This document shows positions 1-33,232 of a stretch of DNA of 33,232 nucleotides, one piece after another. How positions within the stretch are numbered: the first letter of the stretch is position 1; each line of letters starts with the position of its first letter. The stretch is taken from positions 1-33,232 of the forward strand of contig JBGFRZ010000050.1 in assembly GCA_041694835.1 (NCBI GenBank). Reading direction: 5' to 3'. The notes beneath the pieces are model-generated. The model was not told where the DNA came from. It saw nothing but the letters and a program-made list of their open reading frames with translations, and ran no database searches. Made by a program: the position numbers and the translations under genes. Origin of the DNA: Ignavibacteria bacterium (GTDB lineage: Bacteria; Elusimicrobiota; Endomicrobiia; PHAN01).

Positions 1-197
1 TAAAATTAAGATATTGGCGGAAAATTTTGGAAAATGAAAAATTATGGGAAGATGGTATTATCAATGTAATTTTTAGGGAAGGAAAAACTCTAAAGTTATT
101 ATTAAAATTTTTTGCCTCTCAAAATATCACGCCATATAAAAAATTACACAATCTGTTAAGCGAGAGAATAACAAAATATTTTAAGCATAAAGAATAG
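1..197 (+). CDS. 3' end of an AT-rich hypothetical protein (5' part outside window)
   Basis: The frame starting at nt 3 is open to TAG at 195-197 (KLRYWRKILENEKLW...KYFKHKE*). No family recognised. Confidence 0.6.
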   Translation, partial: KLRYWRKILENEKLWEDGIINVIFREGKTLKLLLKFFASQNITPYKKLHNLLSERITKYFKHKE

Positions 198-198
198 C

Positions 199-293
199 AT
201 GAAACCCATAAAAATTAGAGTACCTGCGCCTGCGGCAAATCTCGGCAGCATGACCACGATGTGTTTGGATCGGCAGTTAATCTATATATAGAG
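199..293 (+). pseudogene. thrB: Duplicated, frameshifted 5' fragment of thrB
   Basis: ATGAAACCCATAAAAATTAGA...GCGGCAAATCTCGGCAGC nearly matches the thrB start at 2836 (MKPIKIRVPAPAANLGS vs MKPIKIRIPATAANLGS). After a frameshift it reads DVFGSAVNLYIE vs DSFGVALNLYNE. Confidence 0.85.
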
Positions 294-343
294 TGAGATT
301 AAAAAATAGCCCAAGTAATCAGATTATGAAAGGAGGCTTCGAT

Positions 344-568
344 ATGAACCGAATTACAACTAATCCAAAAGTTTTGGGAGGGAAACCAATTATTAAGGGA
401 ACTCGGATTTCTGTAAGTTTGATTTTGGATTTGATTGCAAGTGGCATGACTGATAGTGATATCGTAAAAGAATACCCTCATCTTAAAGTCGCAGATATTC
501 ATGAAGCAGCAAAGTATGCCGCTTCGGTAATGGAAAAAGACCGCAGAGTGCTTCTTGGAGCAAAATGA
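344..568 (+). CDS. DUF433 family putative antitoxin
   Basis: RITTNPKVLGGKPIIKGTRISV...EYPHL...I..A..YA is the DUF433 signature. AAGGAGG at 330-336 favours ATG 344 over 293. Confidence 0.9.
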   Translation: MNRITTNPKVLGGKPIIKGTRISVSLILDLIASGMTDSDIVKEYPHLKVADIHEAAKYAASVMEKDRRVLLGAK

Positions 569-666
569 GTGTGAAAATTTTATTAGATGAAAATATTGCT
601 GATTCCACGAAAGTATTTTTACGAAATTTTGGATATGATGTAAAAGATATAAAATGTAAGAATTAG
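565..666 (+). pseudogene. Truncated DUF5615/PIN-like toxin (33 aa)
   Basis: ATGA overlap with the DUF433 stop. MSVKILLDENIADSTKVFLRNFGYDV matches the N-terminus of DUF5615 PIN-like partners of DUF433. It stops after 33 codons. Confidence 0.75.
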
Positions 667-688
667 AGGATAAAATAGTCCAATAATA

Positions 689-1039
689 ATGAAAACCATA
701 AAAGTAAAAATTCCAGCAGCAGCGTGGGCGGATTTTCTCTGTTATGTCACTCCGTCGGAACATCTTTCGCTCCCTGATATTGACGATGTAAAAAATGGCG
801 TGATGGCTTCAAGAATAGCCGCTCATGCGGCCGACATCGCCAAAGGACTTAACGAAGCGCGAGTTCTTGACGACAAAATGTCGTATTACAGAAAAAAACT
901 TAACTGGCAAGAACAAAAAAAATATGCCCTCGACCCGGCTAAGTTCGCTCAGATAAGAGAGAAGAAAATATCAAGAACAAGTCGCAGAGCGTCCGTCTGC
1001 AGCATGTGCGGAAGTTTCTGCGCAATGAAGCAGGGTTAA
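689..1039 (+). pseudogene. thiC: Chimeric fragment: thrB-like N-terminus fused to the ThiC C-terminal ~105 aa
   Basis: MKTIKVKIPA resembles the ThrB start. ADFLCYVTPSEHL...ASRIAAHAADIAKG...CSMCGSFCAM is the ThiC C-terminus with its Fe-S Cys cluster. Most of ThiC is absent. Confidence 0.85.
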
Positions 1040-1046
1040 AAGTGAA

Positions 1047-1991
1047 ATGATGAAAAATCAAAAGTGTAAAGAAAAGAAGTATAAAACGAAGGAAAAAACA
1101 GACATTATTCGTGAACAGTTGGGATTAAGTTTTTGCTCCGAGCCGAGCACAGCATTATCAGAAGTTAAAAAATCAAAACATCCAAAAACGACCATTTATA
1201 ACGATATAGACCTAAATAAATGGAAAGAATATTCGGATATAATAACCGATAGTTTGTGGTTGCTGGGCGCTCGGGATAAAAGCGGCGCTCATAGCGGAGA
1301 ATATCATGGAAATTTTGTTCCACAAATTCCACATCAAGCAATACTTCGATATACCAAAAAAAATGAAATAGTGCTTGATACCTTTTTAGGGAGTGGCACA
1401 ACTTTAATTGAATGCAAAAGATTAGGGCGTTGTGGATTAGGCATTGAATTATTACCCGACATGGTGAAAAGAGCTAAAGAACTTATCGGACAGGAACCAA
1501 ATTCTTATGATGTAAAAACAGATGTTATAGAAGGTGATAATACGGATATAGAAACGATTGGGCTGCTAAAAAAAACGCTTAAAGAAAAGTATAATACTGA
1601 CAAAGTCCAACTTATTACAATGCACCCCCCTTATCACGACATAATAAAATTCAGCAATAATCCAAAAGATTTGTGCAATGCAAGAACAACCGAAGAGTTT
1701 TTGAACAAATTTTCACAAGGCGTAAAAAATACTTGTCCCCTTCTTGCGGAGAAAAGATTTTTAGTGTTGGTTATAGGAGATAAATACAGTCAAGGCGAAT
1801 GGATACCTCTGGGTTTTTATACTATGCAAAAAGTTATAGAAAACGGTTTCAAACTTAAAAGCATTGCAATAAAAAATATTTCTGGCAATCGCGCAAAACG
1901 GAATGCAGAACAACTCTGGCGACGCCGCGCGCTTGGCGGCGGATTTTATATTTTCAGGCACGAATACATAATGTTTTTCCAGAAAAGGTAA
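1047..1991 (+). CDS. Amino (N4-C/N6-A) DNA methyltransferase
   Basis: SAM motif VLDTFLGSGTT, catalytic-type motif MHPPY, HGNFVPQIP. AT-rich. The start could be 1050. Confidence 0.85.
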   Translation: MMKNQKCKEKKYKTKEKTDIIREQLGLSFCSEPSTALSEVKKSKHPKTTIYNDIDLNKWKEYSDIITDSLWLLGARDKSGAHSGEYHGNFVPQIPHQAILRYTKKNEIVLDTFLGSGTTLIECKRLGRCGLGIELLPDMVKRAKELIGQEPNSYDVKTDVIEGDNTDIETIGLLKKTLKEKYNTDKVQLITMHPPYHDIIKFSNNPKDLCNARTTEEFLNKFSQGVKNTCPLLAEKRFLVLVIGDKYSQGEWIPLGFYTMQKVIENGFKLKSIAIKNISGNRAKRNAEQLWRRRALGGGFYIFRHEYIMFFQKR

Positions 1992-1997
1992 AATGAA

Positions 1998-2831
1998 ATG
2001 CCTTTATTAACTCAAAAAGAAGTTAGAAATCTTAAATTGAGTTCCATTCCGATAGAAAAACTCAAAAATTTTGCTGAATCTATAGTCCATTGTAGCGACA
2101 AAAATGCGACAAACATAATTAAAAAGCTTATAGATGTTTCAAATATAGATTCCTCAATAGATGCATTCATCAAACAAAAATATGCCGTTAGAATAAAGGA
2201 GAGAAAAAATTTAATAAGCGATGCGGGTTTAATAAAAGAATTGTATAAAGTAAAAAATTTTTCTTGGAGTGTGGTTCAAGGACAATTGGACCAAAAAATT
2301 CAAACAGAATATGTTAGAAAAATTGTACATTATGACGATTTAATTAGCAATGTCAAAACTAAATTACACGATGATATTACTTCTTATGTGATTTGTACCT
2401 GGTACAACCACTGGACAACGGTTTTAGTTGAAGAACATATAAGCCAGCATCCAAAAGTAGTCTCCACCCTAAAAAACATAAAGGGAGTTGATATTTTTTT
2501 TGATAACCAACCATTTGATTTAAAAACCACATATCTCCCGAAAGATTATGACATACAAGATGTAATAAAAAACCTCAAAAATTTAGCGACATGGATGTAT
2601 GAAAATCAAGGTGCCCAAAGATTCGGGGCAGATAATAGGTTATTTGTGATTTTAGTAGATGTAAAAAATTAAGAAGAAAGCTGGAAACTAAAAAGAAATT
2701 TTGATTTAGTATTTAAAAAAATTGATGAATTTTTTGATACTGAAAAAGTAACACTAAATGATGAAATTACATTTAGTTTCGCAAAAAAGACCTACACAAC
2801 AGTTTCAAAAGTTTTGTTAATCACAAATTAA
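1998..2831 (+). pseudogene. Putative PD-(D/E)xK restriction endonuclease interrupted by an in-frame TAA at 2670-2672
   Basis: Directly follows the MTase and has the motif GVDIFFDNQPFDLK. After the stop the same frame continues 52 protein-like codons (EESWKLKRNFDLV...VLLITN*) up to thrB. Confidence 0.7.
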
Positions 2832-2835
2832 AAAT

Positions 2836-3774
2836 ATGAAACCCATAAAAATTAGAATTCCTGCGACGGCGGCAAATCTCGGCAGCGGATTTGACAGTTT
2901 CGGCGTCGCTTTAAACCTTTACAATGAAATTGAAGTGATTGAGATTAGAGGAGAGAGAACAGAGAACAGAGGACAGAGGTCAGAGGTCAGAATTGATATT
3001 AAAGGAGAAGGGAAGGATTCGCTTCCGGGAGATGAAAAAAATATCGTCTGGAAAGCGATGAAAAAAGTATTTAATAAAGCAGGTCAAAGGTTAAAGGGCA
3101 AAGGTCAAAATTTAAAAATAAAATTGCTCAATCGAATTCCCATGGCAAGCGGGCTGGGTAGTTCGGCGGCGGCGGTGCTCGGGGGGCTTCTTGTGGCGAA
3201 TAAAATTTGCTATAATAAACTTTCCGATGACGAAATACTGAAACTCGCTGTTGAATTGGAAGGCCATCCGGACAACATCGTGCCGGCATTTGCCGGAGGC
3301 TTGTGCATCTGCTACAGCGAAAACGGAAAAACCGGATATCTGAAACTGAAAATGACAAGCGATTTAAAAGCGGTCGTTTGCACTCCGAATTTCGAACTTT
3401 CGACGAAATTCGCAAGAAAAATTCTACCCCAAAAACTTCCTATGGAATCGGCGGTATTCAACCTCTCTCGCTCGGCCATTCTGGTCGCCTCAATTTTAAA
3501 ACAAAATTATGGACTTTTGAAAATCGGGATGGATGACAGGATACATCAGATTCACAGAGGGAGATACATACCCGGCATAAAAAAAGTTTTTGAAAAAGCG
3601 TATAAAAGCGGAGCATACGGCGTCGCAATATCCGGCTCGGGTCCATCTATAGTTTCATTCTCTTCGGCGATTAAAGCGAAAAGCGTTGCTTCTGCGATGG
3701 AAAAAGGATTTAAATCTACAGGTGTCAAATGCAGAAGTTTCATATTAGATTTTGAAAATAAGGGAGCCGTTTAA
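2836..3774 (+). CDS. thrB: Homoserine kinase
   Basis: PATAANLGSGFD, IPMASGLGSSAA (GHMP motif), EGHPDN, ISGSGPS. Confidence 0.97.
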   Translation: MKPIKIRIPATAANLGSGFDSFGVALNLYNEIEVIEIRGERTENRGQRSEVRIDIKGEGKDSLPGDEKNIVWKAMKKVFNKAGQRLKGKGQNLKIKLLNRIPMASGLGSSAAAVLGGLLVANKICYNKLSDDEILKLAVELEGHPDNIVPAFAGGLCICYSENGKTGYLKLKMTSDLKAVVCTPNFELSTKFARKILPQKLPMESAVFNLSRSAILVASILKQNYGLLKIGMDDRIHQIHRGRYIPGIKKVFEKAYKSGAYGVAISGSGPSIVSFSSAIKAKSVASAMEKGFKSTGVKCRSFILDFENKGAV

Positions 3775-3775
3775 C

Positions 3776-4990
3776 ATGTCTTTGATAGTAATGAAATTCG
3801 GCGGTTCGTCGGTAGCGGATGCGGATAAAATAAAAAATGTCGCCAATCGCGTCATAGAGAGAGCCCGAAAAAACAAAGTTGTGGTTGTTGTTTCAGCGCC
3901 TGGCGACATGACCGACGACCTTATAGAGCTTTCGAGAAAGGTAACCGATTCGCCCGATGATCGCGAAATGGATATGCTCATTTCTACGGGTGAGCAAGTT
4001 TCCATAGCCCTGCTTACGATGGCGATAAAATCGTGCGGAGTCAACGCCATATCTCTTACCGGTCCGCAGGCTGGAATCTACGCCGACACGTCCCATACGA
4101 AAGCCAGGATAACGAAGATTATACCGACTAAAATAAACAATGAACTCTCAAAGGGGAAAGTCGTGATAGTCGCGGGATTTCAAGGTATAAACCCGCATGA
4201 AGACATAACTACCCTCGGCCGGGGCGGTTCGGATTTGACCGCTGTTGCTCTTGCTGCCGCGTTAAAATCCAATGAATGCGAGATTTATACCGATGTTGAC
4301 GGCGTATATACAACCGACCCCCGCGTCGTTAAAGAGGCGAAGAAGATACCAGTCGTATCCTATGATGAAATGCTCGAGATGGCTGGCTCGGGGGCTCAAG
4401 TAATGCAAGGACGTTCCATTGAAGTGGCGAAGAAGTTCGGGGTCAAAATTCATGTCAGGTCGAGTTTCAAAAAAACGGAAGGCACGAGCATAATGGAGGA
4501 GGGTTCAGAAGTGGAAGAGGTTGTGGTCAGGGCTGTAACATTCGACAAGAATCAGGTTAAACTTTCGATACTGGATATTCCCGACAGACCGGGGATTGCT
4601 TCAAAGATATTCGGCGAGCTTGCGAAGGAATCGATAAATGTTGACATGATTATACAATCCGCCGCTCGTCAGAAATATAACGACATATCGTTTACGGTCG
4701 CCCGTCCAGACATAAAAAAAACGCACAATATCCTGAATGCACTTAAAAAAACTCTGGGTGCATCCGGCGTTATCGTCGATGATACCGTGGCGAAAGTTTC
4801 GATAGTGGGCGTCGGCATGAAGAGTCATCCGGGGGTGGCTTCGACGATGTTCAATGCCCTCGCTAAAAAAGGCATAAATATAGAAATGATATCGACAAGC
4901 GAAATAAAAATTTCATGTGTCATAAAAGCCGCTGATATTGAAAAGGCGGTAGCCACTCTTCACAGGGCGTTTGAATTGGAGAAAAAATAA
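3776..4990 (+). CDS. lysC: Aspartate kinase
   Basis: MKFGGSSV, TTLGRGGSD, YTDVDGVYTTDPR, two C-terminal ACT domains. Start at ATG 3776. Confidence 0.97.
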   Translation: MSLIVMKFGGSSVADADKIKNVANRVIERARKNKVVVVVSAPGDMTDDLIELSRKVTDSPDDREMDMLISTGEQVSIALLTMAIKSCGVNAISLTGPQAGIYADTSHTKARITKIIPTKINNELSKGKVVIVAGFQGINPHEDITTLGRGGSDLTAVALAAALKSNECEIYTDVDGVYTTDPRVVKEAKKIPVVSYDEMLEMAGSGAQVMQGRSIEVAKKFGVKIHVRSSFKKTEGTSIMEEGSEVEEVVVRAVTFDKNQVKLSILDIPDRPGIASKIFGELAKESINVDMIIQSAARQKYNDISFTVARPDIKKTHNILNALKKTLGASGVIVDDTVAKVSIVGVGMKSHPGVASTMFNALAKKGINIEMISTSEIKISCVIKAADIEKAVATLHRAFELEKK

Positions 4991-6610
4991 ATGAGAGTAA
5001 AACTCTTCGACACCACGCTTCGCGACGGCAGTCAGTCGACGGGCGTTTCTTTCTCCGTGAACGACAAACTAAAAATTGCCTCCGAGCTTGCAAGTTTTGG
5101 AATAGATTACATAGAAGGAGGCTGGCCGGGTTCAAATCCGACCGATGAGGAGTTTTTCAGTGTCGCCTGTCGCATACCAAAACTTAAGACGAGACTCGTA
5201 GCGTTTGGTTCGACAAGATATAAAAACACGAGAGCCGAAACCGACCCAAATCTGAAAGCCATAATAAAATCGGGCGTCAAAACCTCCTCCATATTCGGAA
5301 AAACATGGGATCTACATGTCATACACGCTTTAAGGACGACGCTTGACGAAAATCTTAAGATGATTTATGACAGCATAAAATTTCTGAGATCCAAAGGAAT
5401 CCCTGTGATATACGATGCGGAACATTTTTTCGATGGCTTCAAAGCGAACAAGGATTATGCCATAGCAACACTTGAAAAGGCAGTTGAAGCGGGGGCATTT
5501 AATATATCTTTATGCGATACTAATGGCGGCACTTTGCCCGGTGAACTTGTTGAAATAATCCAAACTGTAAAAAAGAAACTATCTCTGAACTCTAAACTCC
5601 CCGCCCGACGGATGGCAGGCGGGTCAACTCTCAACTGTTCTTTAGGTATCCACGCCCACAACGACTCCGAATGCGGCGTGGCCAATTCAGTGGTTGCCGT
5701 TGAATGCGGGGTCAAAATCGTACAGGGAACTATTAACGGCATAGGCGAAAGGTGTGGAAATGCGAATCTTGTCTCGATAATACCGGCGCTCAAACTGAAA
5801 CTCGGATATACTTGCGTTTCCTCCGCAAAACTCAAAAAACTAACAGAGCTTTCAAGATATGTTGACGAGGTTATAAACAAAATATCCGCTGAAACGCAGC
5901 CTTATGTGGGGAGGAACGCCTTCGCGCATAAAGGCGGAATACATGTTTCCGCCGTGGAGAGGCATTCGAAAACTTACGAGCACATAGATCCGTCTCTCGT
6001 AGGAAACAGCCGAAGAATCGTAATAAGCGAACTCGCCGGAAAATCAAACATCCTTGCCAAGGTGAAAGAATTAAAATTCAATATAGCCCGGACCGAAGAT
6101 GCCGTAAAAAAAATTATAGATGCCGTAAAGAAAAACGAGGCAAACGGCTATCAATATGAGGATGCCGACGGTTCTTTCGCCGTGCTGGTTTTAAAGGTAC
6201 TTGGGAAGTACATGCCATTATTTGAATTGAAAAGCTACAGAACGATAGTCGAAAAGGATAAAACTGGAAGGATGATAACGGAAGCCACCATAAAGATTGA
6301 GGTCAACGGGAAGATGAGATATACGGTTGCAGAAGGCGATGGACCCGTCAACGCTCTTGATAGGGCGCTTCATAAATCACTGGAAGAGTTTTACCCGCAA
6401 CTAAAAAAAGTAGATCTAAGGGATTTCAGGGTGCGCGTCATTAATCCGACATCAGGAACCGCCGCAGCTGTGCGCGTTTTCATCGAATCTACCGACGGGA
6501 AAAATACATGGGGCAGCGTCGGGATTTCGGAAAATATCATTGAGGCGTCGTGGCAGGCGCTTTCTGACGCACTAGAGTATAAACTTTTGAGAATTAAGCT
6601 GAAGGATTAA
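4991..6610 (+). CDS. cimA: Citramalate synthase (LeuA/CimA family)
   Basis: DTTLRDGSQ, IEGGWPGSNP, FGKTWDLHV, YDAEHFFDG, HAHND, AFAHKGGIH, C-terminal regulatory domain. Confidence 0.92.
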   Translation: MRVKLFDTTLRDGSQSTGVSFSVNDKLKIASELASFGIDYIEGGWPGSNPTDEEFFSVACRIPKLKTRLVAFGSTRYKNTRAETDPNLKAIIKSGVKTSSIFGKTWDLHVIHALRTTLDENLKMIYDSIKFLRSKGIPVIYDAEHFFDGFKANKDYAIATLEKAVEAGAFNISLCDTNGGTLPGELVEIIQTVKKKLSLNSKLPARRMAGGSTLNCSLGIHAHNDSECGVANSVVAVECGVKIVQGTINGIGERCGNANLVSIIPALKLKLGYTCVSSAKLKKLTELSRYVDEVINKISAETQPYVGRNAFAHKGGIHVSAVERHSKTYEHIDPSLVGNSRRIVISELAGKSNILAKVKELKFNIARTEDAVKKIIDAVKKNEANGYQYEDADGSFAVLVLKVLGKYMPLFELKSYRTIVEKDKTGRMITEATIKIEVNGKMRYTVAEGDGPVNALDRALHKSLEEFYPQLKKVDLRDFRVRVINPTSGTAAAVRVFIESTDGKNTWGSVGISENIIEASWQALSDALEYKLLRIKLKD

Positions 6611-6617
6611 AACAACT

Positions 6618-6950
6618 ATGCTGAATTTTTCGAAAACGCAGGTCAACATCATAGTCCTTGAGATACTTTTGTTCACCGCCGCTGTCACCGCCATACTTTT
6701 TAGAGAAATAACATTAAAGACGCAGGCTACGGTTCTGCCGGATATAAAGACCGACCTGGAAGTTGTACTGCCCGAGGAGTACGCGTTACCTTCTGCGAAA
6801 AAACTTGACGAGATAATCGCGGGGACAAAAAAAAAGAAAGAGAAAGAGATTACGATAGAGATAACTGACGAACCTGTCAAGCCGGAACAAGGCGATTCCA
6901 CTAAACAAAAAGAAGAAAAGCCGCAGGAGTTTATAATAGAACTGGAATGA
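6618..6950 (+). CDS. Hypothetical protein with an N-terminal membrane anchor and a charged tail
   Basis: Tightly coupled to cimA. Hydrophobic IIVLEILLFTAAVTAILF segment followed by a K/E-rich region. Confidence 0.7.
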   Translation: MLNFSKTQVNIIVLEILLFTAAVTAILFREITLKTQATVLPDIKTDLEVVLPEEYALPSAKKLDEIIAGTKKKKEKEITIEITDEPVKPEQGDSTKQKEEKPQEFIIELE

Positions 6951-6959
6951 GCCCGCCTT

Positions 6960-7190
6960 ACGTTGTAAGTGGTAAGTGGTAAGATTGTAGGGCAACGGAG
7001 CAGTAGAACAGCGGGTAGTATGTAGTAGGTAGTATGCAGGGAGGAGGGGGGTTGTAGTTGTCGACCTTGGTCGGCATTAATTGTGGATGGTGACTGGTGG
7101 CTGGTGGTAACGAACAACGAGTCACGAGCAACGAGACACGAGTTCCCGTCTCCCGTCTCCCGTCCACCTTTCATTTGCTATTTGCTATTT
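6960..7190. repeat. Mosaic heptamer tandem-repeat element with an embedded GTAG hairpin
   Basis: Arrays GTAAGTG, GTAGTA(T/G), TGGTG(A/G)C, (A/C)ACGAG-like, TCCCGTC x3 and TTTGCTA x2, purine-rich then pyrimidine-rich. Confidence 0.85.
7054..7076 (+). repeat. GTAG-type REP-like hairpin
   Basis: GTAG-T-TGTCGACC-TT-GGTCGGCA. A related copy lies on the - strand at 16227-16249. Confidence 0.75.
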
Positions 7191-7214
7191 TTACTGTCTT
7201 CACCGGAGGATTTT

Positions 7215-8864
7215 ATGTTAAGCGATACGATTAAAAAGGGAGTAAATCGCGCTCCTAACAGATGCCTCATATATGCTACCGGGGTTTCGCCGTCAGATAT
7301 GGGGAAACCGTTTATCGGCGTAGCGTCTTCGTTCAGCGATCTTGTTCCGGGACACATAAACATGCGGGAACTTGAAAGGCATATAGAAAGAGGAGTGGCC
7401 GCTGGTGGCGGAGTTCCTTTTATTTTTGGCATACCAGCCGTCTGCGACGGAATAGCTATGGGACATTCCGGCATGCATTTTTCCCTGCCTTCAAGAGAAC
7501 TGATAGCGGACTCAGTAGAAACTGTCGCAAGGGCACATGCCCTCGACGGCCTTGTTCTGCTTACAAACTGCGACAAAATAACACCCGGAATGCTTATAGC
7601 CGCTGCTCGATTAAACATTCCATCGATAGTCGTAACCGCCGGCCCGATGATGACTGGAAAATATAAGGGAAAAAGAAGGTCACTTGTCAGGGATACATTT
7701 GAAGCAGTCGGTCTTTATCAAGCCGGCAAAATTGACGAAAAAGAGGTTGCGAACCTCGAGATGGTGTCGTGTCCCGGCGCTGGTTCTTGCCAGGGGCTAT
7801 ATACAGCAAACACTATGGCATGCCTCACCGAAACTATGGGTATGAGCATTGAAGGTTGTGCAACCGCCGCAGCTGTTTCCGCTAAGAAAAGTCGCATAGC
7901 TTATGAATCGGGAATAAGAATAGTCAAGTTGGTAAAAGAAAATCTTACCCCGAGAAGAATAATGACACTGAACGCTTTCAAGAATGCCATCTCGGTTGAC
8001 ATGGCGATTGGTGGCTCGACAAATACGGTGCTCCATCTCCCCGCCATAGCGGCGGAGGCGGGAGTAAAGATAGAACTCAAACTCTTTGACACGATATCCA
8101 GAAACACGCCTAATATTTTGAAACTTGAACCAGCGGGAGAACACTACATGGAGGATCTAGAAACCGCGGGCGGAATCAGCGCCGTTCTTTTTGCCATTAA
8201 AAACAAAATAGAGTCATCTCTCACTGTAAACGGCAGGAACATCCTTGAAATAGCTAAATCCGGGCGCATAACCGATGCGGATGTAATCCGCGTCAAAACC
8301 CCTTATAGCCATGAGGGAGGCATAGCGATTTTGGGCGGGAACATCGCTCCGAACGGCTGCGTAGTCAAACAATCCGCCGTCTCGGAGAAAGCAAGAAGGT
8401 TTACGGGCCGCGCTCGAATATTCGATTCTGAAGAGTTGGCTATGAAAGCGGTTGTGGATAAAAAAATAAAAAAGGGCGATGTAATAGTCATAAGATACGA
8501 AGGTCCGAAGGGCGGACCAGGCATGAGAGAGATGTTGTCAGTTACCTCGGCTATCGTGGGACAGGGGCTTTCCGATTCGGTCGCGCTGGTTACCGACGGA
8601 AGATTCTCGGGAGGAACCAGGGGGCCGTGCGTGGGACATGTAAGCCCCGAGGCAGCCGAGGGCGGGCCGATATCTGTTGTAAGGGAAGGCGACACGATAA
8701 ACATAGACATACCTGCAAGAAAAATAGACGTTAGGCTTACGGAATCCGAGATAAAAGTGCGACTTGCGACGTGGAAAGCGCCTTCACCGAAGTTCAAGTA
8801 TGGATATCTCTCAAGGTATGCCAAATTAGTTACAAATGCGTCGACAGGCGCGATATTGAAATAG
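7215..8864 (+). CDS. ilvD: Dihydroxy-acid dehydratase
   Basis: [58 protein letters not shown] precedes ATG 7215. Confidence 0.97.
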
Positions 8865-8902
8865 TATATGTAGTAGGCAGTAAGTAGGGGGTAGAGGAAA
8901 TT

Positions 8903-10633
8903 ATGAAACTAACCGGAGCGCAAATTTTTGTTGAAAGTTTGAAACGACTAAATGTAGAAGTTGTCTTCGGCATACCCGGTGGTTCGGTTCTTCCGATATT
9001 CGATAAAATTTACGACGCCCCCTTCAAATTCATTTTAACGAGACACGAGCAGGGAGCGGCTCATATGGCCGACGGATACGCCCGTTCGACCGGAAGGGTG
9101 GGGGTGTGCTTTGCGACATCGGGCCCCGGAGCAACGAATCTTACAACGGGCATAGCAACTGCGTATATGGACTCGATTCCCATGGTGGCATTCACAGGGC
9201 AGGTGGCGACGACGCTTATAGGAAACGACGCTTTTCAAGAGGCGGATACGACGGGTATTACCCGCCCCATCGTTAAACACAATTATCTCGTTAAAGACGT
9301 GAGGGAGCTATCAAAAACCATAAGAGCGGCGTTTTACATAGCATTCACGGGCCGTCCCGGCCCGGTCCTCGTCGACATACCTGTCGATGTGCAGAGGGCG
9401 ACATGCGACTTTGAGTGGCCTGAAAATATCGAGATAAGTTCGTATAAACCAACTTATGCCGGACATCCGTCGCAGATAAAACGAGCGGCCGAAGCCATAA
9501 ACTCAAGCAAAAAGCCGGTGCTTTACGTCGGCGGAGGCGTTATTTCGTCAGATGCCAGCCCGGAACTTATCAAACTCTCCGAACTGGCCGGAATTCCGGT
9601 TACGGCCACGCTTATGGCGAAAGGCGTCTATCCTCCCAGTCACAAGTTTTATCTCGGGATGCTTGGAATGCATGGGACATACGCGGCTAATCACGCGATG
9701 CAAAACGCCGATCTGATAATAGCGGTTGGCTCAAGATTCGATGACAGATGTACCGGAAAAATCGCCGGCTTCGCTCCTCATGCGGCGAACATAATTCATA
9801 TAGACATAGATCCGACTTCTATATCCAAAAACGTGCATTCAAACATACCGGTTGTAGGCGACGCAAAAAGTATCCTTTCGCAGATTTTAAAACACGTGAA
9901 GAAAGCCGTTCATGCGGACTGGATCGCGAAAATCACCGAGTGGAAGAAAAACTATCCTTTGACATACAAAAACGACGACAAACTTCGCGCGCAGTATGTT
10001 ATTGAAACCTTAAGCGAAATCACCGGGGGCTCGGCCATAGTCACCACCGAAGTCGGACAGCACCAGATGTGGAGCGCCCAGTTTTACAAGACCGAATATC
10101 CTCGTCATTTTCTCTCGTCGGGCGGTCTTGGAACAATGGGTTATGGTTTTCCCGCCGGTATTGGTGCCAAGATAGCGAATCCGGAAGAAGATGTTATTGT
10201 CATAGCCGGAGATGGCTCTATACAGATGAACATTCAGGAACTCGCCACAGCCGTTTTGAACAAGATAAATGTAAAAGTTCTCATAATGAACAATCAGTAT
10301 CTTGGAATGGTTCGCCAGTGGCAGGAGATGTTTTATTCAAGAAGATACTCCGCTGTCTGCCTTCACAAGTCGGACGAATGTCCGTCCAAATGTGATGAGC
10401 CCGGCAGGAAAGGTTGTCCGAGATATATCCCCGATTTTGTAAAAGTCGCGGAGGCTTACGGAGCCGTCGGAATGAGGATATCTAAAAAGAGCGAAGTGAA
10501 GCAGGCTTTGAAGAAGATAATCTCGGCTAATGCTGTAGTCGTGGCCGAGTTCATAGTGGAGCCCGAGGAAAATGTTCTCCCGATGGTTCCATCTGGGGCC
10601 GCTTTGGACGAGATAATAACAAGCTTGGCATAA
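8903..10633 (+). CDS. ilvB: Acetolactate synthase large subunit
   Basis: RHEQGAAHMADGYAR, TSGPGATN, TPP motif GDGS...NN, GMVRQWQ. Confidence 0.97.
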   Translation: MKLTGAQIFVESLKRLNVEVVFGIPGGSVLPIFDKIYDAPFKFILTRHEQGAAHMADGYARSTGRVGVCFATSGPGATNLTTGIATAYMDSIPMVAFTGQVATTLIGNDAFQEADTTGITRPIVKHNYLVKDVRELSKTIRAAFYIAFTGRPGPVLVDIPVDVQRATCDFEWPENIEISSYKPTYAGHPSQIKRAAEAINSSKKPVLYVGGGVISSDASPELIKLSELAGIPVTATLMAKGVYPPSHKFYLGMLGMHGTYAANHAMQNADLIIAVGSRFDDRCTGKIAGFAPHAANIIHIDIDPTSISKNVHSNIPVVGDAKSILSQILKHVKKAVHADWIAKITEWKKNYPLTYKNDDKLRAQYVIETLSEITGGSAIVTTEVGQHQMWSAQFYKTEYPRHFLSSGGLGTMGYGFPAGIGAKIANPEEDVIVIAGDGSIQMNIQELATAVLNKINVKVLIMNNQYLGMVRQWQEMFYSRRYSAVCLHKSDECPSKCDEPGRKGCPRYIPDFVKVAEAYGAVGMRISKKSEVKQALKKIISANAVVVAEFIVEPEENVLPMVPSGAALDEIITSLA

Positions 10634-10728
10634 AGCAATAAAGTGATAGAATAACATAGTTTTGCAGCCAGCGGTTATGATATGATTTTTTCACCTTTCA
10701 CTTCTTCAGGCGATTGGTTGGAGGAAAA

Positions 10729-11205
10729 ATGAAACATACAATATCGGTTCTTGTCGAAAACAAATTTGGGGTACTTGCAAGGATATCCACGCTTTTTGCG
10801 GCGCGCGGATTCAACATCGATTCGCTTGCCGTCGGTGAGACGGAAAATCCGGATGTGTCGAGGATGACGATAGTGGTTAGAGGGGACGACAAAATATTGG
10901 AACAGGTGGAGAAGCAGCTCAACAAGTTGATTGATGTCATAAAGGTAAGAGATTTCCTTGAGGTCCCTCGCGTGGAAAGGGATCTTGCGCTTATAAAGGT
11001 AAAAGTGGACAAGACGACTCGCTCGGAGATTCTTCAGATTGTCGACATATTCAGAGCGAATATAGTCGATGTTTCGCCCGACAGCGCGATTGTTGAAGTA
11101 ACGGGCGACGAAGATAAACTCGAGGCTTTGATAAAACTTCTCAAACCTTTCGGAATAAAAGAGATGGTAAGAACAGGAACCGTCGCTATCGCACGCGGAA
11201 AATAA
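10729..11205 (+). CDS. ilvN: Acetolactate synthase small subunit
   Basis: [19 protein letters not shown]...[19 protein letters not shown] precedes ATG 10729. Confidence 0.96.
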
Positions 11206-11209
11206 AAAA

Positions 11210-12187
11210 ATGAGCGGTAACATTTTTCCAAAAGTACCCAAGATACTTGTGGCCGACGATGAGAAAGAGTCGGCGAACGTATTGAAGGAGATATTGAAAG
11301 CAAACGGTTATGATGTAACGGTAGCTTCCGACGGGCAGGAAGCGATGGGGCATATTCGTCGAAATCCAAGAGGTTATGACCTTTTTGTGCTGGACATTTT
11401 TATGCCTCATGTGTCGGGCAATGAAATTTTAATCGCCGTCAAATCTAAAGAAGAAACCCGTCTTACCCCCGTCATAATGATAACTGGTCTTGGCGACGAG
11501 AAAGACAAAATCGCAGCCATAGACAACGGCTGCGATGATTTTTTGACGAAACCATACAGTGTGACGGAGCTCTTGGCCCGTGTCCGCTCGCTCTTGAAAA
11601 TGAAGTTCGCAAATGACGACCTGGATGGCGCCGAGAATGTGATTTTTTCTCTTGCTCGTGCAATCGAAGCCAAAGACGCCTACACGCAGGGGCACACGGA
11701 GCGAGTCAGTCAGTTGGCGCTTTCGCTCGGCGAGCTTCTCGGACTTTCGAAGGATGAAAAGGACGCCCTGTTTAAGGGTGGGATACTTCACGACATAGGC
11801 AAGATAGGTGTTCCCGACAGCATTTTGAACAAGCCCGGAAAACTCAACGATGCGGAGTTTGAAATCATTAAAAAACATCCGGATATCGGCGCAAAAATTT
11901 GTACGAAGTTAAACTCGATTAAATCCGCCATACCCGTAATAAGGTCTCATCACGAAAAACTCGACGGCTCCGGATATCCTGATGGTCTGAAAGGCGACGC
12001 CCTCCCTGCCGTTGCGAGAATAATGGCAATAGTGGATGTTTACGACGCGCTCACATCGACGCGATCCTATCGTGCAGCGATGCCCAAAGAAAGGGCGATT
12101 CAGATACTTTTTAAAGAGGCCGACGAAGGGTGGTGGGACAAGGAAATTTTGGTAGAGTTTGAGGGAATTGTCAACCCCATCACCTGA
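11210..12187 (+). CDS. Response regulator with an HD-GYP domain (RpfG-like cyclic di-nucleotide phosphodiesterase)
   Basis: REC domain (LVADD, LDIFMP, FLTKP), then YTQGHTERV, LHDIGK and HHEKLDGSGYPDGL. Confidence 0.93.
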   Translation: MSGNIFPKVPKILVADDEKESANVLKEILKANGYDVTVASDGQEAMGHIRRNPRGYDLFVLDIFMPHVSGNEILIAVKSKEETRLTPVIMITGLGDEKDKIAAIDNGCDDFLTKPYSVTELLARVRSLLKMKFANDDLDGAENVIFSLARAIEAKDAYTQGHTERVSQLALSLGELLGLSKDEKDALFKGGILHDIGKIGVPDSILNKPGKLNDAEFEIIKKHPDIGAKICTKLNSIKSAIPVIRSHHEKLDGSGYPDGLKGDALPAVARIMAIVDVYDALTSTRSYRAAMPKERAIQILFKEADEGWWDKEILVEFEGIVNPIT

Positions 12188-12381
12188 TTTTGCTTGATGT
12201 TAACTACGTCATACTTTATATATTGCGAGACTTAAAGACCCTTAAAAAAATGTTCGTCCAATGAGAATTATTGAGCATTGTTTAAGTAATGCAGAGTGCC
12301 ATCGACGATACCATTGATTGCATTACTTATGCAAAGTTCAACAAAACGTAGTTAAATCCCCTGGCAAAATTAGGTGCGGGG
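12175..12381. repeat. Nested inverted-repeat (MITE-like or structured) element
   Basis: CCCCATCACCTGATTTTGC pairs with GCAAAATTAGGTGCGGGG. TTAACTACGT pairs with ACGTAGTTAA. TAAGTAATGCA pairs with TGCATTACTTA. Confidence 0.75.
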
Positions 12382-12407
12382 TCAATCCTGAGAGAGTTTA
12401 GAGTTTT

Positions 12408-12462
12408 GTAGCGGCGGGATTGATATCCCGCACAAATCGTCGCATAGCAATGCGACCTCTAC
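12408..12462. repeat. GTAG REP doublet (REPIN-like)
   Basis: GTAG-CG-GCGGGAT-tgat-ATCCCGC followed by GTCGCAT-agca-ATGCGAC-CT-CTAC: two hairpins with GTAG at both outer ends on opposite strands. Confidence 0.8.
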
Positions 12463-12490
12463 CAAGTTCTCTAAACTTATTGTTGAAGTT

Positions 12491-13150
12491 ATGAAAGAAA
12501 CAATAATAGCGTTTATCGGAGGTTTTGCAACATTTTTTACGCCGTGCGTTCTGCCGTTGATTCCGACCTACATAATATATCTCACAGGGATGAGCATGGG
12601 CGATATTGTCGCCGGGAAAAAACTTCTTGCTTTAAAACATTCCGTCTTTTTTGTTCTCGGATTTTCGACGGTGTTTATAATACTCGGATTGACGGTTACG
12701 GCAATCAGCGGTGTTTTTTTCGCAAATAAAGAAGTTATAGAAAAATTTGGCGGCGCGATTTTGGTTTTACTGGGATTTTTCATAGTGCTGGGATACAAGC
12801 CAAAATTTTTAATGAAAGACACGCGATATTCAATCGCATCAAAACCCGTCGGGTATCTTGGTTCGTTTCTTGTTGGCGCGGCTTTTTCAGGCGGTTGGTC
12901 GCCCTGCATGGGACCTGCACTTGTAATGATATTTTCGCTGACCGTCGCACAGGATACATTGCTGAAAGGATTATGGCTTCTTTTATTATTTTCAGCGGGC
13001 CTTGCCGTCCCGTTTATTCTTGCAGGGTTATTTATAGAGCATTTTACCAGGTTTCTTGCCAAATTCAAAAAACAGATGCGTCGGATAGAAATGATTTTCG
13101 GAGTGTTTTTGGCACTTATCGGCGCATTAATGCTGTTGAATAAAATTTAG
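12491..13150 (+). CDS. ccdA: Cytochrome c biogenesis protein CcdA (DsbD transmembrane domain)
   Basis: FFTPCVLPLIP and GWSPCMGP conserved Cys motifs, about 6 TM segments. Confidence 0.93.
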   Translation: MKETIIAFIGGFATFFTPCVLPLIPTYIIYLTGMSMGDIVAGKKLLALKHSVFFVLGFSTVFIILGLTVTAISGVFFANKEVIEKFGGAILVLLGFFIVLGYKPKFLMKDTRYSIASKPVGYLGSFLVGAAFSGGWSPCMGPALVMIFSLTVAQDTLLKGLWLLLLFSAGLAVPFILAGLFIEHFTRFLAKFKKQMRRIEMIFGVFLALIGALMLLNKI

Positions 13151-13211
13151 AACGAAGATGCCCGCCTGGACCAAGTTTCGCATTAAACATTTAACTCTAT
13201 CAGGAGGTTAA

Positions 13212-13685
<474 letters not shown>

Positions 13686-13689
13686 AGCA

Positions 13690-13905
13690 GAAGATAGGGA
13701 ATAGCAAATAGCGAATAGTGCATAGAAGAGAGAGATGAGAGATGAGAGATGAGGGGTGAGAGGTGAGAGAATAGCGTATAGAGGGTAGAGGATAGAGGAT
13801 AGGGGACAAGGAATTGAATAAAAATTTCCATTCCCTAACCTCTCGTCCCTCGCCTCTGTCCCCTGACTTCTGCTCTTGTGCACTTGTGCCCTGTCCTATT
13901 CTCTG
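13690..13905 (+). repeat. Modular heptamer element, copy A (57-bp core 13801-13857, forward)
   Basis: ATAGC(A/G)A, (A/G)TGAGAG and ATAGAGG arrays, then core AGGGGACAAGGAATTGAATAAAAATTTCCATTCCCTAACCTCTCGTCCCTCGCCTCT, then CTTGTGC arrays. Confidence 0.92.
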
Positions 13906-13921
13906 TTGTTACTGAGGAACT

Positions 13922-14488
13922 ATGGCATTAGATGATCTAATTAAACACATAGAGTCAGAAGCTCATGCTGAAATAGAAAAAATACGCTCTGACGTCCAGA
14001 GGCAATTCGCCGAAATAGAAAAGAGAGCGGAAGAATCCAGACAGAATTTAAAAGAGTCATACGAAAAGAAACTTGCCGAAGCGAAAAAAAGAAAATTGGA
14101 CTCGGCTCTTACGAATGCAAGAATAAAATCAAGGATAGACACTTTGAACTTAAAAAGAAGCATCCTTGACGAGTTTTATGTCAGGCTCTATGAAAGGGTG
14201 GCGTCTTTAGACGAAGAATCAAAAAAGCGCATTTATATAAAAATTCTTTCAACCGTGAAATTTACCGAAAACGCGAAGCTGCTTGTCTCAAAAAAAGAAG
14301 CCGCTTTATGGAAAAAAATCAAGACCCATCTGAAAAAAGCAAAAGTTGAAGAGATGAGTGATTTTGAGGGAGGATTTATCCTGAAGACGGAAAATGCCGT
14401 TTTCGATTACACGATTGAAAACATATTTAAAAACTTTAGGCAAGCTACTGAAATAAAAACAGCCAGAAAACTTTTTCCGGAGAAATAG
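13922..14488 (+). CDS. atpE: V/A-type ATP synthase subunit E
   Basis: Coiled-coil N-terminus (MALDDLIKHI), GGFIL...DYTIE motif, operon position. Confidence 0.88.
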   Translation: MALDDLIKHIESEAHAEIEKIRSDVQRQFAEIEKRAEESRQNLKESYEKKLAEAKKRKLDSALTNARIKSRIDTLNLKRSILDEFYVRLYERVASLDEESKKRIYIKILSTVKFTENAKLLVSKKEAALWKKIKTHLKKAKVEEMSDFEGGFILKTENAVFDYTIENIFKNFRQATEIKTARKLFPEK

Positions 14489-14490
14489 CG

Positions 14491-15471
14491 ATGTCGCACT
14501 ATGCTTATGCATCGGGGATAATAAAAGCTCTCGAGGGCAAGTTGCTGTCAAAGGCGAAACTGCACCAGCTCGCCGAATCCCAAAATGCAGATGAGTTTTC
14601 AAGAAATATATCTGACACGGTTTATAGCGTCGCCGATTCGAGGCTGATTTCCGAGGATTATTTCTTCGGTGTTTTTTCGGAATTAAACAGACTTCAGGCA
14701 AAGTTGATTGCAGAAGAATCCGTGAAAAACATATTTTTAGCCGAGAATACTCTTTTGAATCTGAGAGCGGTATTAAAAAGTATAAAAGAGGGCGTAGAGG
14801 CGCCGGCGAAAGAACTCGTTCCTTCGGCATTTGTCTCTTATGATGCGATGAAAAATTACATCAAAGACGGCAGGTATTTTTTGTTGCCTGATATTTTTGC
14901 GGAGTGCGCCGAGCATGTTCTCAAAAAGATGAAAACTTCTACGCCATTGAAAGTCGACATGAAAATAGACGAGCTCTTTCTCAGATGGGCGCTTTATAGT
15001 GCAAAAAAAAACGAGGATTGTTTCAAATATATAAAAATGCGTATTGATATACTGAACATATTGAATCTCGTTCAAAGAAAGACCTATCATCTTTACGACC
15101 ATCCTAAGCCCATGCACGGCTTATTCATAATTGGCGGGGATATAGATGTCAAGAATTTCATCTCCGCTCTGGATGTGTCGGTAAAACCCGGAGAGTTTTT
15201 AAAGAGGATAAATTTTTTCGATTATTCTCGGAAGTTGGGTGAAATTGCTTACGAAGGTGAATATCTTGCGGATTTTTCACGATTTTACGATGATGCTCAA
15301 ACTTGTTTTTGGAAAAAACTAAAATTCAAGCCATTTGGTTTTCATGTCGTATGCGGTTATGTCAACGCTAAAAAAATAGAGTTGAAGAATTTAAAGATGA
15401 TATACGGGGCGATTAAAAATCGCTATACCCCGGAAGAGATTAAGAAAAATATCAGGGAGTGTTATATTTGA
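14491..15471 (+). CDS. atpC: V/A-type ATP synthase subunit C
   Basis: YAYASGIIKALEGKLL, IDILNI, ELKNLKMI; size and position. Confidence 0.88.
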   Translation: MSHYAYASGIIKALEGKLLSKAKLHQLAESQNADEFSRNISDTVYSVADSRLISEDYFFGVFSELNRLQAKLIAEESVKNIFLAENTLLNLRAVLKSIKEGVEAPAKELVPSAFVSYDAMKNYIKDGRYFLLPDIFAECAEHVLKKMKTSTPLKVDMKIDELFLRWALYSAKKNEDCFKYIKMRIDILNILNLVQRKTYHLYDHPKPMHGLFIIGGDIDVKNFISALDVSVKPGEFLKRINFFDYSRKLGEIAYEGEYLADFSRFYDDAQTCFWKKLKFKPFGFHVVCGYVNAKKIELKNLKMIYGAIKNRYTPEEIKKNIRECYI

Positions 15472-15782
15472 TGAGCAGGATGATTTTTGTCGGCGGCAGG
15501 GATTTTATAAGTATTTTCAAAAACTTCGGCATGGAGACATCACTGTTGGAAAATCAGAATGAGTTTGAAAATATAATCTCCGGTTTGACTAAAGAATACG
15601 CGGTCATTTTCGTTTCAAGGGTTTTTTCCGGGAGTGTTTCTAAATTTTTGGATTTACATCCCGAGCTCAACATAGTTTTGCTTTCCGAGGAGTTCGATAA
15701 AAACGTCGTGATAAAGGATTTTAAGAGTATATCCGAAAAAGCGGCTGGGGTTGATTTGACAGGAAAACTTGAACAACAATGA
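15471..15782 (+). CDS. atpF: V/A-type ATP synthase subunit F
   Basis: TGATG coupling to subunit C. FVGGRDFISIFKNFG...YAVIF...EKAAGVDL. Confidence 0.85.
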   Translation: MSRMIFVGGRDFISIFKNFGMETSLLENQNEFENIISGLTKEYAVIFVSRVFSGSVSKFLDLHPELNIVLLSEEFDKNVVIKDFKSISEKAAGVDLTGKLEQQ

Positions 15783-16525
15783 AAAATGTAAAATTAAAAA
15801 TTGAGACTGTTGACGCTTCGCTAAAACCTTGCCACGGAGTAGGAATAGGACGCAGATTATCGCAGATTTGGTAGATATGTCAATCTTGTCAAAATCGGCA
15901 TTGAGCTGCGTTCAAAAATAAAAAAGCGGAGTAGGAATAGGACGCAGATTTTCGCAGATGAGTTTATAGTTGCTTTAATCTGCGTTTATCAAAGTTGTTT
16001 CTGCGTTTATCTGCGTTCAATTATTTTTTAGGACGCGGATTTACAGGATTATCGCAGATTAAAAACTTTACCACGAAAACACGAAAGTTAGAAATCACGA
16101 AAAATCCCTCTAAATCCCCCCTCCCCCCCTTTATTAAAGGGGGAATAAAAGGGGGATTTAGGGGGAAGCGAAGCAGGGGGATTTACAGTGACTTGTGCAC
16201 TTGTGCTCTTATGCCTTGTGCACTTGTGCAGACCAAGGTCTGCAACTACAAAACTTGTGCTTTGTTGCAAAAAATTTCTTACACATTTCTTTGTGTCTTG
16301 TGTGGTAGAAGAACTTTTTCAATAATCTCATATACATCGGGGAATGCTCCGAACGCAGAAAAATTAGCGAATAGCAAATAGCGAATAGATATATGCAGGC
16401 AATAGGCAATAGGGAATAAGCAATAGTGGCTGGTGGCTCGAAAAAATCAGTAATCGGTGACCAGTAATCAGTAATGGCGCCGTTATTCGTCATCCGTCAT
16501 TTCACTATTTGCTATTTACTGCTTT
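15783..16525. repeat. ~750-bp spacer tiled with several repeat types
   Basis: 33-bp direct repeat (15835-15867 and 15927-15959), CGCAGAT/ATCTGCG inverted arrays, CACGAAA units, a CCCCCTTTATTAAAGGGGG nested palindrome, CTTGTGC 8-mers, a GTAG hairpin and heptamer arrays. Confidence 0.85.
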
Positions 16526-16539
16526 TATTGGAGAATTTT

Positions 16540-18282
16540 ATGGAAGGAATTATCACGAAGGTTTCAGGGCCTCTCGTCGTAGCAAAAGGGCTTTATGGAA
16601 TAAAAATGTTTGATATGGTAAAGGTAGGCGCGCATGGGTTGATAGGCGAAGTTATCGAATTAAAGGAAGACACAGCGGCAATCCAGGTTTACGAGGAAAC
16701 GACCGGCATAGGCCCCGGAGAAAAAGTCGTGTCCGTGGAGCATCCGTTGTCGGTTGAGCTCGGCCCGGGACTTCTCGGAACTATATACGACGGCATACAG
16801 AGGCCTCTTGAAGTAATATATAACGAGAGGGGGGCATGGATCACAAAGGGGGTCGATGTGACGGGGTTGAATCACAGAAAAAAATGGCGTTTCATTCCGC
16901 AGAAATCCTCGGGCGATGAAGTCGTTGGCGGCGATATACTTGGCAGCGTCTCTGAAACAGAAATCGTCAGCCACAAAATAATGGTCCCTATTGGGATTTC
17001 GGGAACAATTAAAAAGATATCGGAAGGCGACTTCCCTGTCGATGAAGTTGTGGTTGTAATTGAGGACGCAAAAGATAAAAAAGATGTACAGATAAATATG
17101 GTTCAGCGATGGCCGGTTCGAATCCCCCGACCGTACAAAGAAAAATTGGCCCCGGACGAACCTCTAATTACCGGTCAGCGCGTGGTTGACACATTCTTTC
17201 CCGTCTCAAAAGGTGGAACGGCTTGCATCCCCGGCCCTTTTGGTTCAGGAAAAACAGTGATACAGCATCAACTCGCGAAATGGTCGGACGCGGACATTAT
17301 AGTTTATGTCGGTTGCGGTGAAAGAGGCAACGAGATGGCCGATGTCCTCCTGGAGTTTCCTCATCTAAAAGACCCAAAGTCCGGCGAACCGCTGATTAAA
17401 AGGACAGTTCTTATCGCGAACACGTCGAACATGCCCGTGGCGGCGCGCGAGGCGTCGGTTTATACGGGCATCACCATAGCGGAGTATTTCAGGGATATGG
17501 GATACAACGTCGCTTTGATGGCGGACTCAACTTCCCGTTGGGCCGAGGCGATGAGAGAGATGTCGGGACGGCTTGAGGAGATGCCAGGTGAAGAGGGTTA
17601 TCCCGCGTATCTTTCGTCGAGGATAGCGGAGTTTTACGAAAGAGCCGGGAAAGTCGTCTGCTGCGCTTCCGATGGAAGGATAGGTTCGCTTTCGGTAATA
17701 GGAGCGGTATCCCCTCCCGGAGGCGATCTTTCCGATCCTGTTGTTCAGGCGACTTTGAGGATAGTAAAAGTATTCTGGTCGCTTGAGGATAAACTCGCGT
17801 ATCAAAGGCATTTTCCTGCGATATCGTGGCTCAGGTCATACTCGCTTTATATCGACAATATAGAAAACTATATGAAAGAAAAAATAGCCAAAAATTTCAT
17901 CGCAAACCGCTCATCCGCGATGAAGATTCTTCAGGAGGAGGCATCGCTTGAGGAAATCGTGCGGCTTGTCGGCGTGGATGCTCTTTCCGACGCAGACCGA
18001 CTTACCCTTGAAACCGCAAAATCTCTGAGAGAAGATTTTCTTCACCAGCATGCTTTCGATCCGGAGGATACCTACTGCGCTCTTGAGAAACAGAACATGC
18101 TTATGGAACTGATTCTTAATTTTCACAAAATGAGGACTTTGGCTGTAGATTCTGGCGCCCCGCTTAAAGCGCATTCGGAGGTAAAAGAGAAGATATCGCG
18201 ATTAAAATATGTTAAGGCAGATGAAACGACACAGAGTATATCCGAGATTAAAAAACAAATTGAAGCGGAACTAAAATCCTAA
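16540..18282 (+). CDS. atpA: V/A-type ATP synthase subunit A
   Basis: P-loop [30 protein letters not shown] precedes ATG 16540. Confidence 0.98.
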
Positions 18283-18362
18283 AATTATGGCTCTTCTCCA
18301 AATGTTGTTGTAACATTGGGTAAGGATTTTGCAATACCGTAATGTATTTTCGCTCATTCTCG

Positions 18363-18417
18363 TCCCGATAAATCGGGAGCGGGGTAATCAAGTGTGAACA
18401 CTTGATTAAACCCGCTC
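18363..18417. repeat. Two adjacent hairpins in the atpA-atpB spacer
   Basis: TCCCGAT-aa-ATCGGGA and GAGCGGG-g-TAATCAAGTGT-ga-ACACTTGATTA-aa-CCCGCTC. Confidence 0.7.
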
Positions 18418-18524
18418 AAACACTTTGTTTTTATACGCACAACAAAAAATGGAGAAGACCCAAAATTGTTAACCGCAGAGAGTGCAGATGAGACAGGGTT
18501 TTTAAGGATTTCATAGGAGCAGAT

Positions 18525-19904
18525 ATGGCATATAAAGAATATTCCACCGTAACGAGCATTTCAGGTCCGATACTTCTCGTCGAAGGAACGGAAGATGTAA
18601 AATACGGAGAGATAGCGCAGATAAAAACGAAATATGGCGAGACAAGAAGAGGAAGGGTTCTTGAGGTGAATGGAGACAAGGCCATGCTCCAGCTTTTCGA
18701 AGGAAGCATGGGACTGAATTTGAGCGAAAGCGCCGTGAGATTTCTGGGGCGCCCTCTTGAGCTCGGTGTTTCGATCGATATGCTTGGCAGGATTTTTGAC
18801 GGGCTCGGAACTCCCATCGATGGTTCAAGCGATATAATCCCCGAGAAAAAAATCGACATTAACGGCGAGCCCCTGAACCCATCCGCGAGGGATTATCCGT
18901 CTGAGTTTATACAAACCGGGATATCGACCATAGACGGTATGAACACACTTGTGAGGGGTCAGAAACTTCCGATATTTTCCGGAGCGGGGCTTCCCCACAA
19001 CGAACTCGCCGCTCAGATAGCGAGGCAGTCGACGGTTCTCGCCAAAAGCGGTTCTTCCGAAGAAAAATTTGCGGTTGTTTTTGCCGCCATGGGCATAACT
19101 TTCGAAGAGGCCGATTTTTTCATAAAGGATTTCAAGTCGACGGGGGCGATAGAGAGGGCGGTTTTGTTTATAAACCTCGCCGACGATCCTGCGATAGAGA
19201 GAATCGCTACCCCGAGAGTCGCTTTAAGCTGCGCCGAATATCTCGCGTTCGAAAAAAACATGCACGTTCTTGTTATAGTAACTGACATGACCAACTACTG
19301 CGAGGCCATCCGACAGGTCTCCGCCGCAAGAAAAGAAGTGCCGGGTCGTCGCGGTTATCCGGGGTATATGTACACCGACCTTTCGACTATTTATGAACGT
19401 GCGGGGCGCCTCAAAAACAAAAACGGCTCGATAACTTTTTTTCCAATTTTGACGATGCCGGAAGATGACAAGACCCACCCTATACCCGATTTGACAGGAT
19501 ACATCACCGAGGGACAGATAATTTTATCGAGGGAACTCCATAGGGCGGGCTTATATCCACCCATTGATGTTCTCCCTTCTTTGTCGCGGCTGAAGGACAA
19601 GGGTATCGGAGACGGAAAAACGAGGGAAGATCACGCCAATGTAACAAGCCAGCTTTTCGCCGCCTACGCGAAAGGAAAAGAGGCTAAAGAGCTTGCTGTT
19701 ATATTGGGAGAAGCGGCTTTAAGCGAGACTGACAAAAAGTTCGCCAAATTCGCCGAGATTTATGAAAACAACTTCGTCAATCAGGGGTTGACGAACAGAA
19801 ATATCGAGGAAACGCTTGCCGCCGGATGGGAGATTCTCAAAAATCTTCCGCGCGAAGAACTTAAGCGCGTAAAACCGGAACAGATTGAAAAGTATATGAA
19901 GTGA
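18525..19904 (+). CDS. atpB: V/A-type ATP synthase subunit B
   Basis: [37 protein letters not shown]. Confidence 0.98.
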
Positions 19905-19911
19905 TAAAGAC

Positions 19912-20190
19912 AAGTAGATAGTAGATAGTAGATAGGGGATTGATTGGTAATCGGTTAACAGTTATCGGTGAAAGATGAGGGATGAGGGGTGAGAGGTCAG
20001 AGGTGAGAGGTGAGAGAATAGCGTATAGAGGATAGAGAATAGAGGATAGGGGACAAGGAATTGAATAAAAATTTCTATTCCCTAACCTCTCGTCCCTCGC
20101 CTCTAACCCATGGTCTCTGTTCTCTGCTCCCTGACCTCCGTCCTCTGTCCTCTGACCTCTGTTCTCTGTCCTCTGGCTTGTGCTCTTGCT
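19912..20190 (+). repeat. Modular heptamer element, copy B (core 20048-20104, forward)
   Basis: AGTAGAT x3, GTGAGAG arrays, 57-bp core (1 substitution vs copy A), CCTCTG(A/T) arrays. Confidence 0.92.
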
Positions 20191-20199
20191 CCGCTGCTT

Positions 20200-20820
20200 A
20201 TGAGATTAAACATAAACCCTAACAGGATGGAGTTGATAAAGCTTAAAAAACGGCTTGTTCTGGCGCGCCGCGGTCACAAGCTTTTGAAAGACAAACAGGA
20301 CGAACTTATGCGGAATTTTATGGAGCTTTTCGAGAGGGTTTACAAAGAGAGGTTCGAAACGGAAAAAGAATACTCTGCCATCAAAAAGGCGCATACTCTG
20401 GCGTCTTCCGTGATGAATCAGGCAGAAATTTTCGCAGCGACGGTTTGGAAGAAGATAAGCATAAAATTCGAATCGGTTTTAAAACAGCTTTTCAATCTGC
20501 GCGTTCCCGACTATAAAATTGAGATAACTGGCGAAGCAATATGGTGGAGCCCCTCGTATGTTCCCATGGAACTGGACGATATTTTTGAGAGGTTCAAAAA
20601 TTTTCTGCCGAGGTTTGTGAAACTCGCCGGCGACGAAAAGACATTAAGACTTCTCGCCGAAGAAATCGAACGCACAAGACGTCGCGTTAACGCCCTTGAG
20701 TATATACTGATTCCGAATATTCTTGAGACGATAAAATACATATCCATGCGCCTTTCGGAAAACGAGCGATCCGACCTTGTGAGACTTATGAAGGTTAAAG
20801 AGATAGTAAGAAGCCACTGA
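20200..20820 (+). CDS. atpD: V/A-type ATP synthase subunit D
   Basis: INPNRMELIKLKKRL..ARRGHKLLKDKQDEL, TRRRVNALEY. The upstream in-frame extension is repeat-derived. Confidence 0.96.
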   Translation: MRLNINPNRMELIKLKKRLVLARRGHKLLKDKQDELMRNFMELFERVYKERFETEKEYSAIKKAHTLASSVMNQAEIFAATVWKKISIKFESVLKQLFNLRVPDYKIEITGEAIWWSPSYVPMELDDIFERFKNFLPRFVKLAGDEKTLRLLAEEIERTRRRVNALEYILIPNILETIKYISMRLSENERSDLVRLMKVKEIVRSH

Positions 20821-20834
20821 TGGATATTGATAAA

Positions 20835-21150
20835 GCAGTAGAGTAGTAGAGCACAAGGGCACAAGGGCACAAGAGCACAAGTCAGAGGACAGAGTACAGA
20901 GGTTAGAGGCGAGGGACGAGAGGTCAGGGAATGGAAATTTTTATTCAATTCCTTGTCCCCTATCCTCTATTCTCTATACGCTATTCTCTCATCTCTCACC
21001 TCCGAATATCTCTATTTGCTATCCACTATTTGCTATATGTCATAAGCCATATGCTATACGCTTTCCGTTTCCCGCTTTCCGTTTTTCCTTGTCTACTATG
21101 TACCATCTGCTATCTACTATTCTCTTGCTTCTTTCCTCTTTTCTCTTTTG
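20835..21150 (-). repeat. Modular heptamer element, copy C (core 20905-20961, reverse)
   Basis: GCACAAG 8-mers, CAGAGG arrays, reverse-complement core, then TTTGCTA and CGCTTTC arrays overlapping the 5' end of the next gene. Confidence 0.9.
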
Positions 21151-22373
21151 CCGCAGAACTAAGGGTCTATTATGTCGCCGTCGGACAGGGCGATGCGATA
21201 TATATGGAACTACCCAACGGCGAGAACGTCCTTATCGACGGAGGCCCCAACAGTTCAAATTCCACCAATAACCCGCTGATATACTTCCTTGAAAGTAAAA
21301 ACATAAAAAAAATAAATCATGTTATTCTTTCACATCCTCACGCCGACCACTATGCAGGTTTGGGGCCGGCATTTGACAGATATGAAATCAAAAGATATTA
21401 TGATTCATTTTTGCTTGGCAGTTCTGCGGCGCAATCGTTCCGCAGCAAGGCGACAAGCGAACCGGGAGTAACCGTCGTCAACACGATGGATTATTCGTCT
21501 GGCTATACTTTCACATGGTCGACCACCACCCCGAAAGTAGAAGCGGTTATGCTTCATCGCGGCGACGCATTCGGGCAAACTCCTCCGTCGGCGAACGATG
21601 TGTCGCTCGTCTTTAGAGTTGTTTTTGGTTCATCAACTTTCATATTTGGCGGAGATGCCGGCGGCAGTGGCGGTTCATATAAAAATCTTGAAGGTTGGAT
21701 GGCGGGCACTTATGGCGGTGGTGTAGAGTCCGATTGCTATAAAGTTCACCATCATGGAAGTGCGTCGTCTTCCAGCGATTCGAATTTTATGTCGAAGTTA
21801 AACCCCAGATATGCGTTTATCGGCACCGACGGGATAAAATACGGCCATCCAACCATAATCTCTATGGACAATATAAATGTATATACAAGCAAGGCGGAAG
21901 AAAAAATCGTTCAGGAGATAAAAGGCAAGATATATACGAACATCTACCCCACCTATCTGAACGGAAATATAATGGTTGGAACATCGGGCGACGGGAAATA
22001 TAAAATCCAGACGAATTACGCTCCGACTCCAATAGACACAACTCCGACCGGAGACATCGTGGACATCCCCCCCGCTGAAAGAAAGACGCTTGGTTATGTC
22101 AATGCCGTCAACAATAAGTTTAATCCTGAAACCGAGTCAATGACCATCGAATATCTGCTCAATAAATCCGGGGAGAGTGTTTTTAGGGTTTATACGCTCG
22201 CTGGCGAAGTCGTCTATGAAGACAAAGTTCAAAATGTCCCCGCCGGTTCTCCGCTCCGATGGAATTGGAATGGCAGGAATTCTAACGGAGAAATGGTCGC
22301 TTCGGGAGCTTATTTTGTTTTTGTAAAAACACCGGAAGGCAAAGAAGTTAGAAAAGCGGTGGTAATGAGATGA
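20931..22373 (+). CDS. Exported ComEC/Rec2-like MBL-fold metallo-hydrolase with a C-terminal FlgD-Ig-like domain (start uncertain, 20931 or 21051)
   Basis: VGQGDAI, LIDGG, SHPHADH, KVHHHGS, YGHP. C-terminal FNP...VYTLAGEVV...WNGRNSNGEMVASGAY. Confidence 0.85.
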   Translation: MEIFIQFLVPYPLFSIRYSLISHLRISLFAIHYLLYVISHMLYAFRFPLSVFPCLLCTICYLLFSCFFPLFSFAAELRVYYVAVGQGDAIYMELPNGENVLIDGGPNSSNSTNNPLIYFLESKNIKKINHVILSHPHADHYAGLGPAFDRYEIKRYYDSFLLGSSAAQSFRSKATSEPGVTVVNTMDYSSGYTFTWSTTTPKVEAVMLHRGDAFGQTPPSANDVSLVFRVVFGSSTFIFGGDAGGSGGSYKNLEGWMAGTYGGGVESDCYKVHHHGSASSSSDSNFMSKLNPRYAFIGTDGIKYGHPTIISMDNINVYTSKAEEKIVQEIKGKIYTNIYPTYLNGNIMVGTSGDGKYKIQTNYAPTPIDTTPTGDIVDIPPAERKTLGYVNAVNNKFNPETESMTIEYLLNKSGESVFRVYTLAGEVVYEDKVQNVPAGSPLRWNWNGRNSNGEMVASGAYFVFVKTPEGKEVRKAVVMR

Positions 22374-23845
22374 ACAAAACAGGGTATAGTGAAATGAAGA
22401 CAGAAGACAGAGGTCAGAGGTCAGAGAACAGAGGACAGAGGTCAGAGAACAGAGGTCAGAGGTCAGAGAACAGAGGACAGAGGACAGAGGTCAGAGGTCA
22501 GAGAACAAATGACAGAGGACAGAGGACAGAGGACAGAAAACGGGAAGCGGGAATAGAAGAACGCAAAGCGGAAAGCGTAAAGGGTGAACGGCTTTTAACT
22601 CTTTCCGCTTCCCGCTTTCCGCTTTACGGCATTTTATTCTCTCATCTCTCATCTCTCATCTCTCACCTCTCTCTTCTATGCACTATTCGCTATTTGCTAT
22701 TCGCTCTCCCATGTCTTTACGGGGCGGGGACCACCGTCGGAGACGTCCTGAATTTGAATACTTCCATTAGGGCTATTTCGCTTGGCAAAACCCATCTTTT
22801 TAATTCAGAAGTGGGCGGCAATCCAGCGCTCATTGATGACAGGAATACCGTAGCTTTTAAATTTAACACCTCTCCGTTGGGTGTCCGGATTTTTGATATA
22901 GGCGGAAAGATGTCGTATGGCAGTTTTACTTTTGGAGCAGGAATAATTAATCAAAATGCCGGAAATATAGAGATTTACAAGCCACCTTTCGAGGATAATC
23001 CCGAAGTAAAATTCGTGAAAAATCTTCAAAACGATTTGATATTGACGGCGGTTTCGGCATATAGAGTAAACAGAATATTTCATGTTGGATTAAATATAAG
23101 GCATCTTAACACGAAGATTCTTGAGAACTACACTATGGATGCCACGGCTTTTGATTTAGGAATGGCTGTTAAATCAGGTAAGTTTAACCTCGCTTTTTTG
23201 TTAAAAAATCTTGGCTCGAAAGCTTCTTATAGTTATTCTAATGAAAAATTTCCGCTGGCTGCTGTGCATTCTTTCGGCGTAGGATTTTTTCCTTCGTATT
23301 TTGGTATAATCTTTTCAGCCGACAATGAGAACGAGAGGAAACAAACATTATTCAGGACCGGCATAGAGTGGAATCTCCCCGACGAAAAGATATATCCGCT
23401 CAACACACTTGCAATTAGAGGCGGATATTCGCAAAGGGGTGCGAAATTTAATTTTTCAAATTTTACATTTGGATTTTCTATGGGATTTTCATCGGTGCTT
23501 TTCGAGTATGCTCTCTCTCCACTTGACGATGTCGGACTCTCGCATAATCTCGGATTGTCTTACAGATTTGGCCACAAGACTAAAATACCGGAATCCAAGA
23601 TCAAAGAGAGGGTCATGATTGAATTTGTCGCAGGAAATATCGACGATAAATCGTTCGCAAAACTCGAAGATACGGCGCAACTTTTGAAAGAGTCGCCGCA
23701 TTACAGCGTAAAACTGGAGGGACATCTTGATTTGACCGACAAAATCGTTGATTATTTTGTGAGCTCCGAGCGGATTGCGGAATCGCGCATTATAGTTGAA
23801 GAAAAAGAAACCACTTATGTCATTATAACGCTTATAGAAAAGTAA
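22370..23845 (+). CDS. PorV/PorQ-like outer-membrane beta-barrel protein with a degenerate OmpA-like C-terminus
   Basis: LNLNTSIRAISLG...NPA, alternating beta strands, AIRGGY...FEYA...HNLGLSYRFG, then LEDTAQLLKESP...LEGH. The N-terminus is encoded by heptamer arrays. Confidence 0.65.
   Translation: MNKTGYSEMKTEDRGQRSENRGQRSENRGQRSENRGQRTEVRGQRTNDRGQRTEDRKREAGIEERKAESVKGERLLTLSASRFPLYGILFSHLSSLISHLSLLCTIRYLLFALPCLYGAGTTVGDVLNLNTSIRAISLGKTHLFNSEVGGNPALIDDRNTVAFKFNTSPLGVRIFDIGGKMSYGSFTFGAGIINQNAGNIEIYKPPFEDNPEVKFVKNLQNDLILTAVSAYRVNRIFHVGLNIRHLNTKILENYTMDATAFDLGMAVKSGKFNLAFLLKNLGSKASYSYSNEKFPLAAVHSFGVGFFPSYFGIIFSADNENERKQTLFRTGIEWNLPDEKIYPLNTLAIRGGYSQRGAKFNFSNFTFGFSMGFSSVLFEYALSPLDDVGLSHNLGLSYRFGHKTKIPESKIKERVMIEFVAGNIDDKSFAKLEDTAQLLKESPHYSVKLEGHLDLTDKIVDYFVSSERIAESRIIVEEKETTYVIITLIEK
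22396..22710 (-). repeat. Heptamer element inside the 5' coding region
   Basis: Long CAGAG(G/A)(T/A) array, GCGG(G/A)AA array and its complement, TCTCATC array, and CTATGCACTATTCGCTATTTGCTATTC (reverse complement of the copy A left arm). Confidence 0.9.
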
Positions 23846-26800
23846 TGGAACGCTCTAATTTCGTACATCTTCATAATCACACGGAATACTCTCTCCTTGA
23901 CGGGGCCTGCCGCATCTGGGACGAAAAAAAACCCTCGGAGCTTTTTAAGATAGTTTCAAACAAATACAAAATGAGTTCGCTTGCGATTACCGACCATGGG
24001 AATATGTTTGGAGCGATAGAGTTTTATGACGCGTGTTTAGAGTCGGGAATAAAGCCGATAATCGGCTGCGAGGCATATGTCGCCAAAGGCTCCCGCTTTA
24101 ACAAGGAACCGAAGTCGTATTCGGGCAATTATCACCTCACGCTCATCGCTCAGAACAACGTCGGATACAGGAATCTGATGAAGCTTGCGAGCATAGCTTA
24201 TACCGAAGGCTTTTACAGAAAACCGAGAATAGATTTTGAAGTACTGAAGAATCACTCCGAAGGTATTATCTGCCTTTCGGGTTGCTTGCAGGGGGAAATT
24301 CCGCAGGCTGTATTGGAAAACAAGAATGACGAGGCGAGGGCGTTGATCGGAAAATATAAAGAACTTTTCGGAAGAGAGAGATTTTATCTTGAACTGATGA
24401 ATAATGGCATGGAGGAGCAGCGCAAGGTAATAAAAAAACTCATGGAGTTTTCAAAAGAACTTGATGTCAAAGTTGTCGCCACTAATGACTGCCATTATTT
24501 GCACAAAGCGGATGCTCCGCTGCATGAAATTCTTTTGTGCGTAGACACCGGGACCACCCTCGACGATAAAAAGAGGCTCAAATTTTCCACGGACGAATTT
24601 TACTATCGCTCGCCCGAAGAGATGACGGAACTCTTCAAAGAGAACCCGTCTGCGATTCAAAACACGCTGAAAATATCCGATATGTGTGCGGTCGAGCTGA
24701 ACATGGGACAGTTTTTACTGCCTCACTACAGTGTCCCCGACGCCTTCACGCCGATTTCATATCTCGAAAAACTTTGCATAGAAGGGTTTAAAAACAGGTA
24801 CAAAAACCCTACCGACGAACATCATACGCGACTCAAAAAAGAACTCGCGACGATAGAGAAAATGAACTTTGCAGAATACTTTCTTATTGTCTGGGATTTC
24901 ATAGATTTCGCGAAAAAAAACAACATTCCTGTGGGCCACGGCAGAGGCTCTGGCGCCGGTTCCATAGTGGCGTATGTCCTGAACATCACAAACATTTGTC
25001 CAATAAAATACGGTCTTTTGTTTGAGAGATTTCTAAATCCCGACAGGCGCACGATGCCGGATTTGGACATTGACTTTGCGGACACCGGCCGCGACAAAGT
25101 GATAGAGTATGTCAGAGATAAATACGGCTCGGATCGCGTCGCCCAGATTATCACTTACAGCGCCATGCAGGCGCGCTCGGCAGTCAAGGACGTGGCCAGG
25201 GTCATGGGTGTCTCCGCAACGGACGCGAACAAACTCGCATCAATGATACCTCACACGGGGATAACTATATACGAAGCCGTCCACAAAGTGAGCGAACTTA
25301 AAAAAATATACCAGATGGACGATCGAATAAAAAAACTTTTCGACGCCGCTTCCAGAATTGAGGGGCTGAAAAGACATACCGGGATACACGCGGCGGGTGT
25401 GGTCATAGCCAAGGACGACATCACAAATTACGTTCCTATGGCGGTTTCGAAAAGATGCGACTCGGCTACGGTGACCCAGTATGACGGCGATTCTCTTTTG
25501 AAGCTCGGGCTTCTGAAAATTGACATACTCGGGATAAAAACTCTCAGCGTCATAGACGAATGCAAAAAGCTCATTAAAGAAAGACACGGCGTTGATATAA
25601 ACGACATCGCGTTTGACGATCAAAAAACTTTTAAGCTCTTCAAGGAGGCAAGCACATTGGGGGTTTTTCAGCTTGAGTCCTCGGGTATGCGGGATCTTCT
25701 CAGGAAGCTTAAGCCGACTAACATAGAAGATATAATAGCTCTTATTTCCCTCTACAGGCCGGGCCCAATGGGGGCGGGCATGCTTGATGACTTTGTCGCA
25801 AGAAAACACAAAAAAGTGAAAATTATTTACGATCATCCGTTGATGGAGCCCATACTCAGCGACACATACGGCGTTATTTTGTATCAGGAACATGTTATGA
25901 AGATAGCCCAGACGCTTGCGGGTTTTTCCGCCGGACAAGCCGACACGTTAAGGCGCGCTATGAGCAAAAAAGTCCTGGAGGAGATGGATAAACTCGAAAA
26001 CGAATTTGTTTGCGGATGCAAAAAAAATTCCATCGAGCCGAAAACTGCGAAAAAGATATTTGAGCAAATCAAATTCTTCGCGGGATACGGCTTCAACAAA
26101 AGTCATGCGGCGGCTTATGCGATACTTGCCTATGAAACGGCACATCTTAAAGCCAACTACACGATAGAATTTATGACGGCGTTGATAAATTCCGAGATAG
26201 GGAGAACTTCCAAGAAGGAAGAAGACAACAAGATTGTTACTTATTTGAGGGAGTGTGAAAACTACGGGATTTCGATATTGCCTCCATCTGTGAACGCTTC
26301 AAACGAGGTTTTTGCGATAGAAGGGAAAGATAAAATAAGATACGGACTTCTTGCAGTCAAAAATGTCGGCGAGGGCGCTGCCCGTCGTATAGTTGAAATC
26401 AGAAAGGGAGAAAAATATAAAGGCCCGTATGATTTTATGGTGAGGGCAATGTCGCATCACTTAAACAGAAGGAGCATAGAGTCCCTCGTAAAAGCGGGCG
26501 CTTTTGATGAATTCGGCGTAAATCCCGGAGCGATGCGAGGGGAGTTCCTCGCCAAGTTGGACAAATATATCGAGATTTCATCCAGCATAAATTCGAATGG
26601 CGGCGTTGGTTCGCTTTTGTTCGATTTCAAGGAGTCAGAGCCTAAAATAAATGTGGAGTTCAGAAATTTAAGCGAGCACGAATGTCTTCAGCAGGAAAAA
26701 GAGGTACTTGGGTGCTATCTTTCGGGGCATCCGCTGGCCAAATACGAAAACGAATTACTCAAATACTCGACTTGCAGAATCGCAGACCTTAATTCTGAGA

Positions 26801-27321
26801 ATCCGCCACGGGGCATCGTAAAAGTTGCCGGCATTGTAGAAAACGTGAAGCAGTTGATATCGAAAAAGGCTCAAAACGCCTATGCAAGATTTTTGCTCGA
26901 AGACACTGAAACTGATATAGAGGTGGTAATCTTTCCGAAAAATTACAAAAACGCCCTGGCACAAAAAGTCGTCAGCGGCAATATGATTGTGGTAAAAGGA
27001 AGACTCAACGACAGAGAAACAAGAGAAATCATAGCCGAAGACATAATGACGCTTGAAGAAGCCAGAAAAAACATACCAGTTAGATACGACTCCTTAACGA
27101 TAAAACTCGTTTCGGCGGGTCTTGAAGAAGATTTACTAATGAGGCTTAAAAAAATGTTTTTCAGTCACCCCGGCGATACAAAAGTTTATCTCGAGGCAAT
27201 GTCTCTGACGGGTTCAAAATACTCGATAGATCCCGAAATAAACGTTAAAGTGGACAAGACGTTTTGCGAAAACTTACAGAAGCTCGTCGGCGACGAAAAC
27301 GTGGTTTTGACAAAAGAATAA
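23845..27321 (+). CDS. dnaE: DNA polymerase III alpha subunit
   Basis: PHP domain HLHNHTEYSLLDG, GRGSGAGS, PDLDIDF, YGFNKSH, OB fold. Confidence 0.98.
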   Translation: MERSNFVHLHNHTEYSLLDGACRIWDEKKPSELFKIVSNKYKMSSLAITDHGNMFGAIEFYDACLESGIKPIIGCEAYVAKGSRFNKEPKSYSGNYHLTLIAQNNVGYRNLMKLASIAYTEGFYRKPRIDFEVLKNHSEGIICLSGCLQGEIPQAVLENKNDEARALIGKYKELFGRERFYLELMNNGMEEQRKVIKKLMEFSKELDVKVVATNDCHYLHKADAPLHEILLCVDTGTTLDDKKRLKFSTDEFYYRSPEEMTELFKENPSAIQNTLKISDMCAVELNMGQFLLPHYSVPDAFTPISYLEKLCIEGFKNRYKNPTDEHHTRLKKELATIEKMNFAEYFLIVWDFIDFAKKNNIPVGHGRGSGAGSIVAYVLNITNICPIKYGLLFERFLNPDRRTMPDLDIDFADTGRDKVIEYVRDKYGSDRVAQIITYSAMQARSAVKDVARVMGVSATDANKLASMIPHTGITIYEAVHKVSELKKIYQMDDRIKKLFDAASRIEGLKRHTGIHAAGVVIAKDDITNYVPMAVSKRCDSATVTQYDGDSLLKLGLLKIDILGIKTLSVIDECKKLIKERHGVDINDIAFDDQKTFKLFKEASTLGVFQLESSGMRDLLRKLKPTNIEDIIALISLYRPGPMGAGMLDDFVARKHKKVKIIYDHPLMEPILSDTYGVILYQEHVMKIAQTLAGFSAGQADTLRRAMSKKVLEEMDKLENEFVCGCKKNSIEPKTAKKIFEQIKFFAGYGFNKSHAAAYAILAYETAHLKANYTIEFMTALINSEIGRTSKKEEDNKIVTYLRECENYGISILPPSVNASNEVFAIEGKDKIRYGLLAVKNVGEGAARRIVEIRKGEKYKGPYDFMVRAMSHHLNRRSIESLVKAGAFDEFGVNPGAMRGEFLAKLDKYIEISSSINSNGGVGSLLFDFKESEPKINVEFRNLSEHECLQQEKEVLGCYLSGHPLAKYENELLKYSTCRIADLNSENPPRGIVKVAGIVENVKQLISKKAQNAYARFLLEDTETDIEVVIFPKNYKNALAQKVVSGNMIVVKGRLNDRETREIIAEDIMTLEEARKNIPVRYDSLTIKLVSAGLEEDLLMRLKKMFFSHPGDTKVYLEAMSLTGSKYSIDPEINVKVDKTFCENLQKLVGDENVVLTKE

Positions 27322-27493
27322 AAAATATGTAGAATAAGAATAGAGCACAAGGCACTAAAGAATAGTAGACGGTAGCGAGTAAACAGGGATTTGAAAAATG
27401 CCCCTATCTAGACAACTCGCTTATGTTCTACTGCGCTATTGTTCCATTTTTCTTATTTTTTCTTGTTTTTAACTTTTCAAAGGGAGGATTATT

Positions 27494-28483
27494 ATGAACA
27501 GACTCATTTTTGCTTTGTTTGCTGTTGTTATTTTTATTTCATCGGTTTTTTCGCAAGCATCAACTGCGCCCGTAGTTCAGGTGGTTGATCCAGTTGTTGA
27601 AAACATATCCAAATTAAAGGCCAAAGATCCAATGGTAAGACGGCAGGCTGCCGAATCCCTTGGGAGTTTGAGAGATGCAAAAGCCGTCAATCCGCTTATG
27701 GCTGCATTGAAGGATGAAAGCCCTTTCGTAAGAATGGCGGCGATAGATTCCCTCGGCCTTTTGCGAGCCTCATCCGCCGTTGAAAAAATCGGAGAGATTC
27801 TTTTAAACGATAAAGAATCTCAGATAAGACAAAGCGCCGCCATATCGCTGGGATACATAGGCGTGCCTGAGATATCGGAATATTTGATAAAAGCGCTGAA
27901 AGACAAAGAACCGGGTGTCAAATACGCAGCGGCGTCTTCTCTTGGTCAAATCCGCTCTGAGGATGCCGTTTCGGCCTTAACCGAGGCTCTCTCGGATCCC
28001 GACAGCGGAATGAAAAGAAGCGTTTTGGCGACTCTTGAAAGGCTGGACGCCTCGATAGCAGTTCCAAGGGCAAGAGCTCTCCTTTTCGACACAGACCCAT
28101 CGGTGAGGTCGCTTGCGGCGAAATTTGTCGGCAAGTTCAAGGATGCGGAAAGCCGTCAGAGTCTCGCCGAGATTCTGAAAGACAAAAATAACTCGGTTGT
28201 GATAAACGCCGCTTACGCACTGGGAAGGATAGGCGATACATCGGGATTTCAGGCGGTGTCTAAAATTGTAAAATCCGAAAAGGACACGGCCATTAGAATG
28301 GCTTCTATAGAGGCGCTTGAAGCGATAGGGACAAAAGACGCCATAAACGTTATCAGAGAGATGCTCAATGACCCACACGACTATGTTAAGAATTCAGCAA
28401 AATATACATTGATGAGGATGAGAGTTCCCATTGAAGATCCAAAAAAAACCGACCCAACGCGAAAAGCCCCTCCTCGGAGGTAA
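27494..28483 (+). CDS. Secreted HEAT-repeat protein
   Basis: Classical signal peptide MNRLIFALFAVVIFISSVFSQA, repeated D..VR.AA..LG motifs, GGGAGG RBS. Confidence 0.9.
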   Translation: MNRLIFALFAVVIFISSVFSQASTAPVVQVVDPVVENISKLKAKDPMVRRQAAESLGSLRDAKAVNPLMAALKDESPFVRMAAIDSLGLLRASSAVEKIGEILLNDKESQIRQSAAISLGYIGVPEISEYLIKALKDKEPGVKYAAASSLGQIRSEDAVSALTEALSDPDSGMKRSVLATLERLDASIAVPRARALLFDTDPSVRSLAAKFVGKFKDAESRQSLAEILKDKNNSVVINAAYALGRIGDTSGFQAVSKIVKSEKDTAIRMASIEALEAIGTKDAINVIREMLNDPHDYVKNSAKYTLMRMRVPIEDPKKTDPTRKAPPRR

Positions 28484-28490
28484 ATGACAA

Positions 28491-29447
28491 ATGTTAGAAC
28501 AGCAGAGCACAAGGGCGCAAGAACACAAGTGCATAAGTGCACAAGGGCACAAGGTAGAAGAGCACAAGAGCACAAGTGCACAAGGTACAAGAGCAGAGGA
28601 CAGAGGACAGAGAACAGGGGAGAGAGGACAGAGGACAGAGGTTAGAGGCGAGGGACGAGAGGTCAGGGAATGGAAATTTTTATTCAATTCCTTGCCCCCT
28701 AGCCTCTATTCTCTATACGCTATTCTCTCATCTCTCACCTCTCACCTCTCGCCTCTGTGCACTATTCGCTATTTGCTATTCGCTCTTCTTATTTCTTACT
28801 TCATACCTCTTACCTCTCGCAGTATTTATGCATGGGAAATCGTGGATATCCCCACGACGGAACCCGTCGATGCCTATACCTATCGGCTCGGTTTCAGGCT
28901 TTACTCGGACGGCGGCGTAATGACGCGCACAACTTTCGGGGTTTTCAGAAACATAAACATTGGCTTTGCATGGGATCTTAAAAATTTAATCGGAGTAAAG
29001 AACATAGAAATGATACCCCCGTCGGTGCATCTGAAAATTTTGATTTACGAAGGCAGTAAACACCTCCCTTCTTTCGCCATCGGCTACGACGGACAGGGTT
29101 ATTACTGGAACAAAGACGAGCAGGGTTATCGGGAGAAGGAAAAAGGGGTTTTTGTCGTGCTGTCGAGGGAGGTTTTCACTCCGAATCTTGAGCTGACGGC
29201 TGGTGCCAATGTCAACGATTTCAGAAAAAGTACCGTCCACGGCTTTGCGGGGATTTCATACATGATAGAAAAACTTTCATTTTTGATTGAATACGATAAC
29301 CTGCGCGACGAGAAGTTCCATCGATTGAATGGGGGTATCAGGTTTGCCGTCATACCGGAACTTAATTTTGAATTTGTCGGAAGAAACATGGCAAAAAGTG
29401 AAAATGCAGAAAGAGTCCTTAAGGTCAACTATATAGGAAGATTTTAA
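28491..29447 (+). CDS. YjbH-like outer-membrane protein (start uncertain)
   Basis: IVDIPT, LPSFAIGYDGQG, FLIEYD, LNGGIRF and a terminal F are typical of beta-barrels. The N-terminal ~110 aa are repeat-encoded. Confidence 0.7.
   Translation: MLEQQSTRAQEHKCISAQGHKVEEHKSTSAQGTRAEDRGQRTGERGQRTEVRGEGREVREWKFLFNSLPPSLYSLYAILSSLTSHLSPLCTIRYLLFALLISYFIPLTSRSIYAWEIVDIPTTEPVDAYTYRLGFRLYSDGGVMTRTTFGVFRNINIGFAWDLKNLIGVKNIEMIPPSVHLKILIYEGSKHLPSFAIGYDGQGYYWNKDEQGYREKEKGVFVVLSREVFTPNLELTAGANVNDFRKSTVHGFAGISYMIEKLSFLIEYDNLRDEKFHRLNGGIRFAVIPELNFEFVGRNMAKSENAERVLKVNYIGRF
28500..28815 (-). repeat. Modular heptamer element, copy D (core 28644-28700, reverse)
   Basis: GCACAAG 8-mers, CAGAGGA arrays, reverse-complement core, TCTCACC and TTTGCTA/TTCGCTA arrays. 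Confidence 0.92.
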
Positions 29448-29455
29448 GCTTTTAT

Positions 29456-30439
29456 ATGAAACATGGGCTTGAGTTTGAAAAACCAATCTTCGAGCTGGAA
29501 GAAAAAATTGTTTCGTTCAAGAATTCTCCATCCTCTCCGCCGCTGAACTTTAAGAAAGAGGTTGAATCGCTCGAAGAAAAATGCAATAAATTGAAAAAAG
29601 AAATATATGGCAATCTGTCGCCGTGGCAGAGGGTACAGCTTGCCCGTCATCCAAAACGGCCATACTTCATGGACTATGTCCCACATCTTTTCAACGAATT
29701 TTTGGAACTTCACGGGGACCGGAGTTTTGCCGACGATAAATCGATAGTGACTGGCATAGGGATAATAGGCAATTTTTCCTGCACGATAGTCGGTCATCAA
29801 AAAGGAAGGAACATAGATGAAAATCTTGTCAGAAACTACGGCATGGCTAATCCGGAGGGCTACAGGAAGGCCCTAAGGGTAATGAAACTCGGCGAAAAGT
29901 TCGACATGCCCGTGTTGACTTTTATAGATACGCCCGGCGCCTACCCCGGCATAGGCGCCGAGGAAAGGGGCCAGTCGGAAGCCATAGCGAGAAACCTCAA
30001 AGCCATGTCCTCCATGGAAGTTCCGATAATAGCGACGGTAATAGGAGAAGGCGGCAGCGGCGGAGCCCTCGGAATAGGTGTGGCCGATAGAATTTTAATG
30101 CTCGAAAACGCGTACTACTCCGTAATCAGCCCAGAAGGATGTTCCGCTATTTTGTTTAAGGACATCTCTCGTGCCGAAGAGTCCGCGGCAGCTTTGAAAA
30201 TCACAGCTGCGGAACTTATAAAACTTGGAGTTATAGATGAAATTATACCGGAGCCACTCGGAGGGGCAGATAAAGATCCCGCCGTGGCCGCAGCGATGCT
30301 CAAGTCGGCTTTGCTGAAAAACATTAAACCCCTGCTTGAACTCGACAAGGAAAAACTCATCAAGCAAAGATATCAGAAGTACAGAAATATCGGCGAATTT
30401 AAAAAGAGCAGAGGTAAAAGGGTAGAAGGTAAAAGGTAG
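29456..30439 (+). CDS. accA: Acetyl-CoA carboxylase carboxyltransferase alpha subunit
   Basis: ARHPKRP, PEGYRKALR, IDTPGAYPG, GEGGSGGALG, YSVISPEG. Confidence 0.97.
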   Translation: MKHGLEFEKPIFELEEKIVSFKNSPSSPPLNFKKEVESLEEKCNKLKKEIYGNLSPWQRVQLARHPKRPYFMDYVPHLFNEFLELHGDRSFADDKSIVTGIGIIGNFSCTIVGHQKGRNIDENLVRNYGMANPEGYRKALRVMKLGEKFDMPVLTFIDTPGAYPGIGAEERGQSEAIARNLKAMSSMEVPIIATVIGEGGSGGALGIGVADRILMLENAYYSVISPEGCSAILFKDISRAEESAAALKITAAELIKLGVIDEIIPEPLGGADKDPAVAAAMLKSALLKNIKPLLELDKEKLIKQRYQKYRNIGEFKKSRGKRVEGKR

Positions 30440-30660
30440 AAGAAAGAAGTAAAAAGAGCGAATAGCGAATAGTGCATAGAAGAGAGAGGTGAGAGGAGAG
30501 AGATGAGAGAATAGCGTATAGAGAATAGAGGATAGGGGACAAGGAATTGAATAAAAATTTCCATTCCCTAACCTCTCGTCCCTCGCCTCTAACCTCTGAC
30601 CTCTGACCTCTGCTCTTGTACCTTGTGCACTTGTGCTCTTGTGCTCTTATGCACTTGTGT
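30408..30660 (+). repeat. Modular heptamer element, copy E (core 30534-30590, forward)
   Basis: Begins within the accA 3' end. Core is identical to copy A. CCTCTGA and CTTGTGC arrays follow. Confidence 0.92.
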
Positions 30661-30680
30661 ATTAACAACCGGAGGATATC

Positions 30681-31673
30681 ATGTCGTTGGTTCCAATGAA
30701 GCAAATTTTAGAAGAAGCAAGAAAAAAGGGTTACGGCGTCGGCGCTTACAATGTCAACAACATGGAGCAGATTCAGGCGATAATGGATGCCGCATCGAAG
30801 ACGAAATCACCCGTCATTATTCAGGCGTCTCGCGGAGCATTAAAATATTCAAACTTTACATATCTTAAACACCTGATGCTCGCTGCCGTGGAAGAAAATC
30901 CCGATATACCGATTGCGCTCCATCTTGACCACGGAAATTCTCTTGAGAGCGTTAAAAAAGCAATCTCGCTTGATTTCAGTTCCGTTATGATTGACGGCTC
31001 TCTGATGGAAGACGGCAAGACCCCGTCGGACTACGAATATAATGTCAAAGTTACAAAATTGGTAGTGGAGTATGCTCATCAGTATGGAGTCACAGTTGAA
31101 GGAGAAATTGGGCGGCTCGGCGGGATTGAAGACGGCGTTGGCTCGGGCTCAATTCATCTAACAAACCCCGAAGAAGCGAAAAAATTCGTCGAAGAAACCG
31201 GCCTTGACGCTCTTGCGATCGCGATAGGAACATCACACGGGGCATACAAATTCAAAGGCGATGTAAATCTCGCTTTTGATGTTCTCAAAGAAGTAAGGAG
31301 ATTACTCCCATCAACCCCTCTGGTTTTGCACGGAGCATCGAGTGTGCCGAAGGAAATGATTGACGAAGTAAACAAATACGGCGGAAAACTGCCGGGGGCT
31401 TGCGGCGTGCCAATGAGTTCTCTTCAGGAAGCAATAAAACTTGGTGTCAGCAAAATCAATGTCGATACCGACGGACGACTTGCAGTCACCGCCGCCATAA
31501 GAAAAGTTTTCACCGAGACGCCTGAAAAATTTGACCCGCGCGATTATCTCGGACCCGCCCGGGAAAAACTCGCCGCTTTAATAGCGTCCAAAATGACGGA
31601 TTTCGGCACCGCGGGCCATGCTTCCGACTACAAACCGATGACTCTTGAAGACGCAAAAAAATACTATAAATGA
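30681..31673 (+). CDS. fba: Class II fructose-bisphosphate aldolase
   Basis: HLDHG, SVMIDGS, AIGTSHGAYKF, LVLHGASS, KINVDTD. GGAGG RBS. Confidence 0.96.
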   Translation: MSLVPMKQILEEARKKGYGVGAYNVNNMEQIQAIMDAASKTKSPVIIQASRGALKYSNFTYLKHLMLAAVEENPDIPIALHLDHGNSLESVKKAISLDFSSVMIDGSLMEDGKTPSDYEYNVKVTKLVVEYAHQYGVTVEGEIGRLGGIEDGVGSGSIHLTNPEEAKKFVEETGLDALAIAIGTSHGAYKFKGDVNLAFDVLKEVRRLLPSTPLVLHGASSVPKEMIDEVNKYGGKLPGACGVPMSSLQEAIKLGVSKINVDTDGRLAVTAAIRKVFTETPEKFDPRDYLGPAREKLAALIASKMTDFGTAGHASDYKPMTLEDAKKYYK

Positions 31674-31725
31674 AAAAGTAGTTAGTAGATAGTAGTTAGT
31701 AGATAGGGAATAAGGAAGATTTGCT

Positions 31726-31782
31726 GTAGCGGCGGGATGTGTCCTCGTCCCTCGTTAGCGGGATTGTCGGGGAATACATCCC
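31726..31782 (+). repeat. GTAG REP-like element with an expanded loop
   Basis: GTAGCGGCGGGAT is identical to 12408-12420. GGGATGT...ACATCCC stem. Preceded by AGTAG(T/A)T heptamers. Confidence 0.65.
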
Positions 31783-31831
31783 ATAAAGTTCTTAACCGCG
31801 AGCAATGAATCACATATAGTCAGAGAATATC

Positions 31832-32221
31832 ATGAAAGAAGAACTCGGATTTTTGAGGAAGAGAGCTGATAAATTTCGTAAATATGCCGATGATGCATTC
31901 AAAAAAGGCGATTATGACATGGCCGCATTTAACACAGAACAATCGTTGCAACTCTATCTTAAATACACATTGGGAATGTTGTTGGGTGATTTCCCAAGAA
32001 CGCACAGCATATCGCGTTTGCTTAATAATATATCGAAGGCAAGCGGAGACAAAACTTTTTCGGCATTTGTGGAAAAAGAGCCCAACATAGTTTCTAATTT
32101 GGAAGAAGTATATCTCACCGCGCGTTATCTCCCGTCGGAATTTACCGAAAAACAGGTGGCAAAACTCATCGCTTTTTCCGAAAACGTTCTTAAAAAGTTG
32201 AAAACACTATGGAGTTGGTAG
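31832..32221 (+). CDS. HEPN domain protein
   Basis: YDMAAFNTEQSLQLYLK, FPRTHSI, YLTARY. Confidence 0.9.
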   Translation: MKEELGFLRKRADKFRKYADDAFKKGDYDMAAFNTEQSLQLYLKYTLGMLLGDFPRTHSISRLLNNISKASGDKTFSAFVEKEPNIVSNLEEVYLTARYLPSEFTEKQVAKLIAFSENVLKKLKTLWSW

Positions 32222-32559
32222 ATATACTTATTGAACAAAAGAAAGAATCGGAAAAGTTTTTCCGCTCACCTCTGAAATATGCCCGCAAAATAAAATCTGT
32301 CGCTGAAAAAATTTTTGGCAAAGACAAAGTAAAAATATATCTTTTCGGTTCTATTGTTTCACGGCAGGCATCGCCGGCAAGCGACATAGATATTTTGATA
32401 ATCGCACCAACGGTGGAACCCGAAGAAAGAGGCGAGGTTCTTGCTCGTTTGAAAAAACCTGTCGGTATGACATCGCCGTTTGAAATACATCTTGTTACTT
32501 GCGACAGATATGAAAATTGGTATAAAAAATTTATCGGCAATTCCGTCAAAAAAATATAG
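32209..32559 (+). CDS. Minimal nucleotidyltransferase (MNT)
   Basis: IYLFGS...SDIDILI, PFEIHLV. Overlaps the HEPN gene. Confidence 0.9.
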   Translation: MELVDILIEQKKESEKFFRSPLKYARKIKSVAEKIFGKDKVKIYLFGSIVSRQASPASDIDILIIAPTVEPEERGEVLARLKKPVGMTSPFEIHLVTCDRYENWYKKFIGNSVKKI

Positions 32560-32574
32560 TTGAAACCATCGAAA

Positions 32575-32713
32575 ATGAATGTAAAATTCTCGCGCCACGC
32601 CAGATAAAATAGTTGGCATAGAAATTCTTTGCGCTTCCAAGAAAATGAATATCAAAACGATTTTCTCTTATGAACTTGACCTCGACAAAGAATTGTTCCA
32701 AAATGCCATATAA
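32575..32713 (+). pseudogene. Collapsed remnant: DUF4258-like N-terminus joined to a DUF2283-like C-terminus
   Basis: MNVKFSRHAR* (32575-32607). In another frame KIVGIEILCASKKMN...NAI* (32606-32713). Confidence 0.6.
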
Positions 32714-32755
32714 CGAGTTCACTCAGCGGTGATTTAGTTGTTATCTTTGGAAAAA

Positions 32756-32989
32756 ATGATAACCAATGGCAAGTTGCTGGAAAAATTTGAAACTAACTTC
32801 ATAAAAAGACAAAAACTATCGCGCCGCACTGCCTCAAAAATATTTGAAGCGATGTGGAAAGAAGCGGTATCGCTCGGCATCCTCTCGTCTAAAAATCATT
32901 TAGAAGGCATTGAAGTGGATATTAAAATAGCCAAAAGATTAAACTCATGTTCGAAAAAATCCTCGCGCAAACATCTCGCTGTCTCATAG
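32756..32989 (+). CDS. Small hypothetical protein, putative partner of a nucleotidyltransferase
   Basis: 77-aa ORF with LLEKFE...IFEAMWKEAVSLG...LEGIEVDIKIAKRLN. Overlaps a downstream truncated ORF. Confidence 0.7.
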   Translation: MITNGKLLEKFETNFIKRQKLSRRTASKIFEAMWKEAVSLGILSSKNHLEGIEVDIKIAKRLNSCSKKSSRKHLAVS

Positions 32990-33088
32990 CAAAAAAATTT
33001 TAAAGTGATTGAAAGAGTTTGATAAAGTTTCTAACGGAACAAAGTTAAAAAGATTTTTGATAACATACTAAGAAAGTGTAAAAAATAA
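32947..33088 (+). pseudogene. Internally deleted remnant of the downstream partner gene
   Basis: MFEKILAQTSRCL...* followed by C-terminal-like K*LKEFDK and IFDNILRKCKK* fragments. Confidence 0.4.
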
Positions 33089-33186
33089 GGGGGAAAAACT
33101 TATGATTTTAAGTATTATGAGAGCGTTGAAAAACCCTCTTTAGTTCTTTGAAATAATTCTCGTCGGTAAATCCGACGATAAAACAT

Positions 33187-33215
33187 TTGCATTTTCTCTC
33201 CGGAATTGCTATAAT
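33187..33215 (+). promoter_or_regulatory. Sigma70-type promoter for a gene beyond the window
   Basis: TTGCAT, 17-bp spacer, TATAAT, with an extended -10 TG at 33207-33208. Confidence 0.75.
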
Positions 33216-33232
33216 ATTTCTGACGAAAACAA

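What the first reader, a model, noticed from the sequence alone, without database searches (positions are those of the whole stretch)
199..2900. Cassette accretion site punctuated by three thrB 5' ends and a thiC 3' end
Seen: thrB-like starts at 199, 689 and 2836 each follow immediately after an accessory module: an unknown AT-rich gene, DUF433 with a truncated PIN gene, and MTase with nuclease. The copies differ from each other, and the 689 copy runs into the 3' third of thiC. Inference: the native locus is thiC-[cargo]-thrB. Defence/TA cassettes from related genomes arrived with flanking pieces of those genes and were stacked in tandem, making an integrase-free array that uses housekeeping gene ends as recombination arms.
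Basis: partly seen in the sequence, partly recalled or inferred. Interest (0 to 1): 0.75.

Follow-up and report, generated by a model that had tools for sequence, protein, structure and literature searches.

The report
Defence cassettes stacked between gene-end scars
Two DNA restriction-methylation modules and a toxin-antitoxin pair have piled up between two normally adjacent housekeeping genes, separated by leftover copies of those genes' ends; this is a real example of a known but poorly explained way that defence genes are added without an integrase.

Summary
The window starts mid-gene: 1-197 is the tail of an HpyAIV-family restriction enzyme whose front lies at the end of contig C64, behind an intact thiC. 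The locus reads thiC - RM-A - thrB' - DUF433/PIN' - thrB' - 'thiC - MTase B/broken ORF B - thrB. thiC and thrB are under 100 nt apart in 25 of 38 relatives. The thiC piece is 328/333 identical to the resident gene. The 199 copy is a mosaic: 51 nt resident-like, then 42 nt of a distant thrB orthologue, the best sign that a leftover served as a recombination arm. Similar scars flank toxin-antitoxin pairs at three other sites in this genome. No integrase lies in the interval; competence genes are present. Best reading (0.6): stepwise host recombination of foreign alleles. It resembles published 'insertion with long target duplication' of RM genes and displacement arrays. This scan found the same pattern before in other genomes. 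No reads or conspecific genome were available, so assembly and event order are unproven.

The parts
1..197 (+). C-terminal 64 codons of restriction enzyme A (HpyAIV family); the N-terminal 229 codons, MTase A and the intact thiC lie at the end of contig C64 (thiC 39765-41018, MTase A 41026-41925, REase A 41943-end)
   Evidence: 8-nt in-frame overlap of C64 end and window start; in 24 of 26 homologous loci both pieces are contiguous in one frame; NF045832 above cut-off, PADLOC REase_II
199..249 (+). thrB 5' leftover, codons 1-17, resident-like
   Evidence: 47/51 nt identical to 2836-2886; last 18 nt identical; similarity starts exactly at the ATG
252..293 (+). thrB codons 18-31 from a distant orthologue, shifted by 2 nt against the piece before it
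   Evidence: 19/42 nt but 8 of 14 residues kept through synonymous changes; 4 of 3.8 million genome positions score as high; 0 of 20000 random-decay simulations reach the score
344..568 (+). DUF433 gene (putative antitoxin)
   Evidence: PF04255 E 7.5e-24; antitoxin role recalled, not tested
565..666 (+). truncated PIN-like (DUF5615) gene, 33 codons
   Evidence: PF18480 E 0.031, below cut-off; 50% identical over 30 aa to the gene behind DUF433 in L082, weaker in L085
689..724 (+). second thrB 5' leftover (codons 1-10 or 1-12), orthologue-like, fused in frame to the thiC piece
   Evidence: 28/36 nt to resident; its changes keep the family profile score (17 of 20000 decay simulations reach it for codons 1-10)
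726..1058 (+). second copy of the thiC 3' end (codon 315 to the stop at 1039) plus the spacer and first four codons of the next methyltransferase
   Evidence: 328/333 identical to C64:40705-41037; of five changes one alters a residue
1047..1991 (+). Type II DNA methyltransferase B, open
   Evidence: PF01555 E 7e-21; PADLOC MTase_II E 7.6e-112
1998..2831 (+). ORF B, presumed partner nuclease, broken by a stop at 2670-2672
   Evidence: 1118 homologues, best 79% identical and mostly 277 aa; no credible Pfam, NCBIfam or PADLOC match; nearest named Atlas clusters include restriction enzymes at 0.78-0.80, a lead only
2836..3774 (+). intact thrB (homoserine kinase)
   Evidence: GHMP kinase domains; single copy, orthologues in 38 of 40 relatives

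Best explanation
The thiC-thrB junction took up foreign alleles of itself, one after another, through the host's own recombination. Incoming DNA from other strains or species carried a cargo module coupled to its own thrB start or thiC end. It paired in the conserved gene on one side and was joined on the other side through short or imperfect homology inside the first codons of thrB or the last quarter of thiC. The resident module was therefore pushed aside, not replaced, and its gene end stayed behind as a scar. Once a module has a scar on each side, the scar can act as the second arm in a later transfer. Events that delete a resident RM or TA module or break thiC/thrB are selected against, so the survivors are stacks with both housekeeping genes whole; the cargo then decays (PIN truncated, ORF B stopped). 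Shown: the anatomy, the native adjacency, the orthologue-like divergence and the mosaic scar. Inferred: DNA uptake as the route, the order of events, and selection by addiction.
For: Native adjacency in 25 of 38 relatives. Cargo is AT-rich (GC 0.29-0.36 against 0.43-0.47 for thrB, thiC, lysC). The thrB scars begin exactly at the ATG, and the C7 and C65 scars end at the stop codon, with no similarity beyond, as expected for alleles with different neighbours. Differences are synonymous-biased or family-conserving: 8 of 14 codons synonymous at 252-293, 10 synonymous to 1 non-synonymous at C7, decay simulations rejected. The 199 scar switches from resident-like to distant-orthologue sequence at codon 17/18. 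The C7 scar opens with 29 identical nt before 13 mismatches (P about 0.006-0.015), like a crossover zone. Four different gene ends are involved and I saw no shared junction motif by eye. The genome holds comEC, dprA, a ComM-type domain and recA, only two tyrosine recombinases that read like XerC/XerD and one serine recombinase beside tRNA-Pro on another contig. The same model was proposed for Vibrio T6SS arrays (PMC5361080, passages).
Against: No conspecific genome, empty site or read set was available, so no event is observed directly. mutS is present, which from established knowledge should curb recombination between sequences as diverged as the 252-293 donor. The thiC repeat is near-identical and spans stop and next start, which fits a duplication made at insertion equally well. 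Competence genes are widespread (comEC rings in 10 of 14 control genomes) and prove no uptake. The identical-run statistic is significant only at C7 (199: P 0.18; at C65 detection may depend on the run). No scar was seen near thrB in any relative's locus, though that search is only marginally sensitive to 17-codon pieces. The published HFIR model for arrays is itself a hypothesis, and HFIR is reported to be rare.
Confidence: 0.6

Rival explanations
1. Insertion with long target duplication in the strict sense: the RM-A + TA unit (about 2.6 kb) entered a thiC-RM-B-thrB chromosome in one event, helped by a restriction break, and the 333-nt thiC end was copied from the target at that moment.
For: The unit holds R and M genes, is under 20 kb and is flanked by a 333-nt, 98.5% direct repeat that spans a stop and a start, matching the criteria and remarks in PMC2853133. 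The C86 HicBA pair has a similar 111-nt, 94.6% repeat.
Against: It does not explain the orthologue-like thrB scars or the C7 and C65 scars around TA pairs that have no restriction gene between the repeats. RM-A homologues in 26 other loci show no duplicated gene end around them that I could identify (some loci have short flanks; two show intergenic direct repeats near or around the RM genes). It describes an outcome and overlaps with the best explanation.
Confidence: 0.17
2. Tandem accretion of integrative elements: site-specific elements targeted the thrB start or thiC end, restored the gene with their own copy, and then lost their integrases (CIME-like decay).
For: Scars at exact gene ends and identical inner blocks of 18-29 nt resemble att cores. 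Accretion of decayed elements at gene ends is documented (PMC5704250, passages).
Against: No integrase or relaxase-like gene was found in the 4.4-kb interval or among the ORFs scanned at C7 and C65. The genome's recombinases lie elsewhere. The break points in thrB differ (codon 10-12, 17, 31), the thiC repeat is 333 nt, and four different targets would need several lost integrases.
Confidence: 0.11
3. Assembly artefact: strain variants with RM-A or RM-B at the same slot were stitched into one path.
For: Fragmented genome (89 contigs) with a contig break inside the locus; two alternative RM modules start after the same 333 nt. The fused ORF 689-1039 is recorded on this contig only.
Against: The thrB'-'thiC junction has no repeat long enough for a graph assembler to invent it: self-comparison of 1-2935 found only the 51-nt and 333-nt repeats. 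The longest identical run in the thiC repeat is 120 nt, while ten contig pairs overlap by exactly 121 nt, suggesting k near 121 (inference). The scars carry frameshifts and decay. Contamination is 0.38% and thrB is single-copy.
Confidence: 0.08
4. Local tandem duplications of the thiC-thrB junction within one lineage, followed by decay and independent capture of cargo.
For: 199-249 and the thiC piece are 92% and 98.5% identical to the resident genes.
Against: Random decay of the resident sequence does not give the 252-293 or 689 pieces (0 and 17 of 20000 simulations); they were under protein-level selection while diverging.
Confidence: 0.04

Closest known systems
Insertion with long target duplication of restriction-modification systems (Furuta, Abe, Kobayashi 2010, PMC2853133; abstract passage, passages and sections 14-15 read; Nobusato et al. 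2000 seen only as a citation)
   Same: R+M insert under 20 kb, no mobile-element gene, direct repeat over 30 nt that spans a stop or start and leaves the target whole, insertion into an operon-like junction, host with competence genes.
   Different: Three modules are stacked; both a 3' end (thiC) and a 5' end (thrB) are duplicated; several repeats are diverged orthologue pieces (45-92%), whereas the five published repeats I saw in their Table 2 differ by 0-2 nt in 45-47; TA pairs show the same scars; no empty-site genome here.
Displacement arrays of T6SS effector-immunity, Rhs and CDI loci by homology-facilitated illegitimate recombination (Kirchberger et al. 2017, PMC5361080; passages read)
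   Same: One conserved anchor, one non-homologous joint, the old module shifted aside with a leftover gene end, no integrase known, mosaics from several donors.
   Different: The anchors are housekeeping genes that stay intact, the cargo is RM/TA, and the leftover is the anchor gene's own start or end.
CIMEs and site-specific tandem accretion at gene ends (review PMC5704250; passages read)
   Same: Tandem modules separated by copies of a target gene end, without integration genes.
   Different: No fixed att core, variable break points, no integrase-bearing member found.
RM insertions between contiguous genes in Ca. Endomicrobium trichonymphae (Zheng et al. 2015, PMC4760077; parts 1-2 of 3 read)
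   Same: RM modules, often pseudogenised, wedged between genes that are contiguous in relatives; no transposons. Same phylum by earlier scan notes (not tested here).
   Different: [quoted passage not shown]

Membership tests
[quoted passage not shown] | insert holds both R and M homologues | tested here: met
   MTase A (PF01555) and HpyAIV-family REase between the thiC repeats
[quoted passage not shown] | insert shorter than 20 kb, no integrase or transposase in it | tested here: met
   about 2.6 kb between repeat starts; genes are MTase, REase, DUF433, PIN fragment
[quoted passage not shown] | flanking direct repeat longer than 30 nt, unique in the genome | tested here: met
   333 nt, 328 identical, two copies only
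[quoted passage not shown] | a conspecific genome with one copy of the repeat at an empty site | not testable with these tools
   no genome of the same genus held; family-level relative G001 has thiC and thrB 5 nt apart, which shows ancestry, not the matching empty allele
HFIR displacement array | one homologous anchor plus a joint with little or no homology | tested here: inconclusive
   the 724/726 joint has only a few GC-rich matching bases, but the donor and recipient alleles are unknown
HFIR displacement array | leftovers come from different donors | tested here: met
   pieces at 92%, 78% and 45% to resident thrB; decay rejected
HFIR displacement array | formation by transformation, RecA-dependent | not testable with these tools
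   only gene presence checked
CIME / IME tandem accretion | one fixed att core repeated at every joint | tested here: not met
   thrB pieces end at codons 10-12, 17 and 31; thiC repeat 333 nt; no common junction motif seen by eye
CIME / IME tandem accretion | related integrase-bearing elements at the same site | tested here: inconclusive
   none in this genome or in the thiC-thrB gaps of relatives; no close relatives available
Integron | integron integrase beside the array and attC sites | tested here: not met
   the only two PF00589 genes are on C54 and C14 and read like XerD/XerC (label from my reading of the sequences); attC sites were not searched for

The most novel reading that the evidence does not exclude
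Small RM and TA cassettes circulate between species armed only with scraps of a former host's gene ends, and re-integrate by those scraps into the orthologous gene of a new host. The DUF433/PIN module, bracketed by distant-thrB codons 18-31 on its left and diverged-thrB codons 1-12 on its right, would be a fossil of exactly that step (a circle or two-armed fragment crossing over inside the thrB start). That is the release-and-reinfection step of the virus-like cycle that PMC2853133 proposes for repeat-flanked RM systems and calls unproven, here extended to TA pairs and working genome-wide without any integrase.
Probability: 0.25. Interest if true: 0.6.

Novelty: new variant of a known kind. 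Interest (0 to 1): 0.34.

Why it matters
How defence and addiction modules enter operons without integrases is an open question; the outcome is published but the mechanism is not settled. This locus adds one useful clue: a scar that is half resident-like and half distant orthologue, which points to reuse of old scars as recombination arms across species, and it shows the same footprint for TA pairs at other sites. If general, gene-end scars would let one read the order and donors of insertions from a single genome. The value is limited because this is one uncultured, fragmented genome with no reads and no close relatives, and the scan has already noted the pattern elsewhere.

Tried and rejected
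Sequencing runs: none was listed for window 1-3800, so no reads were laid. Metagenome scan with thrB gave one distant locus (39%). Whether other assemblies hold these exact proteins stayed open: the cluster look-up could not be made; the homologue search found the fused ORF on this contig only. Phylum-wide search with a thrB N-terminal profile (253 of 401 genomes matched at E<=1) listed 150 rows, among which I saw no second copy beside thrB, but 215 weaker rows were not shown, so it is inconclusive; a closer look at four relatives found no second copy near thrB; one search added nothing. ORF B homologues occur in 10 of 400 and close DUF433 homologues in 4 of 400 other genomes of the phylum; none of these matches lies in a genome position next to a listed thrB except one DUF433 about 4 kb downstream of the thrB start in G081, not followed up. 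RM-A homologues are not flanked by gene-end repeats, so the repeats are not part of that family. Plasmid search with MTase B gave only distant hits. Promoter and terminator counts in 1-3000 are at shuffle level (10 vs 11.5; 3 vs 2.0). The 8-nt contig overlap alone was rejected as proof (5 such pairs among contig ends); the homologues carry the join. A genome-wide excess test was weak: most hits are paralogues or dispersed repeats, and outputs were cut, so I saw only part of their rows. Paper searches for this locus or a matching description found nothing (one search gave seven papers with single mentions, listing only; one unrelated listing). The original HFIR paper was not held; Nobusato 2000, de Vries and Wackernagel 2002 and Prudhomme 2002 were seen only as citations. 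Supplements of PMC2853133 (Supplementary Figure 7) were not read and may hold stacked or diverged cases.
Full report
What is there. The window is the start of contig C75 of a 1.9-Mb, 89-contig genome. The intact thrB is at 2836-3774, followed by aspartate kinase. Two more thrB starts lie upstream. 199-249 matches codons 1-17 at 47/51 nt; 689-724 matches codons 1-12 at 28/36 nt. Scored with a profile from 29 relatives' thrB starts, each is matched or exceeded by only 2 of 3.8 million six-frame positions in the genome. The 689 copy runs in frame into the last 103 codons of thiC (PF01964).

The locus continues on another contig. A full thiC lies near the end of C64, followed by a methyltransferase and a restriction gene cut by the contig end. 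C64 ends with the 8 nt that open the window, in frame. Such an overlap alone means little (5 pairs of 8-nt overlaps among contig ends), but in 24 of 26 homologous loci the C64 piece and window 1-197 are contiguous in one frame with no residue missing; one of the other two ends at its contig end and one gave no hit at the cut-off. The gene is an HpyAIV-family enzyme. The order is therefore thiC - MTase A - REase A - thrB' - DUF433 - PIN' - thrB' - 'thiC - MTase B - ORF B - thrB, about 4.4 kb between the thiC stop and the thrB start. Window 726-1058 is 328/333 identical to the resident thiC end and includes the spacer and four codons shared by both methyltransferases. The cargo has GC 0.29-0.36 against 0.43-0.47 for the housekeeping genes. 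It is decaying: the PIN-like gene stops after 33 codons, and ORF B has a stop at codon 225 where most homologues run to 277. ORF B has no credible family match; calling it a nuclease is inference from its place behind a Type II methyltransferase and from weak Atlas neighbours.

The native state. Of 40 relatives, 38 gave a thrB match; thiC and thrB are under 100 nt apart in 25, 0.2-0.9 kb apart in 4, and unlinked or on different contigs in 9. G001, of the same family, has a 5-nt gap. The four wider gaps hold repeats or an unrelated gene, and no second thrB start or thiC end was seen in the relatives' loci (marginal sensitivity). So the junction is ancestral, and the stack is so far private to this genome; no genome of the same genus is held.

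Where the scars come from. The 199 copy does not stop at codon 17. After two extra bases, 252-293 encodes thrB codons 18-31 with only 19/42 nt identity but 8 of 14 residues kept, all eight through synonymous changes. Random decay of the resident sequence to that distance never reached its profile score (0 of 20000), and reached the score of 689 codons 1-10 in 17 of 20000 runs. These pieces diverged while they were working genes, so they come from other lineages or from very old alleles. The DUF433/PIN module is thus bracketed by diverged-thrB codons 18-31 on the left and diverged-thrB codons 1-12 on the right, which is what a crossover inside the thrB start between the host gene and a scar carried by the donor would leave. 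That both pieces come from one donor is inferred, not shown. The 724/726 joint is ambiguous: codons 11-13 read A-A-W, and both same-family relatives have A-A-W just before the thiC motif that follows, so a few bases may come from a diverged thiC joined through a 6-nt GC-rich match; a single later mutation explains it equally.

Other sites. Scans of about 1,300 ORFs gave mostly paralogues and dispersed repeats. By inspection three more cases remain. On C7 the last 93 nt of an aldehyde dehydrogenase gene recur behind a HicB-HicA pair (80/93 nt, 10 synonymous and 1 non-synonymous codon change), with a third, shorter copy further on. On C65 the last 42 nt of an Fe-S oxidoreductase gene recur behind a DUF4258/YgiT pair (34/42). 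On C86 a HicBA pair lies between 111-nt repeats of a leader (94.6%). In one search, 3' ends had orphan copies downstream for 3 of 1276 genes (one is a dispersed repeat) and upstream for none; 5' ends had them upstream for 4 and downstream for 1 (rows cut from view); these numbers are too small for a test. The gene-end scars start at the ATG or end at the stop; the C7 scar opens with 29 identical nt (P 0.006, or 0.015 on third positions), the 199 scar's 18-nt run is not significant (P 0.18), and no common junction motif was seen.

Mechanism. The genome has comEC, dprA, a ComM-type domain, recA and mutS. Its only two tyrosine recombinases read like XerC and XerD, and its one serine recombinase sits by tRNA-Pro on C11. 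I favour stepwise uptake of foreign alleles by host recombination, with one good anchor and one short or imperfect joint, later reuse of scars as arms, and selection for outcomes that keep thiC, thrB and the resident addiction module (0.6). The last three steps are inferred. Against it: mutS is present, no event is observed, and the near-identical thiC repeat fits a duplication at insertion as well (0.17). Decayed integrative elements (0.11) fail on variable break points and four different targets. Strain stitching (0.08) is unlikely because the key joint has no repeat across it and the longest identical run in the thiC repeat (120 nt) is below the 121-nt contig overlaps, but no reads were listed.

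Comparison with what is known. PMC2853133 (passages and sections 14-15) defines insertion with long target duplication: R and M genes, under 20 kb, a repeat over 30 nt, no other mobile element; it notes that repeats often span a start or stop, that most hosts are competent, and that release and reinfection are unproven. The RM-A unit meets the three testable criteria; the empty-site test could not be run. PMC5361080 (passages) proposes homology-facilitated illegitimate recombination for stacked T6SS modules. PMC4760077 reports RM insertions between contiguous genes in an Endomicrobium, without flanking repeats. PMC5704250 describes CIME accretion. I was led to the first of these by earlier scan notes, which report the same pattern in several other genomes; they are unchecked notes and I did not test their loci. 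Searches for a description of this locus found none, in a library that lacks most subscription papers.

Verdict. A real feature, correctly spotted, and a variant of a known kind. What it adds is stacking at both a 3' and a 5' gene end, orthologue-derived scars, TA cargo, and one mosaic scar that favours reuse of scars as arms. It is one fragmented genome without reads, so interest is moderate to low (0.34).

Noticed in passing
window 2947-2991: A 7-nt tandem repeat (6.4 copies) of the genome-wide family sits in frame inside the intact thrB, adding a low-complexity stretch; a second weak one at 3081-3109. The same family fills many intergenic places in the window.
   Followed up: no
L040 3686-9951 (G000:C7:11685-17950): Behind the aldehyde dehydrogenase gene: HicBA, a 93-nt copy of the gene end, an ORF6N remnant, a third shorter copy, then a HATPase gene, nucleotidyltransferase/HepT-like pair, HSDR_N gene, methyltransferase and HEPN gene; a larger defence pile-up than the one in the finding.
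   Followed up: partly
L041 4165-6435 (G000:C65:11164-13434): Behind the 858-aa Fe-S oxidoreductase: truncated DUF4258 and YgiT pair, a 42-nt copy of the gene end, two unknown genes and an RHH-PIN pair.
   Followed up: partly
L042 1198-1980 (G000:C86): HicB-HicA between 111-nt direct repeats of the leader of a VapB15-like/PIN pair.
   Followed up: partly
G000:C29:15104-15166 and 17217-17279: Two 63-nt pieces, 79% alike, that by recall resemble the 3' end of a Type IIG restriction-modification gene; possibly further scars.
   Followed up: no
G000:C61:38891-39388 and 40980-41162: A 145-aa gene and, 2 kb downstream, a copy of only its two ends with the middle missing.
   Followed up: no
whole genome G000: GATC is strongly under-counted (1532 against about 7900-9900 for GA-N2..7-TC) and GANTC mildly (6029); raw counts without a composition model.
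   Followed up: no
G000:C11:707-2371: A serine recombinase gene ends next to tRNA-Pro with a tRNA-like partial copy, the look of an ordinary integrated element.
   Followed up: no
window 1998-2831: ORF B belongs to a large unnamed family (1118 hits, mostly 277 aa) with no Pfam, NCBIfam or PADLOC model; a candidate undescribed restriction-enzyme family.
   Followed up: partly

Follow-up and report, generated by a model that had tools for sequence, protein, structure and literature searches.

The 57-bp core that recurs in the window, i.e., in the whole analyzed stretch of 33,232 nt from an Ignavibacteria bacterium, marks a family of 12 near-identical copies in this genome, accompanied by several diverged ones. 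On balance, we regard this family as a subfamily of gene-less foldback cassettes that is specific to this genome and has recently been amplified, which probably belongs to the same population as the genome's PF05635 cassettes and persists where its orientation allows.

Results

The core element combines an invariant centre with variable tandem arms

We found the 57-bp core without mismatch at 13801 and 30534 on the + strand, with one mismatch at 20048 (+) and 20905 (-) and with two at 28644 (-); none of 100 dinucleotide shuffles contained any match. The five copies in both orientations named in the original prediction are therefore real. They are listed here with a further cassette and a set of arrays:

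13690-13905, + strand: copy 1, sense; core 13801-13857; occupies the spacer that separates V-ATPase subunits K (13215-13685) and E (13922-14488)
19913-20190, + strand: copy 2, sense; core 20048-20104; between V-ATPase B (18525-19904) and D
20845-21150, - strand: copy 3, antisense to the genes; core 20905-20961; after the atpD stop (20820)
28504-28817, - strand: copy 4, antisense to the genes; core 28644-28700; entirely within ORF 28491-29447
30405-30665, + strand: copy 5, sense; core 30534-30590; between accA (29456-30439) and class II fructose-bisphosphate aldolase (30681-31673)
22399-22705, + strand: same cassette class, but with another centre; (GACAGAG)x20 is followed by an inner GGAAAGC/CTTTCCG hairpin and by (CTCTCAT)n(CTATTCG)n
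16191-16475, + strand: arrays before V-ATPase A; (ACTTGTGC)n and, after roughly 130 nt of unique sequence, (TAGCGAA)n(AGGCAAT)n(AATCAGT)n, which extend to the atpA start codon

Read on the element's own strand, every window copy has (AATAGCG)n, (GTGAGAG/ATGAGAG)n and the fixed GAATAGCGTATAGAG(A/G)ATAGAGGAT to the left of the core, and (CCTCTGT/CCTCTGA)n followed by (CTTGTGCN)n to its right. The proposed block order is hence present in all five window copies, and an alignment of all 12 copies showed that block numbers vary from site to site. From the same alignment, the conserved unit is longer than the 57 bp originally assumed, i.e., about 86-90 bp, as it extends about 29 bp further to the left. 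Whole elements measure about 200-320 bp across the 12 copies, with the 57-bp hairpin and its small AT-rich loop at the centre. The purine-rich 5' blocks consist of tandem 7-mers, the pyrimidine-rich 3' blocks of 7- and 8-mers. Whichever strand carries the element, purines make up 0.53-0.81 of its left 150 nt and pyrimidines 0.53-0.76 of its right 150 nt, as had been predicted for either orientation.

The words of the arrays at 16191-16475 are those of the core element arms. In copy 5, the outermost purine array overlaps the final accA codons. V-ATPase D truly starts near 20197: the D-subunit match begins only at residue 31 of ORF 20110, which is thus an upstream extension across the pyrimidine arm of copy 2.

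Twelve copies form one subfamily of a larger cassette class

The copy number had been left to a genome search, which returned 12 copies scoring 80-87 bits, with the next best match at 49.5 bits. Ten of them are at least 96% identical across the 57 bp. Arm variants are common to copies on different contigs, e.g., 13801 and C56:31510. Across the 12 copies, the two outer-block counts co-vary (Spearman rho 0.76, p 0.004); left and right inner-block counts do not (rho 0.21). All 12 copies sit in protein-gene contexts, four in sense and eight in antisense to the neighboring genes. Cassettes with a purine arm followed by a pyrimidine arm number 122-126 genome-wide, against two of opposite order, where the gene calls behind these polarity counts, the copy contexts and the cassette-gene pairs below come from our own crude codon-usage caller. 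The core family is one subfamily of these approximately 122 cassettes.

This class includes gene-carrying members. PF05635, a four-helix-bundle family, has 15 matches in this genome, 12 of them full genes, vs zero to five in each of 40 relatives. Inspection by eye showed complementary arms, purine-rich on the 5' side, around 12 of 13 small cargo genes (12 PF05635, one PF13366), and several of these cassettes use core element arm words (AATAGCG, AGAGCACA/CTTGTGCT). The core elements have the 7/8-mer purine 5' and pyrimidine 3' arms of the PF05635-type cassettes; they contain no central PF05635 or GxxExxY gene, and none of the 15 PF05635 matches falls within a core element. Core copies with a cargo gene, as had been suggested, were not found in this genome; the sole candidate, contig C35, was rejected as an insertion-sequence end that had landed in the loop of a core element. 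The original prediction could assign the element to no named family. We amend this, as the element belongs to the genome's heptamer-armed foldback cassettes, including PF05635 cassettes with the same arm words. A further heptamer-armed hairpin, different from the core element, lies inside the genome's own partial 23S rRNA.

The element is absent from relatives

The core was found in none of the 40 relatives, and exact matches to its 23-nt apex were missing from two public collections, genome_contigs and metagenome_contigs. Gene order is kept in two genomes of the same family, G001 and G002, and their orthologous spacers are short and free of the element, e.g., about 38 bp at the copy 1 site and about 70 bp between accA and the aldolase in G001. 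Arrays of period 7/8 cover 837 and 462 bases in the window stretches vs 49, 145 and 0 bases in the orthologous ones. The proposed comparison of orthologous spacers hence gave element-free sites but no true empty-site allele, as these nearest genomes represent another genus (protein identities 59-83%) and are too diverged to map insertion points to the base. Because the element is absent from all 40 relatives and missing from the orthologous spacers of two same-family genomes, we conclude from sequence comparison that it has been gained or amplified in this lineage.

Whole elements are predicted to form long hairpins

Folding of the element-strand RNA gave z-scores of -4.3, -4.0, -2.1, -6.4 and -9.3 for copies 1 to 5, and the arms are 70-83% complementary along 28-61 nt. 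The partial fold-back of the arms that had been proposed thus extends, in RNA folding predictions, to long imperfect hairpins of whole elements. Antisense strands fold more weakly (z -0.3 to -5.0); for copy 4, the gene strand reached z = -4.6. This weaker antisense fold and the missing co-variation of inner-block counts weaken the case for a strict structural constraint.

REP/BIME, Correia elements and rRNA intervening sequences act as intercistronic or RNA-processing hairpins. The core copies might likewise be functional intercistronic hairpins, i.e., 3' stabilizers, partial terminators or RNase III sites that tune neighboring cistrons such as V-ATPase K/E and B/D. Three window copies indeed lie in sense orientation exactly between co-oriented cistrons, the hairpins predicted for the elements are long and exceed shuffled sequences in stability, and the hairpin in the 23S rRNA is of similar style. 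Moreover, same-family genomes carry unrelated stable hairpins where atpB meets atpD (z = -7.1, -3.1) and, in G001, between atpF and atpA (z -4.5), so a hairpin may be wanted at these junctions. However, the relatives' atpK-atpE and accA-fba spacers had no significant hairpin (z -1.2, -0.4, -1.4), and eight of the 12 copies are antisense to their flanking genes, where the fold is weaker, four of them in coding sequence. No core contained a terminator-like or promoter-like site; one of 27 terminator-like matches fell in an arm of copy 4, with totals not above those of shuffles, and an Rfam search matched no family. We consider a regulatory role of this kind unlikely.

Four antisense copies lie in frame at the 5' ends of genes for exported proteins

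Over 162 nt, 18 of 36 antisense frames were free of stops vs none of 36 sense frames. All four sense copies are intergenic; of the eight antisense copies, four lie in ORF 5' ends, including 20905 and 28644. By itself, this difference in placement is not significant (Fisher p about 0.14, hand calculation). The claim that all copies sit at gene junctions hence holds for the three sense copies of the window, whereas at 20905 and 28644 the copy shares sequence with the 5' coding end of an ORF (20931-22373 and 28491-29447, respectively). A targeting of gene boundaries is accordingly too narrow a description, given that four of the 12 copies, including two from the window, are in frame at the 5' ends of genes for exported proteins. 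For each of these four host genes, orthologues or homologues have an ordinary signal peptide or a lipobox at the corresponding place.

The + strand half of copy 3 is in frame with a secreted MBL-fold protein, ORF 20931-22373, which contains Lactamase_B and a C-terminal sorting-type domain (Pfam). In-frame ATG codons are located at 20931, within the core, and at 21051. The pyrimidine arrays encode a hydrophobic leader ending in ...CLLCTICYLLFSCFFPLFSFA before AELRVYY, and the G001 orthologue has an ordinary signal peptide ahead of AELKVYY. Copy 4 is placed between the start codon of ORF 28491-29447, 8 nt past the upstream stop, and the end of its signal peptide (...TSRSIYA, followed by WEIVDI). 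In its homologues P0002 (72% identical), P0003 and P0004 and in the G001 orthologue, the signal peptide is short and ordinary. Likewise, the 22399-22705 cassette is in frame within the first 118 codons of the PorV/PorQ-like ORF 22370-23845, where the orthologues from G001 and G002 carry an ordinary signal peptide.

Genome-wide, the gene's own frame was open through the cassette to an ATG at most 150 nt upstream in 22 of 87 cassette-gene pairs vs 4 of 174 control frames (Fisher p 2e-8), and 11 further cassettes are in frame inside genes. An open frame alone proves nothing, since the ORF that extends upstream through the core at the diverged copy on contig C5 is a clear artefact, with ComM beginning only after the core. 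Taken together, these frame statistics indicate that translation may run through whole cassettes, which would then supply the leading part of signal peptides.

Cassettes in 5' coding ends might also serve as contingency or translation-control modules of the secretome, in which a 7-nt slip toggles the frame and the arm hairpin gates initiation. The cassette falls in its entirety between the ATG and the mature part in 22 cassette-gene pairs, and many of these genes encode PorV-like barrels, lipoproteins or secreted enzymes; the arrays reach 20 units in the PorV-like gene (22399-22537). By arithmetic, tandem 7-mers give the same heptapeptide repeat in all three frames, so that a slip alters only the downstream sequence. 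Sense copies in housekeeping operons, however, cannot act in this way, and most consensus frames are 'on', which selection for intact genes would predict just as well; we judge this reading very unlikely.

We give next to no credence to an assembly artefact, i.e., collapsed or chimeric repeats placed at several sites: arrays do break this 89-contig draft, as 22 of 178 contig ends have a 7/8-mer array at most 150 nt away, but all 12 copies lie 2.7-33 kb inside contigs with unique syntenic flanks, every copy has its own arm lengths and point differences, and four copies keep long reading frames into conserved proteins.

The usual hallmarks of mobile DNA were not seen at the element

We saw no terminal inverted repeats with defined ends and no fixed termini common to the 12 copies. 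No target-site duplication was visible in their flanks, for which the only empty sites come from the other genus and are too diverged to fix junctions. In agreement with the original prediction, no transposase family was matched among the 30 window ORFs scanned. The genome has a single Y1 transposase homologue (PF01797, C41:8754-9467), with neither arrays nor core in its 500-nt flanks, and a reverse transcriptase was not found. One multi-copy insertion-sequence end is present at seven contig ends, its interior not being assembled; we rejected it as parent of the element, as it has only 7-8-nt chance matches to the five window elements.

The element is thus small, multi-copy and present in both orientations without its own transposase, as MITEs are, and it lacks their terminal inverted repeats and a parent insertion sequence. 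The proposed recently spreading, non-autonomous element is borne out insofar as the copies are dispersed, near-identical, devoid of a coding gene and absent from the 40 relatives. It is from this distribution that we infer mobility.

Discussion

We favor the reading of the core elements as gene-less foldback cassettes that behave as a miniature non-autonomous element. Whole units, with their inner arm shells, would be copied to new sites by a DNA-level process, and the arms would later lengthen or shorten by slippage. Copies would survive where they are harmless, with orientation setting which sites these are. Every frame of the sense strand contains TAG or TGA, and sense copies would for this reason be confined to true spacers and co-transcribed as a long hairpin. 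The antisense strand is mostly free of stops and would be read as a hydrophilic repeat followed by a hydrophobic one, so that an antisense copy could sit in frame between the start codon and the signal peptide cleavage region. We infer co-transcription, translation and export competence of the cassettes.

A further-reaching view would make the cassettes portable leader modules. Placed between the start codon and the hydrophobic core of a signal peptide, they would act as hairpin-and-slippage export switches of dozens of surface and secreted proteins, in which a slip of 7 nt toggles the frame and arm pairing gates initiation. A dedicated mechanism linked to the expanded PF05635 genes of this genome would spread them, with the core family as the gene-less form active at present. 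This seems to us quite improbable.

A young, countable subfamily with a unique centre allows copies to be distinguished from arrays that arose in place, and the genome is a clean case in that it pairs near-absolute cassette polarity with gene-carrying relatives beside gene-less ones. If mobile, the cassettes would represent small mobile DNA of a kind without the usual hallmarks; if translated, they would illustrate how low-complexity DNA can be converted into export signals. In annotating such genomes, it is easy to mis-call the start codons and signal peptides near these cassettes.

Comparison with known systems

REP/BIME repeats, for which roles in mRNA stability have been proposed, and REPIN-RAYT systems resemble the core element in being palindromic repeats found between the genes of operons. 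REPs are short, rich in GC and linked to a RAYT gene. In contrast, the core element is long, AT-rich at its apex and built from arrays, and the sole Y1 transposase homologue has no core element in its flanks.

The resemblance to cyanobacterial STRR heptamers noted in the original prediction holds for the construction only: tandem heptamers are present, and their units presumably differ from the STRR units of heterocystous cyanobacteria. Gene content, i.e., a V-type ATPase, PorV-like barrels and T9SS-type C-terminal domains, also points away from cyanobacteria. Heptamer repeats are over-represented in some bacteria, and detailed literature did not exist according to Rehm (2015, PMC4692102), who describes 70-75 convergent GGGAATC pairs with potential stem-loops in Xanthomonas, the Nostoc repeat GGGGA(C/T)T and STRR/Calothrix heptanucleotides. 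The TAACTGA repeats of Beggiatoaceae carry stops in forward orientation and are translatable in reverse (MacGregor 2015, PMC4679880). Tandem 7-mers concentrated between genes are common to these repeats and ours. The accounts cited here describe a single unit type each, with neither a unique centre that is conserved nor differing units in a set order, and mention neither gene-carrying versions nor a systematic use in signal-peptide coding.

Correia/NEMIS, ERIC, YPAL/RU-2 and RPE are described as multi-copy elements of 100-300 bp that occur in both orientations and form stable stem-loop transcripts (Delihas 2007, PMC2229807). In that account, MITE-like repeats have one stop-filled, intergenic form and another that is open and fused in frame to genes, e.g., a Yersinia element that is part of a signal peptide (YPO1552) and RPE inserts in frame within conserved genes. 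As far as this account goes, the core element is alike in size, copy number, both orientations and orientation-dependent stops or fusion. By its sequence context, an in-frame fusion in conserved protein genes as in RPE and YPAL would apply to four of the 12 copies. Unlike for the repeats as described there, we saw no defined terminal inverted repeats, TA ends or target duplication at the core element, its arms are variable tandem arrays, and no matching autonomous element was found in this genome.

The 12 core copies are not inside a 23S rRNA helix, as rRNA intervening sequences, which RNase III removes, are, but in mRNA operons and coding 5' ends. They differ from PF05635 (S23p) cassettes in having no gene and a fixed 86-90-bp centre common to the copies, and from both in that their two arms use different, only partly complementary words. 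With rRNA intervening sequences and PF05635 cassettes, however, they share a long, imperfectly paired hairpin whose 5' arm is rich in purines and whose 3' arm is rich in pyrimidines, and with the PF05635 cassettes of this genome they share arms made of the same kind of words, some of them identical.

A fixed core within ordered heptamer shells

Five copies of the 57-bp core in both orientations had been claimed for the window and were recovered with 0–2 mismatches; no match occurred in any of 100 dinucleotide-preserving shuffles.

Core copies in the window (start, strand, mismatches to the 57-bp core, site)
13801, plus strand, 0 mismatches, V-ATPase K/E spacer
20048, plus strand, 1 mismatch, atpB/atpD spacer
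20905, minus strand, 1 mismatch, ORF 5' end
28644, minus strand, 2 mismatches, ORF 5' end
30534, plus strand, 0 mismatches, accA/fba spacer

Each window copy, when read on its own strand, displayed the block order around the core given in the original prediction, and comparison of the copies confirmed that unit numbers vary between sites.

Blocks of the core element (element's own strand, 5' to 3', from the per-copy reading)
Block 1, (AATAGCG)n
Block 2, (GTGAGAG/ATGAGAG)n
Block 3, fixed, GAATAGCGTATAGAG(A/G)ATAGAGGAT
Block 4, 57-bp core
Block 5, (CCTCTGT/CCTCTGA)n
Block 6, (CTTGTGCN)n

In an alignment of all full copies the invariant part reached about 29 bp to the left of the noted core, i.e., the conserved unit comprises about 86–90 bp. 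Tandem Repeats Finder reported the arrays of the core element plus many further arrays in the window. We also counted copies in the window's own genome with BLASTN, as had been proposed. This draft has 1.9 Mb on 89 contigs and is 97% complete, with the window as contig C75. Ten full-length cores with at least 96.5% identity came out of a short-word search, along with two that align over 44 of the 57 bases. A profile search likewise put the count at 12 copies (79.9–86.6 bits), separated by a gap in scores from diverged relatives at 49.5 bits or less on contigs C5, C40, C11, C28, C63, C47 and C30. Five of the 12 copies lie on this 33-kb contig.

The lineage of the window gained the element

The core was absent from all 40 related genomes (2 of the same family, 38 of the same class). 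Its 23-nt apex had no exact match in genome or metagenome contig collections, from which records of the own genome were possibly omitted. The two genomes of the same family, G001 and G002, represent a different genus; their proteins are 59–83% identical to those of the window genome. Both keep the order atpK-E-C-F-A-B-D, MBL-fold gene, PorV-like gene; G001 also keeps dnaE, a HEAT-repeat gene, ORF 28491, accA and fba. In the suggested comparison for empty sites, the orthologous spacers in both genomes proved short and contain neither core nor heptamer arrays. The atpK-atpE spacer measures about 38 bp in G001 vs 236 bp in the window, the accA-fba spacer about 70 bp vs about 240 bp. Arrays of period 7 or 8 cover 837 and 462 bases in two window stretches, compared with 49, 145 and 0 in the orthologous stretches. 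Element-free spacers in genomes of another genus hence show a gain in the window lineage, with junctions that are not exact to the base. A search with V-ATPase B listed 80 loci, mostly from Bacillota at 68–75% identity, and was unsuited to the comparison of orthologous spacers. We conclude that the core element is real and recent.

Two further features of the window were observed. In the long spacer between a V-ATPase F-like ORF and atpA, at 15810–16100, a motif about 20 nt long recurs several times, as GGACGCAGATT(A/T)TCGCAGAT or as the complement of this; the motif has no Rfam match and also occurs near the core copy on contig C52. At 31832–32559 a HEPN-domain gene overlaps an MNT-type nucleotidyltransferase gene by a few bases, and together they resemble a HEPN-MNT toxin-antitoxin module.

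Heptamer-armed cassettes of the genome

In the draft genome, 800 Tandem Repeats Finder rows have a period of 7 and 403 a period of 8. When purine-rich and pyrimidine-rich arrays within 160 nt of each other were paired to cassettes, 126 pairs (122 without shared partners) ran from purine to pyrimidine vs 2 in the opposite order.

Some cassettes carry genes. The genome has 15 matches to PF05635, the four-helix-bundle family of rRNA intervening sequences, 12 of them full-length, plus one PF13366 (GxxExxY) gene; the 40 relatives have 0–5 PF05635 matches each. By eye, complementary tandem 7/8-mer arms with the purine-rich one on the 5' side bracket 12 of 13 small cargo genes, the 13th being cut by a contig end. 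Several of these arms are built from words that the core element also has, namely AATAGCG/CTATTCG and AGAGCACA/CTTGTGCT. In contrast to the gene-carrying cassettes, the core family holds no gene, its arms consist of different words that are only 70–83% complementary, and its centre is a fixed sequence.

A core copy with cargo, which had been sought, was seemingly present on contig C35, where half a core adjoins the final bases of a PF05635 gene (cf. C7). The candidate was dropped. Seven contigs (C7, C17, C35, C48, C60, C70 and C79) terminate in one identical stretch of at least 118 nt that follows differing, A/T-rich flanks, probably the end of an insertion sequence that is present in several copies and has an unassembled interior. 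On C35 this end occupies the loop of a core-type element right behind rplB, on C7 it clips the 3' end of a PF05635 gene, and it is unrelated to the core element. The C35 junction thus provides no link between core and cargo.

The partial 23S rRNA on contig C31 (G000:C31:13294-16492) contains two group I introns, which score 69.7 and 54.4 bits against Rfam RF00028, and an extended hairpin without a gene, with inner arms (AGGTAGA)n and (CCCTCTA)n, that is like an intervening-sequence insert. Within this slice the 23S features lie at about 3085–3005 (minus strand) and 2434–2922.

Open frames through the element depend on its orientation

Sense and antisense here denote the element strand relative to the neighbouring genes. 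Over a stretch of 162 nt with the core in it, all 36 sense frames contained stops (1–7 each), and 18 of 36 antisense frames were stop-free. According to our own rough gene calls, all four sense copies (13801, 20048, 30534 and C28:43132) are intergenic, and four of the eight antisense copies lie within the 5' end of an ORF. The view that every copy sits at a gene junction therefore holds for the sense copies but fails for these four, and this is where the original prediction needs its chief amendment.

Antisense copies in ORF 5' ends
20905, secreted MBL-fold protein
28644, ORF 28491..29447
C61:15311, lipoprotein
C55:35976, M6-type peptidase with C-terminal sorting-type domain

In all four host proteins the mature part aligns with relatives, and where the cassette stands here the relatives have a signal peptide or lipobox of the ordinary kind. 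P0002, which at 72% identity is the nearest homologue of the ORF 28491 product in the protein collection, has the N-terminus MKKTFVVLSIFLCSLFRITSSIYA followed by WELVDIP; the ORF 28491 product starts with M and about 90 cassette residues, then YLLFALLISYFIPLTSRSIYA followed by WEIVDIP. ORF 28491, the C61 lipoprotein and PorV-like ORF 22370, whose cassette has a centre other than the core, keep the ATG adjoining the stop of the upstream gene and are open across the whole cassette. ORF 20931 and the C55 peptidase have an in-frame ATG inside the reversed core.

Taken by itself, an open frame argues weakly for translation, since at the diverged C5 copy an open upstream extension through the core is plainly spurious and ComM starts after the core. 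The genome-wide frame count is stronger evidence of read-through than such single frames. In 22 of 87 cassette-gene pairs the gene's own frame was open through the cassette to an ATG at most 150 nt upstream, compared with 4 of 174 control frames (Fisher p 2e-8, odds ratio 14); in 11 more the cassette lies within a gene. The read-through examples listed are mostly PorV-like barrels, lipoproteins and secreted enzymes. By arithmetic, a tandem 7-mer encodes one heptapeptide repeat in all three frames; purine arrays give charged or polar repeats, pyrimidine arrays repeats rich in L/F/S/I/Y/C. The statistics make a case that whole cassettes, putatively translated, serve as the front part of signal peptides.

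In many PorV-like barrel genes (C52:45322, C55:36358, C41:5933, C6:2511, C79:29999 and others) the hydrophobic part of the leader is encoded by a pyrimidine heptamer array, and the leader ends in a recurrent CLYA/CLYG motif; for two of these genes the array doubles as right arm of a PF05635 cassette lying directly upstream. Eleven whole purine-to-pyrimidine cassettes lie in frame in cytoplasmic housekeeping genes of the genome (e.g., C6:8914-9105, C28:56978-57244, C49:19586-20850 and C51:2034-2112), whose products, judged by the N-terminal sequence, appear to include GltX, HisF, ValS and CarB. In the window, purine-rich arrays at 2947–3109 (AGAGGAC x6.4 and AGGTCAA x4.1) are in frame in a GHMP-kinase gene (2836..3774) and add ...RGERTENRGQRSEV... 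near the N-terminal domain.

Predicted RNA hairpins and proposed spread of the element

The RNA folding proposed earlier predicted one long imperfect hairpin for each of the five window elements, centred on the GGAAT...ATTCC stem of the core. Against dinucleotide shuffles, z was -4.3, -4.0, -2.1, -6.4 and -9.3 on the element strand and -4.4, -1.5, -0.3, -4.6 and -5.0 on the opposite strand. Functional intercistronic hairpins are a real rival explanation. Relatives have unrelated stable hairpins at atpB-atpD, and one of them at atpF-atpA, but at the atpK-atpE and accA-fba junctions the relatives have no such hairpin, and of the core copies two thirds are antisense.

Regulatory signals were considered as well. 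A core promoter picked by eye (TTGAAT, 16 nt, TAACCT) was rejected, as the consensus scan has no promoter-like site in any core; one such site, read on the minus strand, reaches the left margin of copy 1 (13801), and the total was 28 vs 30.5 ± 5.6 in shuffles. A terminator role was also discarded: no terminator-like site lies within any core, and 1 of 27 falls in the octamer arm of copy 4 (28644). No Rfam family reached its gathering score in the window or at six other loci, and relaxing the cut-off to E = 1 yielded only hits far below threshold, to hairpin models of microRNA precursors.

We favour a miniature, non-autonomous foldback element of a heptamer-armed class. It would be copied as DNA together with its inner shells, and copies would be retained where their orientation renders them harmless. 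Arm variants are common to copies on different contigs. Among the 12 copies, the unit count of the outer block AATAGCG is correlated with that of CTTGTGC (rho 0.76, p 0.004), and the inner blocks show no such correlation (rho 0.21), a pattern consistent with shells that occur jointly or not at all and with independent slippage of the arms. Neither terminal repeats nor a target duplication were seen at the core copies. The single Y1 transposase homologue of the genome lies in an unrelated context and was rejected as partner enzyme; a PF00078 reverse transcriptase was not found in the 97%-complete draft. We infer mobility, transcription and translation of the elements. What had been observed is confirmed, and its interpretation is supported in part. 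Of the original prediction of a recently spreading non-autonomous element at gene boundaries, recency stands, but the restriction to boundaries does not.

Comparison with known repeat elements

The worth of the find lies in a clean young subfamily, a near-absolute arm polarity, the orientation rule and the statistics for cassettes read as the front of signal peptides. Among the papers listed by literature searches, we saw none on a conserved centre inside heptamer shells of fixed order, and none on PF05635 genes placed between heptamer arms. Rehm 2015 (PMC4692102) describes convergent GGGAATC heptamer pairs in Xanthomonas and remarks that literature on heptamer repeats is lacking. MacGregor 2015 (PMC4679880) points out that TAACTGA has stops forward and is translatable in reverse. 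The review Delihas 2007 (PMC2229807) reports MITE-like repeats that come in two forms, an intergenic one rich in stops and an open one joined to genes in frame, and a Yersinia element that is part of a signal peptide.

Follow-up and report, generated by a model that had tools for sequence, protein, structure and literature searches.

Can the export signal of a conserved protein be spelled by repetitive DNA? The question is raised by a 33,232-nucleotide window (the whole stretch of DNA analysed) in which the open reading frames (ORFs) of three predicted exported proteins run through arrays of 7- and 8-base "words". The answer suggested by the sequence is that hairpin-forming heptamer-repeat DNA spells the export-signal core of these three proteins, and probably that of ~50 genome-wide.

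Repeat elements and their strand asymmetry

Several hundred word arrays occur in the genome. Their commonest layout is a purine-rich arm followed by a centre and a pyrimidine-rich arm, which can form a long hairpin, and one strand of each element is nearly free of stop codons. Three reverse-orientation elements lie inside ORFs on the plus strand, at ~20835-21150, 22396-22710 and 28500-28815, in genes termed here MBL, PorV-like and YjbH-like. With element bounds as drawn in the preliminary description of this DNA, their plus strands contain 5, 5 and 4 stop codons versus 22, 18 and 18 on the minus strands, while the counts for three forward elements are 20, 18 and 20 versus 2, 7 and 3; this asymmetry exceeds chance. 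Each reverse element leaves only one of the three plus-strand frames open, and in the PorV-like and YjbH-like cases that frame is the one used by the gene. Pyrimidine words (CTATTYG, TCTCTCA, CTCTGTC and others) give Leu, Phe, Ile, Cys, Tyr or Ser in whichever frame they are read. The three elements would form very stable hairpins, at -84 to -114 kcal/mol, with modest z-scores against shuffled sequences (-1.4, -2.1 and -3.95).

An AT-rich 25-nt core is present in 16 copies across the genome. Of the three reverse elements, the first and third bear this core; the element at 22396-22710 lacks it and has a different centre. Forward cores at 13810, 20057 and 30543 precede genes for cytoplasmic proteins, as first described: V-ATPase subunit E (element at 13676..13900, plus strand), V-ATPase subunit D (19952..20200, plus strand, between subunits B and D) and a class-II fructose-bisphosphate aldolase (30401..30660, plus strand). 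The conserved start of atpD, MRLNINPNRM at 20201, adjoins the pyrimidine arm of its element, and the ATG at 20110 chosen by the ORF tool is spurious.

Orientation had been proposed to track gene type. The association runs one way and is not a rule, because only the stop-poor orientation can be absorbed into an ORF. Among genes without an array inside the ORF, open and closed upstream arrays stand at 15:14 where the product has a signal or transmembrane segment of its own and at 37:27 where it is cytoplasmic (P=0.65). Reverse-orientation core elements also precede genes for cytoplasmic PGK (C72), SSB (C54) and ComM (C5), and stop-rich elements are found ahead of exported proteins equipped with signals of their own (C52:35553 and C62:34271).

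Predicted array-coded N-termini of three genes

The first gene (20931..22373, plus strand, 480 aa, mature part from 21153) encodes an MBL-fold (ComEC-type) protein with a C-terminal FlgD_ig/T9SS-sorting-like domain. The purine arm of element 1 (20839..20927, plus strand; 8-mers GCACAAGG, then heptamers) lies upstream of the ORF. It is followed by the AT-rich core in reverse orientation (20928..20952, plus strand), which contains the first ORF start (ATG 20931), and by the pyrimidine arm with a further pyrimidine heptamer tract (20953..21152, plus strand), which encodes precursor residues 8-74 and ends FSFA|AE. All three elements had been placed in frame with their genes, which is correct for the PorV-like and YjbH-like genes; in the MBL gene a TAG at 20904-20906 shuts the purine arm and the ORF runs from the core ATG. 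The 3' end of this arm, GAGAGG, is Shine-Dalgarno-like and lies 7 nt upstream of that ATG, and the arm would serve as a Shine-Dalgarno-rich leader for a start there. Were translation to begin at the second in-frame ATG, 21051, the signal would be 34 aa long and repeat-coded as well.

The PorV/PorQ-like outer-membrane barrel gene (22370..23845, plus strand, 491 aa) starts at an ATG that overlaps the MBL stop codon (ATGA), and the same overlap start occurs in the ortholog from sister genome G001. Its purine arm (22397..22541, plus strand, ~20 heptamers) encodes RGQRSEN/RGQRTED repeats in the gene frame. The centre (22542..22634, plus strand) represents a second type of core, has an inner hairpin of its own and matches ~18 other places in the genome; the sole frame open across it is that of the gene. 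The pyrimidine arm (22635..22710, plus strand) encodes ...ILFSHLSSLISHLSLLCTIRYLLFAL and is followed by the non-array codons of PCLYGA (22711-22726), with the mature start at 22727; the precursor runs for 119 aa before the cleavage site. In-frame ATG, GTG and TTG codons are absent between the purine arm and the last 17 codons.

The third gene (28491..29447, plus strand, 318-319 aa; ortholog open frames 229-263 aa) encodes a conserved exported protein that belongs to no named family. Its YjbH-like label is a language-model lead and nothing more, and the protein has no match to Pfam HMMs at E<=0.1. The sole in-frame ATG, at 28491, lies just 5' of the purine arm and follows a GGAGG by 10 nt. The purine arm (28504..28666, plus strand; 8-mers, then heptamers) reads STRAQEHK.../RGQRTEV... 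in frame, the AT-rich core in reverse orientation (28667..28691, plus strand) reads EWKFLFNS with its own ATG out of frame, and the pyrimidine arm (28692..28817, plus strand) encodes LPPSLYSLYAILSSLTSHLSPLCTIRYLLFALLISYFIPLTS. The cleavage-like site SIYA|WE (28832|28833) ends a 114-aa stretch of precursor. From the purine arm to the last 17 codons, the one alternative in-frame start is a TTG that lacks a Shine-Dalgarno-like motif. Translation of the PorV-like and YjbH-like genes would thus pass through the purine arm, since neither has another usable start codon, and the arm would be read as a long, net-positive n-region extension rich in Arg, Gly, Gln and Glu.

The peptides quoted in the preliminary description are all present, with the first two exchanged: the PorV-like protein has SHLSSLISHLSLLCTIRYLLFAL and the MBL protein CLLCTICYLLF. 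The charged repeats reported for the PorV-like and YjbH-like ORFs, and the cleavage-like sites FSFA|AE, LYGA|GT and IYA|WE, were likewise recovered.

Ancestral signal peptides in orthologs

Ten genes (the three focal genes and seven others) were compared with their orthologs in the sister genomes G001, G002 and G003. In all ten, the relatives carry ordinary Sec or lipoprotein signals that end where the array-coded stretch ends, and mature N-termini begin at most a few residues from the end of the array. The focal orthologs in G001, G002 and G003 lie in conserved gene order, lack the element and have signal peptides 24-41 aa long. The MBL protein aligns as ...IVAAAAAAA|ELKVYY in G001 and ...PLFSFA|AELRVYY in the window, and the YjbH-like protein as ...VPSLSA|WEVIDVPT in G002 and ...SRSIYA|WEIVDIPT in the window. 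The gene order atpB-atpD-MBL-PorV-like is common to G001 and G002, where its junctions are array-free. These alignments bear out the proposal that the element supplies, or has overwritten, export signals: element-free orthologs have ordinary signals with the same cleavage point.

Since ortholog cleavage points coincide with the end of the pyrimidine-arm stretch, the focal genes have no independent signal peptide downstream, as the preliminary description had supposed. An assembly or gene-calling artefact, with true starts downstream followed by their own signals, could be imagined for an 89-contig draft in which the ORF tool carries some genes too far across arrays (atpD from 20110, IlvD and atpA), but the alignments leave no room for such a signal in any of the ten genes, which largely refutes the artefact and makes it extremely improbable.

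The reading that we consider probable is that array-coded stretches now form the core of a Sec signal, with the old cleavage region and the mature protein kept. In each of the three focal genes the element lies, stop-poor way round, in the interval from the original start position to the signal-peptidase site. Codons for the ancestral signal peptide are gone, the original cleavage region and mature protein are intact, and pyrimidine words would now act as the hydrophobic core. The best 10-residue hydrophobicity windows score 2.55, 1.90 and 2.57 versus 2.26-2.88 for ortholog signals; the value of 1.90 belongs to the PorV-like protein, whose h-region past the last Arg is short (YLLFALPCLY). Net charge of the presequence is positive in all three (+2, +8 and +4). 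Presequences of 74-119 aa are much longer than ordinary bacterial signals, and a ribosome would need to unwind the hairpins. We infer that these starts are used in translation and that export and cleavage of the products follow.

Genome-wide occurrence and frame conservation

A crude calling rule (hydrophobicity plus the -3/-1 rule), with evident false positives such as atpD, IlvD and rplC, flagged 59 genes with array-coded signals, of which ~51 were kept after eight evident false calls were removed by eye; the gene counts are not independent because the genes are partly paralogs, many of them PorV-like. Many flagged genes have a classic MKK or MRK start immediately 5' of the array. The elements might instead be selfish or neutral insertions that wrecked the signals of genes no longer exported and becoming pseudogenes, as full replacement of the ancestral signal and the abnormal length of the presequences could suggest. 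Such decay is very unlikely given that ~51 genes are hit, conserved envelope proteins among them, that mature parts are full length and stop-free with 41-60% identity to orthologs over their whole length, that frames are conserved, and that lipoboxes (SFTGC, LLVGC and PISGC) and cleavage-type motifs directly follow the arrays.

Frame conservation was assessed in 27 purine-pyrimidine elements that were picked by hand and have signal-like junctions; 16 of them were informative (one or two of the three frames open over arm and centre). Purine arms stay open in the gene frame more often than chance would predict: of the 16, 15 do so versus 8.67 expected (P=4e-4), as do 12 of 13 versus 6.67 (P=0.001) when the C62 cluster is counted once and 17 of 20 versus 10.67 in an unfiltered version. 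A codon-level comparison of C and T in CTATTYG near array ends yielded a weak trend (silent, 14C:8T; Arg/Cys, 6C:13T; Ser/Leu, 8C:13T).

These counts bear on a narrower model in which only the pyrimidine arm is translated, from a start in the centre that may not be ATG, while the purine arm serves as a 5' leader, rich in Shine-Dalgarno-like motifs (GAGG/GGAG), that pairs with the coding pyrimidine arm. The MBL gene is organized in this way, and five of the 27 picked genes require it, their purine arms being shut in all three frames (C87:25748, MNRKM..., and C41:11114 are examples); several other genes have an in-frame GTG or ATG within the centre. As a general account it is rather doubtful, given the start codons of the PorV-like and YjbH-like genes and an excess of open purine arms that is unexpected if they are untranslated. 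Arrays appear to be translated elsewhere too, because the sole full-length gltX match in the genome has an in-frame purine-pyrimidine insert of ~63 aa, which is absent from G001, G002 and G003; arrays are also in frame inside thrB and hisF.

Comparison with known systems

Autotransporters with extended signal peptide regions combine a Sec signal with an unusually long N-terminal extension of ~25 extra residues that has conserved motifs. The long pre-Sec N-terminus is similar, but the extension here would comprise 60-90 residues of repeat-coded Arg, Gly, Gln and Glu.

The literature precedents found for repeat-coded signal peptides are single-gene cases only: the CTCTT repeats of opa and the Yersinia RU-2 element. 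Neisseria opa genes have pentameric CTCTT "coding repeats" within the leader-peptide region, for which slippage switching is proven (as described in PMC3960869). In both systems the signal-peptide code of outer-membrane proteins contains a translated, pyrimidine-rich tandem repeat whose unit length is not divisible by three. The opa repeats are perfect and built from a single word, whereas here heptamers and octamers are mixed, usually as a hairpin arm, in ~50 unrelated genes, and the purine arm may be translated too. Switching is a rival reading here: gain or loss of one 7-base word would shift the frame and turn an exported protein on or off, which is compatible with array-coded signals. The unit length, the position of arrays between the start and mature part of surface or envelope proteins, and the behaviour of opa as the closest described system fit this idea, but words are mixed and perfect runs are short in the window arrays (84-96% matches, at most ~4-5 near-identical copies), and switching would be harmful in housekeeping gltX and thrB, where the same arrays are in frame. 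Phase variation is therefore improbable.

For array-coded Sec signals, the second precedent is the palindromic RU-2/YAPL element, which forms part of the predicted signal peptide of Yersinia YPO1552 (Delihas 2007, PMC2759123; reviewed in PMC2229807). It too is an intergenic palindrome, present in repeated copies and fused in frame, that gives hydrophobic residues of a predicted signal peptide. What is presented there is one locus, with a MITE-like element of fixed 168-bp length to which the origin of a new small protein is attributed; the elements here are variable in length, built from words and genome-wide, and would take the place of the signal in conserved proteins that have an ordinary one in their orthologs. 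Rickettsia palindromic elements are likewise inserted in frame within protein-coding genes (Ogata et al. 2000, as summarised in PMC2229807) and, like those in gltX, thrB, hisF and the signals, are hairpin-forming repeats that leave genes unbroken. They differ in having a fixed sequence of 105-146 bp rather than tandem heptamer arrays, and a signal-peptide role is not described in that summary.

Heptanucleotide arrays are known from marine Beggiatoaceae (TAACTGA; PMC4679880) and from Xanthomonas and Nostoc (GGGAATC/GGGGAYT; PMC4692102). They resemble the present arrays as abundant 7-base tandems, mostly intergenic and near start codons, at times in inverted pairs and with fast turnover between relatives. 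The term "signal peptide" does not occur in PMC4679880. The arrays in these accounts are described as non-coding, whereas a large share of those reported here lies in ORFs as putative export signals.

Repeat elements of the window

The G000 genome is a draft of 1.9 Mb (42% G+C) in 89 contigs, and the window is its complete contig C75. The nearest language-model clusters of one G000 protein are in line with the placement of the genome in Elusimicrobiota. In this region the substantial genes are all on the + strand; they code for V-type ATPase subunits, an MBL-fold protein, a PorV/PorQ-like protein, DnaE, a HEAT-repeat protein, a conserved protein without a named family, AccA and an aldolase. 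Junctions of many window genes are occupied by three-part elements that consist of purine 7-/8-base words, a centre and pyrimidine words. Five window elements share a 25-nt AT-rich core (type 1) that has 16 copies in the genome and 0 matches in genome-contig and metagenome-contig collections. The three reverse elements (~20835–21150, ~22396–22710 and ~28500–28815), which are crossed by the three focal ORFs, had been treated as one kind; the second (22396–22710) belongs to another core family, its different centre (core type 2) having ~18 other genome matches. Stop codons on the + versus the − strand number 5 versus 22, 5 versus 18 and 4 versus 18 in the reverse elements, and 20 versus 2, 18 versus 7 and 20 versus 3 in the forward elements, the cores of which lie ahead of the genes for V-ATPase subunits E and D and for aldolase, as first described. 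Openness of the reverse elements in all three frames was considered and is wrong: a full element leaves just one of the three + frames open, which in the PorV-like and YjbH-like genes is the gene frame.

When folded, the elements give long, imperfect hairpins (−84 to −114 kcal/mol) with z-scores of −1.4, −2.1 and −3.95 against dinucleotide shuffles; two of the three hairpins are not far from the shuffles, and the fold by itself is no evidence of function. At gathering score, no Rfam family was detected in the window or in C6:1–7100, including a leader shared by four genes, and the 16S rRNA 3′ end, sought for the anti-Shine-Dalgarno sequence, was not found in this draft. Metagenome contigs searched with the mature part of the MBL protein yielded no confirmed relative, the three focal proteins are singleton clusters, and no close strain, contig or sequencing run was found for array copy-number comparison. 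Other arrays in the window include short AGTAGAT arrays at 19913–19935 and 31677–31706, which come right behind the V-ATPase B and aldolase stop codons and present TAG in all three frames. Arrays of 8-mers and heptamers occur at 16191–16475 ahead of V-ATPase A, and the listed ORF for that subunit (16474–18282) over-extends through arrays (MAPLFVIRHFTICYLLLLL...), its likely start being at an 11-letter protein sequence.

The three focal proteins and their reading frames

The observation in the three genes is real: ORFs 20931–22373, 22370–23845 and 28491–29447 cross the elements, and the peptides quoted in the preliminary description are present, with those of the MBL and PorV-like proteins interchanged. 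Both arms are in frame in the PorV-like and YjbH-like genes. In the MBL gene a TAG at 20904–20906 interrupts the frame of the purine arm, so this ORF starts at an ATG inside the core. The metallo-beta-lactamase fold is assigned by Pfam Lactamase_B (52.2 bits versus a cut-off of 22.7), and the C-terminus of the same protein matches FlgD_ig (30.0 versus a cut-off of 27). The PorV-like protein resembles NCBIfam PorV_fam over profile positions 7–326 of 326 with 43.9 bits (E=2.3e-11), below the curated cut-off of 90, and Pfam PorP_SprF only at E=0.054. For the third gene the label YjbH-like lacks HMM support, because no Pfam or NCBIfam family was matched at E<=0.1, YjbH PF06082 included; an ESM Atlas cluster at rank 13 (score 0.96), whose members carry PF06082 in 83% of cases, provides a lead only.

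Ordinary signal peptides in orthologs

Sister genomes G001 and G002, which belong to the same family as G000 and to another genus, retain the atpB-atpD-MBL-PorV-like order without arrays at these junctions. The MBL N-terminus reads MKRAPAAPFAASKAAFVFLRTGFLCAALFLRFIVAAAAAAA/ELKVYYVSVGQGD in G001 versus ...CYLLFSCFFPLFSFA/AELRVYYVAVGQGD in the window (slashes mark cleavage-like sites). The G001 signal (locus L002, 1432–1560) ends in (GCC)7, a trinucleotide repeat that encodes seven alanines at the cleavage region. In G001, the PorV-like start and the MBL stop overlap in ATGA, and a signal of 27–28 residues comes before AGLTVADAL; in the window the same overlap at 22370 is followed by 119 codons before GTTVGDVL; BLASTP aligns window residue 118 to G001 residue 27, with 41% identity over 374 residues. 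The third protein has matches in 13/13 genomes searched, including G000, with open frames of 229–263 aa elsewhere versus 319 here, and its N-terminus is MKYDFRLAGFLAVVFLAAASSPAVPSLSA/WEVIDVPT in G002 versus ...ISYFIPLTSRSIYA/WEIVDIPT in the window.

Seven other G000 genes with array-coded N-termini, including two for lipoproteins, give the same picture: 7/7 orthologs have ordinary Sec or lipoprotein signals, and these end at the same aligned point as the array-coded stretch. All genes compared with orthologs, focal and others, are therefore consistent (10/10). The alternative that true starts lie downstream of the repeats with signal peptides of their own is contradicted by the alignments, in which the repeat sits in the signal's place; by comparison, the focal proteins are of the exported type. 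The proposal that elements supply, or have overwritten, export signals is thus well supported by comparison with orthologs, with export itself putative at protein level.

Signal-peptide features of the presequences

The best 10-residue Kyte-Doolittle windows score 2.55 (MBL), 1.90 (PorV-like) and 2.57 (YjbH-like), and those of ortholog signals 2.26–2.88. Under this crude hydrophobicity rule, all three presequences have an h-region of the kind expected just ahead of a Sec cleavage site (~7–15 uncharged residues). Small or neutral residues occupy positions −1 and −3 at SFA/A, LYG/A or YGA/G, and IYA/W, and in the alignments these sites fall where the G001 and G002 signals end. Net charge is +2 for MBL, +8 for PorV-like and +4 for YjbH-like, and presequence lengths are 74 (or 34), 119 and 114 residues, respectively, versus the usual ~15–40. 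The weak PorV-like h-region (1.90) and presequences far longer than ordinary signals are points against the export reading, and export and cleavage of the array-coded presequences are putative.

Translation of the purine arm and arrays inside other genes

Whether the purine arm is translated was assessed with 27 hand-picked purine-pyrimidine elements with signal-like junctions. Over arm and centre, all three frames are open in six (uninformative), none in five, and one or two in 16; genes at the five elements with no open frame must start in the centre. The informative elements are open in the gene frame in 15/16 cases versus 8.67 expected (P=4e-4), or in 12/13 versus 6.67 expected if the C62 gene cluster is counted as one (P=0.001). 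An earlier unfiltered test gave 17/20 versus 10.67 expected, with an inclusion rule that favours open frames, and a C/T word test at codon level gave a weak trend only. No in-frame ATG, GTG or TTG occurs in the PorV-like gene between the arm and the final 17 codons of the presequence; the YjbH-like gene offers only a TTG, which lacks an SD-like motif.

Judged from their reading frames, arrays are translated elsewhere too. The genome's only full-length gltX match (C6:7683–9329, locus L029) contains an in-frame purine-pyrimidine insert of ~63 aa at residues ~76–138 that reads RGQRTEV... then SQLSSLNSHLSPL... and is absent from G001, G002 and G003. In a thrB-like GHMP-kinase gene at 2836–3774 in the window (Pfam GHMP_kinases_N and _C), two purine arrays stand in frame, covering residues ~32–58 and ~79–96 (EVIEIRGERTENRGQRSEV..., KAGQRLKGKGQNLKIK); the first 51 nt of this gene recur at 199–249 with 92% identity. 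An in-frame purine-pyrimidine element also occurs at C28:56969–57135 inside a 338-aa ORF with HisF-like sequence downstream.

Genome-wide arrays and array-coded signals

Arrays across G000 were detected with a periodicity-plus-skew scan, which replaced a purine/pyrimidine tract scan (threshold 0.86) that detected almost nothing. The scan gave 177 purine and 187 pyrimidine segments (323 merged), and pairs within 200 nt are strictly polar, with 80 purine-then-pyrimidine versus 0 pyrimidine-then-purine. Among 1,662 genes from crude longest-ORF models, 172 have an array near the 5′ end. A crude rule that asks for a hydrophobic window, a −3/−1 site close to where the array ends, and a position within 170 codons flags 59 genes as having array-coded signals, of which ~51 are left after removal by eye of eight evident false calls (atpD, IlvD, RNase Y, an ABC permease, a glycosyltransferase with an internal insert, an 89-aa ORF, C87:17776 and C52:38500). 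Textbook-like cases are frequent among the ~51, such as MKKFRrfslfaicyllfaappp/LSA and MKRfisfsllaicyllfalpli/AQT. Because 3 × 7 = 21, a heptamer array yields the same cyclic 7-residue peptide in every frame; read directly from the sequence, CTATTCG/CTATTTG gives LFAIRYS/LFAICYL. Export signals of ~50 conserved proteins seem to have been replaced by simple repeat DNA in G000, with sister genera having ordinary signals at the same sites.

Four different proteins (787, 534, 311 and 310 aa) have the same start and the same array-coded signal (MRKPFTIRYSLFAICLLFAIR...). The stretches concerned lie at C6:1–132, C6:4084–4252, C6:6048–6217 and at the end of contig C79 (locus L056), and 50 or more bases upstream are identical as well; two leaders align over ~385 nt at 83%, and two of the four copies lie at contig ends.

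Orientation and gene type

The idea that element orientation tracks gene type, which came from three reverse versus three forward cases, is not a general rule across the genome. Where the proximal array is pyrimidine-sense, 62 genes are exported and 36 cytoplasmic, and where it is purine-sense, 18 are exported and 28 cytoplasmic (odds ratio 2.7, P=0.007, with crude classes). The whole effect comes from genes with the array in the ORF, of which 51/51 are in the open orientation. For genes that start after the array, cytoplasmic products have an open-to-closed ratio of 37:27, and products with a signal or TM segment of their own one of 15:14 (P=0.65). Reverse cores also lie ahead of PGK, SSB and ComM, and stop-rich elements lie ahead of exported proteins with their own signals. 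The 3-versus-3 split is a consequence, not a rule. A 45-residue hydrophobic-window table, blind to signals behind long extensions, was set aside.

Origin, spread and wider meaning

Three tandem copies of CTATTYG occur 161 times in G000 and 0 times in 40 relatives. The CTATTCA/CTATCCA word family has 40 matches in G001, 15 in G002 and nine in G003, and none by that pattern in the other 36 relatives. Arrays of this family in G001 make up an intergenic hairpin, after which comes an ordinary AAGGAGA-ATG start, and one G001 PorV-like paralog has a (CTATTCA)4 run within its signal. At G001 locus L044 (2900–3030), an intergenic heptamer hairpin (GTGGATAGTGAATAGTGGATAG ... CTATCCACTATTCACTATTCACTATCCAC) precedes a normal SD and ATG and is flanked by an ortholog of C81:9096, a signal-peptide protein, and a downstream membrane-protein gene. 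Related arrays in G001, G002 and G003 indicate that the habit predates this genus; the words turn over, and in G000 they have multiplied and many have been taken up into the putative signals.

A more ambitious reading, which we regard as improbable, is that the hairpin is a portable secretion-leader cassette spread by recombination among unrelated envelope genes, and that its RNA hairpin, or length changes by 7 bases, would let the cell tune or switch much of the secretome through one common device. Such a cassette would bring its own start codon and Shine-Dalgarno-like sites, together with a charged n-region and a hydrophobic core that is insensitive to frame. Hints in its favour are the leader and array-coded signal identical in four proteins, the strict 80:0 polarity and the position of the start codon in the loop in several genes.

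Signal peptides hold little sequence information, and G000 shows how far that can go. If signal replacement by repeats is true, it would provide a concrete route for the origin and turnover of targeting signals. It would also imply errors in the calling of start sites and the prediction of signal peptides in repeat-rich uncultured lineages, where proteins may be annotated 60–90 residues too long or called non-secreted. The genome would offer testable material on the N-terminal extension length and charge tolerated by the Sec pathway, and on heptamer arrays as switches.

Comparison with known systems

Published precedents found, supplements aside, are for single genes only, with none for wholesale signal replacement by heptamer arrays. 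The opa leader sequence is coded by repeats (PMC3960869), and at one Yersinia locus a palindromic element makes part of a predicted signal (PMC2759123, PMC2229807). The G000 arrays resemble opa-type coding repeats in having a unit not divisible by three (heptamers and octamers here) that is located after the ATG and before the cleavage site, but differ in that they mix words and have no long perfect single-unit run; TRF gives 75–96% matches for window arrays, the purest run being TCTCTCA ×4.9 at 96%. They are like RPE/MITE-like elements in being multi-copy, palindromic and in frame within conserved genes (gltX, thrB), although arm lengths of 43 to 231 nt in G000 argue against a fixed-length element of that type. 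Heptanucleotide repeats are known, little-understood bacterial simple repeats, described as intergenic (PMC4692102, PMC4679880), and the G000 arrays are like these LSSR/STRR repeats in consisting of abundant tandem 7-base units that are concentrated at gene junctions.
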